From: Carpediemonas membranifera BICM | Lineage: Eukaryota > Protista > Fornicata | Assembly (NCBI GenBank): GCA_019828565.1 | Contig: JAHDYR010000069.1 | Coordinates: forward strand, 62,001-126,000 | Direction of reading: 5' to 3' | Length of the DNA: 64,000 nt | In this document: positions 1 to 64,000 of the stretch, in pieces | Layout: each line of letters starts with the position of its first letter | Position numbering within the stretch: position 1 is the first letter of the stretch | Notes under the pieces: generated by a model | Databases searched by the model: none | Seen by the model: only the letters and a program-made list of their open reading frames with translations | What the model was told of the DNA's origin: nothing | Position numbers and translations under genes: made by a program

Positions 1-454
1 CCGCCTCCTTCAGACCCTTGAGTCTGAATGAGCGGGTCTCCGCAGAGGCTGAGTTGAGTTGTCGCAGATCGTGTATCAGCCTGTCTGATCCGTCTGACTT
101 TGGGGTCAGGAACAGGGGAGATATGAAGGACGGCTCCGTCGCTGGGACCATCACACCCAGTCCCAGGAGCTCCCTTACATGGGGACTCACGGCCGGGTCG
201 TCTCGGATCGGGGGAGGTCTGATCGGGGGGGCGTATTGGATGGGGACACCCTCCCGTATCCACGACACCGTCTGTTCGGCAGCTCCGAATCTTTCCCACG
301 TCCTCCAATGTCTCTGGGTTGTGGGGAATCTCGTTGTGGACGTGGGAAGAGATGTGGTCCCGGGGGAGCTGTCGGTTGGCGCCTGACCGACACGGGTTCG
401 GTCTTGGCATCCTAGGCCACATTGTGTCGTATGCGTCGTCAGCAAGGTTTCGTT

Positions 455-895
455 TCATGCCCTCTTTACACCCTTGGGGGTCTTGAAGGCTTCTCTGATC
501 TCGAGGTTGGGGAGCTTCGCCAGCTTCTCCACCACCGCTTGATCGATCTCGTCCTCTGCTATCTCCGGTTTCGCCAGGAGCATGGCGTCGAGCTTTCTGG
601 CTATCACAGCCGCGGCTTCGTACCCGAATTTGCTTTTGAGGAATAGGATCTTGTGTCGAACGTACAGTCTGTTCATGATGGCTTCGGCTGAAGCTTCGCC
701 CTCCTGGACATCTTCGTAAATCTCCTGGAGAAAGTCCGCTTCTTCCTCTAGAGCGGCTCCCTTCGGTTTCTCCCACTTCCTCTTCCTTCTGTTCTGCTTC
801 ATGAGCTGGAGCATTCTCTTCGTTTCCTGCAGTTCTTCCTTCAGCTTCCTCACCTCGGCGGCGGTGGCCGGCTTGTCCTCGGCCATTTTCTTCAA
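455..895 (-). CDS. Coiled-coil/basic ORF, probable ORF1-like fragment of a degraded retroelement that hosts the nested insertions
   Basis: 146-aa charged coiled-coil ORF with the same purine-rich coding-strand bias as the neighbouring non-LTR elements. No recognisable catalytic motif. Confidence 0.35.
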   Translation of the reverse strand: MKKMAEDKPATAAEVRKLKEELQETKRMLQLMKQNRRKRKWEKPKGAALEEEADFLQEIYEDVQEGEASAEAIMNRLYVRHKILFLKSKFGYEAAAVIARKLDAMLLAKPEIAEDEIDQAVVEKLAKLPNLEIREAFKTPKGVKRA

Positions 896-1015
896 ACATG
901 CGGGATCGATTCATCAACTGATTACTGCCCAACCTCTAACCATATTCAACCAGAGCCCTTACTGACCGGGCGTTCGGTGCCCACCACCGAGGGGCCGCAG
1001 ACCTACGTATGTTCT

Positions 1016-3092
1016 AAAAAAAAAAGAAAGAAATTTATGGTGCTTGGATTCTGACCCCGGACTGAGCTTGTTTCCCGTTGTCTTGGAGCTGAGTGCCCCG
1101 GGGTACTGCCTATTTCCCGTGGCAAACTGGTCAGCAGCGTTTGCCTTGGGCTTTCGGTGCTACTGTCTCCGCGGAAAGCCGATTCCAATCGCCCCAGAGG
1201 CCCTGCGGCCATCTCCGTGCAAATATGCTTTCCTGTCTCCCTGAAAGTCCGGCAACTATCCGGGGAGCCTGGGGGTCTGTCCTCGGGGCATTGACAGGCA
1301 GGATCGTCCTGCAGAACCTTGACTATGACACTCCTTGCTTCCCTGCAGTCCTTGTAGAGCCGTTCAGCCACGGCACCCTCTCGTCTGTCCGGTTCCCCAA
1401 TTCCATGCCCCCTCGACTCTGTTAAGAGGCCTACCCGAAGGCGGGGGAAAGTGACTAAGTCCATGCTGTCTACCCCGGTTAGGTGGCGTGGGTCAGGGCA
1501 TGGGTGGTGTACCCCCAGGCACTAGGCCTGGTTGTCCTGTTACCCCTTACAACATTTCGCTTGCACTACATGTCCTTGGTTTCCCATGTCGTTAACAAGG
1601 GCGGCAGGGGCACCTGTGCCCCTCCGACCCCCGTGGCCAGTCCCTGCAGTTTCCTTGGGGTCCCAACGAGTGGTGCAACCATATGAATATGGATTTCCTT
1701 GACCTTATCCTTGCTCTGTCCTTGTTGCATGTCCTTTCTTTCTTATTTCTGGTCTGTCCTTCCTGTTAATTCCTTGCAGTCGTTCCTTCCCTTGCTTTTG
1801 GTTCCTGGCTACCGGGATACGTGGGGCCTTTCCTCACTGATCCCAGGAGCTTAGCACCAGCGAGGGTGGTCCATGGCTGATTCCTTGTCCATCCCTTCCC
1901 GGTCCTGGAGTCAGGGGTTCATGACATGCTTCTATTCCACCTTGAAGCTGTTGTAAACCTTTGCCAGTTCCCGTAGTCCTGCCGTGAGGCCTTCCCAAAT
2001 GTCTATTTCTGTCCATGGGGTTCGCTGGAGTTCGCTCCACACTCCGTTCCCGAACACTTTGTCCCTTGCCTTTGCTCCCCTGTTGTTCACTGGGTCGCCC
2101 ATGCATGCTCTTATAGTCTCTTCCCATTGGTCCGAGCTCTTGATCCTGTTCAGCTTTGAGACTGTGACTGGCCCCTCCTTCTTTTTCATGGGCCAGGTGT
2201 GCACCTCGGGTATGGCCAGAGCCACGTCTCGCTCACTTCTGCCATAGTACCGTTGTTCCTTCCATGCTAGTGTGATTCCATTGTGTGCTGAGCCCCATAC
2301 CCCGACCTTCTGAGACTCTACCACCTCAATCTCCGCCCCCTGGATTCCTGGTGTTGTCACTGCAAAGTCCGGGGTTGATGTTCCTGATGTGAGCGTCCCA
2401 GACTTGGGTATGATGGCTTTGAGCCTGTGCTTCTCCATCATATCCTTCCACCGGGTGGATCTTTCCATCTGGCCTGGGTCGATGTTCCAGTCTCCCATAA
2501 TTATGGCCTCCATGCTCCCTTTCATGTCCATGATCTTCTGTATAGTGTCCCTGAATCCATCCTTCTCCTGCTTGCTGTGGCCGGATGGAGGGCCATACAC
2601 GTTGATGACTAGTATGTCCCTGCCGGTTCTCATTATGCTGGCTTGCACTCTTCCCGATAGGCTGTCCGTTATGCCGATGTCCCACTTTGCAGTTGCGTGT
2701 GGGCTCACTCTCGTGCCGATGCCTTCCCTTGTTCCCTTCCATCTTGGCGCAGGTTCGTCATTGCCTGCTATGCCTAGTTGTCGGTTGATGCGGTGCTGAC
2801 TTTTGACATCCGCCTTTCGTTTTTCGTTGGCTAAGACCAGGTCCTCTTCCGTCTCCCTCCCTGCTAGTGCGTAGTCAAGGTCCATGAAGCAATGAACCCT
2901 CGTATTCGCCGTTCTCCATGTCTCTTGTATGAGTACTGCCTCTATGTCCTTCAACCTTAGCTGAATCGCCGTTGCCATAGACGCCGTGAAGTCCTTTCCT
3001 CTTCCTATGTGTCCCTCTGTGTTCAGACTAAGTATCTTGTAGGTTACCATTGCCTTTGTCCTGTTTCCTTATCCTGCGAATTCCCAGAATTT
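1016..3092 (-). mobile_element. Non-LTR retrotransposon B, internally deleted (APE ORF plus degraded 3' part)
   Basis: Flanked by a 15-bp direct repeat ACCTACGTATGTTCT (1001-1015 and 3093-3107). Coding strand ends AAATTTCTTTCTTTTTTTTTT. The APE ORF starts 42 nt inside the 5' end. Confidence 0.75.
1932..3050 (-). CDS. AP-like (EEP) endonuclease of non-LTR element B
   Basis: Motifs SLNTEG, IQETW, INVYGP, MGDWN, TPDF and GSAH match the retrotransposon APE domain. Confidence 0.85.
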   Translation of the reverse strand: MVTYKILSLNTEGHIGRGKDFTASMATAIQLRLKDIEAVLIQETWRTANTRVHCFMDLDYALAGRETEEDLVLANEKRKADVKSQHRINRQLGIAGNDEPAPRWKGTREGIGTRVSPHATAKWDIGITDSLSGRVQASIMRTGRDILVINVYGPPSGHSKQEKDGFRDTIQKIMDMKGSMEAIIMGDWNIDPGQMERSTRWKDMMEKHRLKAIIPKSGTLTSGTSTPDFAVTTPGIQGAEIEVVESQKVGVWGSAHNGITLAWKEQRYYGRSERDVALAIPEVHTWPMKKKEGPVTVSKLNRIKSSDQWEETIRACMGDPVNNRGAKARDKVFGNGVWSELQRTPWTEIDIWEGLTAGLRELAKVYNSFKVE

Positions 3093-4363
3093 ACCTACGT
3101 ATGTTCTGTGACTTGCCGTGCTCCTGAAATTACGCAACAGAACAGGACACATCTGATTACATCGATCTCTCGGACTTCATCCGCTCGGTATTGTGGTGCA
3201 CTCTTGCGCCTTGTAGCCTTGCTATTCTCTCTATGCTCTCGAAGATGTTTGGTATGGCCGACAAGACGGCGGCCACCGCTTCGCTCCTGAGGCGAGCACC
3301 AGGCGTCGGGGGAGTCTCCCGACAGCCGAATTCACGCGCGAGACCTGGAGGTCGACCCGTAAATTCACTCCCCCCGTTTGGTTTGGCTAGACAGCCGAGG
3401 CGTCTGCCAAGTCAGACTGCGAGAGCCTTGATTGGTTGCATGTTGCCGCACGAAAGAAGAAGAAGAAGAAGAAATTTAGTGGGTTCCATATTGCGTTTGG
3501 GTTCGGCTTTGCTCATTGTCCTAGCAGGCCGAACATCCTCCCGCGTTCCGTGGGGGAGTCCTCCCCCTTTGTCAGCGGGGAGTAGCCTCACGGCAGGATA
3601 CTGCTTCTCCTTGAGTCCCATCCCGGATCACACCGGGGCCTTCGCCCCCTCCGTGCGTTACCGCTTTCCCGGTGTCCGTGCATCCAGTCCATACACGTCC
3701 ACTGTGCTTTCTCGGATAGGAAGGTTCCACAGGTGGGCTTTACCCCACTCCGCATTTGGTCTATAGTACTCTGGGTTTCCACATTTCCGTCCGTTTCGTC
3801 CTCCTCCGGCTCCTTCCTAATGGTGTCTGTGTCCTGAGGTCCGGCCCCCAACGGACCTGTTTAGGGCCCTCCCGAGGGTGGGGAAACCACTTTTGGTATA
3901 GCTGTCCGTCCCTCCACTCTCCTTCGGCCGCAGCCAGCCGGGTCGTGCCGTTCCTGACCCCTGTTCCGTCCACTTCGTAACCCTTCCGGTATCCACCGGA
4001 CACGACACTGGCCGGGGGGGCTGCAGGCGTACCGTGCAGTGGGTCCCCATCTACCGTCCGATGCTGTCCGTGGGTGCGCCCCTCCCAAGTTGTGTCAGTC
4101 CCTGGGGTGGCTATGTGTCCCTTGGGCTCACAGGGTTTCTCTACCGGGTACCTTTTCTTAGGTCATAACTCCACTTTCTTTTTGTCAGAAGGGTCTGGTC
4201 GCCGCCTTGGTTGAGCCAGCGATGTCCCAGGGGTATTCTCCATTTCCGTCCGTGCTTCCCCTCCAGTGTAGTGCACCTACCTGTACTGTAAGTTTCCTTG
4301 CCTACTGGGTAGGGTCCTCCGTGGTGTCCCCCACAAGTAGGGTGTCTTGTCCATGTGTCCGAT

Positions 4364-6356
4364 CTAGTCCAGTCCTATTTGTTCGCCTACCTTCCCCAGT
4401 CCTTTCATGCCTTCCTCCAGTCCCTTCCAGATTTCATCCTTGTTCCAGGCCATCATGCTGTGGAGCTCCAGGATGGGCCTGTCCTCATACCATCCGAACC
4501 CGGCCCTCCGTCTAAGCCTGCTCCCACTTGTTTCCCTCCTGGCTCTTTCTAGGAGTGCTGGCCATCTCGGGCCTCTGTCCACTGCTGGGCATTCACATAT
4601 GATATGCGATGCCGATCCCAGTCTGCTGTCCTCTGTCCACTTCCTGATCTTGTCCTCTCTCGCCTGTCCGGTGATATGGTTGTCCAGGATGTCCTGGAGA
4701 ACTTCTACTTCCGAGTTCAGTGTACAGAGCGGGCACAGTTTCCTTATGCTCACCTTGAGCTCCTCGTCCACTGCTAGGTACGCTATGCTCCTGTATACTC
4801 CCTCCTTGCTTGACGATGGCGACGGGCTGACGTTGCTGGACATTACCACCTTCCTCGTCCACTCCCCCCTCGTCTCTCCTTTTGTGATATTCCGTTTGGT
4901 TTGGGGTTTCCCCATGAGGGCCTTTCCTGCATTCCTTGCTCCGAGCCTTTCTATGAGGCTCTCTGCTGTCCGACTTTTGACTCTTTTTGCCAGTTTGATC
5001 CATGCGTTCCTCTTGGCTAGGTCCAGTTTGGCTCCTAGAGTCCCCGGTGTCCCGTATTTGACTAGTCTTCTTGACTGTCTCGCGAGGTTCCCCAGTACTG
5101 TATCTCCGTCCCAGTTAATCCGTCTCGGACTTATTGGCATGTCGATGTCCTCTTCACTTGCCGTCAGGAAAATCCTGGCTGCGAGTATTCCCATCTCTCC
5201 CTCAAAGTCCATCCATCCGTTTAGGGCTCTTGCCGCTGAGCCTCCTCCTGGGCCCGCTCCTGAGAGAATGCCCATCCAATCTGTCCATATTTTCCTGCCC
5301 CCCGGTACTTGGCCCCACACTTCTATTCCGAATGCTATCCTTGGCCATATGTAGGTCTGGAGTAGCAGTCTGCTGGCTACTGCCGGCATGTCCTTCCGTG
5401 TCCATCCTGTCCTTCGTACCAGTTTCTGGTATTTCTCACTCTGCTCCATTTTCTTGGCTATGCACGCCTTGAGGGGGTCCCTTCCGCTTGATATCCACAG
5501 TCCTAGGTACCTTTCACTCTCGCTAGCTTTGAGTGGGGTGCCTCCTAGTGTGATTTCCATGTCCTTGTCTCTTGCAATCAGTACGTTCTTGTCCAAGTTG
5601 ATCCTCATCTCGTGCGCTTCGACCACTTGGATGGCGATGTTGGATATCACCTCCGTATTTGTCTTTCCGTTCCCTGTGATCGCAGTGTCATCTACGAACA
5701 TTGTGATCTTTGCTGGGAGTTTCTCTCTGTATTTGTCCGGGGCCGGTTCAGGCAGCATGTCCACTGTGGCTGGTAGTCCTTGATGTAACTTCCGTATCAT
5801 CGTTGGCCAGTTGGCCATGAATAGTACAAAGAGCATGGGGGCGAGGACGCACCCCTGCTTTACGCCAGTGTTCGTCCTCTCCCACCTCTCCGCTCCGTCC
5901 ACTGTGATCCACGATTCCTCCAATGTGCCTCGGACTGCCCTTACTAATTGCGGGGCGACTCCCATCCTCACTAGCTTCCTGACTAACATGTCCCTTGGGA
6001 CTGTGTCGTATGCCTTAGCTATGTCCAACATGACTGTAGCCGCATCGTCCAATGTCTGGTGCAGTTGTACTACGTGCATGATCTGGTTTGTGACCTGTTT
6101 CCTTCCCTGGAAACCGGCCTGCTCCATTGGTAGGTATTTGTCCGCCGTATCCTGCAGTCTTCCTTTTAGGAGCCTTCCTATACCCTGTATAACAGGGGTG
6201 TGAGTGAGATTGGTCTGAACGACGCTGTCTCCATTTTGTCCTTCCCCACCTTGTGGATTGGGGACACGGTTGCGTATCTCCACGTGGTCGGCATCTTCCC
6301 TGTCCGGTAGACCTCATTCATGAGTGTTGTGACTTGTCTTATTCCCTGTTTTGGTA
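4364..6356 (-). pseudogene. Reverse transcriptase and C-terminal CCHC region of element A (N-terminal part at 11047-11310)
   Basis: QAGF, LDIAKAYDTV, GVKQGCVLAPMLF, FVDD, YLG and CPLC...HIICEC. Removing Gypsy-1 plus one ACTT restores AVGPDG...LRKLPKQG...WRYATVSPIHK...FRPISLT. Stop/frameshift near 6180. Confidence 0.9.
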
Positions 6357-6360
6357 ACTT

Positions 6361-6417
6361 TGAGAGCCAGTGCAGTTTATGTAAACAGATCTACCTGCGC
6401 AAGCCAACAATGGCACA
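6361..6417 (+). repeat. 5' LTR of Gypsy-1 (57 bp)
   Basis: Exact match to 10986-11042. Followed by palindrome AATATCGATATT (6417-6428). Confidence 0.95.
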
Positions 6418-9400
6418 ATATCGATATTCTGCTTCTACAGAATCACACAGTGGTCTATCCGTGATAGACGTCTCTTCCCTCACAACGGGGTACGAGATCT
6501 GGTTACGGGAAGTCGGTAACGTCAAAAGACCCCGTTCTTTCCCCCACGCATTCACGGCAAAGACCCTCGAGCTTCTACAAGCCACATGGCGGCCCACCTC
6601 CACGTTCCCGACCTTCGAGTCGTTCTGGGACTCCCTTATCCCTGACGTGGTCTCGCAGGCACAACACGCCAAGCAAGAACCTGACAGACACGCCACGTCG
6701 TGCCGCGCAAGATACCGCGCGATCATCGACGCTCTGCAGGACGATCTCTTCTTGCTCTGTGCTGCAGCCGCCAACACCTATAAGGACAGCCCGCTTCTCG
6801 ACCCGGCGATGCGCCGGATGCAGGCTGTTTACGACCGCGCCGAGGCCGAGCTGAACGATAAGCTCGCCAGCCTCTGCACGGCCAGCCACGACCGCCACGA
6901 GGCGGACCCGGATGCGACCCTCACCTTCGCGACGCTAACGAACCCCCTGGACGACAAACCGGCCCGATCGGCCGCGGATGTCGCGAGAATCGTCAACTCT
7001 CTCCCGTCAGCGGCAACGGCCGCCCCCTCCGCCCCCGTGTCCGTGCGTGACCAGCTTCGCGCCGAGGCCAGGACCATCCTGCCTCACCTGTACCTTACCC
7101 TGATGCCAACACTCGACCGCGGTGCACGCCTCAAGGCCATCACAAGCAAGGGCACCCAACTGTACGGCCAGAACGCGGCCCACCGCCTTAACACTCTGCG
7201 CCTGCAGAAGGCGTGCGACGGGTACAACCCCGTCGTCGAGGCCGATGGCTACCATAAGATCCCCGACAGCGCCCTCCGCGCTGCGGTCCGGTCTGTCGCC
7301 CTCAAGGGATACGACGACGACGCGATCCCGCTATACGAGGCGCTGATCGAGCGGGATTCGGACGGCAACTGGCGTCCCGCCCGCGACTGCATAGACGCCC
7401 TCTCGACCCTCGAGACCGACCATCTCGGCCAGATCGTCGTCCCCTGGCAGGCCTATGCCGTGTCGACCAAGACGAAGCCGATCCCGGCCGACAACAAGGC
7501 ACCGCATGATAACAGTCAGTGCTCGAACAAGGACACCTCTGCTCGCGAGGGCCAGCCGCTGAAGCCGAAGGCCCACAAGGTCGAAGGCCAGGACCCGTTC
7601 AAGCAGTTTAAGGACAAGGAGCATTTCTACATCCCGAAGTCTTTCAATCGCTGGTGTGACAGGCATGGCTGGAACTCAAAGCATACAACCAAGGACTGCG
7701 GAGCGAACCAACGCGATGGCGCCGTCGGCGAGGTCCAAACGACCTCCATTCCCATACAGACAACCGTAACGGTCGCCGGAACCGTCCAACTTCCAGCCAA
7801 GCTCGACACTGGCGCAGATGTCTGCGTCATATCCGAGCACCTCGCCCCAAAGATACCAGGAAACATCCAATGGCGCGAGTCGGACCTCCGCCTGTTCGCC
7901 GCGGACGACCGCGTTATCTCCGTGGGCAAGATCGCCACCATGTCCATCACACTCCCTGGCATGGATGGCAAAACCGTCACGCTCGACTGGGACGTCCACA
8001 TGATCACAGGCACCAGCGACAGGATGCTGATCGGCAAGGACCTCCTCAGGCACATCGGCTACGTCCTCAACGACCGCCTACTGATACTCCCGTCCGAGAA
8101 GCCGGATGATAAGGACGATCTAGAAGAGCACAACATGATCGACGCCGACGTCTTCGAAGCGGCGTCAACCTCGGACTCGAAGCATTCGCTCGCCGTCACG
8201 ATCCCGGACGACCACGGCACCGAGTTCGCCAACAAGGTCCGAAGCATCGTCGAGGAGTTCGATGAGGTGTTCGACCCGGCTCTCCCGCCCGAAGGCAGCA
8301 AACTACAGCCTCACAAGATCGAACTCACACGCGATTTTCACCTCAAGTGCCGTCCTCGACAGCTTGTCGGAGAGGCTGGCTCAGCCGCCCTCTCCGAGAT
8401 CGAGAAGATGAAGAAGCTCGGCATCATACGAGACAGCCAGTCCGAGCACGCCAGCCGCCACACGATGGCAACCAAGAAGAACGGCGAACCCCGCTTCTGC
8501 GTCGCATTCAACGATCTTAACGACGCCACGAAGGACGACGCCTTTCCCCTCCCCGATCTGAGGGACCTGCCCCACGAAGCCGGCGGATGCTCTTACTTTG
8601 CATCACTCGATCTCCGGTCCGGATACTGGCAGCAGCTGATGGAGCCGGCCAGCATCCCCCTTACCTCGTTCGTAGTCCCCGGGCACCAATTCGAGTTCCT
8701 CAGGGTCCCGTTTGGACTTAAGAACGCCCCCTCCAAGTTTCAACGAGCGATGGAGGCCGTGCTAGATGGCATCCCCGGCCACCGGGTCTACGTGGATGAC
8801 ATATTCCTCTACGCACGGACCGAAGAAGGATTCCTCAACACCCTGAGACTCACCCTCCAGAGAGCCAAGGACAACCGCCTGCGCCTCCGTGCGGACAAAT
8901 GTACCATCGGCGCCGCCGAAGTGGAGGTCTGCGGATTCATCATCAACAGCTCCGGCCGCTCGGTGAGCCCAGGCCGCGTCGCCGCGCTGAAGGAGCTGCC
9001 CGCCCCCACCACCGTCACAGAGCTCAGACGCACGATGGGCAAGTTTAACCACCTCGCAAACTACCTCCCGCAACTCAGCTCAGCCACAGCCCCCCTCAAC
9101 GCCCTCCTCAAGGGGTCACCCAAGAAGCTAGACAAGCTCCCTTGGACTGAGGAACACGACAAGGCATTCGCGGCTCTGAAGGAGCTGTGCACCGACAACA
9201 AGGCATTGGCACTACCCAACCTGACCTGCAAGTGGACACTTGAGACAGACGCGTCCACAATCGCAGCCGGCGGAGTGCTGTGGCAACACGAGGGCGACAC
9301 GAAGAAACCCCTCGCGTACTTCTCAAAGACGTTCACAGAGACCCAACGCCGCTGGGCGACGGTCGAGCAAGAGCTCTACGCAGTCATATACTGCATCACC

Positions 9401-10957
9401 CGGCCAGAGTTTAGCCAGATTCTCAAGCTGAAGCCATTCACCGTACTCACAGATCACAAGAACATCGTGTGGATGATTCGCAAGGCTGAGGAAGGGACGC
9501 GCAAGCTCACGCGATGGAGACTCATCCTATCCGAGTACCCCTTCGACATCATGCATATCGCAGGGACAAATAACGTCGTCGCGGACGCCCTCTCCCGCCC
9601 CAGCGGCGCGGCGATCAGCGAAATCGCCAGCAGCACCCACCGCTTCGACATTCAGCAGGCCCACGCTGGAGCCAACGGCCATGCTTCGATCAAACAAACG
9701 ATCGCCCATCTCAAGGAAGCCGGCAAGACCTGGTCTTCCATGAACTCAGACGTCGCGGAGCACGTCGCGACTTGCCCAGTCTGCCAGAAGCTCAAATCCC
9801 ACCCCATCGCCAAGGCCCAGTGGCATACGACCCAGAAGACCCGCCCATTCGAGGCGGTGCAGATAGACACGCTCGGCCCGCTTCCAAAGACGAATGGCCT
9901 CGCTCACGTGATCGTGTTCATCGACGTCTTCAGCAAGTTCACTGTGCTCAAGCCGGTTGCGTCAACCTCGGCAGAAGAAGCCGCCGACGCGATGCTCCAG
10001 GTGTGGTCGCTCTTCGGCGCACCCAGCCTGATCCAGACAGACCAGGGAAGTCAGTTCAAGAACTCAACCATCGCCGCTCTCAACAAGAAGATCAGCCTGA
10101 ACCACAGGTTCTCCACGGCGTACCACCCACAGAGTAACGGCGTTGTCGAGAGAGTCAATGGGACCATCATGCGCAGACTGCGCGCCCTGCTACTAGACTC
10201 AGAAACGACCGACTGGCCCGCACTTATCCCAATCGTGCAACACATTATCAACACTTCGACACACTCGACTACCGGCTTCACGCCGTTCGAGCTGCTTTTC
10301 GGACACACGTCCGCGCTCACGGCCCTCCCGGAGTCACGCATCATCAGCGCCGCCAAGGCGACGCAAGACACACCTACCATCCAGGCCATTAACGCATTCC
10401 ACACCGACATACAGGCCATGCACGACGCAGCCCGCGCGAAGATCGCCGCATACGAGCGTCACAAGGCCGCACAAACCCAACCGGCGGACAACTTCGACTG
10501 GAAACTCGAACGCCTAGTGCTCCTGAGATATCCTCACAAGGCCCCATCCAAGATTCTGCCTCCAGTCCGCGGCCCGCTACAACTCCTCAGGGAAGGGAAG
10601 AGCCCCAACACATTCGTCCTCCGTGACCTCGTCACCAAGTCCGAGCTGCTCGTCCACCAGGACCGCCTCATTCGCTTCGACCCAGGCACAGCAGACCTCA
10701 AGACACTCGAGCGCATCGCCGCATACGAACAAGACGAACAACAAGTCTCCGCCATCGTCGGCCACCGCGAGCGCAACCGACGCCTCGAGCTCCTCGTCCA
10801 CTGGGAAGGCCTAGAAGACTCCGAGGACTCGTACATTCCGTATAACGCATATTACGACCGCCTCGCCGCCCTGGATGACTACCTACGCCTCAACCCAGGT
10901 CTCACGCCCCTCTTCGCACGTTACAAGCGGAAGTTCCGGGGCAATGGCCGCCGTTAG
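6410..10957 (+). CDS. Gag-PR-RT-RNaseH-IN-chromodomain polyprotein
   Basis: Zn knuckle WCDRHGWNSKHTTKDC, protease LDTGAD, RT LDLRSGYWQ/YVDD, RNaseH ETDAS...TDHKN, integrase HHCC and DDE (QIDT, QTDQG, NGVVE), chromodomain LLVHWEG. The first element-encoded ATG lies in the LTR. Confidence 0.95.
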   Translation: MAQYRYSASTESHSGLSVIDVSSLTTGYEIWLREVGNVKRPRSFPHAFTAKTLELLQATWRPTSTFPTFESFWDSLIPDVVSQAQHAKQEPDRHATSCRARYRAIIDALQDDLFLLCAAAANTYKDSPLLDPAMRRMQAVYDRAEAELNDKLASLCTASHDRHEADPDATLTFATLTNPLDDKPARSAADVARIVNSLPSAATAAPSAPVSVRDQLRAEARTILPHLYLTLMPTLDRGARLKAITSKGTQLYGQNAAHRLNTLRLQKACDGYNPVVEADGYHKIPDSALRAAVRSVALKGYDDDAIPLYEALIERDSDGNWRPARDCIDALSTLETDHLGQIVVPWQAYAVSTKTKPIPADNKAPHDNSQCSNKDTSAREGQPLKPKAHKVEGQDPFKQFKDKEHFYIPKSFNRWCDRHGWNSKHTTKDCGANQRDGAVGEVQTTSIPIQTTVTVAGTVQLPAKLDTGADVCVISEHLAPKIPGNIQWRESDLRLFAADDRVISVGKIATMSITLPGMDGKTVTLDWDVHMITGTSDRMLIGKDLLRHIGYVLNDRLLILPSEKPDDKDDLEEHNMIDADVFEAASTSDSKHSLAVTIPDDHGTEFANKVRSIVEEFDEVFDPALPPEGSKLQPHKIELTRDFHLKCRPRQLVGEAGSAALSEIEKMKKLGIIRDSQSEHASRHTMATKKNGEPRFCVAFNDLNDATKDDAFPLPDLRDLPHEAGGCSYFASLDLRSGYWQQLMEPASIPLTSFVVPGHQFEFLRVPFGLKNAPSKFQRAMEAVLDGIPGHRVYVDDIFLYARTEEGFLNTLRLTLQRAKDNRLRLRADKCTIGAAEVEVCGFIINSSGRSVSPGRVAALKELPAPTTVTELRRTMGKFNHLANYLPQLSSATAPLNALLKGSPKKLDKLPWTEEHDKAFAALKELCTDNKALALPNLTCKWTLETDASTIAAGGVLWQHEGDTKKPLAYFSKTFTETQRRWATVEQELYAVIYCITRPEFSQILKLKPFTVLTDHKNIVWMIRKAEEGTRKLTRWRLILSEYPFDIMHIAGTNNVVADALSRPSGAAISEIASSTHRFDIQQAHAGANGHASIKQTIAHLKEAGKTWSSMNSDVAEHVATCPVCQKLKSHPIAKAQWHTTQKTRPFEAVQIDTLGPLPKTNGLAHVIVFIDVFSKFTVLKPVASTSAEEAADAMLQVWSLFGAPSLIQTDQGSQFKNSTIAALNKKISLNHRFSTAYHPQSNGVVERVNGTIMRRLRALLLDSETTDWPALIPIVQHIINTSTHSTTGFTPFELLFGHTSALTALPESRIISAAKATQDTPTIQAINAFHTDIQAMHDAARAKIAAYERHKAAQTQPADNFDWKLERLVLLRYPHKAPSKILPPVRGPLQLLREGKSPNTFVLRDLVTKSELLVHQDRLIRFDPGTADLKTLERIAAYEQDEQQVSAIVGHRERNRRLELLVHWEGLEDSEDSYIPYNAYYDRLAALDDYLRLNPGLTPLFARYKRKFRGNGRR

Positions 10958-10985
10958 CTGGCTAGCTTCGCCTTGAGGAGGGAAG

Positions 10986-11042
10986 TGAGAGCCAGTGCAG
11001 TTTATGTAAACAGATCTACCTGCGCAAGCCAACAATGGCACA
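10986..11042 (+). repeat. 3' LTR of Gypsy-1
   Basis: Identical to the 5' LTR, preceded by the PPT and followed by the ACTT TSD. Confidence 0.95.
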
Positions 11043-11046
11043 ACTT

Positions 11047-12151
11047 CCTGAGTCTAGCTGCCGACATTCCATCCGGTCCTACTGCTGTGTCCGCATTCAT
11101 CCCGCTTATCGCCTTCCGTACCTCATCTTCCGTAAACTTGTCAATCGGCCTCTGCAATAGTTCGAGTGGTTCCCACTCCGGTTCTCTACCTTTGCTGATG
11201 CCTGCGAACTGTCCGAGCAGGGCTCCTGCTATTTTCCCTTTGTCCGTTGTCAGTGCTCCTCCTACTTTGAGGACCTTCGGGGGGCCTCCTACCTCTGTAC
11301 TGGGATTCACCCCACCATCGCTGGATTGCTCCGTCCACCATGGCCCTTGTGACCTTATACCCTTCCTTTGTACTGAGTTCTATTTCCTTAATCCACTGTT
11401 CTCTGCTCTCCTCCCTGCGTTGTTGGACCGCCTCGTTCATTCTGTCTTGCATCCTTCTTCTGATTCTTCTTCCGTCGTGAGCCGACCCCCACACTCCCAG
11501 ATGTCCTGATGGGATGTTCGACACTGTCGCCCTTGCCATCCCTTTCGTGTGCATGATGAAGTCCGGGGTGGTTCCGGTCGATGGGATTGTGGCATCCGCC
11601 GGGGCCTTGACTGTCAGTTCCATGTCCTCTATGAAGTTCTTCCATCTGGTTTTCCTCCCTTTTCCTTTTGGGTTCTGGTTCCAGTCTCCGATGAGGATGG
11701 CTTCCATGTCCCCTCTCGCTTCTAGTACCTTCCGTATGCTGGCCAGGAAATCCATCTCTTTGCTTGCTCCACTTGTCGGTCCGTACACATTGATGACTAG
11801 CACTGACCTGCTACTGTGCACCACACTGGCTTGTACCCTTCCGTCTCGGGGGTCTGTGACTCCGACATCCCATTCCGCGTTTGTGTGTGGTGAGATAATT
11901 GTTGTCAGTCCGCATCTTCTTCCGTTTCCTCCGTTTCTCTTCTCCTCGTCCACTTGTTCCACCGTTAGTCCTGCCATTGTGTATTGGAAGTCTCTAAAGG
12001 CTCCAACTCTGCTGTTTGCTGTCCTCCATGTTTCCTGGATGCAAACAGCGTCCAGATCCTTCCGTTTTTCGTGCAACATTGTTGCTATAGCTGCTGAGAA
12101 GTCTTCTCCTCCACCGATGTGTCCTTGGGAGTTAATTGATGCAATCTTCAT
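11047..12151 (-). pseudogene. APE endonuclease and RT N-terminus of element A (frameshifted/deleted linker)
   Basis: SINSQG, IQETW, NVYGP, IGDWN, TPDF and GSAH, followed by FTEDEVRKAISGMNADTAVGPDG in another frame. Confidence 0.85.
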
Positions 12152-12490
12152 CTTGTGTTTTGAAATTTCCGAAAATCCGCAGTTTTGGGTTCTCCTGGTT
12201 TCTTTGCTATCCGGGTTTCGGGTCGATTCCGGGGACTGGCCTTCCTCTTCCTTCCCCCACGGTGCTGATTCAGTCTGTGCCGCCTATTCGTCGTAAAAGG
12301 ATCCCATCGTTGGGGGAGGACATAGTGATGCAACCTCCCCCTTGGCTGCCGGTACAGCCCACCGGCAGTGGTGTCGTGCTCACCTAATGCCGGACCCTGA
12401 GTGAGGCAGGGTGTTCTGTTTGTTTTTGTTGCACGTGTGTGTCGAGAAAAGAAGTAAATCCGTAGTCCTTGTATTCCTGAGAAGAGTCCT

Positions 12491-13024
12491 TTAATTCCAC
12501 CAGTTCTCAGCCATCTCAGCCAGCTTGTCCATGGTGAGCTCATCGCTGCTCCCCTCGTCCTCGCTGTCCCTGGGCTGGTCGCCGGTTCCGTCCGACTGCT
12601 TGGGTTGACCGTCCCCAGCTCCGTCCTTGAGTCTGCAGATTTCCTCTTGCAGCTGAGCTATCGTTCTGTCCTTGTCCTCCAGCTCATTCTTGAGCTCGTC
12701 CACACGCTGCTTGCCCTTCTGCATCAGGAGTGTCTTCGTGTCCTTTGTCAGCTGGCGGGCCGCGTCTCTCTCCTCCTCCAGTCTCAGGTTCCTCTCCTTG
12801 AGGGTTTCCAGCTGCACGTGCAGCAAGTCCTTGTCGAGCTTGGCTCTCTTGGATCCGCCTGCAGGGGCTGCCTTCCTCTTCTCGGAGGTATCCTGGGTTC
12901 TGTCTGGGGGGGGTTGACTGTCCGATTGGCCCCAGTTCTCACGGGAGGGCAGTTGGGTTGCCTGGGGGTTGCCTCCATCCGGCTTCGCCTGTTCGATCCG
13001 CAGAGTCTGCTCCGAGTTTCCCGG
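12491..13024 (-). pseudogene. 3' half of ORF1 of element A (coiled coil)
   Basis: Continues the 17888-18611 ORF across the CCGG TSD. Frameshift at the G run near 12906-12913, then heptad-rich LETLKERNLRLEEERD... Confidence 0.6.
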
Positions 13025-16000
13025 TGTGACCCTAAACTGCGGGAGTTGGTTGCATAAAACTCATTCGTAACACGGCACAATATCGATATTACCGGTGAAA
13101 TGAAGCAATTCACGACTAATGATCCAGAAAGCGCAATCCAGGCGCTCGCGGATTACACCACTGCAATTATCCACGAGAGAAACCCAACTTCTTTCATCCA
13201 AACGCTCACAGCGGACACGGTCGCGAAGTTAAAGCGTGATTGGCGTCCGACAGCGAAATTTCCCACTCTTGAGAGCCTCCAGACCTCCATTATGTCTGAC
13301 GCCGAAGCCCGAGCTCAGGCCCGTTCGGACGAGGCTCCGCAAGCTATATCCCACAATCCCACCGCAGATGCAATCGCCAAGCGTTTCGCTGCTGCCTTTG
13401 AGGCGGCCTGCAAGCGAGCGCAGTACGCAGAGTGTGTGCGGGTCTCTTCAAACTTCAAGGACCCGGCCCTCACCAGCCTGACAAAGGAGTCAATCTCGGC
13501 AGAGATACAACGCGCAATCCCGGAGGCCACTGAGAAGGCCAGGACATTCATCACCTCGTACATGAAGGACCCCGCGGCCAACAGATGGTCCGACCTCTTC
13601 AGCGCCGCAACCCCGACTGTCCCCGTGCCTGACGGGACCGACATGACACTCCCAGATTTCTCTGACAAGGTCCCGGAGCCCACCATAGATGAGAAGCCCG
13701 ACCTGGCCGCCTGGCCAAAGCGTGCTGATTTCCCCGACGTTTACGCTTACCTCCGCGCCGAGGCAAAGGCGATCATCCCCTACATCGTTTATACGCTCCT
13801 ACCGACCCTCGACATGGGATCGAGACTGAAGATGGTGCGCGACAAGGCATCCGGCCTTAGATTCTTCGGCCCAGCCGTCGAGCACCGACTCGCCGTCTTC
13901 AAGCTACGTAGGATCCTCAACGCTTACGATCCATGCGTCCCAGACATCGAGGCACTAACCTACAACTCGACCGAGCGCTTACTGGGGTCGATCTTCCTCA
14001 AGGGCTATAGCAAGGACGCCGAGGCTCTTTACGAGGACATCATCGAGGACCCAGCCGAGTCAATCGACGATCTTCTTTCTCGCCTCGAGAACCTCGACGT
14101 CGATCACGACGAACGCGTTATTGTCCCGTGGCGGGCGTTCGCGGTAACATCCCAACCCGCCGACCAGAAAGACAGCGGCCGTCGCGCCCCTGGCAAGCAA
14201 AAGCCGACAGTACTGCCCCATACAAGCGATCCCTATCTCCAGTTCAAAGACAAGCACAAGTATGCCATCCCACAGCACTTCAACAAGTGGTGCAAGTCTC
14301 ATGGGTGGAACAGTAACCATACGACAGAGTCATGCAGGTTCCTCGCACGGCAGAAGGACAACCAGTCCAAGGGCACCTCCGGCTCCTCTCAGCCGCGGAA
14401 GAACGACCAGAAGCAGACCAGCGGTACGCAGTCCGACCGTCGGGCCGGCAACATGTTCCTGAGGGACTCCTCAAAGCTTCGCAACTCGCGCGGCCAGCGC
14501 GACATCCATGAAGTCGACAACAACGCCTCAGATGACGCCGAGTCCGAGGACGAAGGTGACGTCTATGAGGTGGGGGCTGTTGAGATCGACAACGACCCCA
14601 TCAACGTCCCGGCCACGATCAACGGTGTCCAAATCAAGACGAAGTTCGATATCGGAGCCTGCGTCTCAGTCATCTCGGAGCCCGCACTAGCGAAGGTCCC
14701 GAATTACCAGCTCATCGACACCTCAGTCGAGCTCTTCGGCGCCGGCGACGAGGTCATCTCCATCGGTAAGGCCGCAAAGGTCGACATCACTCTCCCGTCT
14801 ATCGATGGCAAGACCGTGCAGGCCACCGCATTGCTGATGGTGATCCGCGCCAAACGCCGAAAGGTCCTGATCGGCCGCGACCTCCTCAGAAGGTTGGGCT
14901 ACCTCATGAACGACAGACTGCTGATCCCGTCATCCGCCACCATCTCCGACAACGACAATCTGCCTCCACACCCGTATCTCGACTCCTGCACAGATGAGAT
15001 TGATGTTGATAACGAGTGGAAGAAGGTCCGAATCCCTTACGATGACAATCCAGACCTCACTAAGTGGCTCGAAGGCTTCCTATACGAACGCCGCGAGCTC
15101 TTCGGCGAGCTGCCAGAGGACGGCAGCGAGTTGCGTCCACACAAGATCACCCTGAAGCCTGGCGACCACAGGCTCCCGAAGGCAAGACCACGCCCCCTTA
15201 AGGGTTCCCAAGCGTCCAGCGCCGCCGCTGAAATCGACAAGATGCTCCAACAATTAGTCATCCGCCCAAGTGACTCGCCGTACTCATCCCCACACGTGAT
15301 GGCGAAGAAGAAGAACGGTGAGGACAGGTTCTGCGTCGCGTATAACGTTCTGAATGAAGCCACCGAAGACGATCGCTACCCGACACCAGATATCCGCTCC
15401 TTCGTCCATGAGGCAAGCGGCTGCTCACTCTTCGGCACGCTCGACCTCCGAAGCGGCTACTGGCAGCAACGTATGGACCCCGACAGCGTCTCACTCACCG
15501 CCTTCACTATCCCAGGCGGTCATTACGAGTTTCTTCGTACCCCCTTCGGGCTCAAGAATGCCCCGGCCAAGTTCCAGAGAGCGATGGACGAGGTGTTGGA
15601 AGACTGCAAGAGCTCCAAAGCCTACGTCGACGATATCTTCACTTACTCGCACACGGAGGAAGAGTTCAAGAGCGCCATCACGGATCTCTTCGATCATCTA
15701 CTGGCGGCCAACGTCAGACTGAAGGCCGACAAGTGTGCCCTCGGCCTCTCCGAGGTTGAGGTGTGCGGCTTCATCGTTAACGAGATGGGCAGATCCGTTG
15801 CCCCCGCTCGAGTCCAGGCCATCCGCGACCTCTTTCCTCCGACCACCACGTCGGAACTCCGTCGATCCCTCGGCAAGTTCAACTACTTGTCGAATTACAT
15901 TCCCCATCTCGCCGACGCCGCAGCACCTCTCAACCGGCTGCTTAAGGGCTCTCCGGGGAAGTCGTCCCCCGTGGCCTGGGGCGCCGAGCAGGACGCCGCT

Positions 16001-17887
16001 TTCGCTAAGATGAAAGACCTGGTCACCGAACACACGGCGCTCGCCCTCCCAGACTTAGACAAGCCCTGGACCTTGGAGACCGATGCCTCCTCAGTAGCGA
16101 TCGGCGGGGTCCTATGGCAGGGCGAAGGAGTTGAGAAGGTTCCCCTCGCTTTTTATTCCAAGACCTTGGACGAGACTCAGCAAAGGTGGTCGACCGTCGA
16201 ACAGGAGCTTTACGCGATCATCCACTGTGTAACTCGACCGGAGTTCTCAGCCCTCCTTAAGATTAAGCCGTTCTCTCTCAGAACCGATCACCGGAACCTT
16301 ATTTGGCTCCTGAGAAAGACGGACGAGGAGGGCACGAAAAAGCTTACTCGCTGGCGCCTGACAATGACCGAATACCCCTACTCCATCGCCCACATCAAGG
16401 GCGTCCACAACGTCGTCGCCGACTCGCTGTCCCGTCCTAGCAGCGTCCCAGAGGACCGAGACGACCTCAAGGCCGCTATCGAACAGGTCTCCAGTTCTCA
16501 CCGTCACCTCATCAACCAGGCCCACGCCGGTGCACAGGGCCACGTCAGCGTCGCTCAGACGATGGCAAATCTCCGCAACGCCGGGCAGTCTTGGCCCGAC
16601 ATGAAATCGGACGTCCGGGAGACCCTCAGAAGTTGCGCCGTCTGCCAGAAGGTTAGACCCCCTGCCCGCGAGAAGACGAAGTGGCACTCCACGCAGCGAC
16701 TCAAGCCCTTCGAGACGGTCCAGCTTGACACAATAGGCCCCCTTCCGGAAGAGGCCGGCATGTCCTACATCATCACGATCGTGGATGTCTTCTCCAAGTT
16801 CACGATCCTCCGTCCGGTCGCTACTACAAAGGCCGAAGAGGCTGCAGCAGCGATGCTGGATGTGTGGTCCACGTTCGGAGTCCCAAAGGAGATTCAAACC
16901 GACCAGGGCACTCAATTCCGTAACGCCCTCATTGCCGAGTGTAACGCCATCATCAGTCTTCAGCACAGGTTCTCAACCCCTTACCATCCGGCCAGCAACG
17001 GAGTCGTTGAACGACTCAACGGCACGATCATGTCTCGCATGAGAGCGCTCCTCCTAGACGCAGAGGACGGCAACTGGCCCGCCTATTTACCGCTCGCTCA
17101 ACACGTCATCAACTCTACCCGCCACGCCACCACCGGTCGCTCCCCTTTCGAACTGCTGTTCGGCAAAGAATCGACGCTACGGGTCGCCCCGATCGCTCTG
17201 GCAAACGCCACGAAGAGCTGCACCCCTGGGAGCGTTGATGAAGGTGAGATTGTCCGCTTCCAGGAGGACGTAGCCGCTCTACAAGCCCTCGCCCGCGTCA
17301 AGATTCGCGCGTACGAGGCGCGCAAGGCCAAGGCCACAGCAGACACTCATGCGTGGGAGAGAGAACAATACGTTCTCCTGCGCTACCCGGGCAAGCCCCC
17401 GGCTAAGATCTACACCCCCCTGCGCGGACCCTTCCGCATGGAGGGGAAGGGCGAACACCCGAACACCTACCGCGTCCGTGACCTCGTCACAAGATGCGTC
17501 AGCACGGTCCACGCCGACAGACTGGTCCGATTCGAGACCGATTTATCCGACACCGAGCTCGAGCGGATCGCCGCTTTCGAGCAAGGCGAACAGCCCGTCA
17601 AGGAGATCGTCGGTCACAAGAAGAAGAAGAACGGCTCATTGGAGCTCCTCATCCGTTGGGAAGGCCTCACACCCGACGAAGACTCCTATGTACCCTATAA
17701 CCGGTACTATGACCAGCTAGCGGCTCTCGATGATTACCTCGTCGCTCATCCAGAGCATGAAGCCGCGTTCGCCGCCGCCAAGAAGAAGTTCCGCAGTTCC
17801 GGGCGCCGTTAATGCGTCCGCATGGGGGGAAGTGTGACCCTAAACTGCGGGAGTTGGTTGCATAAAACTCATTCGTAACACGGCACA
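13025..17887 (+). mobile_element. Gypsy-2: full-length chromodomain Ty3/Gypsy LTR retrotransposon with 55-bp LTRs
   Basis: Identical LTRs at 13025-13079 and 17833-17887, CCGG TSD, PPT GGGGGGAAG, and palindrome AATATCGATATT at 13079-13090. Confidence 0.97.
13100..17812 (+). CDS. Gag-PR-RT-RNaseH-IN-chromodomain polyprotein
   Basis: WCKSHGWNSNHTTESC, FDIGA protease variant, YVDD, ETDAS, HHCC/DDE integrase, GPF motif and chromodomain LLIRWEG. Collinear with Gypsy-1. Confidence 0.95.
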   Translation: MKQFTTNDPESAIQALADYTTAIIHERNPTSFIQTLTADTVAKLKRDWRPTAKFPTLESLQTSIMSDAEARAQARSDEAPQAISHNPTADAIAKRFAAAFEAACKRAQYAECVRVSSNFKDPALTSLTKESISAEIQRAIPEATEKARTFITSYMKDPAANRWSDLFSAATPTVPVPDGTDMTLPDFSDKVPEPTIDEKPDLAAWPKRADFPDVYAYLRAEAKAIIPYIVYTLLPTLDMGSRLKMVRDKASGLRFFGPAVEHRLAVFKLRRILNAYDPCVPDIEALTYNSTERLLGSIFLKGYSKDAEALYEDIIEDPAESIDDLLSRLENLDVDHDERVIVPWRAFAVTSQPADQKDSGRRAPGKQKPTVLPHTSDPYLQFKDKHKYAIPQHFNKWCKSHGWNSNHTTESCRFLARQKDNQSKGTSGSSQPRKNDQKQTSGTQSDRRAGNMFLRDSSKLRNSRGQRDIHEVDNNASDDAESEDEGDVYEVGAVEIDNDPINVPATINGVQIKTKFDIGACVSVISEPALAKVPNYQLIDTSVELFGAGDEVISIGKAAKVDITLPSIDGKTVQATALLMVIRAKRRKVLIGRDLLRRLGYLMNDRLLIPSSATISDNDNLPPHPYLDSCTDEIDVDNEWKKVRIPYDDNPDLTKWLEGFLYERRELFGELPEDGSELRPHKITLKPGDHRLPKARPRPLKGSQASSAAAEIDKMLQQLVIRPSDSPYSSPHVMAKKKNGEDRFCVAYNVLNEATEDDRYPTPDIRSFVHEASGCSLFGTLDLRSGYWQQRMDPDSVSLTAFTIPGGHYEFLRTPFGLKNAPAKFQRAMDEVLEDCKSSKAYVDDIFTYSHTEEEFKSAITDLFDHLLAANVRLKADKCALGLSEVEVCGFIVNEMGRSVAPARVQAIRDLFPPTTTSELRRSLGKFNYLSNYIPHLADAAAPLNRLLKGSPGKSSPVAWGAEQDAAFAKMKDLVTEHTALALPDLDKPWTLETDASSVAIGGVLWQGEGVEKVPLAFYSKTLDETQQRWSTVEQELYAIIHCVTRPEFSALLKIKPFSLRTDHRNLIWLLRKTDEEGTKKLTRWRLTMTEYPYSIAHIKGVHNVVADSLSRPSSVPEDRDDLKAAIEQVSSSHRHLINQAHAGAQGHVSVAQTMANLRNAGQSWPDMKSDVRETLRSCAVCQKVRPPAREKTKWHSTQRLKPFETVQLDTIGPLPEEAGMSYIITIVDVFSKFTILRPVATTKAEEAAAAMLDVWSTFGVPKEIQTDQGTQFRNALIAECNAIISLQHRFSTPYHPASNGVVERLNGTIMSRMRALLLDAEDGNWPAYLPLAQHVINSTRHATTGRSPFELLFGKESTLRVAPIALANATKSCTPGSVDEGEIVRFQEDVAALQALARVKIRAYEARKAKATADTHAWEREQYVLLRYPGKPPAKIYTPLRGPFRMEGKGEHPNTYRVRDLVTRCVSTVHADRLVRFETDLSDTELERIAAFEQGEQPVKEIVGHKKKKNGSLELLIRWEGLTPDEDSYVPYNRYYDQLAALDDYLVAHPEHEAAFAAAKKKFRSSGRR

Positions 17888-17891
17888 CCGG

Positions 17892-18611
17892 CCTGCGGGC
17901 CATCCAGTCTTCGATCCTTCGGGGTCCCAGCGGGCGTCCAATCTCCCTTCCGATCATGTTGTCTCCGTATTCCACGGCTACCTGGAGCGTCTCGTGGCCC
18001 GCGCGGGCTTGGTCCGGTGTGAGTGAGAAGGGTTTGTCCGAGTTCTTCTTCCTGTCCTCTGCCAGTGTGAGGTCCACCTTGTTCACCCAGGGCTCTGGGT
18101 CGTCCATGTAGGCCGTGGCCACCTGCTCTTCTTTGTCCCGGTTCCACAGGTACGTCATCCTGTCCATAATGTTGCCGGCAGCATCTCCCTTGAAGATTCC
18201 CCAATCCTTCGGGAGGAAGCTGGGCTTAATCCGTCCGCTGTCCACGTTTGCTAGTGCTTTTGCTAGGTCCTTCGGGATCATGTCCGCTAGTTCCACATCC
18301 GACCAGTTGTTCTGCTTGGCCGACTCGTACGGGGCTGGCCATACTCTGAGTAGTCTGCTCACCGTGAGCCAGTCCTTCGTGTGTGTGGTGGCCAGGTTCT
18401 CCATGGATTGGCCTGAGGCCTTCTGGTCCGCCGTGAGTCTGTTCGATCTGTCCATGGTCCAAATGGGGTTGGCTCTGATCCTGCTCCGCTCGTTGACCGC
18501 TTGCTTGGCGCTGAGGAGGATGCCTTTGGTGCCCATGACTACCTCTAGCACTCCCCAGCCCATTCCGTACTTCGTGGACGCGGTTTGGGCAACCACTACG
18601 TGCCGTCCGTA
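17892..18611 (-). pseudogene. 5' half of ORF1 of element A
   Basis: Open frame running up to the Gypsy-2 TSD, inside the 13-bp TSD boundary. Confidence 0.55.
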
Positions 18612-18796
18612 CATGTTGCCGCACATCAATATGTTCGAACACCCTGCTATATTCTCAGAGCTACTGAGATGTGTCATCTAGCGATAGAACATTGGCAGTT
18701 TACTGGGCTGCCAGCATCGTTTCCTCGTTACCGACTCAATCAGTTTCACAGCGACTAACCTCAAGCTGCACCTCACAATTTACTAACCCACACCCG

Positions 18797-20005
18797 CTAT
18801 GTCCTAAACTGGACTACGCCCGACTTGCACATCGACTTGACTCCCTTGAACATCTTGTACGTCTCACCGCTCATGTCCAGGCGCCTGATCTTCAATCCGC
18901 TGAGGCTGAGATTAGGGATGCTGAAAGCGACCGAAATGACTGGCTTCGTGGTTACCGGCTCGGATCCAGTGGCCTCCATCTTGATGCTGATGCTGGGGAC
19001 GGACTTGCTAGTCTGCAGGATACGGCCGATGGTCCAGACGATGGTGTTCGATGCCATGTCCGTCTTGTACGTGCCTACAGAGGGCTTGACGAGTGTCACG
19101 GCGACGCCCTTAGGGAGAGGAACAGTGAGCACGACGTCTTCAAGGGGCAGGGCCTGCTTGGTGCCGACAGAAATGTCGCAGCGTCCCGCAGAGGAGCCCA
19201 TGCCGAATACGGGCTTGACATAGAGCGGGAGCATGCGCTGCCGGTGGGCGGTGGTCATGTAGGACGTGAGGACAAACTTCCCGTCTGGTGGGACGAAGGA
19301 GAGCGTCTTGTTCTCGTCAAAGCGACGGTATCTGACGCACGGGTGGAAGGACGCCGCGTTTGTCTTGCCGTTGTCGAGGATATCGGGGTCGTCGAACGAG
19401 ATGGTAATGTCGGGCATGCCAGAGAGCTTGGAGTTCACGAGTATCTCGCCGTTGACGATTGAGTGGGCCGTCATGCCGTTGGCGTCGACAATTACATCCA
19501 GTTTCTCAACAACGTCGAAGGTGATCTCGTTGCTCTGGTGGACGACGCCGTTCTGCCTCCAGCTGATGGCCGACATCGATTCGGAGGGGAGGGCGCTCGT
19601 CTCGGTGTTCGTAGGGATGAGGGCCTTGAGGATGTTGAGCTCGGTATTCATGGGGAGGCTGCCATCGAGTACTTCGTCAACAACCTGGTAAATGACGTGG
19701 CTCTTCTGGGAAATGCGCTCTTCTGTGACACCGCCGAGGAAGGCGTCAAAAATGGTGACGAGGCGGTCCAGGAACTCGGTAATGAGAAGCGCTGACTGCT
19801 CCTGGCCGAAGATGGCAAGGAAAAACATATCGTGGCGGCGAATATGGGCCACAAAGTAGCTCTCAATCTCAGTCAAGGGGGGAATTGGCTTTCCGCTGTC
19901 AATAAGAGCCTTGAAAGACTGATCGCAAATCGACAATGGTACAACACCACGGTGCATAACAACCTTGCCTGATGCATTAAGTACTGAGATCGAAAGCGAG
20001 GACAT
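18797..20005 (-). CDS. AP3M: Adaptor complex AP-3 mu subunit
   Basis: Longin N-terminus plus mu-homology domain (SKLSGMPDI, FHPCVRYRRF, LSFVPPDGKF). The C-terminal YKMFKGVK is mu3-like. ATG at 20005 preferred. Confidence 0.85.
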   Translation of the reverse strand: MSSLSISVLNASGKVVMHRGVVPLSICDQSFKALIDSGKPIPPLTEIESYFVAHIRRHDMFFLAIFGQEQSALLITEFLDRLVTIFDAFLGGVTEERISQKSHVIYQVVDEVLDGSLPMNTELNILKALIPTNTETSALPSESMSAISWRQNGVVHQSNEITFDVVEKLDVIVDANGMTAHSIVNGEILVNSKLSGMPDITISFDDPDILDNGKTNAASFHPCVRYRRFDENKTLSFVPPDGKFVLTSYMTTAHRQRMLPLYVKPVFGMGSSAGRCDISVGTKQALPLEDVVLTVPLPKGVAVTLVKPSVGTYKTDMASNTIVWTIGRILQTSKSVPSISIKMEATGSEPVTTKPVISVAFSIPNLSLSGLKIRRLDMSGETYKMFKGVKSMCKSGVVQFRT

Positions 20006-20211
20006 TCGGGCTCTCGCTGGATGATTGCGACCCAAACTTGAGTCGAAAATTGTGATGCCCACTGGCCATGCTCTATTCAACACCCTCATGCCGCGGATCC
20101 CGTGACATAATCCCACTCTAACCTCCACACCAATTTTTACATCGTTTGACCATTCTTGACTATCTAGATCTCTTTCAGAGCAAACAACAGGCAAGTAACT
20201 ACACCGTTAGT

Positions 20212-21117
20212 TTAATCCTCCTGAAGAGCAGCAAAGCGGTTGCTCCTCACGGGCTCCGACTTCTTCTCGCTGGAGTAGACAGGCTTGCTCTCAGCGGGCT
20301 TGCTCTCAGCAGCGGGCGCCTTCGACGTGCGGGCAGCTCCCCAGTCAAAGTTCTTGCCAGTCTCAAAGCGCTTGTCCTCCTGCACGGGCCGCTCGGGGCG
20401 CTCTACGCGACGGGGTCTGTACACACCCGTGGCAGGGGCAGGGGCAGGGGGCTGGACCCTCCTCTCAGTCGAGCGGGCGTCAGACCACATCGAGCTGTTG
20501 CCGTATTTGTTCTGTTCGCGGCGCTCGCGAGGCTGGAAATCGCGGTGCTCGCGAGACTGGAAATCGCGGTGCTCGCGGTGTTCGCGAATGACGGGGGCGG
20601 CGGGGAGAGCACGGGAACCGAAGGCATCGCGGGACAGAGAGGGCATGGGAGGTCGCTCATAAGAGCGGTCGCCATAGCCGCCAGGACGCCGATCGCCGTA
20701 GCCGGGGCGAGGACGGTCAACCTGAATACCGATGGCGCGGCCGTTAACCGTGCGGCCGTTCAGGCCCACAGCGCCCTCGAGGGTCTCACGGTCGTCGAAC
20801 TCGATGACGGCCATGCCACGAGACTTGCCAGTGGCCTGATCTATCTTCATCTCGATGTCAGTGGGCTCAACGCCTTGTTGCTCGAACCAACCAAAGAGGT
20901 CGTCGTCCGTCCACTCGAAAGGAAGAGCACGAACGAAGGCCTTGAAAGGACCGTTCATGGGGATCTCATTATCCGCGCTGCGGTTGTATGAAGAGGGTGC
21001 CTGAATTGCAGGACGGCTGTATTGGTCGTCCGCGCAAACGGAGATGCGGTGATCATCCTGATCGGCCCAGTTGTCCGAAGACTCTACGTCACCTGTAATA
21101 AAGGCAGAAAGCTCCAT
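20212..21117 (-). CDS. eIF4B/eIF4H-like RRM protein
   Basis: N-terminal NWADQ, PFKAFVRALPF (RNP2), SRGMAVIEF (RNP1), a D/R/Y/G-rich region and C-terminal NRFAAL. Confidence 0.7.
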   Translation of the reverse strand: MELSAFITGDVESSDNWADQDDHRISVCADDQYSRPAIQAPSSYNRSADNEIPMNGPFKAFVRALPFEWTDDDLFGWFEQQGVEPTDIEMKIDQATGKSRGMAVIEFDDRETLEGAVGLNGRTVNGRAIGIQVDRPRPGYGDRRPGGYGDRSYERPPMPSLSRDAFGSRALPAAPVIREHREHRDFQSREHRDFQPRERREQNKYGNSSMWSDARSTERRVQPPAPAPATGVYRPRRVERPERPVQEDKRFETGKNFDWGAARTSKAPAAESKPAESKPVYSSEKKSEPVRSNRFAALQED

Positions 21118-21464
21118 GATATCTTGCTAAAGAAGCGAGGAAAGAGCTCGAGAACCGAGAGAGTTTTTTTACGAAAAAAAGATAAAGTGCGTTAGGTGTC
21201 CAGCTTGGGCTCAAGGCTGGGCGAGCCGAGAAAGAAGAGGGTACAACCTGCAAATGACAGCCAGATCCCGTAATCGGCGGCCAAAAGGATTACCAGGCAT
21301 AAGATGACCTACCTTCGTCCCTCAGCTGACAAGAACAGGCCGTCGCCAAGGACTCTCCGATTCCATAGCCTATTCCCAGGTCTAGCGCCAACAGTCGGCT
21401 CTGGTCAAGATCTGATGAATCGAAACCGATCAGCGAGTTAGACAGGGTGATTGAGACAAGTGTC

Positions 21465-22643
21465 ATGGGCAGTTCCCTGAACGCAGAACGGATCAAAAAG
21501 CTCGTCGATAACTGCAAACTAGATGAGCTGCGGCGAATTGGGCAGGAGACAGGGTTCCAGGACGCCAGAATACGCCGCATTGCATGGCCCTACCTAATCC
21601 GAAGCTTCGGCGATGTTAAGAACTTCGAAATCAAAGAGAACACCACTAGTTCATTCTCCGAGCAGATCGCGTTGGACACCAAACGCTCCTGCTTCAAGTA
21701 TTTCGCCTCAGAGAAAGCCTGGGACGAAATGTCCGAGGAATCCCGCGCCAAGGCGCACTCGAAGGTGGAAGAGATGCAAAACAAGCTGAACCGAGTCCTC
21801 AACATGGTGTTCAGCCAGGGCTCTTCGCTCCACTACTACCAAGGCTTCAACGACCTTGCCAACACAGTAATGAGCGTCATCACGGACGAGTCCGAGTGCG
21901 CCCAACTCTGCCACCACCTCGCAGCGAACCAGTTCTCCCTGTGCACCACTCCTTCACTCGCCCCGGTCACTGATGAACTCTCGCTCATCTTCCACATCCT
22001 CGGGTTCAACGAGCAAAAACTGCTCGACCATCTGACTAAGGCGAACTTGAACGACCCATTCTTCGCGGTCGGCTGGGTGCTTACGTGGTTTGCCCACGAC
22101 ATTGACAATACCGAGGCCATTGCCCGCATGTTCGATTTCATGGTTTGCTCCCACCCCTTGGCGGCCGTATACGCGGCTACAGTCGTCGTGCTCGTGGAGA
22201 GAGACGGCGTGCTTGCTCGCGAGGCGGACTATGCTGAAATCTACTCGTTTTTGAGGTCAATCATGACAGAGAGAGACCATGAACGCGAGCAGGAGTGGTC
22301 TAAGGAGGTCCTTAGGGCAACTAGTAAGGTGATAGCCCAGAAGGAGAAGGCCATGGGCCCCCCGCCCCACTTCCTTGGCTACGTTCAGATGATTCTCGAG
22401 CAGACGACCGCGTTGCTCAAGCGTATGCCCCCCGCCTCATTCCACACGTGCACGGACGTTCTCTTCCCCAAGTATCCCATCCTGTGCACATCATTTGATG
22501 AGGAGCACCTCGCCAAGGCCGTGGCACGGCGGGAGAGGCGGCGGGAGCTCACCCGGACTGTGGTTGTGGGGGGTATACTCGGACTGGCAGTGGTTGTGGT
22601 TGTGGCGGTGGCGTCCCAAGGTCGGGCGGAGGGGTATACGTGA
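21465..22643 (+). CDS. TBC-domain Rab GTPase-activating protein, TBC1D20/Gyp8-like, tail-anchored
   Basis: IRRIAWPYL, QIALDTKRS, HYYQGFND, WVLTWFAHD and FDFMVCSHP, plus a C-terminal hydrophobic helix. Confidence 0.85.
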   Translation: MGSSLNAERIKKLVDNCKLDELRRIGQETGFQDARIRRIAWPYLIRSFGDVKNFEIKENTTSSFSEQIALDTKRSCFKYFASEKAWDEMSEESRAKAHSKVEEMQNKLNRVLNMVFSQGSSLHYYQGFNDLANTVMSVITDESECAQLCHHLAANQFSLCTTPSLAPVTDELSLIFHILGFNEQKLLDHLTKANLNDPFFAVGWVLTWFAHDIDNTEAIARMFDFMVCSHPLAAVYAATVVVLVERDGVLAREADYAEIYSFLRSIMTERDHEREQEWSKEVLRATSKVIAQKEKAMGPPPHFLGYVQMILEQTTALLKRMPPASFHTCTDVLFPKYPILCTSFDEEHLAKAVARRERRRELTRTVVVGGILGLAVVVVVAVASQGRAEGYT

Positions 22644-22838
22644 GATCTGGCTCTCTGGCGTTTGTCATGGCTTGGTTTATTGGAAGGCGAGGCTGGTGAG
22701 TAAAGTTACTTATAGGAAACTGGTATTGGTTGGCGTTCGAGGCTGTCCTTGGTGTCTGGGATTCGTGGCGAACCCATACCCGAAGAAATTTCGTCGAAAA
22801 CGCAGCTTAAACACACCGACGCGTATCTCCCCCGGTTC

Positions 22839-25800
22839 ATGGAATCTGGAGAGGAGGACAACGTGTACCTGCCTTCACGGCCAGGAACTGCCGTTCGCTC
22901 GTCGGAGAGCGATGATCTCATTCACAAAGCCATGGCCGAGGTGTCGAGAATGGAACGACTCAGCATGGAGGTGGAACGGGAGAACAACGAGTTCGAGCAG
23001 GAGCTGGACACCATGTCTAGCAAGAACTCTCGTTTCAGCGCGCTCAGAGAGTCGATGCTCGCGCACTCGTTCTCTTCCCCACAAGCCATCGAAACGATGC
23101 GCCGCTCCCCCGAGCCTGAGTCACGGACGCTCGCAGTCAGTTTCTCCGCAGCAGACATATCCAAGCTCAAGGAAATGATCACTGCAACGCCAACTCCATC
23201 CGCTGCTCAGGAAGCTCGCCTCCAAGAGTTGTTGGAGAGAGAAGAAATCCTCAGAAAGTTACAAGATAGCCTTGCCTATCGCGATGGCGAGGTTACCATG
23301 CGCGAGGCTGCAGCCAGGGAGCGCGACGAGGAGCTTGATGCGAGGGAAGAGGCCGTTGAGAGGCGGGAAAAGGGAGTGAAGGAGACTGTCGAAAGCTACG
23401 AAGAAATGGAGCGCGAGCTTGAGGCAGAGATGGATTCGAAGATGGCGCAGCTGGGAAGAAAGGCCGCAGAGGTCAAGGAGAAGGACTCCGAGCTCGAGGC
23501 CAAGGGCGCTGAGCTCGCCCAGAAGGCGACTGACCTCGAGACCGCCACCATTGAGATTGATGAGAAGTCTGCCGCCCTCGCTGGGAAGGACTCCGAGCTC
23601 GAGGCCAAGGACGCTGAGCTCGCCCAGAAGCAGGCCGACCTCGAGATCGCCACCATTGAGATTGAGGAGAAGTCTGCCGCCCTCGCTGGGAAGGACTCCG
23701 AGCTCGAGGCCAAGGGCGCTGAGCTCGCCCAGAAGGCGACTGACCTCGAGATCGCCACCGCTGAGATTGAGGAGAAGTCTGCCGCCCTCGCTGGGAAGGA
23801 CTCCGAGCTCGAGGCCAAGGGCGCTGAGCTCGCCCAGAAGCAGGCTGACCTCGAGTCAAAGGACGCCGAGCTGACCCAGAAGCAGGCTGACCTCGAGACC
23901 GCCACCGCTGAGGTCGGAGAGAAGTCTGCCGCCCTCGCTGAGAAGGACTCCGAGCTCGAGGCCAAGGACGCTGAGCTCGCCCAGAAGGCGACTGACCTCG
24001 AGTCAAAGGACGCCGAGCTGACCCAGAAGCAGGCCGACCTCGAGACCGCCACCATTGAGATTGAGGAGAAGTCTGCCGCCCTCGCTGAGAAGGACTCCGA
24101 GCTCGAGGCCAAGGACGCTGAGCTCGCCCAGAAGCAGGCCGACCTCGAGACCGCCACCATTGAGATTGAGGAGAAGTCTGCCGCCCTCGCTGAGAAGGAC
24201 TCCGAGCTCGAGGCCAAGGGCGCTGAGCTCGCCCAGAAGGCGACTGACCTCGAGTCAAAGGACGCCGAGCTGACCCAGAAGCAGGCCGACCTCGAGACCG
24301 CCACCATTGAGATTGAGGAGAAGTCTGCCGCCCTCGCTGGGAAGGACTCCGAGCTCGAGGCCAAGGACGCTGAGCTCGCCCAGAAGGCGACTGACCTCGA
24401 GTCAAAGGACGCTGAGCTCGCCCAGAAGCAGGCCGACCTCGAGACCGCCACCATTGAGATTGAGGAGAAGTCTGCCGCCCTCGCTGGGAAGGACTCCGAG
24501 CTCGAGTCAAAGGACGCCGAGCTGACCCAGAAGCAGGCTGACCTCGAGTCAAAGGACGCCGAGCTGACCCAGAAGCAGGCCGACCTCGAGACCGCCACCA
24601 TTGAGATTGAGGAGAAGTCTGCCGCCCTCGCTGGGAAGGACTCCGAGCTCGAGGCCAAGGACGCTGAGCTCGCCCAGAAGCAGGCCGACCTCGAGACCGC
24701 CACCATTGAGATTGAGGAGAAGTCTGCCGCCCTCGCTGGGAAGGACTCCGAGCTCGAGGCCAAGGACGCTGAGCTCGCCCAGAAGGCGACTGACCTCGAG
24801 TCAAAGGACGCTGAGCTCGCCCAGAAGCAGGCCGACCTCGAGACCGCCACCATTGAGATTGAGGAGAAGTCTGCCGCCCTCGCTGGGAAGGACTCCGAGC
24901 TCGAGGCCAAGGACGCTGAGCTCGCCCAGAAGGCGACTGACCTCGAGGCCAAGGACGCTGAGCTCGCCCAGAAGCAGGCCGACCTCGAGACCGCCACCAT
25001 TGAGATTGAGGAGAAGTCTGCCGCCCTCGCTGGGAAGGACTCCGAGCTCGAGGCCAAGGGCGCTGAGCTCGCCCAGAAGGCGACTGACCTCGAGTCAAAG
25101 GACGCCGAGCTGACCCAGAAGCAGGCTGACCTCGAGTCAAAGGACGCCGAGCTGACCCAGAAGCAGGCCGACCTCGAGACCGCCACCGCTGAGGTCGGAG
25201 AGAAGTCTGCCGCCCTCGCTGAGAAGGACTCCGAGCTCGAGGCCAAGGGCGCTGAGCTCGCCCAGAAGGCGACTGACCTCGAGTCAAAGGACGCCGAGCT
25301 GACCCAGAAGCAGGCCGACCTCGAGACCGCCACCGCTGAGGTCGGAGAGAAGTCTGCCGCCCTCGCTGAGAAGGACTCCGAGCTCGAGGCCAAGGACGCT
25401 GAGCTCGCCCAGAAGCAGGCCGACCTCGAGATCGCCACCGCTGAGATTGAGGAGAAGTCTGCCGCCCTCGCTGAGAAGGACTCCGAGCTCGAGGCCAAGG
25501 ACGCTGAGCTCGCCCAGAAGGCGACTGACCTCGAGATCGCCACCGCTGAGGTCGGAGAGAAGTCTGCCGCCCTCGCTGGGAAGGACTCCGAGCTCGAGGC
25601 CAAGGGCGCTGAGCTCGCCCAGAAGGCGACTGACCTCGAGTCAAAGGACGCCGAGCTGACCCAGAAGCAGGCCGACCTCGAGACCGCCACCGCTGAGGTC
25701 GGAGAGAAGTCTGCCGCCCTCGCTGAGAAGGACTCCGAGCTCGAGGCCAAGGGCGCTGAGCTCGCCCAGAAGCAGGCCGACCTCGAGATCGCCACCGCTG

Positions 25801-28145
25801 AGATTGAGGAGAAGTCTGCCGCCCTCGCTGAGAAGGACTCCGAGCTCGAGGCCAAGGGCGCTGAGCTCGCCCAGAAGCAGGCCGACCTCGAGATCGCCAC
25901 CGCTGAGATTGAGGAGAAGTCTGCCGCCCTCGCTGAGAAGGACTCCGAGCTCGAGGCCAAGGGCGCTGAGCTCGCCCAGAAGGCGACTGACCTCGAGTCA
26001 AAGGACGCCGAGCTGACCCAGAAGCAGGCCGACCTCGAGATCGCCACCGCTGAGATTGAGGAGAAGTCTGCCGCCCTCGCTGAGAAGGACTCCGAGCTCG
26101 AGGCCAAGGGCGCTGAGCTCGCCCAGAAGCAGGCCGACCTCGAGACCGCCACCATTGAGATTGAGGAGAAGTCTGCCGCCCTCGCTGAGAAGGACTCCGA
26201 GCTCGAGGCCAAGGGCGCTGAGCTCGCCCAGAAGCAGGCCGACCTCGAGATCGCCACCGCTGAGATTGAGGAGAAGTCTGCCGCCCTCGCTGAGAAGGAC
26301 TCCGAGCTCGAGGCCAAGGGCGCTGAGCTCGCCCAGAAGGCGACTGACCTCGAGACCGCCACCGCTGAGGTCGGAGAGAAGTCTGCCGCCCTCGCTGAGA
26401 AGGACTCCGAGCTCGAGGCCAAGGGCGCTGAGCTCGCCCAGAAGCAGGCCGACCTCGAGACCGCCACCATTGAGATTGAGGAGAAGTCTGCCGCCCTCGC
26501 TGAGAAGGACTCCGAGCTCGAGGCCAAGGGCGCTGAGCTCGCCCAGAAGCAGGCCGACCTCGAGACCGCCACCGCCAAGATGGAAGCCGAGCACCGCAAG
26601 ATCGACCAGACGCACCAGAACTCGATCGCACAGATACGGAAAGACAGCGACGACCTGGCCGATCGCGAGCTTGCTTTCGAATCTTTCCAGCTCGAGCAGA
26701 AGGAGGCCCTCGCCGCCCAGTCGAAGCGACTCTCCGCAAGAGACACGCAGCTGACTGAGCGCGAGGCCGAGCTCAAGGCGGCTCAGGCGAAGGCGGATGA
26801 GATGGTGGACGATGTTAGTAACAAGGAGTCGGAACTGAGGCTCCTTGACCATAAGCTGACTTCCCTGCAGCGCCGCATCCAGCGTGAGATGGAGAACATC
26901 AATCAGCAGTGGACCGAACTCCAAGCACGCGATTCATCGGTCAACGACCAGGCGGACGCACTCTTAGACAAGGAGCGCGACCTTTCTCACCGGGCACTAG
27001 AGCTGGATAAGCGAGAGACAGCCATCGCCATGCTCGCGGAAGAGACTCCCTCTGTCACAGAGCTTCAGTATAAGGAACGCGAGAAGAAGCTGATCACGAT
27101 GGAGGCCACGCTGATGGACAAGGAGGCCCGCGTCGCGGAGCTCGAGAAGACGCTGCAGATGCACGATGAGAAGAACCAAAGGGAGATTGAGGACACAGGC
27201 TCGATGCTGACCAGGTTGCAGGCCCTCGAGAAGGAGGCTCACGAGCAGTACGTCGCCGAACACGCGAGAGCTGATACGCTTGACCGCCAACTTAAGAAAA
27301 TCAAATCTGAATCAGATTTGATGCAGTCACAACTGAATGAATCTGAAAGCTCACGCAAGGCCCTCAAGGAGGAGTACCGCGATACCGTAAGCCGCTACGA
27401 GGACCAGATGACGAAGATGGTCGGGGCCATCGATGATGCCGGCCGAGAGATTACTCGGCTCCAGGCCAGACTCCAGCTTGTGGAACGGGAGCGGGATGAT
27501 CTGTCACTATCTTTTGACGGGACAACCACCGTTGGCACTCTCCTCGGCGACATGAACGCGAGTGCTGCTGCCGACAAACTTCGTACCGAGTTGGCCGAGC
27601 AGCGCAGCGTGAACAGCGAGCTCGTCCGGCGGGCCACGGAGCAGGCTAACCGCGCCTCTGTGACTGAAGTGAGGGTGCGTCAGATGGAGACCGAGCTTGC
27701 AGCCACCCGTCGTCTCCTTCTTCTTTCCCAGCGCAGCGAGAGTGTGGCCAAGATGAAGCTGGCAGGCAATGACAAGGTCCAGGATATTCCTGAGTCTGCT
27801 CTTGTTGGACAGTTGAGGGAGGCACTTGACGAGAGCAAGCGGACGAGTGCCAGGCTAACTGAGGATTTACTAGAAGAGGCGACTGGGCTGAGGAAGGCGC
27901 TGGGCGAGGTTCAAACCATGCTTGGGGAGAAGCAGGCCGAGTCGGCTGGGTATTTGACTGAGATTTCTTCACTGAAGGCGAGCTTGAAGAAGGCGACCCT
28001 CTCCATCCGCGGGTCGACCATGGAGTTTGCCGAGCAGACCCGACCCCTGGGCGCGGAGGAGTCGATCGCCGAGTATATCAAGAGGCAGCGGATGTCGTTG
28101 TCGACCCGCACGCAGAGATTTACGGAGAGCATGTTTATACAGTAG
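22839..28145 (+). CDS. Large coiled-coil protein with central heptad-multiple repeat array
   Basis: Uninterrupted ORF of about 1770 aa, E/K/L/A-rich. Start uncertain (frame is open from 22749). Confidence 0.8.
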   Translation: MESGEEDNVYLPSRPGTAVRSSESDDLIHKAMAEVSRMERLSMEVERENNEFEQELDTMSSKNSRFSALRESMLAHSFSSPQAIETMRRSPEPESRTLAVSFSAADISKLKEMITATPTPSAAQEARLQELLEREEILRKLQDSLAYRDGEVTMREAAARERDEELDAREEAVERREKGVKETVESYEEMERELEAEMDSKMAQLGRKAAEVKEKDSELEAKGAELAQKATDLETATIEIDEKSAALAGKDSELEAKDAELAQKQADLEIATIEIEEKSAALAGKDSELEAKGAELAQKATDLEIATAEIEEKSAALAGKDSELEAKGAELAQKQADLESKDAELTQKQADLETATAEVGEKSAALAEKDSELEAKDAELAQKATDLESKDAELTQKQADLETATIEIEEKSAALAEKDSELEAKDAELAQKQADLETATIEIEEKSAALAEKDSELEAKGAELAQKATDLESKDAELTQKQADLETATIEIEEKSAALAGKDSELEAKDAELAQKATDLESKDAELAQKQADLETATIEIEEKSAALAGKDSELESKDAELTQKQADLESKDAELTQKQADLETATIEIEEKSAALAGKDSELEAKDAELAQKQADLETATIEIEEKSAALAGKDSELEAKDAELAQKATDLESKDAELAQKQADLETATIEIEEKSAALAGKDSELEAKDAELAQKATDLEAKDAELAQKQADLETATIEIEEKSAALAGKDSELEAKGAELAQKATDLESKDAELTQKQADLESKDAELTQKQADLETATAEVGEKSAALAEKDSELEAKGAELAQKATDLESKDAELTQKQADLETATAEVGEKSAALAEKDSELEAKDAELAQKQADLEIATAEIEEKSAALAEKDSELEAKDAELAQKATDLEIATAEVGEKSAALAGKDSELEAKGAELAQKATDLESKDAELTQKQADLETATAEVGEKSAALAEKDSELEAKGAELAQKQADLEIATAEIEEKSAALAEKDSELEAKGAELAQKQADLEIATAEIEEKSAALAEKDSELEAKGAELAQKATDLESKDAELTQKQADLEIATAEIEEKSAALAEKDSELEAKGAELAQKQADLETATIEIEEKSAALAEKDSELEAKGAELAQKQADLEIATAEIEEKSAALAEKDSELEAKGAELAQKATDLETATAEVGEKSAALAEKDSELEAKGAELAQKQADLETATIEIEEKSAALAEKDSELEAKGAELAQKQADLETATAKMEAEHRKIDQTHQNSIAQIRKDSDDLADRELAFESFQLEQKEALAAQSKRLSARDTQLTEREAELKAAQAKADEMVDDVSNKESELRLLDHKLTSLQRRIQREMENINQQWTELQARDSSVNDQADALLDKERDLSHRALELDKRETAIAMLAEETPSVTELQYKEREKKLITMEATLMDKEARVAELEKTLQMHDEKNQREIEDTGSMLTRLQALEKEAHEQYVAEHARADTLDRQLKKIKSESDLMQSQLNESESSRKALKEEYRDTVSRYEDQMTKMVGAIDDAGREITRLQARLQLVERERDDLSLSFDGTTTVGTLLGDMNASAAADKLRTELAEQRSVNSELVRRATEQANRASVTEVRVRQMETELAATRRLLLLSQRSESVAKMKLAGNDKVQDIPESALVGQLREALDESKRTSARLTEDLLEEATGLRKALGEVQTMLGEKQAESAGYLTEISSLKASLKKATLSIRGSTMEFAEQTRPLGAEESIAEYIKRQRMSLSTRTQRFTESMFIQ
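23478..26576 (+). repeat. Coding minisatellite built from 84-nt and 21-nt modules
   Basis: Near-identical repeats encoding EKDSELEAKGAELAQKQADLETATIEIEEKSAALA with optional LESKDAELTQKQAD inserts. Confidence 0.95.
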
Positions 28146-28624
28146 GTTTGTACAGTAAAGCAGGTTATTAGACCCAAAGAGCGGTGGTATGCTACACAGC
28201 TTCCAACCCCTCTGCCTTGGCTGTCCATTTGGGAACAGACCAAGCAAACTCAGGAGCAAGGGATGTGGGCAAGCCAGTAGTATCGCCGATGGCTTTGCTT
28301 GCCACTCAAAGACAGCCGGCTCAACCACGACTTGGGATAAATCGCGAAGTCGAATCACGGAGTCGGTGCCAAGCATGAGGTCCAGGGAACGGATTCACTA
28401 GCGCTGTGTGTGTGAAGGGCCGAGTGATGATGTGAGTCAGTGATAGGAGTCGCTCGAGTCGTGTGCGATTGACGCGGCGAGAGGTTGCCTTTTCTTTTTA
28501 TTTCTCTGAGGCGGTCGGCCGGGTGCTCGATCCCCGCGCCAGTAAATCCTTCCCTCGGACCGAATCGCAGGCTAACCGACTCGTCGCAGTCATCCTGCGA
28601 ACCGACGCCGATGATGGTGCCTCA

Positions 28625-29137
28625 ATGCTTGAAGAAACCGTGAAAAGGATTGAGCAGACGATCACAGACCGGAATAATGTCCCTCGCGAAGACCTAGTGC
28701 CTCAGAACCTCCCGATTGTGCTCAACGAGAATACCGAGCTCGTTATCGACGAGGGCAAGCTTGAAACAGAACTCACAAGCCTTCCCTCCAGTTTACAAGC
28801 AAACTATCGTGCTCAAATCAAGCAGAGCGTCATCCAACGCTCAGCTGACTTCCTCTCGCATGTTCGAGCACTCGAGAAGCGCCGCCTCCTCTTGCCTCGC
28901 CAGCGTCGCCTTCACATCCTACCCAAGCTGTGCCTTCTAGACCTAGCTCCGCTACTCGTGGAGGTCCCATCCGGCCATAAGGTGCACTTTTTGTGCGCGG
29001 TAAGGAGTCGAGGTGGGACATTCGAGGTCGACGATGAGTTATTCGAGGCTATTGGGCTGTTGAATGAGTGGAAGGAGGAGGAAAAGATACTGGCGCGGAG
29101 CTTGATTGAGGAGTATGTCGCGACCGTCGCCATCTGA
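28625..29137 (+). CDS. Hypothetical protein
   Basis: ORF with plausible composition from ATG 28625. No motif recognised. Confidence 0.5.
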   Translation: MLEETVKRIEQTITDRNNVPREDLVPQNLPIVLNENTELVIDEGKLETELTSLPSSLQANYRAQIKQSVIQRSADFLSHVRALEKRRLLLPRQRRLHILPKLCLLDLAPLLVEVPSGHKVHFLCAVRSRGGTFEVDDELFEAIGLLNEWKEEEKILARSLIEEYVATVAI

Positions 29138-29193
29138 CCGCCCGCGTCGCTTGCCACAGGTTTACCGAGACTCGTGCCAAAGTGCCGCGCCGT

Positions 29194-30775
29194 TCACATA
29201 AACACCGGTCTGACATCCACCATCGCCTCTGGCACCGGAACTGACACCACCGGCTCCAGCTCTGCCTCCTCGTGGGTCACGGCGAGCACGCGATAGCACT
29301 GGCCCTGGGTATCCTCCACCGCGTCAAGGCCGCAGAAGCTGACCCGCGCCACCTCAAAGGGGAGCGTGAAGCGCCGCTTGGTACGCTGCCAGCAGTGAGA
29401 CATGCCCGGGGTGGTCCATACGAGAATGGCGAACTCGCAGTAAAACCTGCTGACCGGCCCGTCGCCTGGGAACTGTAGCGGAGTGAATGCGGGGACGAGT
29501 TCTCCGAACCTATGGGATGGCAGCAGTCTGAACGCAGGCAGGGACCCTGGCACACGGCCGGCGAAAAAGAGCTTGCCCTCACTGACAACGATGTTAAATT
29601 CGTCTTCAGAGGCAGCGATTCGATCAATAAATAGCGGGGCTGGTGCTACCTGGCTGACCTCAAAGTGTCCGAGCCCAGCCTGTCCATGAATGTTTCGACC
29701 CAAAATATACTGCTGGCCCTCATGAGAAAGGACGATGATATGCTGGCCGTTGATGAGACTGTCTGGTACGATGCTGTTGGGCAGACATACAGGGATGAAA
29801 CAGCGGCTGAGGGCGTCCGAATGGATCAATTCGCGGCCGGTCACCATGGCGCCGGCCAGTGTGAGGATCGTGGTGCGATTGTACCTAATCGACACATCTG
29901 TCACCATCCTGTGCTTCTCCCAGGCGGGCAGGCTGGCCTCGAGCTCGGCGACATCGGGGCAGGCGGGGAAGGCGAGGCGGGTCGGATCGGCGACCTCGAA
30001 TGACCAAAATCCCAGCTGGCCAAGTCCGCTGCCCCCCCCAGCCCCACAGACCTTTGGGCGTCCTGGCGATGTGGGTGATCTCGTTGCTGTGGACCTCGAT
30101 GGCCCTGGGCATCCTGGCTCTGGTGAGGGCGGTGTGCCTGGCAGTGTCGAGCATGAAGAGTCGGCCCATGTACATGCGGTGGTGGTATCCAACGTACTGG
30201 AAACTCTCGCCGTCCTTCTCGGCGACGTTCAGCGAGAAGAAGAACTTGCGGCAGAGGAACCAGAGGCACTTGGCCTCGGGCGTGAGAGCCTTGCGGATTA
30301 TGTTATGCATCTCGGTATTGTATGGAAACATCTTTCGAGCCTCGTCCAGCACCCTGTTCTCGAGGTCGGGGTTGGCCCCGCCGCCCAGCAGACACGCCCA
30401 CACCGCGCCCTGGTTCAGCGTGTGCATGGTGGACGGGAGCTCCTCGCCGTCCGCGAGCTCAATGTTCATGGACAGCGGGGGGCCGCTGGTGAGGATCGAG
30501 CGGGCGCGGTCGAGGAGGGCTTGCGCGGTTGGTTTGAGATGGGGGAGATTGGAGAGCGTGGCGAGGAGGGATTCGAGAGAAGCGACGCTCGCTGGTGCAG
30601 AAGTGCTATCTGTATTGTGGAACGAGGGCATCTGCTCGCCGAAGTGTCTGGAGTAGGCGCACTGGAGCAACGAGGGGATGTCCCCGGAGATGGAGGCCGT
30701 TGCGGTGAGTGAGGCGCGGAATGCGGAGCTCAGCGCATCTCTGATGGCCGATGGCGAGGAACTAGCGCTGCTCAT
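29194..30775 (-). CDS. RCC1-like repeat protein of a multicopy family (one frameshift in the G run near 30031-30038)
   Basis: GLWGWG-SGLGQLG and ILGRNIHGQAGLGH RCC1-type motifs. The two ORFs join at the homopolymer. Confidence 0.7.
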
Positions 30776-31033
30776 GGCTTTCAGCGCTCAGTATGATGTT
30801 GCCAAATTCTGACTGACGACTCGCAGACCACCGACGCCAGCTGCGAACCAGACGCGACGCCGCGAGTCACGATTACAGCAGCTATACAAGCTGGATCCGG
30901 CACCCAAGCTGCAGAGCGGTCCCGCCCCACCGACTCTCTCCATACGGCTGTCTTTCTGAAGCTGACTGACGGCATGCTAGTCTATTTACTCAGCAAACAG
31001 CAGTCGAACATGATGAAACACCAACCTCACTCT

Positions 31034-32164
31034 CTAAAACTCGTCGTCCTCGAAGTCATCCTCGAACTCGATGTCGTCGAGGTCGCTGAAGTCCTCAAGC
31101 TCCCCCTCCAGGTCGATCTCATCCTCCTCCTCCTCCTCAGGTGCAGTATATGTCACTGCAGGCCGCTTAACCTGCTGGAGGACGTCGAGACCGGCAGACG
31201 ACAGGCTGAGGCCGTCCGCACTTTTGTCCAAGGACCCAGCCAGAGGGTTCCCACGGCCCATAGGCCCGCCGCTGAGCGGGGGGAGCGACTTGCTCGGGTT
31301 GGGTGTGATCCCCTTCGACAGGTCGGGCAGGCTCGGCTTATCGAAACCGATGCCGCCAGTCAGCTGGTAGATTCCATTTGTGCTCTCCATCTGAGCAAGC
31401 TCCGGCCTCATCTCAGTCCGGATGTCCGGAGACTTAGGTGATTCGCGATTGACTGAGCTCGTACCCAGGTCAGAGAGGCCGGTGAGCGACGTGGCGCTGA
31501 ACGAGGGCATGTCGGTCGACTCGGACCCCTGGTAGTTTCCGTACGTCCGATTAAACGTGTGTGTGCGGTCAAAGTAGCTCTCACCGTCTCTCTCATTATC
31601 TCTCTGCTTGATCTCGTCAGCCTCGAGCTTCTCTTCATGTTCAGGCTCCTCGTCAGAGTGAATCTCGTCACCCTCCTCCTCCTCAGCGGAAGCACCGGTA
31701 TCATCGGCGAAGCGTGGCTGAGCAGTAAGGAAGGTGGATCCCGTCATCTTTTGGACCGGAGCGCTAATGGACGGCATAGCCTTGAGCGAGGGGGCAGCCT
31801 GGCCGAGAGCAGCCGAGGCGGACTTCTTTGAGGATAGCATGGCCCGTATGAGGCAGGGCTCGGTCGGGGAGGCGGACTGAGGCAGACGAGCGCGGACTTG
31901 CTCGGCTGTAGGCAAGCTTTCACTGTCAAGCTCAACTGAGATCACTTTCTTAGTGTTCTTCAGGCCTTTAGCGTCTAGCCAGTCCATGATCATAACAGCG
32001 ATCATTTCATCGTTCTGGTCAAGCTCAATTGGCTCACGAGAAACATTCTTCCCCTTTTCAGCAATACAATACACGTAGGCTCGGAGCTGCGCCTGCAGCT
32101 CGCTATAAATACCAGTAGATTTCATCTCATCCCGGACAATGGCGGCCAACTCCGACGCCGACAT
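31034..32164 (-). CDS. FOP/CEP43-like centrosomal protein (TOF/LisH N-terminus, acidic tail)
   Basis: EMKSTGIYSELQAQLRAYVY and MIMDWLDAKGLKNTKKVISVE match the FOP/FOR20/OFD1 N-terminal pattern. Confidence 0.65.
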   Translation of the reverse strand: MSASELAAIVRDEMKSTGIYSELQAQLRAYVYCIAEKGKNVSREPIELDQNDEMIAVMIMDWLDAKGLKNTKKVISVELDSESLPTAEQVRARLPQSASPTEPCLIRAMLSSKKSASAALGQAAPSLKAMPSISAPVQKMTGSTFLTAQPRFADDTGASAEEEEGDEIHSDEEPEHEEKLEADEIKQRDNERDGESYFDRTHTFNRTYGNYQGSESTDMPSFSATSLTGLSDLGTSSVNRESPKSPDIRTEMRPELAQMESTNGIYQLTGGIGFDKPSLPDLSKGITPNPSKSLPPLSGGPMGRGNPLAGSLDKSADGLSLSSAGLDVLQQVKRPAVTYTAPEEEEEDEIDLEGELEDFSDLDDIEFEDDFEDDEF

Positions 32165-32416
32165 AGTTCCAATTTTTGGCAGGATTTCTCAAACCTGCAC
32201 AATTGAACAGGGCGCTCCAGGGGCACCATCGGCTTCATGAGTCCGATAAACATTGGTTTGAGGACTTGGTGACTGGCTTTGAGCTGCTGCCATTCAGGGT
32301 CGGTCTGGGTGATGTCCTGCTGTTGTTCTCGCTTGTCAGCATCTCAAATGGACAAAACCCAGCAACCAGGCAATGTGGATCAAACCACGCTCCGTCTAAT
32401 TTACTCAACATAGCAC

Positions 32417-34240
32417 CTATCTCGTGTGGCCCGGCGCCATGGGCTTGTCGAGGTCCTGGAACAGACTCTCGACAAGACCAGCCCCGTTCGTCATGGCTGT
32501 AGTGGCCGTGATGTAGTCAACGTCGCCAGTCTCGGTCAGGTGACGCAGCGCAGCCACCTCTGCAGCACAAACGCCGCCCAGGAAGAGGACCATCGTCTTC
32601 TTGCGGCGTCCGGCTGCCCTAGAGGTGGGCTCCCCGAACTGGGTCACCCCGCCACCTGGCACGGCCCTGAGCGCCTTCTCCTCGAGCGCAGCAACGTCAG
32701 GGGCAGCACTGAGCCTATCTATGGCCCTGATGCTGAGCGGGTAGAGTCCGCTGAAGACATAGTCCGCCTGCTTCGCGCTGTGGTCGTCGATGCTCCGGGG
32801 TCCCAAGTCCAGCTGCTTGCGGACCCGGTCATACCAGCTCTTGCCCCCGACGTTGAGCAGGCCCGCCCGACGGAGGTTGGTGATAGTGAACAGAGCCTCG
32901 TAACCATACGCCTGCTGGATGAGTGCCTGGAGCTGGTCGAGCCGCTTCTGCTTGATCCCACCCCTGGTCACGGAGATGAGGCAGAGGAGCCGCATGACAT
33001 CCCGCAGGGGCTGGACGGACGCGATCATGTCCTCGAGGACCCCGAAGTCGACTGTGCCGTCGACCACGGCCGCGTGCTCCAGGTCGAGACGTTGGTGGAA
33101 GGCGGCGCTCATCGTTACTGATCCGATGGCACTGGCTAGATTCATATGTATCTGAAGATCGTGGTGATTCTTTTGATGCACCTTAAAAGATTTGACATAC
33201 TCTTTGACCTCCTTCACGGTGTCAACCTGGTTCCTCCTGTCGTACGCCTCCTGGATGATCTTGGCCTGGCGCTGGATCTCCGCGGGGAGGTCACTAAAGG
33301 CGAGGTAGGCGAAGTCGTGGAAGAGGCTGATCTTGTGGTACAAATCCATGGTGACCGTGTCCTCTGGCCCCTTCTCCTTGTACTTCACGATCTTGTTGCT
33401 GACCTGCATCGACTGGAGGTGGATTCCAAACAGCTCGTCGAGCATGCCTTCGTACGTGAGCTGAGTCAGGAGGGGGGAGACGAGGTCGCAGGAACGGTCG
33501 ATGACGATGAGCTCGTCGACGGTGGGGTGGGTTGCAATCTCAGAGCAAGCAGCCGTCTCGCGGTTGAGGTTTTCGACCAGACGCATGGCGAAGCGGCCCT
33601 TAGCCTTGATGGAAGGGATGCGGCCGAACAGGATCTGGATTTTGATGATGGCCAGGACTACGTGGAAGATGGATGTCTCGTCGTTGTACAGCGTGCACTC
33701 CCGGAAGGACCCGGGGTTGTCGAGCGATAGGAAGTCGTGGCGGAGGGGCAGGAAGCCGATGTCGAGGCAGTGCGGGCGGACAATATCCCACACACCGCGC
33801 TCGGTGAGGACTTCTTGGGCGAAGAGGGTGTCTCGCGGCACAAAGACGACGTGGAACTCAAAGCCGGCCGGGCATGAGAGCTGGGCGGACTCGATATGGC
33901 TGGCCAGCATGTTCATCGTGCGGATGGTTGGCCGCACGATGTATACATAGGACTGCCAGCGCGTGTCAGTACGCGTGTTCCGGTCCTGCTTGCCCTTCTT
34001 GCCCTTGGCCACGGGGGCCTTGGGGAGCTTCGTATCTTTGTACGTCAGGACTTCGAGCGAGCCCTTAACTGTGTATGACTTCAGCTCCTTCGCATCCATG
34101 ATGAACTGGATGGAACCCTTCAGAGAATCCTCAAAGAAGAGCCTTGTGTCTCTGGCGTGCTGAAGGATGTCCTTCAATTGGTTGTATGCTTGTGTTCGTA
34201 GAATATCAAACTGGCCCTTGTCAATTCCTGGCTCGGCCAT
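32417..34240 (-). CDS. VPS33: Sec1/Munc18-family protein Vps33
   Basis: VVFVPR, LIVIDRSCDLVSPLLTQLTYEGMLDELFGI, MRLLCLISVTRGG, QAYGYE and VLFLGGVCAAEVAALR. Confidence 0.9.
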   Translation of the reverse strand: MAEPGIDKGQFDILRTQAYNQLKDILQHARDTRLFFEDSLKGSIQFIMDAKELKSYTVKGSLEVLTYKDTKLPKAPVAKGKKGKQDRNTRTDTRWQSYVYIVRPTIRTMNMLASHIESAQLSCPAGFEFHVVFVPRDTLFAQEVLTERGVWDIVRPHCLDIGFLPLRHDFLSLDNPGSFRECTLYNDETSIFHVVLAIIKIQILFGRIPSIKAKGRFAMRLVENLNRETAACSEIATHPTVDELIVIDRSCDLVSPLLTQLTYEGMLDELFGIHLQSMQVSNKIVKYKEKGPEDTVTMDLYHKISLFHDFAYLAFSDLPAEIQRQAKIIQEAYDRRNQVDTVKEVKEYVKSFKVHQKNHHDLQIHMNLASAIGSVTMSAAFHQRLDLEHAAVVDGTVDFGVLEDMIASVQPLRDVMRLLCLISVTRGGIKQKRLDQLQALIQQAYGYEALFTITNLRRAGLLNVGGKSWYDRVRKQLDLGPRSIDDHSAKQADYVFSGLYPLSIRAIDRLSAAPDVAALEEKALRAVPGGGVTQFGEPTSRAAGRRKKTMVLFLGGVCAAEVAALRHLTETGDVDYITATTAMTNGAGLVESLFQDLDKPMAPGHTR

Positions 34241-34566
34241 GTGGTATTTTGGGAGTTAGGAGCACGTTGTCTCGAGCTTGACTTGCAGGATAAGGTCCAC
34301 TCCTGGGCTCTAAGCCAGGTCGAGTCGCTGACAGTGTTGGACCGGTGGGACCGGTTACGTAACACTGAATATACATGTAAAAATCGATAAGGCACCCTCG
34401 GCCGGGTCAAGAGCTCGTGTGAGCTGCGCTACACTGGCTCATAGTACTGTTATACCCTGTGTCGTCTCGTCAGTTGTGCGTCAAGCAGTCGTTGGATTGA
34501 CTGACTGACGAACGAATGGATGCCCACGCGTTTAAATCAAAACAAAAACCTTCATCTGCCGTTTCC

Positions 34567-35044
34567 TTACTGCCCCCTGCGATGAGGCCTGTGCAGCTTA
34601 GGAATCACAAGAATAAGGAAGCAAACCAAGTTGGGGACGACCAAGTGCGCCTGCTCGTGAGTGAAGCAGTTTGTGATCATATACAGCACTGTGGGCACCA
34701 CGATGAGGAACTTGGGCGTGGCCCGGGCACCGCTGTGGGTCAGCTGTTCCCACCAGGTCTGGTCTGAGATCTTGCCCTGCTCGTCATCAATAGGGGAGCC
34801 CTTGATCCAATGGAAGAAGATGAAGGTCACTACAGCATGACCGATATGGAGGATTGTCCAGATCTGGTGTGTTTCGAGCACTGGATTGAAGAGGTTCAGC
34901 ACGCCTGTGTGATTGAGCGAATGTGGACAAACCATATGATGCCAAGAGAGCTAAGAGGTAGAAGAGCCACGATGACTTGTTCCTAATGAATAGAGTGTTC
35001 TGGTTGGCCTTCGCCGAGACTGTGATGGATCTGTTCCCAGTCAT
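34567..35044 (-). CDS. ORMDL/Orm1-like protein with a 28-nt intron (34905-34932)
   Basis: FFHWIKGSP, TWWEQL, KFLIVVP and LVIPKL. Removing GTTTGT...ACAG joins the two ORFs in frame (SYG-VLN). Confidence 0.85.
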
Positions 35045-35519
35045 TCCGCTGTGAGTGTGTATCCTGCGAATTGAACGAACCGAGGCAACCCAGGCTGTAA
35101 CGCACAGCACGCAGGCCAATAGCGACATCGTTTTGAACTTGCAGGCGCTATTGATTGAAAGTTCTTCCTTGAGCAATGCTACAATCGCACGACAACGATC
35201 ATACCCTCAAGATCACAATTGCTGGTGCGATATGGAGAGTGGCAAATGGGACCACCCACTCTGCGACACCGCCAGCCAGTGGCTTAGGGCGGCAAAGTTG
35301 AGTTGAGACGCCCAGAACTGTGGATGGTGTTATCCCACCGACGTCGAACCGCCACAACCGTTAAGCTTGGCGTCAGGGCCAACCCTCTATAGTCACTGCG
35401 CATTCCCTCTGGACAGCAAGTTGTGACTCACGGCGTCGTGTCTGGTCCGCAGCTGGCGTCGCCGGTCGGCGAGTCGCCAGTCAGAATTTGGCAACATCAT
35501 ACTGAGCGCTACAACCAAT

Positions 35520-37075
35520 TGGCAGCGCTAGTTCCTCGCCATCAAGTACGAGAGATGCGCTGAGCTCCGCATTCCGCGCCTCACTCACCGCAACGGCCTC
35601 CATCTCCGGGGACATCCCCTCGTTGCTCCAGTGCGCCTACTCCAGACACTTCGGCGAGCAGATGCCCTCGTTCCACAATACAGATAGCACTTCTGCACCA
35701 GCGAGCGTCGCTTCTCTCGAATCCCTCCTCGCCACGCTCTCCAATCTCCCCCATCTCAAACCAACCGCGCAAGCCCTCCTCGACCGCGCCCGCTCGATCC
35801 TCACCAGCGGCCCCCCGCTGTCCATGAACATTGAGCTCGCGGACGGCGAGGAGCTCCCGTCCACCATGCACACGCTGAACCAGGGCGCGGTGTGGGCGTG
35901 TCTGCTGGGCGGCGGGGCCAACCCCGACCTCGAGAACAGGGTGCTGGAGGAGGCTCGAAGGCAGCAGCCACGCGGTACCAAGGTGCATAACAAGATCCGC
36001 AACGCTCTCACCCCCGAGGCCAAGTGCCTCTGGTTCCTCTGCCGCAAGTTCTTCTTCACGCTGAACGTCGCCGAGAAGGACGGCGAGAGTTTCCAGTACG
36101 TTGGATACCACCACCGCATGTACATGGGCCGACACTGCCAGGCACACCGCCCTCACCAGAGCCAGGATGCCCAGGGCCCTCGAGGTCTACAGCGACTGGT
36201 TCACCCACATCGCCAGGACGCCTAAGGGCCTGTGGGGCTGGGGTGATAGCGGATATGGTCAGCTGGGGTTCAAGTCATCTGGGTTCGTCGACCCGACCCG
36301 CCTCACCTTCCCCGCCTGCCCCCCTGGTAGAAGCACAGGATGGTGACTGATGTATCGATAATGAGCGGTCAGACGTTCATCCTCACCCCAGCCGGAACTG
36401 TCATGGCTGGTACGAGTTCAGAATGGTTTACCGGCCACGTCGAGCGGAAGAACGAGCATGACTTCCATCCTGTTGCTGTGCCCATACACTTTGTCCCAGA
36501 TCACATCATGCATACATGGAACAGTACTGTCATCCTCTCCATGGGCGATCGGCAGGTGATCAGCGGTGACAACGAATATGGCCAGCTGGGACGGGCACAA
36601 GAACGAGATGACCGGCTTCGTCGATCTACCCTTCAGGGTCGACCGGATCATGATTTCGCAGACGAGTTATTTTAGCATCTTCCTCAGCGGCCGCCAGCTG
36701 CTGCTCGCCGGCATTGATCCGTCGTCGATCACCGTCCTACCTTCTGGCCTACTTCCAGAGCTCTGGGACTGCGACACACCCACCCCGCTCCGGTTCCCAG
36801 AGAGGGTTAAGGGCATTCTTTACGCGTTCGACACACTGTGCTGGGTGACTGACGGCTCTTCACACTGCTGTTACGAGGACGTGCAGTTTACGGTCCCATT
36901 TGAATCTGTGGCGATCTCTGACAATGACAAGTTCCTCTCTCTGACCGGCCAGTGGTTCGTGCCTGATGGGGTCTTCAGTGGGGTGGCGAATATGATCGAG
37001 TGCGAGGCGCCCGTCACTCAAGAGAGAATTATTCCCGTCGACATCGACCCGTGGACCCAGGAATCGGAACGATAA
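35520..37075 (+). pseudogene. Second RCC1-like family copy, disrupted
   Basis: 5' part is nearly identical to the reverse complement of 29900-30870. The ATG is lost, there are deletions near 36130 and 36322, and a frameshift near 36590. Confidence 0.75.
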
Positions 37076-37282
37076 AGACTGCCAGAATCGTCACCAGCTT
37101 AGGAGATCTGCTTCGTAGCGGATGTGTGGAGACCATAGACACATGGGTGTTGAGGATAGCTGCACAGCGTCATTCAAAGATACTTCGGAGAATGGACGCG
37201 GAGTCGTGGGCATATAATGTTTGTTAAAATCCGGATCACCTCGATGTGACGCTGTGTTCACAATATTCTGGATCTGCCAGGC

Positions 37283-37851
37283 TGTGACCCAGTCCTCAAT
37301 AGTCAAGGTGCATTTTATGCTGTAAATCGTTTTCCCCAGGTAACCTGCCTTCAGTATTAATACTAGTGAAATGGTAACTTTAGATGTCGACTATTCCTTC
37401 CCTACTTTTAATAGTAGCAAGCTTAGCCCGTCCGGGATCGCCCGATTCCGCGACGAAGTGCGAATCCTCCTGGCGCGCCATCCAGCTTATCCCGTCGCCA
37501 CCCTCTTGTCCCAGGATCTCCAGGACGAGATCACCGATACACTGGACCGGAAGCTGGAGGACATCAGCGCTGACGAGGTTAACGGTTTCCTTAGGACTCA
37601 GGTTGTTCCCGTGTCCCTCAACGAGCTCCGTAAGAAGCTCAAGGGCCTCCCGTTCAATAAGGAAGATACCCACCAAGGCAACGTCCGCGCGTACTCGCAG
37701 AGCTTTAAGGAGTTTTACGACCTCCGCTGCGAGTGCGCCAAGCGCGAGAACGTGGCCTATCTACGTCCCGTTTACGGAAAGACGAGGCACAAGATCGCCG
37801 TGCTCAAGAAGGACGGCACCGCCGAGGTGAAGGAGGTGGAAGATCACCTCC
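37283..37851 (+). mobile_element. LTR stub 4: putative 71-bp 5' LTR (37283-37353), palindrome and truncated gag (ATG 37371)
   Basis: Starts TGTGACCC like Gypsy-2 and ends TTCA. Palindrome AGTATTAATACT at 37353-37364. The ORF resembles the Gypsy-3 gag N-terminus and is cut by stub 5. No 3' LTR seen. Confidence 0.65.
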
Positions 37852-38300
37852 TGTAGTGCACCTGATTCATTATTTTGATTTGGTCCTCATTGGTCTTTGT
37901 TGACACATGTGTGTCGTAATAAAGCACTTCCTCTTCTTCCTGGTGTACCACAGTAATTACTGTATCGATGCAATTCCAGGTCCCCGATTTATTCGTAGCC
38001 CCTTATTTGAAGACTCCTACCGCCGAAGCTTGGCAGGAACACCGCGAGCAGTATTATGCTTACCGCTCCCGCGGAGGTACGCTCGGCATCCGTCTCCTGA
38101 TCGCCCGAGATGTCTGGGAAGTCCTCAAGCTCCGTGATCCCACTCTTGGTGACTTCGAGGTTCCTGCTGGCGAAGGAGCTGAAGAATCCGTACGGGAGCT
38201 CGTCCGTACAAACGCCGAAGACGACGACGACGACTCCGACGATGCTTGTTCTGATAACGACAGCTCTTCGGACGATGACAACGAGGCCCATACTGTGAAA
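37852..38300 (+). mobile_element. LTR stub 5: putative 101-bp 5' LTR (37852-37952), palindrome and truncated gag (ATG 37968)
   Basis: TGTAG...CCACA with internal AATAAA, and palindrome ACAGTAATTACTGT at 37950-37963. APYLKTPTAEAWQEHREQYYAYRSR parallels RPFLLTLEEQAFTKFRSSYRAYRAQ of Gypsy-3 gag. Confidence 0.65.
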
Positions 38301-38306
38301 GTCGGC

Positions 38307-38362
38307 AGATAATCTACGATTTTTTCTAGATAATCTAGGGCCTAAAAACCCTAGATTATCTA
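38307..38362. repeat. 14-8-14 inverted repeat with a third partial arm
   Basis: TAGATAATCTAGGG (38327-38340), CCTAAAAA spacer, CCCTAGATTATCTA (38349-38362). Extra AGATAATCTA at 38307-38316. Confidence 0.85.
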
Positions 38363-39364
38363 CGGTTGCAAGAAAAAATGAACTCGACGATGAGCCGGAG
38401 CTGGATCTTCAAAGTGGTATGGTAGTACTTGGCTATACCTAAGCAATACGCATGCGCAGTATCAAACTTTAAATCCTGCTAGAAAAAAGTAACATAGGGA
38501 CAAATTGGAATTGAGAGTTGAGACTCAAAAAACGGGCAGGGGGGAGGAAATGGTCCATAGGTACGCCTTATGGGTCGCTTCCTCCCCTCTGCCCCTTTTT
38601 AATCGCAAAATCGATTTGCCGGATTTGACACACGTTTGATGTGATCAAAATGGATTTGATAGAAATGGGTCCAGATCATGCAGTTGGCCATCCTGAAGCG
38701 CTAGGGCGGCCTGCAGACCGCAGCAATGCCTCTGCTGAATGCCCTTCATGCCTGACGGACAGGACGCGCGTTGACTATAAAGGACTGCATGTTTCGGCAT
38801 CAGAAGAAGGTGTGGAATACAACGGAGTCATCGCCGAACCGCTCCGACCAAGTCGGTTATTAGGACATCGCGTTCAGACGCCCTCTGCAATTACCAAGTC
38901 AATAGATGGGAGTCGACCTGATCAGCACGTCATTTGGGGCCTCAGGTGACACTATAGCTGAGTTTGGCTGGGCGCTGCTGCGGCCATGGGCCGCTAGCGC
39001 GCTGATTGGCTCGTTTCTCCTCGTATAGCTGCTGTAGAGGTCTGATCTGAGCCTCGTTATAATAGTCTGCCCGAGTAGAGTCCAGCCATACCATAAATGT
39101 CCCCCAATCTCCCCCTCCCGGTCGCTCATACCTCCAAAATGGCCTATATTCCCTGTAGGAAGCTTAATAAGGGCGGATTTCCCATAAGTCGTGGCATAGA
39201 GGGAAGAGGCTTTGTACACAGCCCCCTGATCGTGGGTTCAATTTTCACCGGGAGCAAATAGGTCTTTTTGGCAGACAACGCCGCTCCGAGCTCTATTGCG
39301 CCCAGCGGTGCCTGCAGCGGCCAGAACAGAGCTAGAATTCGGGTGATTTTTAATCTCGATCGAA

Positions 39365-40023
39365 ATGCTGCTGAAGCACGCTCTAGAGGGACTGAAGCGC
39401 TCTACGAAGGAGCAATACAAGCAGACATATCAAAAACTGTGCGTTTACCTTGAGTGCGACGATGAGGATGCTGATGTTGTTATTATCACAGAGATCCGAC
39501 AAAATAGTGACGTATTCGAACAGTTTCTGGACTCTCTGTCCTTCTGTTGCCGTTTTGGACGGTACAAGTCCATCTCGATGCCTCAAAAGGCTCTCGTTCG
39601 CCTTCTTCGCACTGCTGGTGCCGAAACCGACCTAATTTGCAGGATAAGGACTCACACGCTTCCGGCACGCCAGGTGCTGACTGAGGAAGAGTACGACAAG
39701 CTCACGGGTGCTCTGAAGTACGACATTGCCGAGTCCCACCGTCAGCTCGCCCTAGTCGTTGCTCTCTGCCGGCTGGGATCGTATGTCGCAGACCTACGTG
39801 ACTTAGACCCGCGCTACAGGAGTTGATGCAAGAGGCTGCCGTGGATCACCCTGCCTTTGAGACCCTTATCTGGATGTCCAAGGACCTTGATTCGCTCTGG
39901 GGTAGTCCCCCCATGACAGTCAGGCACGCGAACCGTATCCTGCACGAAGCGGGGATGCAGAGTCTGAAAAGACCCATCTCCCTGTCCGATCTGGATACCC
40001 CTGACGACAGATGGAATGACTGA
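39365..40023 (+). CDS. Degenerate tyrosine-recombinase-like protein 1 (frameshift near 39815)
   Basis: STKEQYKQTYQKLCVYL (core-binding-like), LTEEEYDKL, LALVVALCRLGSYVADLRDL (box I-like, no Arg) and TVRHANRILHEAGM. Confidence 0.35.
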
Positions 40024-40055
40024 AGCTGTAAACATATCCATTGACTCTGAATCTT

Positions 40056-40985
40056 TTATTTCTCCATCTGCGAGTTAAGCCAGGCCACTGCCTTTCCCGT
40101 CAGATATACCTTACGCGTGTCGTGCGCCTTCTTTGTTGCTCTTGCGGCTGAAGCATCAACAGTGGCCTGCTTCAACAAATCTCGGCAGCTAGACTTCGGC
40201 GTCTTGGTGCCACGCCGCGTGCAGGCCCACTCTCTATCGTCCACGGACTCACCACACACAACGCATGACCCTGCTAATACGATCGGTGGCTTCTCCTTCA
40301 GCTTCTGTCGAAGCAGATCGCACATCGCGGTCTTGACGACGCGTCGAGACAATTCATGCGTGCGCAGGGTACTAACAGGCTCAACCAAGAGCTCTGTCTG
40401 AGTAGACGCCTCCTCTAGGTCTCGCACAGTCTGAGTCTCTGCATGCTCACCCTGTGGCGAAAACTGCTGGCATTTTCCCACCATCCTCGGCTTATCAGGA
40501 TCAGGACCCAGCGCAGTCATGTAAACAGGTACCTCAACCCGCTTCTCGACTATCTTGACAGGCTGGGAGCCCCTGCGGGAAGGGGCTTGCGGGTGAACTC
40601 GCGTCCTGGTCGGCCCCCCGTTCGCCTCGTTGTGCAGAGCCTCCATGAAGGCATTGAAGCCGTCATCACGGCCCACCTTCTGCGTCACAAACGACATGAC
40701 GCATGTGACCGACATCTCAAAGGATGCAAAATCGGCAGCACTGGAAACATCGCGATTGTGGCAGATTGAGTTTCGAGCTGCCAACAGCTCGCGTATATGT
40801 CTCTTATCAGCGTGGTGAAGATCAGGAACACGATGTAGGATCGCTTGCAAAAGCATAGCCGGATCCATCTCGCCACCGTCACCACGGTACCTCGCGATGT
40901 ACTCCTGCAGCTTCGGAATCATCCTCAGTAGCGCTTCAAACATCATGCTGGCGTATCCTGCTGAATCCTTCGCCCCAGAGCTCAT
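40056..40985 (-). CDS. Protein with N-terminal Swt1/HEPN-like domain and C-terminal Cys cluster
   Basis: Helical domain with DPAMLLQAI...ELLAARNSICHN (RNx3H, i.e. Rx4H). C-terminal CVVCG...C...C. Confidence 0.5.
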   Translation of the reverse strand: MSSGAKDSAGYASMMFEALLRMIPKLQEYIARYRGDGGEMDPAMLLQAILHRVPDLHHADKRHIRELLAARNSICHNRDVSSAADFASFEMSVTCVMSFVTQKVGRDDGFNAFMEALHNEANGGPTRTRVHPQAPSRRGSQPVKIVEKRVEVPVYMTALGPDPDKPRMVGKCQQFSPQGEHAETQTVRDLEEASTQTELLVEPVSTLRTHELSRRVVKTAMCDLLRQKLKEKPPIVLAGSCVVCGESVDDREWACTRRGTKTPKSSCRDLLKQATVDASAARATKKAHDTRKVYLTGKAVAWLNSQMEK

Positions 40986-41244
40986 ATCGGTTTCTTCAGA
41001 ACGAAATTCTAAAGAAATGTTCGGTGGTAAGTGAGATCACTGCGCGTCTAGAGACAGCAGAAACGTAACCTACAGCCCATATTGATGTGGGCTGGGCGTT
41101 GCTCAACTGATAAATGCCACATTTCTCTGTTTACATGGTAAGGTAACACGTGAGTGCTTTGTACTGGCATACTTAAAGGCAAGGTAAGGTTGGCGGACGT
41201 AGTATCACCCGTGGCGCTTGACTATCACTCAATCAGACAGATAT

Positions 41245-41900
41245 TTATTTCTTCGTGGATACCTTGTCGAAGAACTGCAATGCCAAGGTCAACTTGCCTT
41301 CCTTCGTCATCTCTTTGTCGGTCAGCAGTGTCTCGAAGTCAGCGACAACGAGAGGCCGGCAAGCAAAGGGGTCAGCCCAATAGTCATCTTCGTAGGCGAC
41401 CGAGAGGAACTCAAACGGACGAATGTCAACGCTTGCTTCATATACAATGACAGGCAAGACTGCATCCTCCACACAAACATGGCACAGAAGAGCACTGACA
41501 TTGTGGTACTAAATAATTGGGGGAGAGGCATGTTACAAACAGCAGAGTTGTCGTTCACCGTGTGGACTCCAAGCTTGCCCATCAGTGAAGACGCATCCAT
41601 AGCGAACTTCGTCGTGCCAACGCGAGTGCAGTACGTGGGGTCATCCGGCTGGAAGTCGATCAGTCGGCCGCAGTACAGGCCGATGATGCTCTTCGCAGGG
41701 ATTTCGGCACGAGACGCGATTCCCTTGCCAGCGGTGCCTCCATATAGCGTGCGCTGATCAGTCATGTACAGCTGTACGCTCTTGGAGACACCGTTGGCCG
41801 CTATCGTGATGTCCCGGTCCAGGAACGAGCCACCCTCCTGCTTCCAGTCAATATCCTTCAAGTCTGCCGGTATTTTTGTCAAACAGCAGCTCATAGTCAT
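41245..41900 (-). CDS. SET-domain lysine methyltransferase-like protein with a 32-nt intron (41509-41540); 5' end uncertain
   Basis: GKGIASRAEIPAKSIIGLYCGRLI and MDASSLMGKLGVHTVND. After splicing GTTTGT...TTTAG it continues YHNV...IVYEASVDIRPFEFLSVAYEDDYW. Confidence 0.8.
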
Positions 41901-42468
41901 GACGAGACATGCTAGAACCCTCCGAGGGGATTACGATCGTTTCTTCCGACATCGTTCTCAGAATTCGACCCGTTTATAAATCAATAATAAGCAAGCTAAG
42001 CTGCAGCTCAGGCACCCTCCATGCGCTCGTTCCCTGGCATCTTGGCCCGCGGCCTCTTCAGCGGCGTTTCGGCCCCTCTCGTAAATCGAGAGGTCTTCTT
42101 GATGTTGTTACTGTCTCTGTGCTCCCATTGCTTGCCAGTCTCATTGTAGTGTTAAGTTAGTGCCAAATGGTCTTTATTGCTGTTCGCTCGCATTAATACG
42201 GAAGAGAAAGAATGATGATGTTGATTAGCTTGCGGGGAAAGGCATTACCAAGCATTTGACGCGCACAACCTGCTTAATACTGCATAAATGCATCGCTGAT
42301 CGCTTTCTCTTCTGTTCTTCAACGCCCAAGGAGCGGCTTCCAGGTCGGCAACGGTTGCCGACCTGGACCCGTGCAGTTTATGCTTTTTCGGCCAACCGAC
42401 GAAGTCAAGCTTGGCCAAGACACATACTGTGTACAAGGACCCTGGCAGGCTAGTTACGCTGCTCAGAC

Positions 42469-43357
42469 TATGTCTAGAGACGTTCGGCTGGGCTCTGCAC
42501 GGATGGAAATGAACACTATCACGTCAAGCACCCAACAGCAAGAGACAACGGCTTTTAAGGAAGCTTTTGAGCTCTTTATGGACAAGTACTCGCTATTCAC
42601 AATCAGTAGGCTTAACGAGGGCGAGAATAACGGTAACACAGCCAAAATCAGGGCCGATGTCCGCAGCTCGTTCTTTTCCGCTTGGCTATGCACTCAGTGT
42701 GGCAGTAAGTGGATGATGGAGAGAACGAACAGCCTTCTTGTGTCGTTCTCGGGCTCTGTGGCAGTCGACATTCAGACGACAGTCTTCGCAGGTTTCGGTG
42801 CTGGTGATCCGTCGTCAATGTCGATCGACACCACCCTCGCACTGCTCAAAGACGTGCAGGACTTGGTTGTTTGGTGTGACATTGCTGCTAAGGTGAGGCG
42901 CATGAGACTACCGAGCGACAAGGTCAGGAAGGCGTGCATTACCATCGCACCGACGAGTGTGGCCAAGAGGGCTTACGCAATCGTCAGCCATCCTACTGCT
43001 TTCACGGTCTGGTGGGAGCACTATGCCCTTCGCAAGATTTCTCCTGAAGTCTTCAAGGACTTTATTGACTGGGCCAACTTTACGAGCACAGCCGATCTCG
43101 TCACTGGAGAGGTGACTGCTGTTCAGCTCACTGACACTGTGATGCACTATGCCATAGACTCTATCTCCAAGTTTGAGTCCGGCTATCACCTCACCAAGTG
43201 GGAGGAGCCGTGGGTGACCAGAACTTGGCAGAAACCGTGCGAGGCGACTGCAGACGCCAAACAAAAACAATCTGGTCGAAAACAAAACTACTCGCAGCTG
43301 GTATTGTCCGCAGCCTTCGCCTCAGGCTCGAAAGCTGTTGGAGCAGTTTACCCGTAG
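42469..43357 (+). CDS. Hypothetical protein
   Basis: ORF of about 295 aa with a CTQC motif. No family recognised. Confidence 0.5.
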
Positions 43358-43406
43358 CTCCTTTACTCGGTTTGGTAAGTAACACTGATAAATCAATGGA
43401 TATAGT

Positions 43407-44669
43407 TTACTCGTCAGGCTCTTCGACCTGAGGAACTGCCCCAGTTGAGACAACTTCCTCATCAGCTGTTCCAATCGCCTTATAAATGACAACTCTTCTG
43501 TCATCGCCCTCAAACTTCTTCTGGATGAGCGTGGTGAGGGACGAGTCATCCTCGGCAGGGGTGTCAAGCAAAAGATTCTTCAGACCAACATCCATGACAA
43601 CGTTGGTGTAAGCGATGGTGTCAGGCAGACAGTGGCTCGAGAGCAGGTCCCAGAAGAGATTGGGGAAGAGAATCATGTATCTCACCACGAGAATATAGTG
43701 TCACGTGACGGTCCCAGGGTCGATGAACAACATCGTTGCCATGGAGTCACAAATCGACTTGACCATGCCGGCGTACGTCGCCCTGTAATTCCACACCTTC
43801 CGAGTTCCATCGATAAGTTCTCTGGTGGGTCGCATCAAGGCCTCGCTAACCCTAGCCTGCAGTACCTCCAGCTGCTCGGTCGGGACGATGCAGTCGTCGA
43901 TGGCCACACCGTCATTCTCCAGCTCATTGTAGAGCTCCATCTGATATGCCACCCATGCGATGTTGCAGATGCGCTCGACACTCTGGACCCTCTCATTCCG
44001 AATGACCGACTTCAGGTCCGACTTGGATATAAACTTCAGCTCCCTGGCGCCAGCTGCCTCAAGCTTGGTGGAACTAGCCCACGAGCTTAGGAACTGCTCC
44101 ACATCAATCTCACCGGTAAGCTTGGGCTTCGGCTTGGCGCGGGCAGTGGGATTGATGGCGGATGCGGATGCACCAGTGTCGGCGATGGCCACAGACGAGC
44201 TACCAACAGAGCCAGAAGAAGCTGACTCGGCGAGGGACATGGAAGGGACAGCCGAGCGGGTGCCAGAGCACGGGTCATCCGCTGAAAGCTGTCTGGCAGC
44301 AGAACCGGTGGGAGATGGGCCGGCGAGGGATGTAGCGGCGTCGCCAGCTGCGCGCCTGGCTGCGCGCAGGGCTCGGTCTGAAGGCTTGGCAGGATAATCG
44401 ACTTGCTCTGCGCAATTGGCGGAGCGAACGCGCTTCTCAGCAGGTTGCGGAGCTGCCTTGCGCACAATGGGCTCATCGCGTTCCTCGAACACGTTAGAGG
44501 CTGGAGCAAGCTCAAGAGCGGCGAGAAAGAGCTCCTCGGCACGTCCACGGGCGGAATCGTTGAAACGGTTGACAACGAGGACCGATTTCTCAGATAACTT
44601 GTCCCGTCGCATACGATAGGACGTACCAGTGAGGCAGTGAAGCTCCTGAAGCATGTAATTGCTTTCCAT
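43407..44669 (-). CDS. Hypothetical protein (two ORFs probably joined by a frameshift near 43700); 5' part probably lies in the array segment
   Basis: 322-aa and 93-aa adjacent ORFs on the same strand with coding-like composition. Confidence 0.45.
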
Positions 44670-44795
44670 GTCGATTCCAGCAATGCGCGAAGAACAAGAA
44701 CCTTGGGAACAACCATGGGAGCACCAGACGTACTGTTTACGAAGGAAGATGGCAGGCCAGGGTCCCCGGTCGATTCACCATGGCCTCTTCAGCGT

Positions 44796-47700
44796 CCTCA
44801 TAAATCTGAATCATCTTCTTGTCTTGCTCCCGATGTTGTCATTGCTGTTTTCGTGTCCACAAGCATTCCAGTCTCATTATAATGTTTATTCAGTACCAAA
44901 TCATCCTTTAGTGACGGGCATTCTCATCTGCATTGCCGAGAAAAAGAGTTGATGTTGATTAGATGGCGACGAATGCATTACCGGACATTTGACGCGCACA
45001 ACCTGCTTAATACTGCATAAAAGCATCGCTGATCGCTTTCTCTTCTGTTCTTCAACGCCCAAGGAGCGGCTTCCAGGTCGGCAACGGTTGCCGACCTGGA
45101 CCCGTATGCAGTTTATGCTTTTTCGGCCAACCGACGAAGTCAAGCTTAGCCAAGACACATACTGTGTACACGGACCCTGGCAGGCTAGTTACGCCGCTCA
45201 GCCTCTGCATCCAGTTGATAATCACTCGCCATTTACTTCTGGTGCTTTTCCTGCTCTCTCTTCTCCATCACGTCGTCATACTCGGCCCTCGTCAGCCTCA
45301 CAGTTGTCATCCCGGCATCACGGATGTGCTCAAAGGCCTCAACGGGCAGCTTCGGCATCCCGTCCTCGCTGTCGCTGCTGCTGCCCAAGTCTGACTCGCT
45401 CTCGTGATAGCGGCGAAGGCGAATGCGTCTGCTGGGCTCCCTGGTCTTCATAGCGTCATAGAGCGGAGCGAGCCCACTTCCATTGGCCCCGCTACGGACA
45501 CCCTCATCGGTATCTCTCTCAGACATATCACACTCAACCTGTTGTGACTGAACAAATGACAGGTTGTCGACGAGGCTTATCCTCGGCATCGCTGTCTGAA
45601 CTCTCCTCATCCTCCCACTCTCCTTCCAGCATCTCCAACCCGGCCTCATCGTCAAACTCGCCCTCCACTGCGGTCTCCGGCATCTCTGCCTCGCCAGCTG
45701 TCTCGTCAAACAGCGCCTCATCGTCAGACTCACCCTCCCCTGTGTCGACCCCATCGGGATTACGCTGTTCGTGGAGCTGGACCATCCTCATCCTGAGCTT
45801 TTTGTAAAGCCACCAGGTCGGCAGAGCTTAAGGTAATCCTGGCGCCCTCATCCTGGCGCCTCATCCCTGGCGCCGTCATCCCTGGCGTCCTCTCCCTCAT
45901 AAATCTGAATCATCTTCTTGTCTTGCTCCCGATGTTGTCATTGCTGTTTTCGTGTCCACAAGCATTCCAGTCTCATTATAATGTTTATTCAGTACCAAAT
46001 CATCCTTTAGTGACGGGCATTCTCATCTGCATTGCCGAGAAAAAGAGTTGATGTTGATTAGATGGCGACGAATGCATTACCGGACATTTGACGCGCACAA
46101 CCTGCTTAATACTGCATAAAAGCATCGCTGATCGCTTTCTCTTCTGTTCTTCAACGCCCAAGGAGCGGCTTCCAGGTCGGCAACGGTTGCCGACCTGGAC
46201 CCGTGCAGTTTATGCTTTTTCGGCCAACCGACGAAGTCAAGCTTAGCCAAGACACATACTGTGTACACGGACCCTGGCAGGCTAGTTACGCCGCTCAGCC
46301 TCTGCATCCAGTTGATAATCACTCGCCATTTACTTCTGGTGCTTTTCCTGCTCTCTCTTCTCCATCACGTCGTCATACTCGGCCCTCGTCAGCCTCACAG
46401 TTGTCATCCCGGCATCACGGATGTGCTCAAAGGCCTCAACGGGCAGCTTCGGCATCCCGTCCTCGCTGTCGCTGCTGCTGCCCAAGTCTGACTCGCTCTC
46501 GTGATAGCGGCGAAGGCGAATGCGTCTGCTGGGCTCCCTGGTCTTCATAGCGTCATAGAGCGGAGCGAGCCCACTTCCATTGGCCCCGCTACGGACACCC
46601 TCATCGGTATCTCTCTCAGACATATCACACTCAACCTGTTGTGACTGGAAGAAATGACAGGTTGTCGACGAGGCTATCCTCGGCATCGCTGTCTGAACTC
46701 TCCTCATCCTCCCACTCTCCTTCCAGCATCTCCAACCCGGCCTCATCGTCAAACTCGCCCTCCACTGCGGTCTCCGGCATCTCTGCCTCGCCAGCTGTCT
46801 CGTCAAACAGCGCCTCATCGTCAGACTCACCCTCCCCTGTGTCGACCCCATCGGGATTACGCTGTTCGTGGAGCTGGACCATCCTCATCCTGAGCTTTTT
46901 GTAAAGCCACCAGGTCGGCAGAGCTTAAGGTAATCCTGGCGCCCTCATCCTGGCGCCTCATCCCTGGCGCCGTCATCCCTGGCGTCCTCTCCCTCATAAA
47001 TCTGAATCATCTTCTTGTCTTGCTCCCGATGTTGTCATTGCTGTTTTCGTGTCCACAAGCATTCCAGTCTCATTATAATGTTTATTCAGTACCAAATCAT
47101 CCTTTAGTGACGGGAATTCTCATCTGCATTGCCGAGAAAAAGAGTTGATGTTGATTAGATGGTGACGAATGCATTACCGGACATTTGACGCGCACAACCT
47201 GCTTAATACTGCATAAAAGCATCGCTGATCGCTTTCTCTTCTGTTCTTCAACGCCCAAGGAGCGGCTTCCAGGTCGGCAACGGTTGCCGACCTGGACCCG
47301 TGCAGTTTATGCTTTTTCGGCCAACCGACGAAGTCAAGCTTAGCCAAGACACATACTGTGTACACGGACCCTGGCAGGCTAGTTACGCCGCTCAGCCTCT
47401 GCATCCAGTTGATAATCACTCGCCATTTACTTCTGGTGCTTTTCCTGCTCTCTCTTCTCCATCACGTCGTCATACTCGGCCCTCGTCAGCCTCACAGTTG
47501 TCATCCCGGCATCACGGATGTGCTCAAAGGCCTCAACGGGCAGCTTCGGCATCCCGTCCTCGCTGTCGCTGCTGCTGCCCAAGTCTGACTCGCTCTCGTG
47601 ATAGCGGCGAAGGCGAATGCGTCTGCTGGGCTCCCTGGTCTTCATAGCGTCATAGAGCGGAGCGAGCCCACTTCCATTGGCCCCGCTACGGACACCCTCA

Positions 47701-50700
47701 TCGGTATCTCTCTCAGACATATCACACTCAACCTGTTGTGACTGAAGAAATGACAGGTTGTCGACGAGGCTATCCTCGGCATCGCTGTCTGAACTCTCCT
47801 CATCCTCCCACTCTCCTTCCAGCATCTCCAACCCGGCCTCATCGTCAAACTCGCCCTCCACTGCGGTCTCCGGCATCTCTGCCTCGCCAGCTGTCTCGTC
47901 AAACAGCGCCTCATCGTCAGACTCACCCTCCCCTGTGTCGACCCCATCGGGATTACGCTGTTCGTGGAGCTGGACCATCCTCATCCTGAGCTTTTTGTAA
48001 AGCCACCAGGTCGGCAGAGCTTAAGGTAATCCTGGCGCCCTCATCCTGGCGCCTCATCCCTGGCGCCGTCATCCCTGGCGTCCTCTCCCTCATAAATCTG
48101 AATCATCTTCTTGTCTTGCTCCCGATGTTGTCATTGCTGTTTTCGTGTCCACAAGCATTCCAGTCTCATTATAATGTTTATTCAGTACCAAATCATCCTT
48201 TAGTGACGGGAATTCTCATCTGCATTGCCGAGAAAAAGAGTTGATGTTGATTAGATGGTGACGAATGCATTACCGGACATTTGACGCGCACAACCTGCTT
48301 AATACTGCATAAAAAGCATCGCTGATCGCTTTCTCTTCTGTTCTTCAACGCCCAAGGAGCGGCTTCCAGGTCGGCAACGGTTGCCGACCTGGACCCGTGC
48401 AGTTTATGCTTTTTCGGCCAACCGACGAAGTCAAGCTTAGCCAAGACACATACTGTGTACACGGACCCTGGCAGGCTAGTTACGCCGCTCAGCCTCTGCA
48501 TCCAGTTGATAATCACTCGCCATTTACTTCTGGTGCTTTTCCTGCTCTCTCTTCTCCATCACGTCGTCATACTCGGCCCTCGTCAGCCTCACAGTTGTCA
48601 TCCCGGCATCACGGATGTGCTCAAAGGCCTCAACGGGCAGCTTCGGCATCCCGTCCTCGCTGTCGCTGCTGCTGCCCAAGTCTGACTCGCTCTCGTGATA
48701 GCGGCGAAGGCGAATGCGTCTGCTGGGCTCCCTGGTCTTCATAGCGTCATAGAGCGGAGCGAGCCCACTTCCATTGGCCCCGCTACGGACACCCTCATCG
48801 GTATCTCTCTCAGACATATCACACTCAACCTGTTGTGACTGAACAAATGACAGGTTGTCGACGAGGCTATCCTCGGCATCGCTGTCTGAACTCTCCTCAT
48901 CCTCCCACTCTCCTTCCAGCATCTCCAACCCGGCCTCATCGTCAAACTCGCCCTCCACTGCGGTCTCCGGCATCTCTGCCTCGCCAGCTGTCTCGTCAAA
49001 CAGCGCCTCATCGTCAGACTCACCCTCCCCCTGTGTCGACCCCATCGGGATTACGCTGTTCGTGGAGCTGGACCATCCTCATCCTGAGCTTTTTTGTAAA
49101 GCCACCAGGTCGGCAGAGCTTAAGGTAATCCTGGCGCCCTCATCCTGGCGCCTCATCCCTGGCGCCGTCATCCCTGGCGTCCTCTCCCTCATAAATCTGA
49201 ATCATCTTCTTGTCTTGCTCCCGATGTTGTCATTGCTGTTTTCGTGTCCACAAGCATTCCAGTCTCATTATAATGTTTATTCAGTACCAAATCATCCTTT
49301 AGTGACGGGCATTCTCATCTGCATTGCCGAGAAAAAGAGTTGATGTTGATTAGATGGTGACGAATGCATTACCGGACATTTGACGCGCACAACCTGCTTA
49401 ATACTGCATAAAAAGCATCGCTGATCGCTTTCTCTTCTGTTCTTCAACGCCCAAGGAGCGGCTTCCAGGTCGGCAACCGTTGCCGACCTGGACCCGTGCA
49501 GTTTATGCTTTTTCGGCCAACCGACGAAGTCAAGCTTGGCCAAGACACATACTGTGTACACGGACCCTGGCAGGCTAGTTACGCCGCTCAGCCTCTGCAT
49601 CCAGTTGATAATCACTCGCCATTTACTTCTGGTGCTTTTCCTGCTCTCTCTTCTCCATCACGTCGTCATACTCGGCCCTCGTCAGCCTCACAGTTGTCAT
49701 CCCGGCATCACGGATGTGCTCAAAGGCTTCAATGGGCAGCTTCTGTATCCCGTCCTCGCTGTCGCTGCTGCTGCCCAAGTCTGACTCGCTCTCGTGATAG
49801 CGGCGAAGGCGAATGCGTCTGCTGGGCTCCCTGGTCTTCATAGCGTCATAGAGCGGAGCGAGCCCACTTCCATTGGCCCCGCTACGGACACCCTCATCGG
49901 TATCTCTCTCAGACATATCACACTCAACCTGTTGTGACTGAAGAAATGACAGGTTGTCGACGAGGCTATCCTCGGCATCGCTGTCTGAACTCTCCTCATC
50001 CTCCCACTCTCCTTCCAGCATCTCCAACCCGGCCTCATCGTCAAACTCGCCCTCCACTGCGGTCTCCGGCATCTCTGCCTCGCCAGCTGTCTCGTCAAAC
50101 AGCGCCTCATCGTCAGACTCACCCTCCCCCGTGTCGACCCCCATCGGGATTACGCTGGTCGTGGAGCTGGACCATCCTCATCCTGAGCTTTTTGTAAAGC
50201 CACCAGGTCGGCAGAGCTTAAGGTAATCCTGGCGCCCTCATCCTGGCGCCTCATCCCTGGCGCCGTCATCCCTGGCGTCCTCTCCCTCATAAATCTGAAT
50301 CATCTTCTTGTCTTGCTCCCCGATGTTGTCATTGCTGTTTTCGTGTCCACAAGCATTCCAGTCTCATTATAATGTTTATTCAGTACCAAATCATCCTTTA
50401 GTGACGGGCATTCTCATCTGCATTGCCGAGAAAAAGAGTTGATGTTGATTAGATGGTGACGAATGCATTACCGGACATTTTACGCGCACAACCTGCTTAA
50501 TACTGCATAAAAGCATCGCTGATCGCTTTCTCTTCTGTTCTTCAACGCCCAAGGAGCGGCTTCCAGGTCGGCAACGGTTGCCGACCTGGACCCGTGCAGT
50601 TTATGCTTTTTTCGGCCAACCGACGAAGTCAAGCTTGGCCAAGACACATACTGTGTACACGGACCCTGGCAGGCTAGTTACGCCGCTCAGCCTCTGCATC

Positions 50701-53700
50701 CAGTTGATAATCACTCGCCATTTACTTCTGGTGCTTTTCCTGCTCTCTCTTCTCCATCACGTCGTCATACTCGGCCCTCGTCAGTCTCACAGTTGTCATC
50801 CCGGCATCACGGATGTGCTCAAAGGCCTCAACGGGCAGCTTCGGCATCCCGTCCTCGCTGTCGCTGCTGCTGCCCAAGTCTGACTCGCTCTCGTGATAGC
50901 GGCGAAGGCGAATGCGTCTGCTGGGCTCCCTGGTCTTCATAGCGTCATAGAGCGGAGCGAGCCCACTTCCATTGGCCCCGCTACGGACACCCTCATCGGT
51001 ATCTCTCTCAGACATATCACACTCAACCTGTTGTGACTGAACAAATGACAGGTTGTCGACGAGGCTATCCTCGGCATCGCTGTCTGAACTCTCCTCATCC
51101 TCCCACTCTCCTTCCAGCATCTCCAACCCGGCCTCATCGTCAAACTCGCCCTCCACTGCGGTCTCCGGCATCTCTGCCTCGCCAGCTGTCTCGTCAAACA
51201 GCGCCTCATCGTCAGACTCACCCTCCCCGTGTCGACCCCATCGGGATTACGCTGGTCGTGGAGCTGGACCATCCTCATCCTGAGCTTTTTGTAAAGCCAC
51301 CAGGTCGGCAGAGCTTAAGGTAATCCTGGCGCCCTCATCCTGGCGCCTCATCCCTGGCGCCGTCATCCCTGGCGTCCTCTCCCTCATAAATCTGAATCAT
51401 CTTCTTGTCTTGCTCCCGATGTTGTCATTGCTGTTTTCGTGTCCACAAGCATTCCAGTCTCATTATAATGTTTATTCAGTACCAAATCATCCTTTAGTGA
51501 CGGGCATTCTCATCTGCATTGCCGAGAAAAAGAGTTGATGTTGATTAGATGGTGACGAATGCATTACCGGACATTTGACGCGCACAACCTGCTTAATACT
51601 GCATAAAAGCATCGCTGATCGCTTTCTCTTCTGTTCTTCAACGCCCAAGGAGCGGCTTCCAGGTCGGCAACGGTTGCCGACCTGGACCCGTGCAGTTTAT
51701 GCTTTTTCGGCCAACCGACGAAGTCAAGCTTGGCCAAGACACATACTGTGTACACGGACCCTGGCAGGCTAGTTACGCCGCTCAGCCTCTGCATCCAGTT
51801 GATAATCACTCGCCATTTACTTCTGGTGCTTTTCCTGCTCTCTCTTCTCCATCACGTCGTCATACTCGGCCCTCGTCAGCCTCACAGTTGTCATCCCGGC
51901 ATCACGGATGTGCTCAAAGGCCTCAACGGGCAGCTTCGGCATCCCGTCGTCGCTGTCGCTGCTGCTGCCCAAGTCTGACTCGCTCTCGTGATAGCGGCGA
52001 AGGCGAATGCGTCTGCTGGGCTCCCTGGTCTTCATAGCGTCATAGAGCGGAGCGAGCCCACTTCCATTGGCCCCGCTACGGACACCCTCATCGGTATCTC
52101 TCTCAGACATATCACACTCAACCTGTTGTGACTGAACAAATGACAGGTTGTCGACGAGGCTATCCTCGGCATCGCTGTCTGAACTCTCCTCATCCTCCCA
52201 CTCTCCTTCCAGCATCTCCAACCCGGCCTCATCGTCAAACTCGCCCTCCACTGCGGTCTCCGGCATCTCTGCCTCGCCAGCTGTCTCGTCAAACAGCGCC
52301 TCATCGTCAGACTCACCCTCCACTGCGGTCTCCGGCATCTCTGCCTCGCCAGCTGTCTCGTCAAACAGCGCCTCATCGTCAGACTCACCCTCCCCCGTGT
52401 CGACCCCATCGGGATTACGCTGGTCGTGGAGCTGGACCATCCTCATCCTGAGCTTTTTGTAAAGCCACCAGGTCGGCAGAGCTTAAGGTAATCCTGGCGC
52501 CCTCATCCTGGCGCCTCATCCCTGGCGCCGTCATCCCTGGCGTCCTCTCCCTCATAAATCTGAATCATCTTCTTGTCTTGCTCCCGATGTTGTCATTGCT
52601 GTTTTCGTGTCCACAAGCATTCCAGTCTCATTATAATGTTTATTCAGTACCAAATCATCCTTTAGTGACGGGCATTCTCATCTGCATTGCCGAGAAAAAG
52701 AGTTGATGTTGATTAGATGGTGACGAATGCATTACCGGACATTTGACGCGCACAACCTGCTTAATACTGCATAAAAAGCATCGCTGATCGCTTTCTCTTC
52801 TGTTCTTCAACGCCCAAGGAGCGGCTTCCAGGTCGGCAACCGTTGCCGACCTGGACCCGTGCAGTTTATGCTTTTTCGGCCAACCGACGAAGTCAAGCTT
52901 GGCCAAGACACATACTGTGTACACGGACCCTGGCAGGCTAGTTACGCCGCTCAGCCTCTGCATCCAGTTGATAATCACTCGCCATTTACTTCTGGTGCTT
53001 TTCCTGCTCTCTCTTCTCCATCACGTCGTCATACTCGGCCCTCGTCAGCCTCACAGTTGTCATCCCGGCATCACGGATGTGCTCAAAGGCTTCAATGGGC
53101 AGCTTCTGTATCCCGTCCTCGCTGTCGCTGCTGCTGCCCAAGTCTGACTCGCTCTCGTGATAGCGGCGAAGGCGAATGCGTCTGCTGGGCTCCCTGGTCT
53201 TCATAGCGTCATAGAGCGGAGCGAGCCCACTTCCATTGGCCCCGCTACGGACACCCCTCATCGGTATCTCTCTCAGACATATCACACTCAACCTGTTGTG
53301 ACTGAACAAATGACAGGTTGTCGACGAGGCTATCCTCGGCATCGCTGTCTGAACTCTCCTCATCCTCCCACTCTCCTTCCAGCATCTCCAACCCGGCCTC
53401 ATCGTCAAACTCGCCCTCCACTGCGGTCTCCGGCATCTCTGCCTCGCCAGCTGTCTCGTCAAACAGCGCCTCATCGTCAGACTCACCCTCCCCCGTGTCG
53501 ACCCCATCGGGATTACGCTGGTCGTGGAGCTGGACCATCCTCATCCTGAGCTTTTTGTAAAGCCACCAGGTCGGCAGAGCTTAAGGTAATCCTGGCGCCC
53601 TCATCCTGGCGCCTCATCCCTGGCGCCGTCATCCCTGGCGTCCTCTCCCTCATAAATCTGAATCATCTTCTTGTCTTGCTCCCGATGTTGTCATTGCTGT

Positions 53701-53969
53701 TTTCGTGTCCACAAGCATTCCAGTCTCATTATAATGTTTATTCAGTACCAAATCATCCTTTAGTGACGGGCATTCTCATCTGCATTGCCGAGAAAAAGAG
53801 TTGATGTTGATTAGATGGTGACGAATGCATTACCGGACATTTGACGCGCACAACCTGCTTAATACTGCATAAAAGCATCGCTGATCGCTTTCTCTTCTGT
53901 TCTTCAACGCCCAAGGAGCGGCTTCCAGGTCGGCAACCGTTGCCGACCTGGACCCGTGCAGTTTATGCT
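44796..53969. repeat. Tandem array of about 8.3 near-identical ~1097-bp units
   Basis: The marker hairpin recurs at 45072, 46171, 47268, 48365, 49464, 50562, 51658, 52827 and 53924. One unit has a 72-bp internal duplication. Most of the unit is an inverted copy of about 62408-63360. Confidence 0.97.
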
Positions 53970-54152
53970 CGCAACCAAAGTTGGTCACAGTTTCAATGAT
54001 ACGTGTTAACAATGCAACATAGACGGGTAAACACTGGTGTGAACTAATATATCCTCGCTAATTCACGTGACATGAGTGATGTTGCACTTGTGACTATGAA
54101 CAGACTCCTAGTTAATAGTACCGATCAAATTACCGAATACTTCATGTCATAT

Positions 54153-56491
54153 TTAGTTCTTACGTCTCCTAATCTTCACCTGGGTCGGCTTTGAGACCTT
54201 CCGCAAAGTTGCATGTCGACCCATCAACTGTATCACGTAGTTGATGTCGAGCCTGGCGCACTCCGCCCTAAAACTCTCCAGCGCTCTACTCTGATCGCCA
54301 TCGAAGGGACGCCGCACTGTCAATGCATTGCCCTTCTCGTTACGGTAAATGTGCGTGATCATCTTCTCATCAATGTTGACAAGCATGGTCGGCTTCCCCT
54401 GTCATCGAAGTCCACACTCTGATTGCTTCAACGCATGCCCATCTCGTCACTGTCCCGTCACTATTGACGTGCTCAGGAAACAGCTCATCCAGAAGCTCTA
54501 TCTCTGTCATCTTTGAGAATACGGCCATGGTCCTTGCGTGGGCGAGGAGCGTCTGGCGGTAAGCTGTCGCCTCATCCTCAGCCTTGAGCTTCTGCGACAA
54601 GGGCAATTTGCGTCTGAACGCAGTAAATGTTCTCAGACCCGACATCATCATCAGGCAGTGAATGATGCAGTTCCCATAACCCAGGGTCGGATACGTAGGC
54701 CAACCTGAACTCGGAAGCCTTGTCGTGATGATCATGTCGAATGCCACAGTTCGGTTGTAGCGGGTTGGGTCAGACCTGGCGTTGACCACTCTTCCGCTCT
54801 CCTCGGTTTCACCCTCCTCCTCTGCCCCACCCTCCTCGTCTGACTCGGCCTTCTCTTCCTCCTGCTCCTCCTCTGACTTACTCTTGGCCGGAGAGTGCTG
54901 TGCGATGATATCCTTCATCTCAGGCGTAAAGTTGAGGTCTATGGGGCCGACCTCAGTGACTTGCTGGGTCCCGCACTCCAACAGAAAGGGACGAAGGTGA
55001 TATGAAAACCTGGACGTCACGTTGAACCTTTCGAACAGCACTGTCAACGCAGAGAGAGCAACAAAGCGGTCAAGCTCGATTGTTGCCTCCTCGGCGCGCC
55101 TGACAAGCTCGGCCCAGTTGTCCTCGAGTTCATCGGCAAGAGCATCAAGCCCAGCCTCACTCGCGCGTGCCAACTCTGAGTCAATAAACTGACGGGTCGC
55201 CTGCCACTCGGTCTCTCGCTGATGTAGCTCCGCTTCAACTCTCCTGCGGGACTCCTCAGACTCTCTCATAGCCTGGTTCAGCGCATCCCTGACTTCGCTC
55301 TGCTCAGCAAGCCTTCTTCTCAAGGGTTCGTGCTGCTCCCATATGCGCACGGACTCAGGGACAGCATCAGGGTCTGCCAGGTCATTCGGAGCGGTTGCTT
55401 GTGCAGACGCTGAGCAAACATCCTCGTCGTCGCCGGAATTGCCGCCCTCGAGGTCGCCAAAGTCCAGCTCCTCCATCAACTCATCCGCCACTGGCTCCTC
55501 TTCCTCCTCTGACTCCTCCTCCGAGTCCTCTGGCCTGGCCTTCTCGGGCGTGATGATGAGGGCCTTGCGCTTCACAGACATGGCTGCCTGCGCCTCGTCC
55601 GTATCGCGTCGGGGACAGGAAGTCCTGGAGACTGTGCCAGACTGTGGCGGGATGGGGCTGCATGGGAGTGATGCATCCATGGACTTGTCAGCGTCATAGG
55701 CTGCCTCTCGCTCAGCCTGCTGCTGCAGAAGGCGTCGATGCAGCGTGATGACTTCTCACTCTTTGCCGTCAAGCTCTTCCTCAACTGCTTGACTCTCTTC
55801 TTGTATCCTCGAACAATTTTGTGATAGTAATCGATGATAGCGCCAGTACCTGGGGGGAGCAGGGGCGTACCTTCTCCCGCGGGGGTCTCCAACCATTCCA
55901 GGGCGATGATGTACTCTTCGAAGTACGAGCGGCAGGAGTGCTTCATGTAAGCAAGGTCTGCCTCCTTGCTGCGCACCCTGGCAACCATTGCTGTGACATG
56001 GTCGCGCACAAGCGCGTTGGTGGATGTCGCGTTGCGCCACGCCCGAACCTTGACACTCAGCGCCTCTTTTTCGATACGCGCGCCCTCATTCTCCTTGGCA
56101 TACTCAGCCCTCTTGGAGTTCTTGAAGGCTGTGACAGCGGCCGACTCAAACGCCTTCATCTCCTTCTCCGTGAAGGTTGCCTCGATGTTCTCGTTCGAGG
56201 TCTTATCCTGCACCTGCTGAGACAGCAATGCCTCGAGTTCTGCCTTCTTATCGCCCTGAATCTCGAAATATGAGCACAGGTGGTTGAAGTTGATCCCTAT
56301 ATAAACATTTGCACCAATTACGTACCGTTCTTGACGACTATATCGAAGATATCGTTCTCGTCGAGCAATTTGTCCCGAAGAACGGCACTCTTCGCCTTGT
56401 TTGTCTTCTTCTCCTTGAATTCGGTGATAACGGCCTCAATCACATCATCTGAGGTGCTCTCGATCCACTCGTGAAGGAATTCGAACGTCAT
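54153..56491 (-). CDS. Coiled-coil/acidic protein with C-terminal OTU-like cysteine protease domain (29-nt intron 56297-56325; two frameshifts)
   Basis: PTLGYGNCIIHCL, WACVEAIRVW and IQLMGRHA give the C...W...H OTU pattern. The intron GTACGT...ATAG joins KNG-INF in frame. Shifts near 55755 and 54398. Confidence 0.55.
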
Positions 56492-57581
56492 TTCTTCTCT
56501 TCGTTATATCCCAATAATGGACATATAACAGAGATGAGAAAATTGCCAGTAACCGTAGGCAACGGGGTGTCGGAAACGTTATACCATACAAACGGGGGAT
56601 ATAATCGCTCCGAAAACATCCATTATGTGGACTGAATGGCGATATAACGTATGGGGAGTGATCCGGCGAGCTTTCGGGCGGTGCAGGCTAAGACACACCA
56701 AGTCTGTGGTGCTATAACGTACCTCGGGACGCACTGTGGAGGCCCCTAGAGTACTCGGTCATGGCATGTCAGACCAAGGGTCCCTCAAATCTGGCCCCAT
56801 TCAGGATGCTCCCCCTAAACGTTCCGTTGCAAGCGTCTGACGGGCGTTCTCTGGATACCGACCAAGATGGAGGTCACGTGGATCAACGGACGATAATTGC
56901 GGTATTCTGGCCATGCCTGGTACTTTCAAATCATCTATACTAATCAGTGCTCCATTTATAGTTCATATCGTATGGTCCTGGTGGACTTATAGTTGTTGAT
57001 GTTGTTTAGGGATTATTGTTGCTTTAGTGATGCTCTGCGCCCGCTTACTGATGTTTCTTAGTGTTGTACACATGCCTACTACGTTAAAGCCGCCAGTATT
57101 CTTTCTATTCTTAAGTTCGCCATTTCAATCTCGTTGCGAGCATAAAGTGCGCGAATGCGCGGGTCAGTTCCCCCGTTTTCAGCGAAGCTGATGCGACAAC
57201 ACAGAGGCAAGCGAATCCTTTCACCTCAGGCGTTGCCAAGAGGCCGTTGTCTGCCATGAACACTAAGCAGTGATGAGATATACGGATTTCAGACTTTCTG
57301 CCTGCACGACCTCAAATGTTGACTCCCCTCGGCACCGAAAAGGCACCTATATCCATGAATACCCTCTACAGTGATGTATCTACCCGATAAATGGATTTCA
57401 AATTTGTCGGGTCTCATGATAAATGGATTTCAGACTTTCGTACTGTTGGCCATCTGAGAATTTTTGAACGACCTCTAGAATATTTTGAAATGCAAGAACG
57501 TGCCTATGGCACTCTTTTGTACCCCTGAACACGGTTTGACCACTGTTTTGGGCATTTGGAGAGATTCGAATTTTTGTGCAT

Positions 57582-60500
57582 TGTGAGCAGTTTAGGGTAC
57601 CAACTACACGTGCGAACCCTATAAACAGTTTGTTGTGAAACCTTTAACCTCGACAAGATCACAGTGTACACTCATCTAATGTCCGACTACATACCAAGAC
57701 CTTTCTTACTAACACTAGAAGAACAGGCGTTCACCAAGTTCCGATCGTCCTACCGTGCGTATCGAGCTCAACGCCTTGACGATCCTCTTCTCCATCCGAC
57801 TGCCCTGATGGATCCTACGCCTCTTCTTCTCATCACACGCCGTCTCAACGACAATCCGGCCGATCTTCCGGCGGATACTGTCTTGGACACAGTCTACCAA
57901 ACATTCTATAGCCCCCGCAGTAACGTTCAAGCACTAGCCAAGCTGAAGTCGCTGCGGTGCGCCCGAACGGGCCCCTTACCAACGCCTGCACAGCTTCTCA
58001 ACCATATCGAACGCTTCGAAACTATCCGGAGCTCGTTCACAGCCGACGTCACACCACCAGAGAAGCTAATGGTGAAGGCATACCTGCAGGCACTTCCAGA
58101 TCCTCTTGCGGAGCGTATCCGCATGGAGCAGCCAGATGACGTCGCAGAGGCGCAGGACCACGCCATTGATGAACTGGAGGAACTCCTTAACCTCCAGTCG
58201 CTCCTGCAGCCGGAACCGGCCCAGCCAGCTGGTAAGCGCCCGACTCCCGGCGCCGCCGCTGGGGCTAGACTACCCCAACGATCGTCTGCCCCTGCCACGG
58301 CTGTGGCCACACGGGCCACATCCGCCCCAACTGTCCCTATCAAGGACACAGAGATTTCTTCCGCTCTGGCGTGCGCAAGACTCCCATCCAGGGTCCGCCA
58401 GTCAAGCGCGAAAAGGCGAATCTGGCCGCCACTGATCACGACGGCCTCATCTGTCGCCAAGCCACTCTCTATGTTCCCATCAACGAGAGTACTGCCACAG
58501 AGGTCTGTGCAGTACTTGATACTGGTGCAACTATTGACCTCATCTCCCCCACGATAGCCGAATCATTTATCCAACGTGGCGCTCTTCCAGCCGTCGCTAA
58601 CGTTCGTTTGGATACCGCGAACGGTCCAGTTTTCATCAAGAGAGCTGTGTTCCTTGTCATGCTCATTGATGGCGTTCGCTCCATTCGGCCATTCTACATC
58701 CTCCCCTCTATGTCGGAGGATCTGATCCTCTCAAACTCCACTATCCAAGATCTCTCCCTCTCCTTGGCCCCAACGGCCGATGAGGAGACGATCGATGAGG
58801 ATCACGCACCCGTCACTCGCCTAGATGAAGGAGAGCAGCTCCCTGACGTAGGTTCAACCGCGTCTGCCCTCCCGCCAGCCATCAGAGCCGTCTATGATGA
58901 GTATGCCGAAGTCTTCACCAGCCGTCCCCACCCAGACGGAGCAGACGTTCCCCCTATGGAGATAGAGCTGCTTGAGGGCGCCACACCGGCTGCTCAACCG
59001 CCGCGTCGTCTATCCCCTGCAATCCAGCAGGAGGTTGATGACCAGGTGAACGAGCTCCTTGCTCAAGGAATCGTCCGCCCCTCACGCTCTCCCTGGGCTG
59101 CACCCGTCTTTACTGTCCCCAAAAAGGGCGGTGCCCGCCGCCTCGTCGTGGACTACCGTCAGGCGAATGATCGCATCAAGCAAGTCAGTTTCCCACTTGC
59201 ACACCAAGAAGAGCTGATGTCGCATCTCGCAGGCCAACGTTGCTTTGCGACGTTAGATCTCGTTAGTGGATACCACCAGATCCCACTGTCCGAACGTTCC
59301 ATTCCGATAACCGCGTTTTCAACTCCAACCGGCCTTTATGAGTATACGCGCGTTCCATTTGGCGTCAAAACGGCTCCTGCTACCTTCCAGGCCATCATGA
59401 CCCAATTGCTCTCCAAGTTTGTCGGAACTACGTGCGAGGTCTTCATAGACGACATCATCATTCACGCATCAACCACGGACGAACTAGCTACACGCCTAGC
59501 TGAGATCCTTGCCGTTCTCAAGGAACATCGCTTCGTCCTTCATCCCAGCAAGTGCTGTCTGTACGCTGAGCAGGTGGAATACCTCGGCCATATCATCTCC
59601 CCCGAGGGAATCCGCATGTCCCCCGCCCGGGTCAAGGCCGTTCAGGCCATGGCTCCTCCTAAGGACATCAAGACCACGCGGGCCTTCTGTGGAGCGATGA
59701 ATTATTTCCGTAGGTTCATCCCCAACCTCAGCTCGATCCTACAGCCACTATACGCCCTCACCTCTGGGAAGGTCCGGTGGAAATGGACAAAGGAGGCCCA
59801 GGCTGCTTTCGAAGAGAGCAAGAACCTCGCCGCCCACACGCCGTGTTTAGCCTTCCTGGACTACTCTGCCCCAATTATCGTTCGCACCGATGCTAGCGAC
59901 ATTGGCTGTGGAGGCGTGCTCCTCAACGTCAAGGATGGCGTTGAACACGTAGTCTCCTACTGTAGCCACGCATTCACCACCGCAGAGCGCAACTGGGCTG
60001 TCATCGAAAAGGAAGCCTTCGGCATCTTCTTCGCTGTTGTCGAGAAGTACTCCCCTATCTCCTCGGCCACTCGTTCGCCATACAGACAGACCACCGTAAC
60101 CTAGTTTATATGCGCCGTTCTACCACACCCAAGGTCGTCCGCTGGAACCTCAGACTCCAAGAGTTCGACTTTGTCGTTGAACACATCTCTGGCGTCTCCA
60201 ACACCCTCACTGATGGCATATCCAGGTGCTTCATCGTCCAACCCCCGAGAATGCCCCTACACTCCAGCGACTTATCATAGCCTCTGTCCACAATGCCGTC
60301 GAGGGACACCTCGGCCGAGAGGCTACACTCCGCCTCCTTAAGGAACGAAACCTTGACTTCCGTGGAATGAGCAACGCTGTCGCCGAGTATATCAAGGCTT
60401 GCCCGATATGTCAGAAGAACGCCAGACTTCCCAAGCGCCTTCAGACAGGCCTCCGCCCTACCATGGGCGTCACCCCACGCTCCTGCTGGGCGTTTGATAC

Positions 60501-61602
60501 GGTCGGGCCTTATCCTGCAGACTCCAACGGATGCCGCTACGTTATCACCTTCATTGACACCTTCACACGCTTCGTAGAGCTGGTCCCATGCAAGGATGCT
60601 TCTTCTGCAGAGGCCCTTCGCGCTCTTATCTCCGTCACGGGACGCTACGGTACTCCGTCTTCTTTCCGAAGTGATCGCGGTTCTCAGTACCTTGCCACCG
60701 CTTTCCAACAGCTCATTAAGCTCTTCGGCGCCCAACACGTTGTCTCTCTTCCATACCACCCCAGAGCCAACGGGCTCGTCGAAAGAGCTAACGCCGAGCT
60801 CTCACGACACCTACGTACCATCACTCAGGAGCTGCGCGACGTTAACAACTGGTCCCTTTACCTCCCAGTCGTCCAGCGGATCATGAACACCACGATATGT
60901 GCCACCACGGGCATTGCCCCCGCACAGCTCATGTTCGCTTCACAGAACGTCACCCCCTTCCTGTCGTCCGACGCCCACGTTGAGGAGGAGAAGAGTGAAT
61001 ACGGCCGCTTCTTTAGCCGTGTTCTCCAGGCCCAGCCCAAGCTCATTGAGACAGCACGCCAGCACCAAGAGAACGTCCTCTCGAAACGTCCGGCTTTCGG
61101 CGACGAGCCCCTTCCTATTGGCTCGAAGGTGCTAGTCACGCGCCCTTCGAAGCGCCCCACCAAGCTGTCTACTAAGCTCGTTGGCCCATACACGATCACT
61201 GACCGCGAGCACGACATCTACACCGTACACAACCCCACTGCCGGCGCCACCTTCCAGTATCACGGTTCCCGGCTCGTGGAGTACGACGACTCCCTGGCCT
61301 TCGATGACATCACCGTCGCCTCTCTTGATGACGACACCTACGAAGTCGAGGCCATCACTCGCCACCGCGGTGGCCCCACGAAGTCTACCCTCGAATTCCT
61401 CGTCGCCTGGGATGGCTACCCAGGCGCCGATGAGTGGCTCCCGTACCACGAGGTCCGCGACCTCGAAGCCCTCGACATTTATGCCGAGGCTCACCCGGAG
61501 CTGCACCTTTAGAGGGGAAGTGTGAGCAGTTTAGGGTACCAACTACACGTGCGAACCCTATAAACAGTTTGTTGTGAAACCTTTAACCTCGACAAGATCA
61601 CA
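57582..61602 (+). mobile_element. Gypsy-3: full-length chromodomain Ty3/Gypsy element with 82-bp LTRs
   Basis: Identical LTRs at 57582-57663 and 61521-61602, GCAT TSD, PPT AGAGGGGAAG, and palindrome AGTGTACACT at 57663-57672. Confidence 0.96.
57679..61512 (+). CDS. Gag-PR-RT-RNaseH-IN-chromodomain polyprotein, split by three -1 shifts
   Basis: LDTGAT, LDLVSGYHQ, FIDD, RTDAS, HHCC/DDE, GPY and FLVAWDGY. Shifts near 58350, 60055 and 60245, the last two in C runs. Confidence 0.88.
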
Positions 61603-61632
61603 GCATGACGAAAGTCTGAAATCCGTATATCG

Positions 61633-63021
61633 ATGGAAGGAAGCCCGCAGGAGATGGAAACAACCATGGAAGCTGTAAAGAATGCTTGGTTGTGCACCAT
61701 CAGCAAGAAATCTTCCCGGAAAGCGGCTGCAAACAACCTTTCGCGGTTCGTTCAATTCTTACAACGTGAGCGAGGGAGTACCGAGGACGAAGCGCTCTCC
61801 GTGATCCGATCCGAGGAGGTTAGATCGCTTGTGCCCGGTTTTGCTGCATCATTGAACAAGGCAACCGCTGCTGTCACTCTCAGTGCCGTCAACTCATTCC
61901 GAAACTCCGGCAGAGACAATGTCAAGCCGCTTGGGCAGTTTGAGCCTGTCGCATAGGAAGCTATTGTCCGACTAGTCTTCCCCTACAATGCGCTGGCTCT
62001 TATCATCAGCCACACGGGCATGACTGCCACATCAGCCCGCGATATTGATGTGAGCGAGCTCCAGATTCCCCCGGAACTCTCTGACTGGTTGCTATTCACC
62101 GGGGCACCATCTGCGATGTCCGCTGTGATGCCTAGCACCTTCTCGCAGGCTCTCAAGTCGGTCGGGCTGAGTGTTAACCAGCTTCGCTATGCGCCCACTG
62201 TGCATGTCGATCTCAATCAGCTCAAGAAGCGGGTGATTGAGACACAAAGACGGACTGGCAGGCCCAGGGATCCGATCAAGGTTCGTAAGGTCATTAAGGA
62301 CAAGCGCATCAGCCTGACCGATGAGCAGTTCAGGCATCAGTTGGCGTCCAGTCACTTAACGACCACGCGGCGCCCAACGATCCTCGATCTCAACCCGGAG
62401 ATCCGAAGCTCTGCTGACCTGGTGCCGCCGACGCTCGATGACTGGCTTTACAACAAGCTCAGGATTAGGATGGTCCAGCTCCACGACCAGCGTAAGCCCG
62501 AGGGGGGCGACACGGGGGAGGGTGAGTCTGACGATGAGGCGCTGTTTGACGAGACAGCTGGCGAGGCAGAGATGCCGGAGACCGCAGTGGAGGGCGAGTT
62601 TGACGATGAGGCCGGGTTGGAGATGCTGGAAGGAGAGTGGGAGGATGAGGAGAGTTCAGACAGCGATGCCGAGGATAGCCTCGTCGACAACCTGTCATTT
62701 GTTCAGTCACAACAGGTTGAGTGTGATATGTCTGAGAGAGATACCGATGAGGGTGTCCGTAGCGGGGCCAATGGAAGTGGGCTCGCTCCGCTCTATGACG
62801 CTATGAAGACCAGGGAGCCCAGCAGACGCATTCGCCTTCGCCGCTATCACGAGAGCGAGTCAGACTTGGGCAGCAGCAGCGACAGCGAGGACGGGATGCC
62901 GAAGCTGCCCGTTGAGGCCTTTGAGCACATCCGTGATGCCGGGATGACAACTGTGAGGCTGACGAGGGCCGAGTATGACGACCTGATGGAGAAGAGAGAG
63001 CAGGAAAAGCACCAGAAGTAA
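61633..63021 (+). CDS. Degenerate tyrosine-recombinase-like protein 2 with acidic C-terminus (single in-frame TAG at 61954-61956)
   Basis: Both ORFs share one frame. Motifs SSRKAAANNLSRFVQFL, LALIISHTGMTATSARDI (box I-like) and FSQALKSVGLSVNQLRY (HxLRH-like). Confidence 0.4.
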
Positions 63022-63646
63022 ATGGCGAGTGATTATCAACTGGATGCAGAGGCTGAGCGGCGTAACTAGCCTGCCAGGGTCCGTGTACACAGTATGTGTC
63101 TTGGCCAAGCTTGACTTCGTCGGTTGGCCGAAAAAGCATAAACTGCACGGGTCCAGGTCGGCAACCGTTGCCGACCTGGAAGCCGCTCCTTGGGCGTTGA
63201 AGAACAGAAGAGAAAGCGATCAGCGATGCTTTTATGCAGTATTAAGCAGGTTGTGCGCGTCAAATGTCCGGTAATGCATTCGTCACCATCTAATCAACAT
63301 CAACTCTTTTTCTCGGCAATGCAGAGGAGAATGCCCGTCACTAAAGGATGATTTGGTACTAACAGGCTTTAATAAGCATGTCAAGCCTGTGATCACGATA
63401 ACAGCCTTCAATAACTACATCAAGGCAATACATCAAGAAGATTGTTTAAAGAGACGGCGGGGAGCAAGATGCAGGGAGAGCGGCAGGGAAACGAAGGCAT
63501 GGGGACAGGAGCCCGAGAAGAGCGCCTGGAGAACGGTGAGGAAGAACGGCGGGGAAGAGCAGCCGGGCGCATGGGTACACACATCTGTCATCATGTGGCA
63601 TCAACATTGCCACAGTGGTCAACTCAATAACAAGCAATGTCTTCAT

Positions 63647-64000
63647 TTACTCACTGTTCTGGATCACCAATTCGTACGACGAGTAACAGTCGGGACAGAG
63701 CCGAATCTTGGGAATCGACTTGCCACAGATGACAATCTTCAGCAGCTCCATCTGTACGCAGTTGGCAGAGTTACAGAACCAGTGCCCGCACTGCCTACAG
63801 TGCACGGCTGAGTCGTTGCGTCGGCATGCGTAACACTTCTTCTCATTGAGGCAATAGCTACACGTGTATTTCCAGCGACCCTTAGTGGACTCGGCCCAGT
63901 TCTTGTTCTTTCCAGTCTTAGGCCGGGGAGGGACACAGCGTGAGTTGTCGTGGAAGTTCACTTTGCATTCCTGGCAAGTCACAAACTTTGACGTCACGCG
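63647..64000 (-). CDS. PHD-like plus second zinc-finger protein, 3' end only
   Basis: VTCQECKVNFHDNSRC...YTCSYC, then CYAC...HCRQCGHWFC...C...LCPDC. The ORF runs off the window edge. Confidence 0.6.
   Translation of the reverse strand, partial: RVTSKFVTCQECKVNFHDNSRCVPPRPKTGKNKNWAESTKGRWKYTCSYCLNEKKCYACRRNDSAVHCRQCGHWFCNSANCVQMELLKIVICGKSIPKIRLCPDCYSSYELVIQNSE

Follow-up and report, generated by a model that had tools for sequence, protein, structure and literature searches.

Family-specific perfect palindromes at the primer-binding site of compact chromoviruses in Carpediemonas membranifera and their possible role in priming by paired element RNAs

In very compact gypsy-type elements of Carpediemonas membranifera and a few other microbes, the primer-binding site (PBS) is a family-specific perfect self-complement of 10–16 nt whose start falls on the terminal CA of the 5' LTR or one to two bases within it, and this palindrome is a trait of the whole branch. 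The start of reverse transcription is a defining step of every retroelement and, to our knowledge, the established primers of LTR elements are only two, a tRNA of the host and the 5' end of the transcript itself. Judging from the sequences, the RNA that primes reverse transcription in the elements described here is most likely their own, probably that of a paired sister copy.

The analysis follows up an earlier note on a 64-kb stretch of contig JAHDYR010000069.1 (hereafter the window), in which five LTR retrotransposons had been described as carrying a palindrome instead of a tRNA-type PBS. All five palindromes were recovered at the positions given there, each at a true 5' LTR end. Three of the five elements (A, B, and E) are complete, while those at 37353 and 37950 are nested 5' fragments (Table 1). 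The described overlap with the terminal A of the LTR holds at four sites; at 37950 the palindrome takes in three LTR bases instead of one.

Elements A, B and E are intact chromoviruses with LTRs of 55–82 bp, as delimited by self-BLAST and reading of the ends. Within each of them the LTR pair is 100% identical with TG...CA termini, a 4-bp target duplication flanks the element, a GGGRAAG polypurine tract precedes the 3' LTR, and the final A of the 5' LTR is simultaneously the first base of the palindrome. Pfam searches identified RVT_1, RT_RNaseH, rve, Integrase_H2C2 and Chromo, the latter with scores under the curated cut-off. The PR-RT-RNase H-IN order with a chromodomain at the integrase C-terminus fits Ty3/gypsy chromoviruses. 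In element A, frame analysis places an in-frame ATG at 6410, within the LTR. Element B has a 100% identical copy elsewhere in the Carpediemonas genome; in public run X1 (contigs, possibly RNA) it is matched only at 17218–17380 and 17490–17813, in pol, by two short contigs that include no transcript end or joint. With regard to the two fragments, the 37950 element is inserted in the gag of the 37353 element, and no 3' LTR of either was found within the window. Both junctions are confirmed, since in other genome copies the match extends to ...CA or ...ACA and stops right there, as expected of 3' or solo LTRs. For the LTR end at 37952, five genome copies agree and two of them diverge straight after ACA. 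The palindrome AGTATTAATACT of the 37353 element also occurs in an unrelated family at G000 C34.

Table 1. Features of the chromoviral elements in the window (positions count from its first letter).
Feature	Position	Strand	Remarks
Element A, 5' LTR, 57 bp, TG...CA	6361–6417	+	100% repeat of 10986–11042; target duplication ACTT 6357–6360
Element A, primer-site palindrome AATATCGATATT	6417–6428	+	begins on final LTR base
Element A, gag-pol polyprotein (PR, RT, RNase H, IN, chromodomain)	6410–10957	+	Pfam, ORF list, frame analysis
Element A, polypurine tract GAGGAGGGAAG	10975–10985	+	
Element A, 3' LTR	10986–11042	+	target duplication ACTT 11043–11046
Element B, 5' LTR, 55 bp	13025–13079	+	target duplication CCGG 13021–13024
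Element B, primer-site palindrome AATATCGATATT	13079–13090	+	
Element B, gag-pol polyprotein, 1570 aa (PR, RT, RNase H, IN, chromodomain)	13100–17812	+	Pfam, ORF list
Element B, polypurine tract GGGGGGAAG	17824–17832	+	
Element B, 3' LTR, 55 bp	17833–17887	+	target duplication CCGG 17888–17891
37353 element (5' fragment), primer-site palindrome AGTATTAATACT	37353–37364	+	LTR end = 37353, confirmed by other genome copies
37353 element, gag fragment	37371–37856	+	broken by 37950 element
37950 element, probable 5' LTR, ~100 bp, TGTAGTG...CCACA	37853–37952	+	3' end 37952 confirmed, start 37853 inferred
37950 element, primer-site palindrome ACAGTAATTACTGT	37950–37963	+	covers three LTR bases (ACA)
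37950 element, gag fragment	37968–38312	+	
Element E, 5' LTR, 82 bp	57582–57663	+	target duplication GCAT 57578–57581
Element E, primer-site palindrome AGTGTACACT	57663–57672	+	
Element E, coding region in 3 frames: gag 57679–58557, PR-RT-RNase H 58371–60104, IN-chromodomain 60226–61512	57679–61512	+	Pfam, ORF list, frame analysis
Element E, polypurine tract AGAGGGGAAG	61511–61520	+	
Element E, 3' LTR, 82 bp	61521–61602	+	target duplication GCAT 61603–61606

The earlier note had suggested surveying further LTR families for self-complementarity and covariation, and both are found. A perfect palindrome is present at 18 of 18 resolved LTR junctions, 13 from Carpediemonas (representing 12 families, with A and B counted as separate families) and five from other assemblies, and the changes between families are compensatory. 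Every other resolved chromovirus family of Carpediemonas, where LTR lengths range from 55 to 130 bp, has its own perfect palindrome of 10–14 nt in the same position, and relatives in five other sources carry palindromes of 10–18 nt at the same place. Other sources provided three further palindromic junctions in addition to the 18; the sequence sets covered beyond Carpediemonas include GCA_002919055.1, GCA_040384245.1, SRR16126880, SRR13076573 and JGI samples. Besides A, B and E, four families were delimited by two LTRs and a target duplication, and in these, too, the palindrome adjoins the LTR end or overlaps it. The palindromes found number at least 22 different sequences. The Carpediemonas junctions C33a, C1b and C33b were left out of the 18-junction set; that of C1b is apparently disrupted by an opposite-strand element bearing its own palindromic junction. 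The palindromic site is confined to one clade (tree of elements made with FastTree). Relative L068 shows no palindrome and has a long leader, possibly with an ordinary TGG site, and relative L100 is uninformative as its sequence begins within gag.

Palindromes of at least 10 nt are not generally enriched in the window (62 versus 61.4 in local shuffles), so that a palindrome at a given base is a roughly 1-in-1000 event. A chance origin is rejected, given palindromes at five of five junctions in the window and at all 18 overall. The earlier suggestion that structure rather than sequence is conserved is borne out: symmetry is retained, sequence is not, and the changes between families compensate each other. 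The differences of AATATCGATATT from AGTATCGATACT, AATGTCGACATT and AGTATTAATACT are double and symmetric. In genome-wide censuses, sites of the pattern GGCACANTATCGATANT have Watson-Crick symmetry in 53 of 56 cases (reversed-pattern control, 0) and those of CAGTNTTAANACT in 45 of 49, with three pair types; the four broken sites of the latter are exactly half-steps between palindromes. For the frame ACAGT-N6-ACT, the core is palindromic in 43 of the first 100 matches listed, against an expectation of 1 in 64, and 11 different cores occur. Many copies are young, and conservation within a family is therefore partly inheritance; it is the covariation between families that constitutes real evidence. 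The same data weigh against the idea that the palindrome acts as double-stranded DNA bound by a dimeric protein, for example as a promoter element or as a site for integrase or a host factor. Dimeric binders typically have palindromic DNA sites and tiny LTRs might need promoter help from downstream, but such a protein would have to accept a site in which symmetry and not sequence is conserved, with three of the four Watson-Crick pair types at one position pair and 11 cores in one frame. In addition, the R repeat requires transcription to start within the LTR. We regard this explanation as very improbable.

By definition, the minus-strand primer anneals where sequence adjoins the 5' LTR end. 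Since the palindrome adjoins or overlaps that end, it holds the position of the PBS and, as had been claimed, replaces a PBS of tRNA type, of which no signature is seen. The five sites in the window indeed do not begin with TGG, and the same is true of all 18 junctions. The best complement to 15 distinct host tRNAs with CCA is 5–8 nt, equal to shuffles. A complement inside the LTR (80 nt upstream, Tf1 type), which the earlier note had also failed to see, is limited to 3–6 nt, again equal to shuffles, and the same values were obtained for 80 nt downstream (GalEa hairpin type). A search of the Carpediemonas genome for copia reverse transcriptase (PF07727) gave no match, with the control of the same search also at 0. 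A host RNA, whether a fragment from within a tRNA or some other small RNA, could still be imagined as primer: copia-type elements can use internal tRNA fragments, and the 15 species compared are part of the host set. Apart from the shuffle-level result for those 15, at least 22 sites would need as many host RNAs with uninterrupted palindromes, which is impossible from tRNA stems, and a fixed host partner would not predict compensatory evolution of both halves. This leaves a host primer with hardly any credit.

A stronger competitor is that the palindrome acts solely as a signal for dimer linkage, packaging or translation switching, with priming achieved by a protein (we know of no LTR retroelement primed in this way), by a non-templated start or by an RNA whose pairing spans very few bases. 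Palindromes are the classic dimer-initiation motif of retroviruses, and here the site lies at or beside the gag ATG, which is found 1–43 nt past the LTR end and in two cases within the palindrome. For MMTV, a palindrome is reported in the PBS region (PMC8096270). Yet the U5 edge is set by the primer, so the sequence adjoining the LTR must be the primer site, and the 0–43 nt between LTR and ATG contain no second candidate. We consider a role restricted to such a signal unlikely, while giving it more weight than any other alternative discussed here.

The earlier note had left open whether the palindrome pairs with itself as a fold-back or between two RNAs. The second option is favored and the first disfavored, because pairing is perfect through the center of every palindrome, whereas the loop bases of a hairpin would be free to vary. 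An intramolecular snap-back, in which a cut follows the palindrome and the 5' fragment of the RNA, folded into a small hairpin, primes on its own U5, is consistent with monomer folds, in which part of the palindrome forms a mini-hairpin, and with the hairpin proposed for GalEa elements (PMC5445492). However, a palindrome of 10–12 nt would provide a stem of merely 3–4 bp; its central four bases would form the loop, but are self-complementary in 18 of 18 junctions and nearly all census sites; and a downstream partner like CHSeq2 was not found. Snap-back priming thus appears rather improbable. The palindrome–palindrome duplex is part of the minimum-energy homodimer for 13 of 18 leaders, a weak indication as palindromes pair by construction. 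A search for a read-through product (LTR end, palindrome and inverted LTR end) yielded no perfect case; family A showed an imperfect 18-nt symmetry in that search.

The chromovirus Tf1 primes with its own RNA once RNase H cuts an RNA duplex (review PMC7175516). For the Carpediemonas elements we propose, with about even confidence, a trans variant of this self-priming in which the site would self-pair between two element RNAs and a cut in the duplex would supply the primer. The pairing we infer to be RNA–RNA between two molecules; the cut and the enzyme making it are speculative. Two element RNAs would first pair via the site to form a symmetric RNA duplex of 10–16 bp. The element's RNase H would subsequently cut the duplex in one strand, at its 3' edge or close to it, in the way that Tf1 RNase H cuts its primer duplex. 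This would leave a 3'-OH that remains base-paired with the partner RNA beside U5 and would prime minus-strand strong-stop DNA. One genome would hence lend its 5' piece to the other in place of a tRNA, and a single signal would serve dimer linkage and priming. As the gag ATG lies near the palindrome or within it, the paired RNA would in addition pass from translation to replication. Dimerization, priming and this switch may tentatively be seen as combined on one signal of 10–16 nt, a third priming mode for LTR retroelements, to which we attach somewhat less than even confidence. Plus-strand synthesis would copy the primer, which is a sense version of the site, and one cycle would then suffice for a single mutation to appear mirrored in the other half. 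Such mirroring would account for the fast, always symmetric emergence of family-specific "private" codes as well as for the half-step and chimeric sites in the genome.

The proposed cycle meets several difficulties. One template would be lost if genomic RNA were cut, and a workable cycle needs an asymmetric cut. A primer as long as R-U5-PBS would give plus-strand strong-stop synthesis no obvious stop. The palindrome takes in the A of the LTR and sometimes CA or ACA; with a cut exactly at the palindrome's 3' edge, the terminal A would stem from a retained ribonucleotide, or else the cut would lie 1–3 nt further in.

A clade-wide, family-specific self-complementary site points to a further solution for priming that needs no host RNA. 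If the model is true, genome pairing would be tied to priming and the site of each family would be a private code; the model also suggests, in a form open to testing, how the palindrome of fungal GalEa elements might be explained. Those tools for LTR annotation that require a tRNA PBS will miss or down-rank elements of this kind, a problem that is worsened by very short LTRs (55–82 bp).

Given the GalEa elements, a palindrome at the LTR end is not wholly without precedent, and the statement in the earlier note that no description was known has to be withdrawn. In these fungal Ty1/copia elements a "Conserved Hairpin Site" of open mechanism replaces the tRNA PBS (Donnart et al., 2017, BMC Genomics 18:410, PMC5445492). 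This site is a perfect palindrome after the 5' LTR when the final A of the LTR is counted, ACTGATCAGT or ACTAATTAGT, and is kept across families (PMC5445492). The palindrome of Carpediemonas likewise lies directly at the 5' LTR and includes its final A. The two systems differ in polyprotein order (Ty1/copia versus the gypsy order of chromoviruses), in the number of sequences (essentially two versus at least 22 palindromes) and in LTR length (138–311 bp versus 55–130 bp in Carpediemonas). Moreover, a complementary partner, CHSeq2, located 12–41 nt downstream with a fixed A/A mismatch, suggests a hairpin in GalEa, whereas these chromoviruses have no such partner. Skipper chromoviruses of dictyostelids have lost the TGG PBS and lack an LTR complement, for which their authors suggest novel self-priming (PMC5006619), but they have a polypyrimidine stretch in place of a palindrome. 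Dimer initiation in retroviruses (HIV-1 DIS, MMTV) similarly relies on a short palindrome in the 5' leader to pair two genomic RNAs; there, the palindrome is located in the loop of a hairpin or next to a regular tRNA PBS, without supplying the primer. Tf1 and its sushi relatives (Tf2, Maggy, Skippy, Cft-1, sushi-ichi) likewise belong to the chromoviruses, lack a TGG PBS and use their own RNA as primer, as is proposed for Carpediemonas. Haag, Lin and Levin reportedly found in 2000 (J Virol 74:7164) that Tf1 is able to prime in trans between two mRNAs. The RNase H of Tf1 generates the primer by cutting an 11-bp RNA–RNA duplex (PMC7175516). In that element the PBS is not palindromic and pairs with the 11 nt at the start of the transcript, which lie within the LTR, whereas the Carpediemonas site, without an LTR complement, pairs only with itself.

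At all five LTR junctions of the window, a perfect palindrome occupies the 5' LTR end, the position at which a tRNA primer-binding site (PBS) normally sits. The earlier note had described these palindromes from the sequence alone; the LTR ends are now set by LTR pairs in the three complete elements (A, B and E) and by other genome copies in the two nested fragments (palindromes at 37353 and 37950). None of the five sites begins with TGG, as had been stated. The described overlap with the terminal A of the LTR holds at four sites, whereas at 37950 the palindrome begins three bases inside the LTR, and of the five elements only A, B and E are complete, the other two being 5' fragments. Palindromes of at least 10 nt number 62 in the window versus 61.4 in locally shuffled sequence, approximately one per kilobase. 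Since both frequencies are equal, an exact start at a junction has a chance of about 1 in 1000 per element, and a chance origin of the junction palindromes was rejected.

Elements A, B and E (Table) have 5' and 3' LTRs that are 100% identical, TG...CA termini and a purine tract ending in GGGAAG or GGGGAAG before the 3' LTR. All three encode protease, RT, RNase H, integrase and a weak chromodomain (Pfam), a domain set that identifies them as chromoviruses. Their LTRs (6361-6417, 13025-13079 and 57582-57663) measure only 55-82 bp in autonomous, apparently recently active elements and are, to our knowledge, among the shortest known. Each carries an AT-rich block (e.g., CAGTTTATGTAAAC, GCATAAAAC or CCTATAAACAG) some 30-40 nt before the LTR end, which may act as initiator, poly(A) signal or both; R would then perhaps span 10-20 nt. 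The gag ATG lies 1-43 nt past the LTR end, and in family A an in-frame ATG is located within the LTR. For both fragments, the LTR ends are confirmed by other genome copies, in which the match stops at ...CA or ...ACA, as it would in a 3' or solo LTR. The gag fragment of the 37950 element ends abruptly at a short inverted repeat resembling a hairpin (38290-38420; TAGATAATCTAGGG ... CCCTAGATTATCTA), which may be a small inserted DNA transposon. Two non-LTR retrotransposon ORFs (1932-6283, minus strand) lie immediately upstream of the insertion site of element A; the usual LINE order places the endonuclease ahead of the RT, and since the order here is reversed, they may belong to separate elements. 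ORFs of 320-330 aa adjoining the tandem array of the window have no Pfam match.

Table. Features of the window and primer sites of related elements
Feature	Position	Strand	Palindrome	Details
Non-LTR ORF	1932-3050	-		endonuclease-RT-type Exo_endo_phos_2 domain match
Non-LTR RT ORF	4364-6283	-		RVT_1 domain match
Element A	6361-11042	+		LTRs 57 bp, target duplication ACTT; self-BLAST and reading of ends
Element B	13025-17887	+		LTRs 55 bp, target duplication CCGG; self-BLAST and reading of ends
1798-aa ORF	22749-28145			largely periodic repeats (42 and 63 nt); from 23400 to ~27000, 57 overlapping 300-nt repeat copies
Inverted repeat pair	29956-30870 vs 35423-36322			915 bp, 91% identity; brackets Sec1-family gene (32417-34240) and an adjacent ORF
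gag fragment, 37353 element	37371-37856	+		broken by LTR of second element
Probable LTR, 37950 element	37853-37952	+		inserted in gag of 37353 element
gag fragment, 37950 element	37968-38312	+		downstream of that element's probable LTR
Tandem array	44600-54000	+		~nine to ten copies of ~1097-bp unit, 98-100% identity
Element E	57582-61602	+		LTRs 82 bp, target duplication GCAT; self-BLAST and reading of ends
Single inverted copy of ~1097-bp unit	62443-63360			8 kb downstream of array
Family L007/L008			AGTATCGATACT	LTR 66 bp; both LTRs, 4-bp target duplication
Family C1a			AATGTCGACATT	LTR 83 bp; both LTRs, 4-bp target duplication
Family C4			AGTGATCACT	LTR 61 bp; both LTRs, 4-bp target duplication
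Family C50			AGTGTTAACACT	LTR 130 bp; both LTRs, 4-bp target duplication
Four families			AGTTTTAAAACT, AGTGAATTCACT, AGTATTAATACT, CAGTAATATTACTG	5' side only; order ...ACA, palindrome, nearby ATG
GCA_002919055.1			CAATTTCGAAATTG	
GCA_002919055.1			ACAATGGATCCATTGT	after 57-bp LTR; gag ATG inside palindrome
GCA_002919055.1			CAATAATATTATTG	
GCA_002919055.1			AAGTGATCACTT	
GCA_040384245.1			AGTAATTACT	preceded by ...GTCACA
SRR16126880 contig			GATTAAAAATTTTTAATC	18 nt
JGI metagenome contig			AGTTAATTAACT	LTR ~300 bp
SRR13076573 contig			AATATTAATATT	LTR ~150 bp, end GGCACA

A protein search of the whole Carpediemonas membranifera genome returned many chromovirus copies with 40-100% identity to B, and for each identity class junctions were examined in short sequences surrounding representative copies. 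The junctions of six Carpediemonas families are defined from the 5' side only, two of them (37353 and 37950) backed by other genome copies. No TGG-site family occurs among those examined, three junctions not being located. Palindromic junctions also occur at regular intervals of 3944, 1351 and ~2167 bp (genome G000, C1:899865-911708, C1:1570834-1573549 and C6:749416-753763), suggesting elements in tandem arrays with single LTRs in common; the short-period arrays may be non-autonomous derivatives retaining LTR and palindrome.

Proteins 31-45% identical to B were found in other sources. The DNA of one such locus, L062, has no match in the Carpediemonas genome, and its assembly thus represents a different organism. 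The relative L068, with a long leader, lacks a palindrome. Among 21 polyproteins in a quick FastTree, all palindrome-bearing elements form a single clade (local support 100), apart from the clade holding L068 and metazoan gypsy elements. Given midpoint rooting and a sequence set with no named reference elements, this placement is only indicative that the palindrome marks a clade and not only one host. In GCA_002919055.1, a tyrosine-recombinase (Phage_integrase) ORF adjoins a chromovirus (L067:1-711), indicating that this assembly also contains DIRS- or Crypton-like elements.

It is symmetry rather than sequence that is kept at the site, as the earlier note had supposed. Between related families, the changes come in symmetric pairs, at positions 2 and 11 (AATATCGATATT to AGTATCGATACT), at positions 4 and 9 (AATATCGATATT to AATGTCGACATT) or at the two central bases (AGTATCGATACT to AGTATTAATACT), and three whole-genome pattern censuses, scored from matched letters, support the same view. 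The pattern GGCACANTATCGATANT matched 56 sites, 53 with A..T or G..C, two with A..C and one with G..T, and its reversed-pattern control zero sites genome-wide. For CAGTNTTAANACT, 49 sites comprise A..T (33), T..A (8), G..C (4) and four broken pairs (T..C twice, A..A, G..T), which are exact half-steps between the three palindromes. Among the first 100 of 748 matches to ACAGT-N6-ACT, 43 have a palindromic core (11 different cores), against an expectation of 1 in 64. Constancy within families is partly inheritance, as many copies are young; it is the compensatory changes between families that truly argue for selection on base pairing.

The position of the minus-strand primer defines the end of U5, and the sequence abutting the LTR is consequently the primer site. 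Its longest complement was scored for 18 junctions, each against shuffles. A Tf1-type complement in the 80 nt upstream, a span that takes in the entire LTR at almost every junction, reached 3-6 nt, in agreement with the earlier note, and a GalEa CHSeq2-type complement in the 80 nt downstream also 3-6 nt, neither above shuffles. For host tRNAs, a partial set of 15 distinct species plus CCA, from 30 tRNA loci of the genome, gave 5-8 nt, not above shuffles. No tRNA stem-loop can accommodate an uninterrupted palindrome of 10-16 nt, and equally many host RNAs would be required for the different sites, of which there are at least 22.

The only detectable partner is the site itself and its halves co-evolve, which points to sense-sense pairing of element RNA. 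Such pairing could be intramolecular, yet the loop bases of a hairpin would be free to vary while pairing is perfect through the palindrome centre in every case, and a palindrome of 10-12 nt would leave a stem of only 3-4 bp; a duplex of two molecules is favoured for these reasons. The calculated duplexes range from -9 to -24 kcal/mol, and the palindrome-palindrome helix lies within the predicted minimum-energy homodimer of 13 of the 18 leaders, which is weak support because palindromes pair by construction.

We give an even chance to priming by a trans version of Tf1 self-priming. Two packaged element RNAs would pair via the palindromic site, and the element RNase H would cut one of the paired strands, either at the 3' edge of the helix or slightly inside it. 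The cut 5' fragment would prime strong-stop synthesis on the U5-R of the partner RNA, whose own site would remain intact for use in the second strand transfer. The plus strand would copy the primer, a sense copy of the site, and a single mutation would return as its mirror image; repair of the mismatched DNA would yield a symmetric double mutant within one cycle. The mirror-copy evolution that we infer fits the half-step, apparently chimeric sites of the GGCACANTATCGATANT and CAGTNTTAANACT censuses and the many family-specific sites, all of which ordinary stepwise mutation explains too. Pairing would, in addition, block translation, as the ATG adjoins the site or lies within it.

Trans priming in Tf1 is said to have been described by Haag et al. 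in 2000. In Tf1, RNase H cuts an RNA duplex (review PMC7175516). Tf1/sushi elements resemble the Carpediemonas-type elements in superfamily and in the idea of self-priming, but have a PBS complement in the LTR that the latter lack. Skipper chromoviruses have also lost the TGG site, with a polypyrimidine stretch instead of a palindrome (PMC5006619). The literature searched contains no account of a palindromic primer site for gypsy elements or for Carpediemonas. The earlier note knew of no palindrome in the place of a PBS, but one is already published: the Conserved Hairpin Site of the fungal copia element GalEa lacks a tRNA PBS, has a 9-bp box that is palindromic counting the final A of the LTR, and fits no known model according to its authors (PMC5445492). 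This is the nearest published description, though from a different superfamily than the Carpediemonas gypsy elements; the GalEa box is almost invariant and has a complementary second box downstream, whereas Carpediemonas-type sites have many sequences and no second box. The palindrome elements probably belong with the tRNA-independent, self-priming LTR elements, among which they may represent a distinct mechanism.
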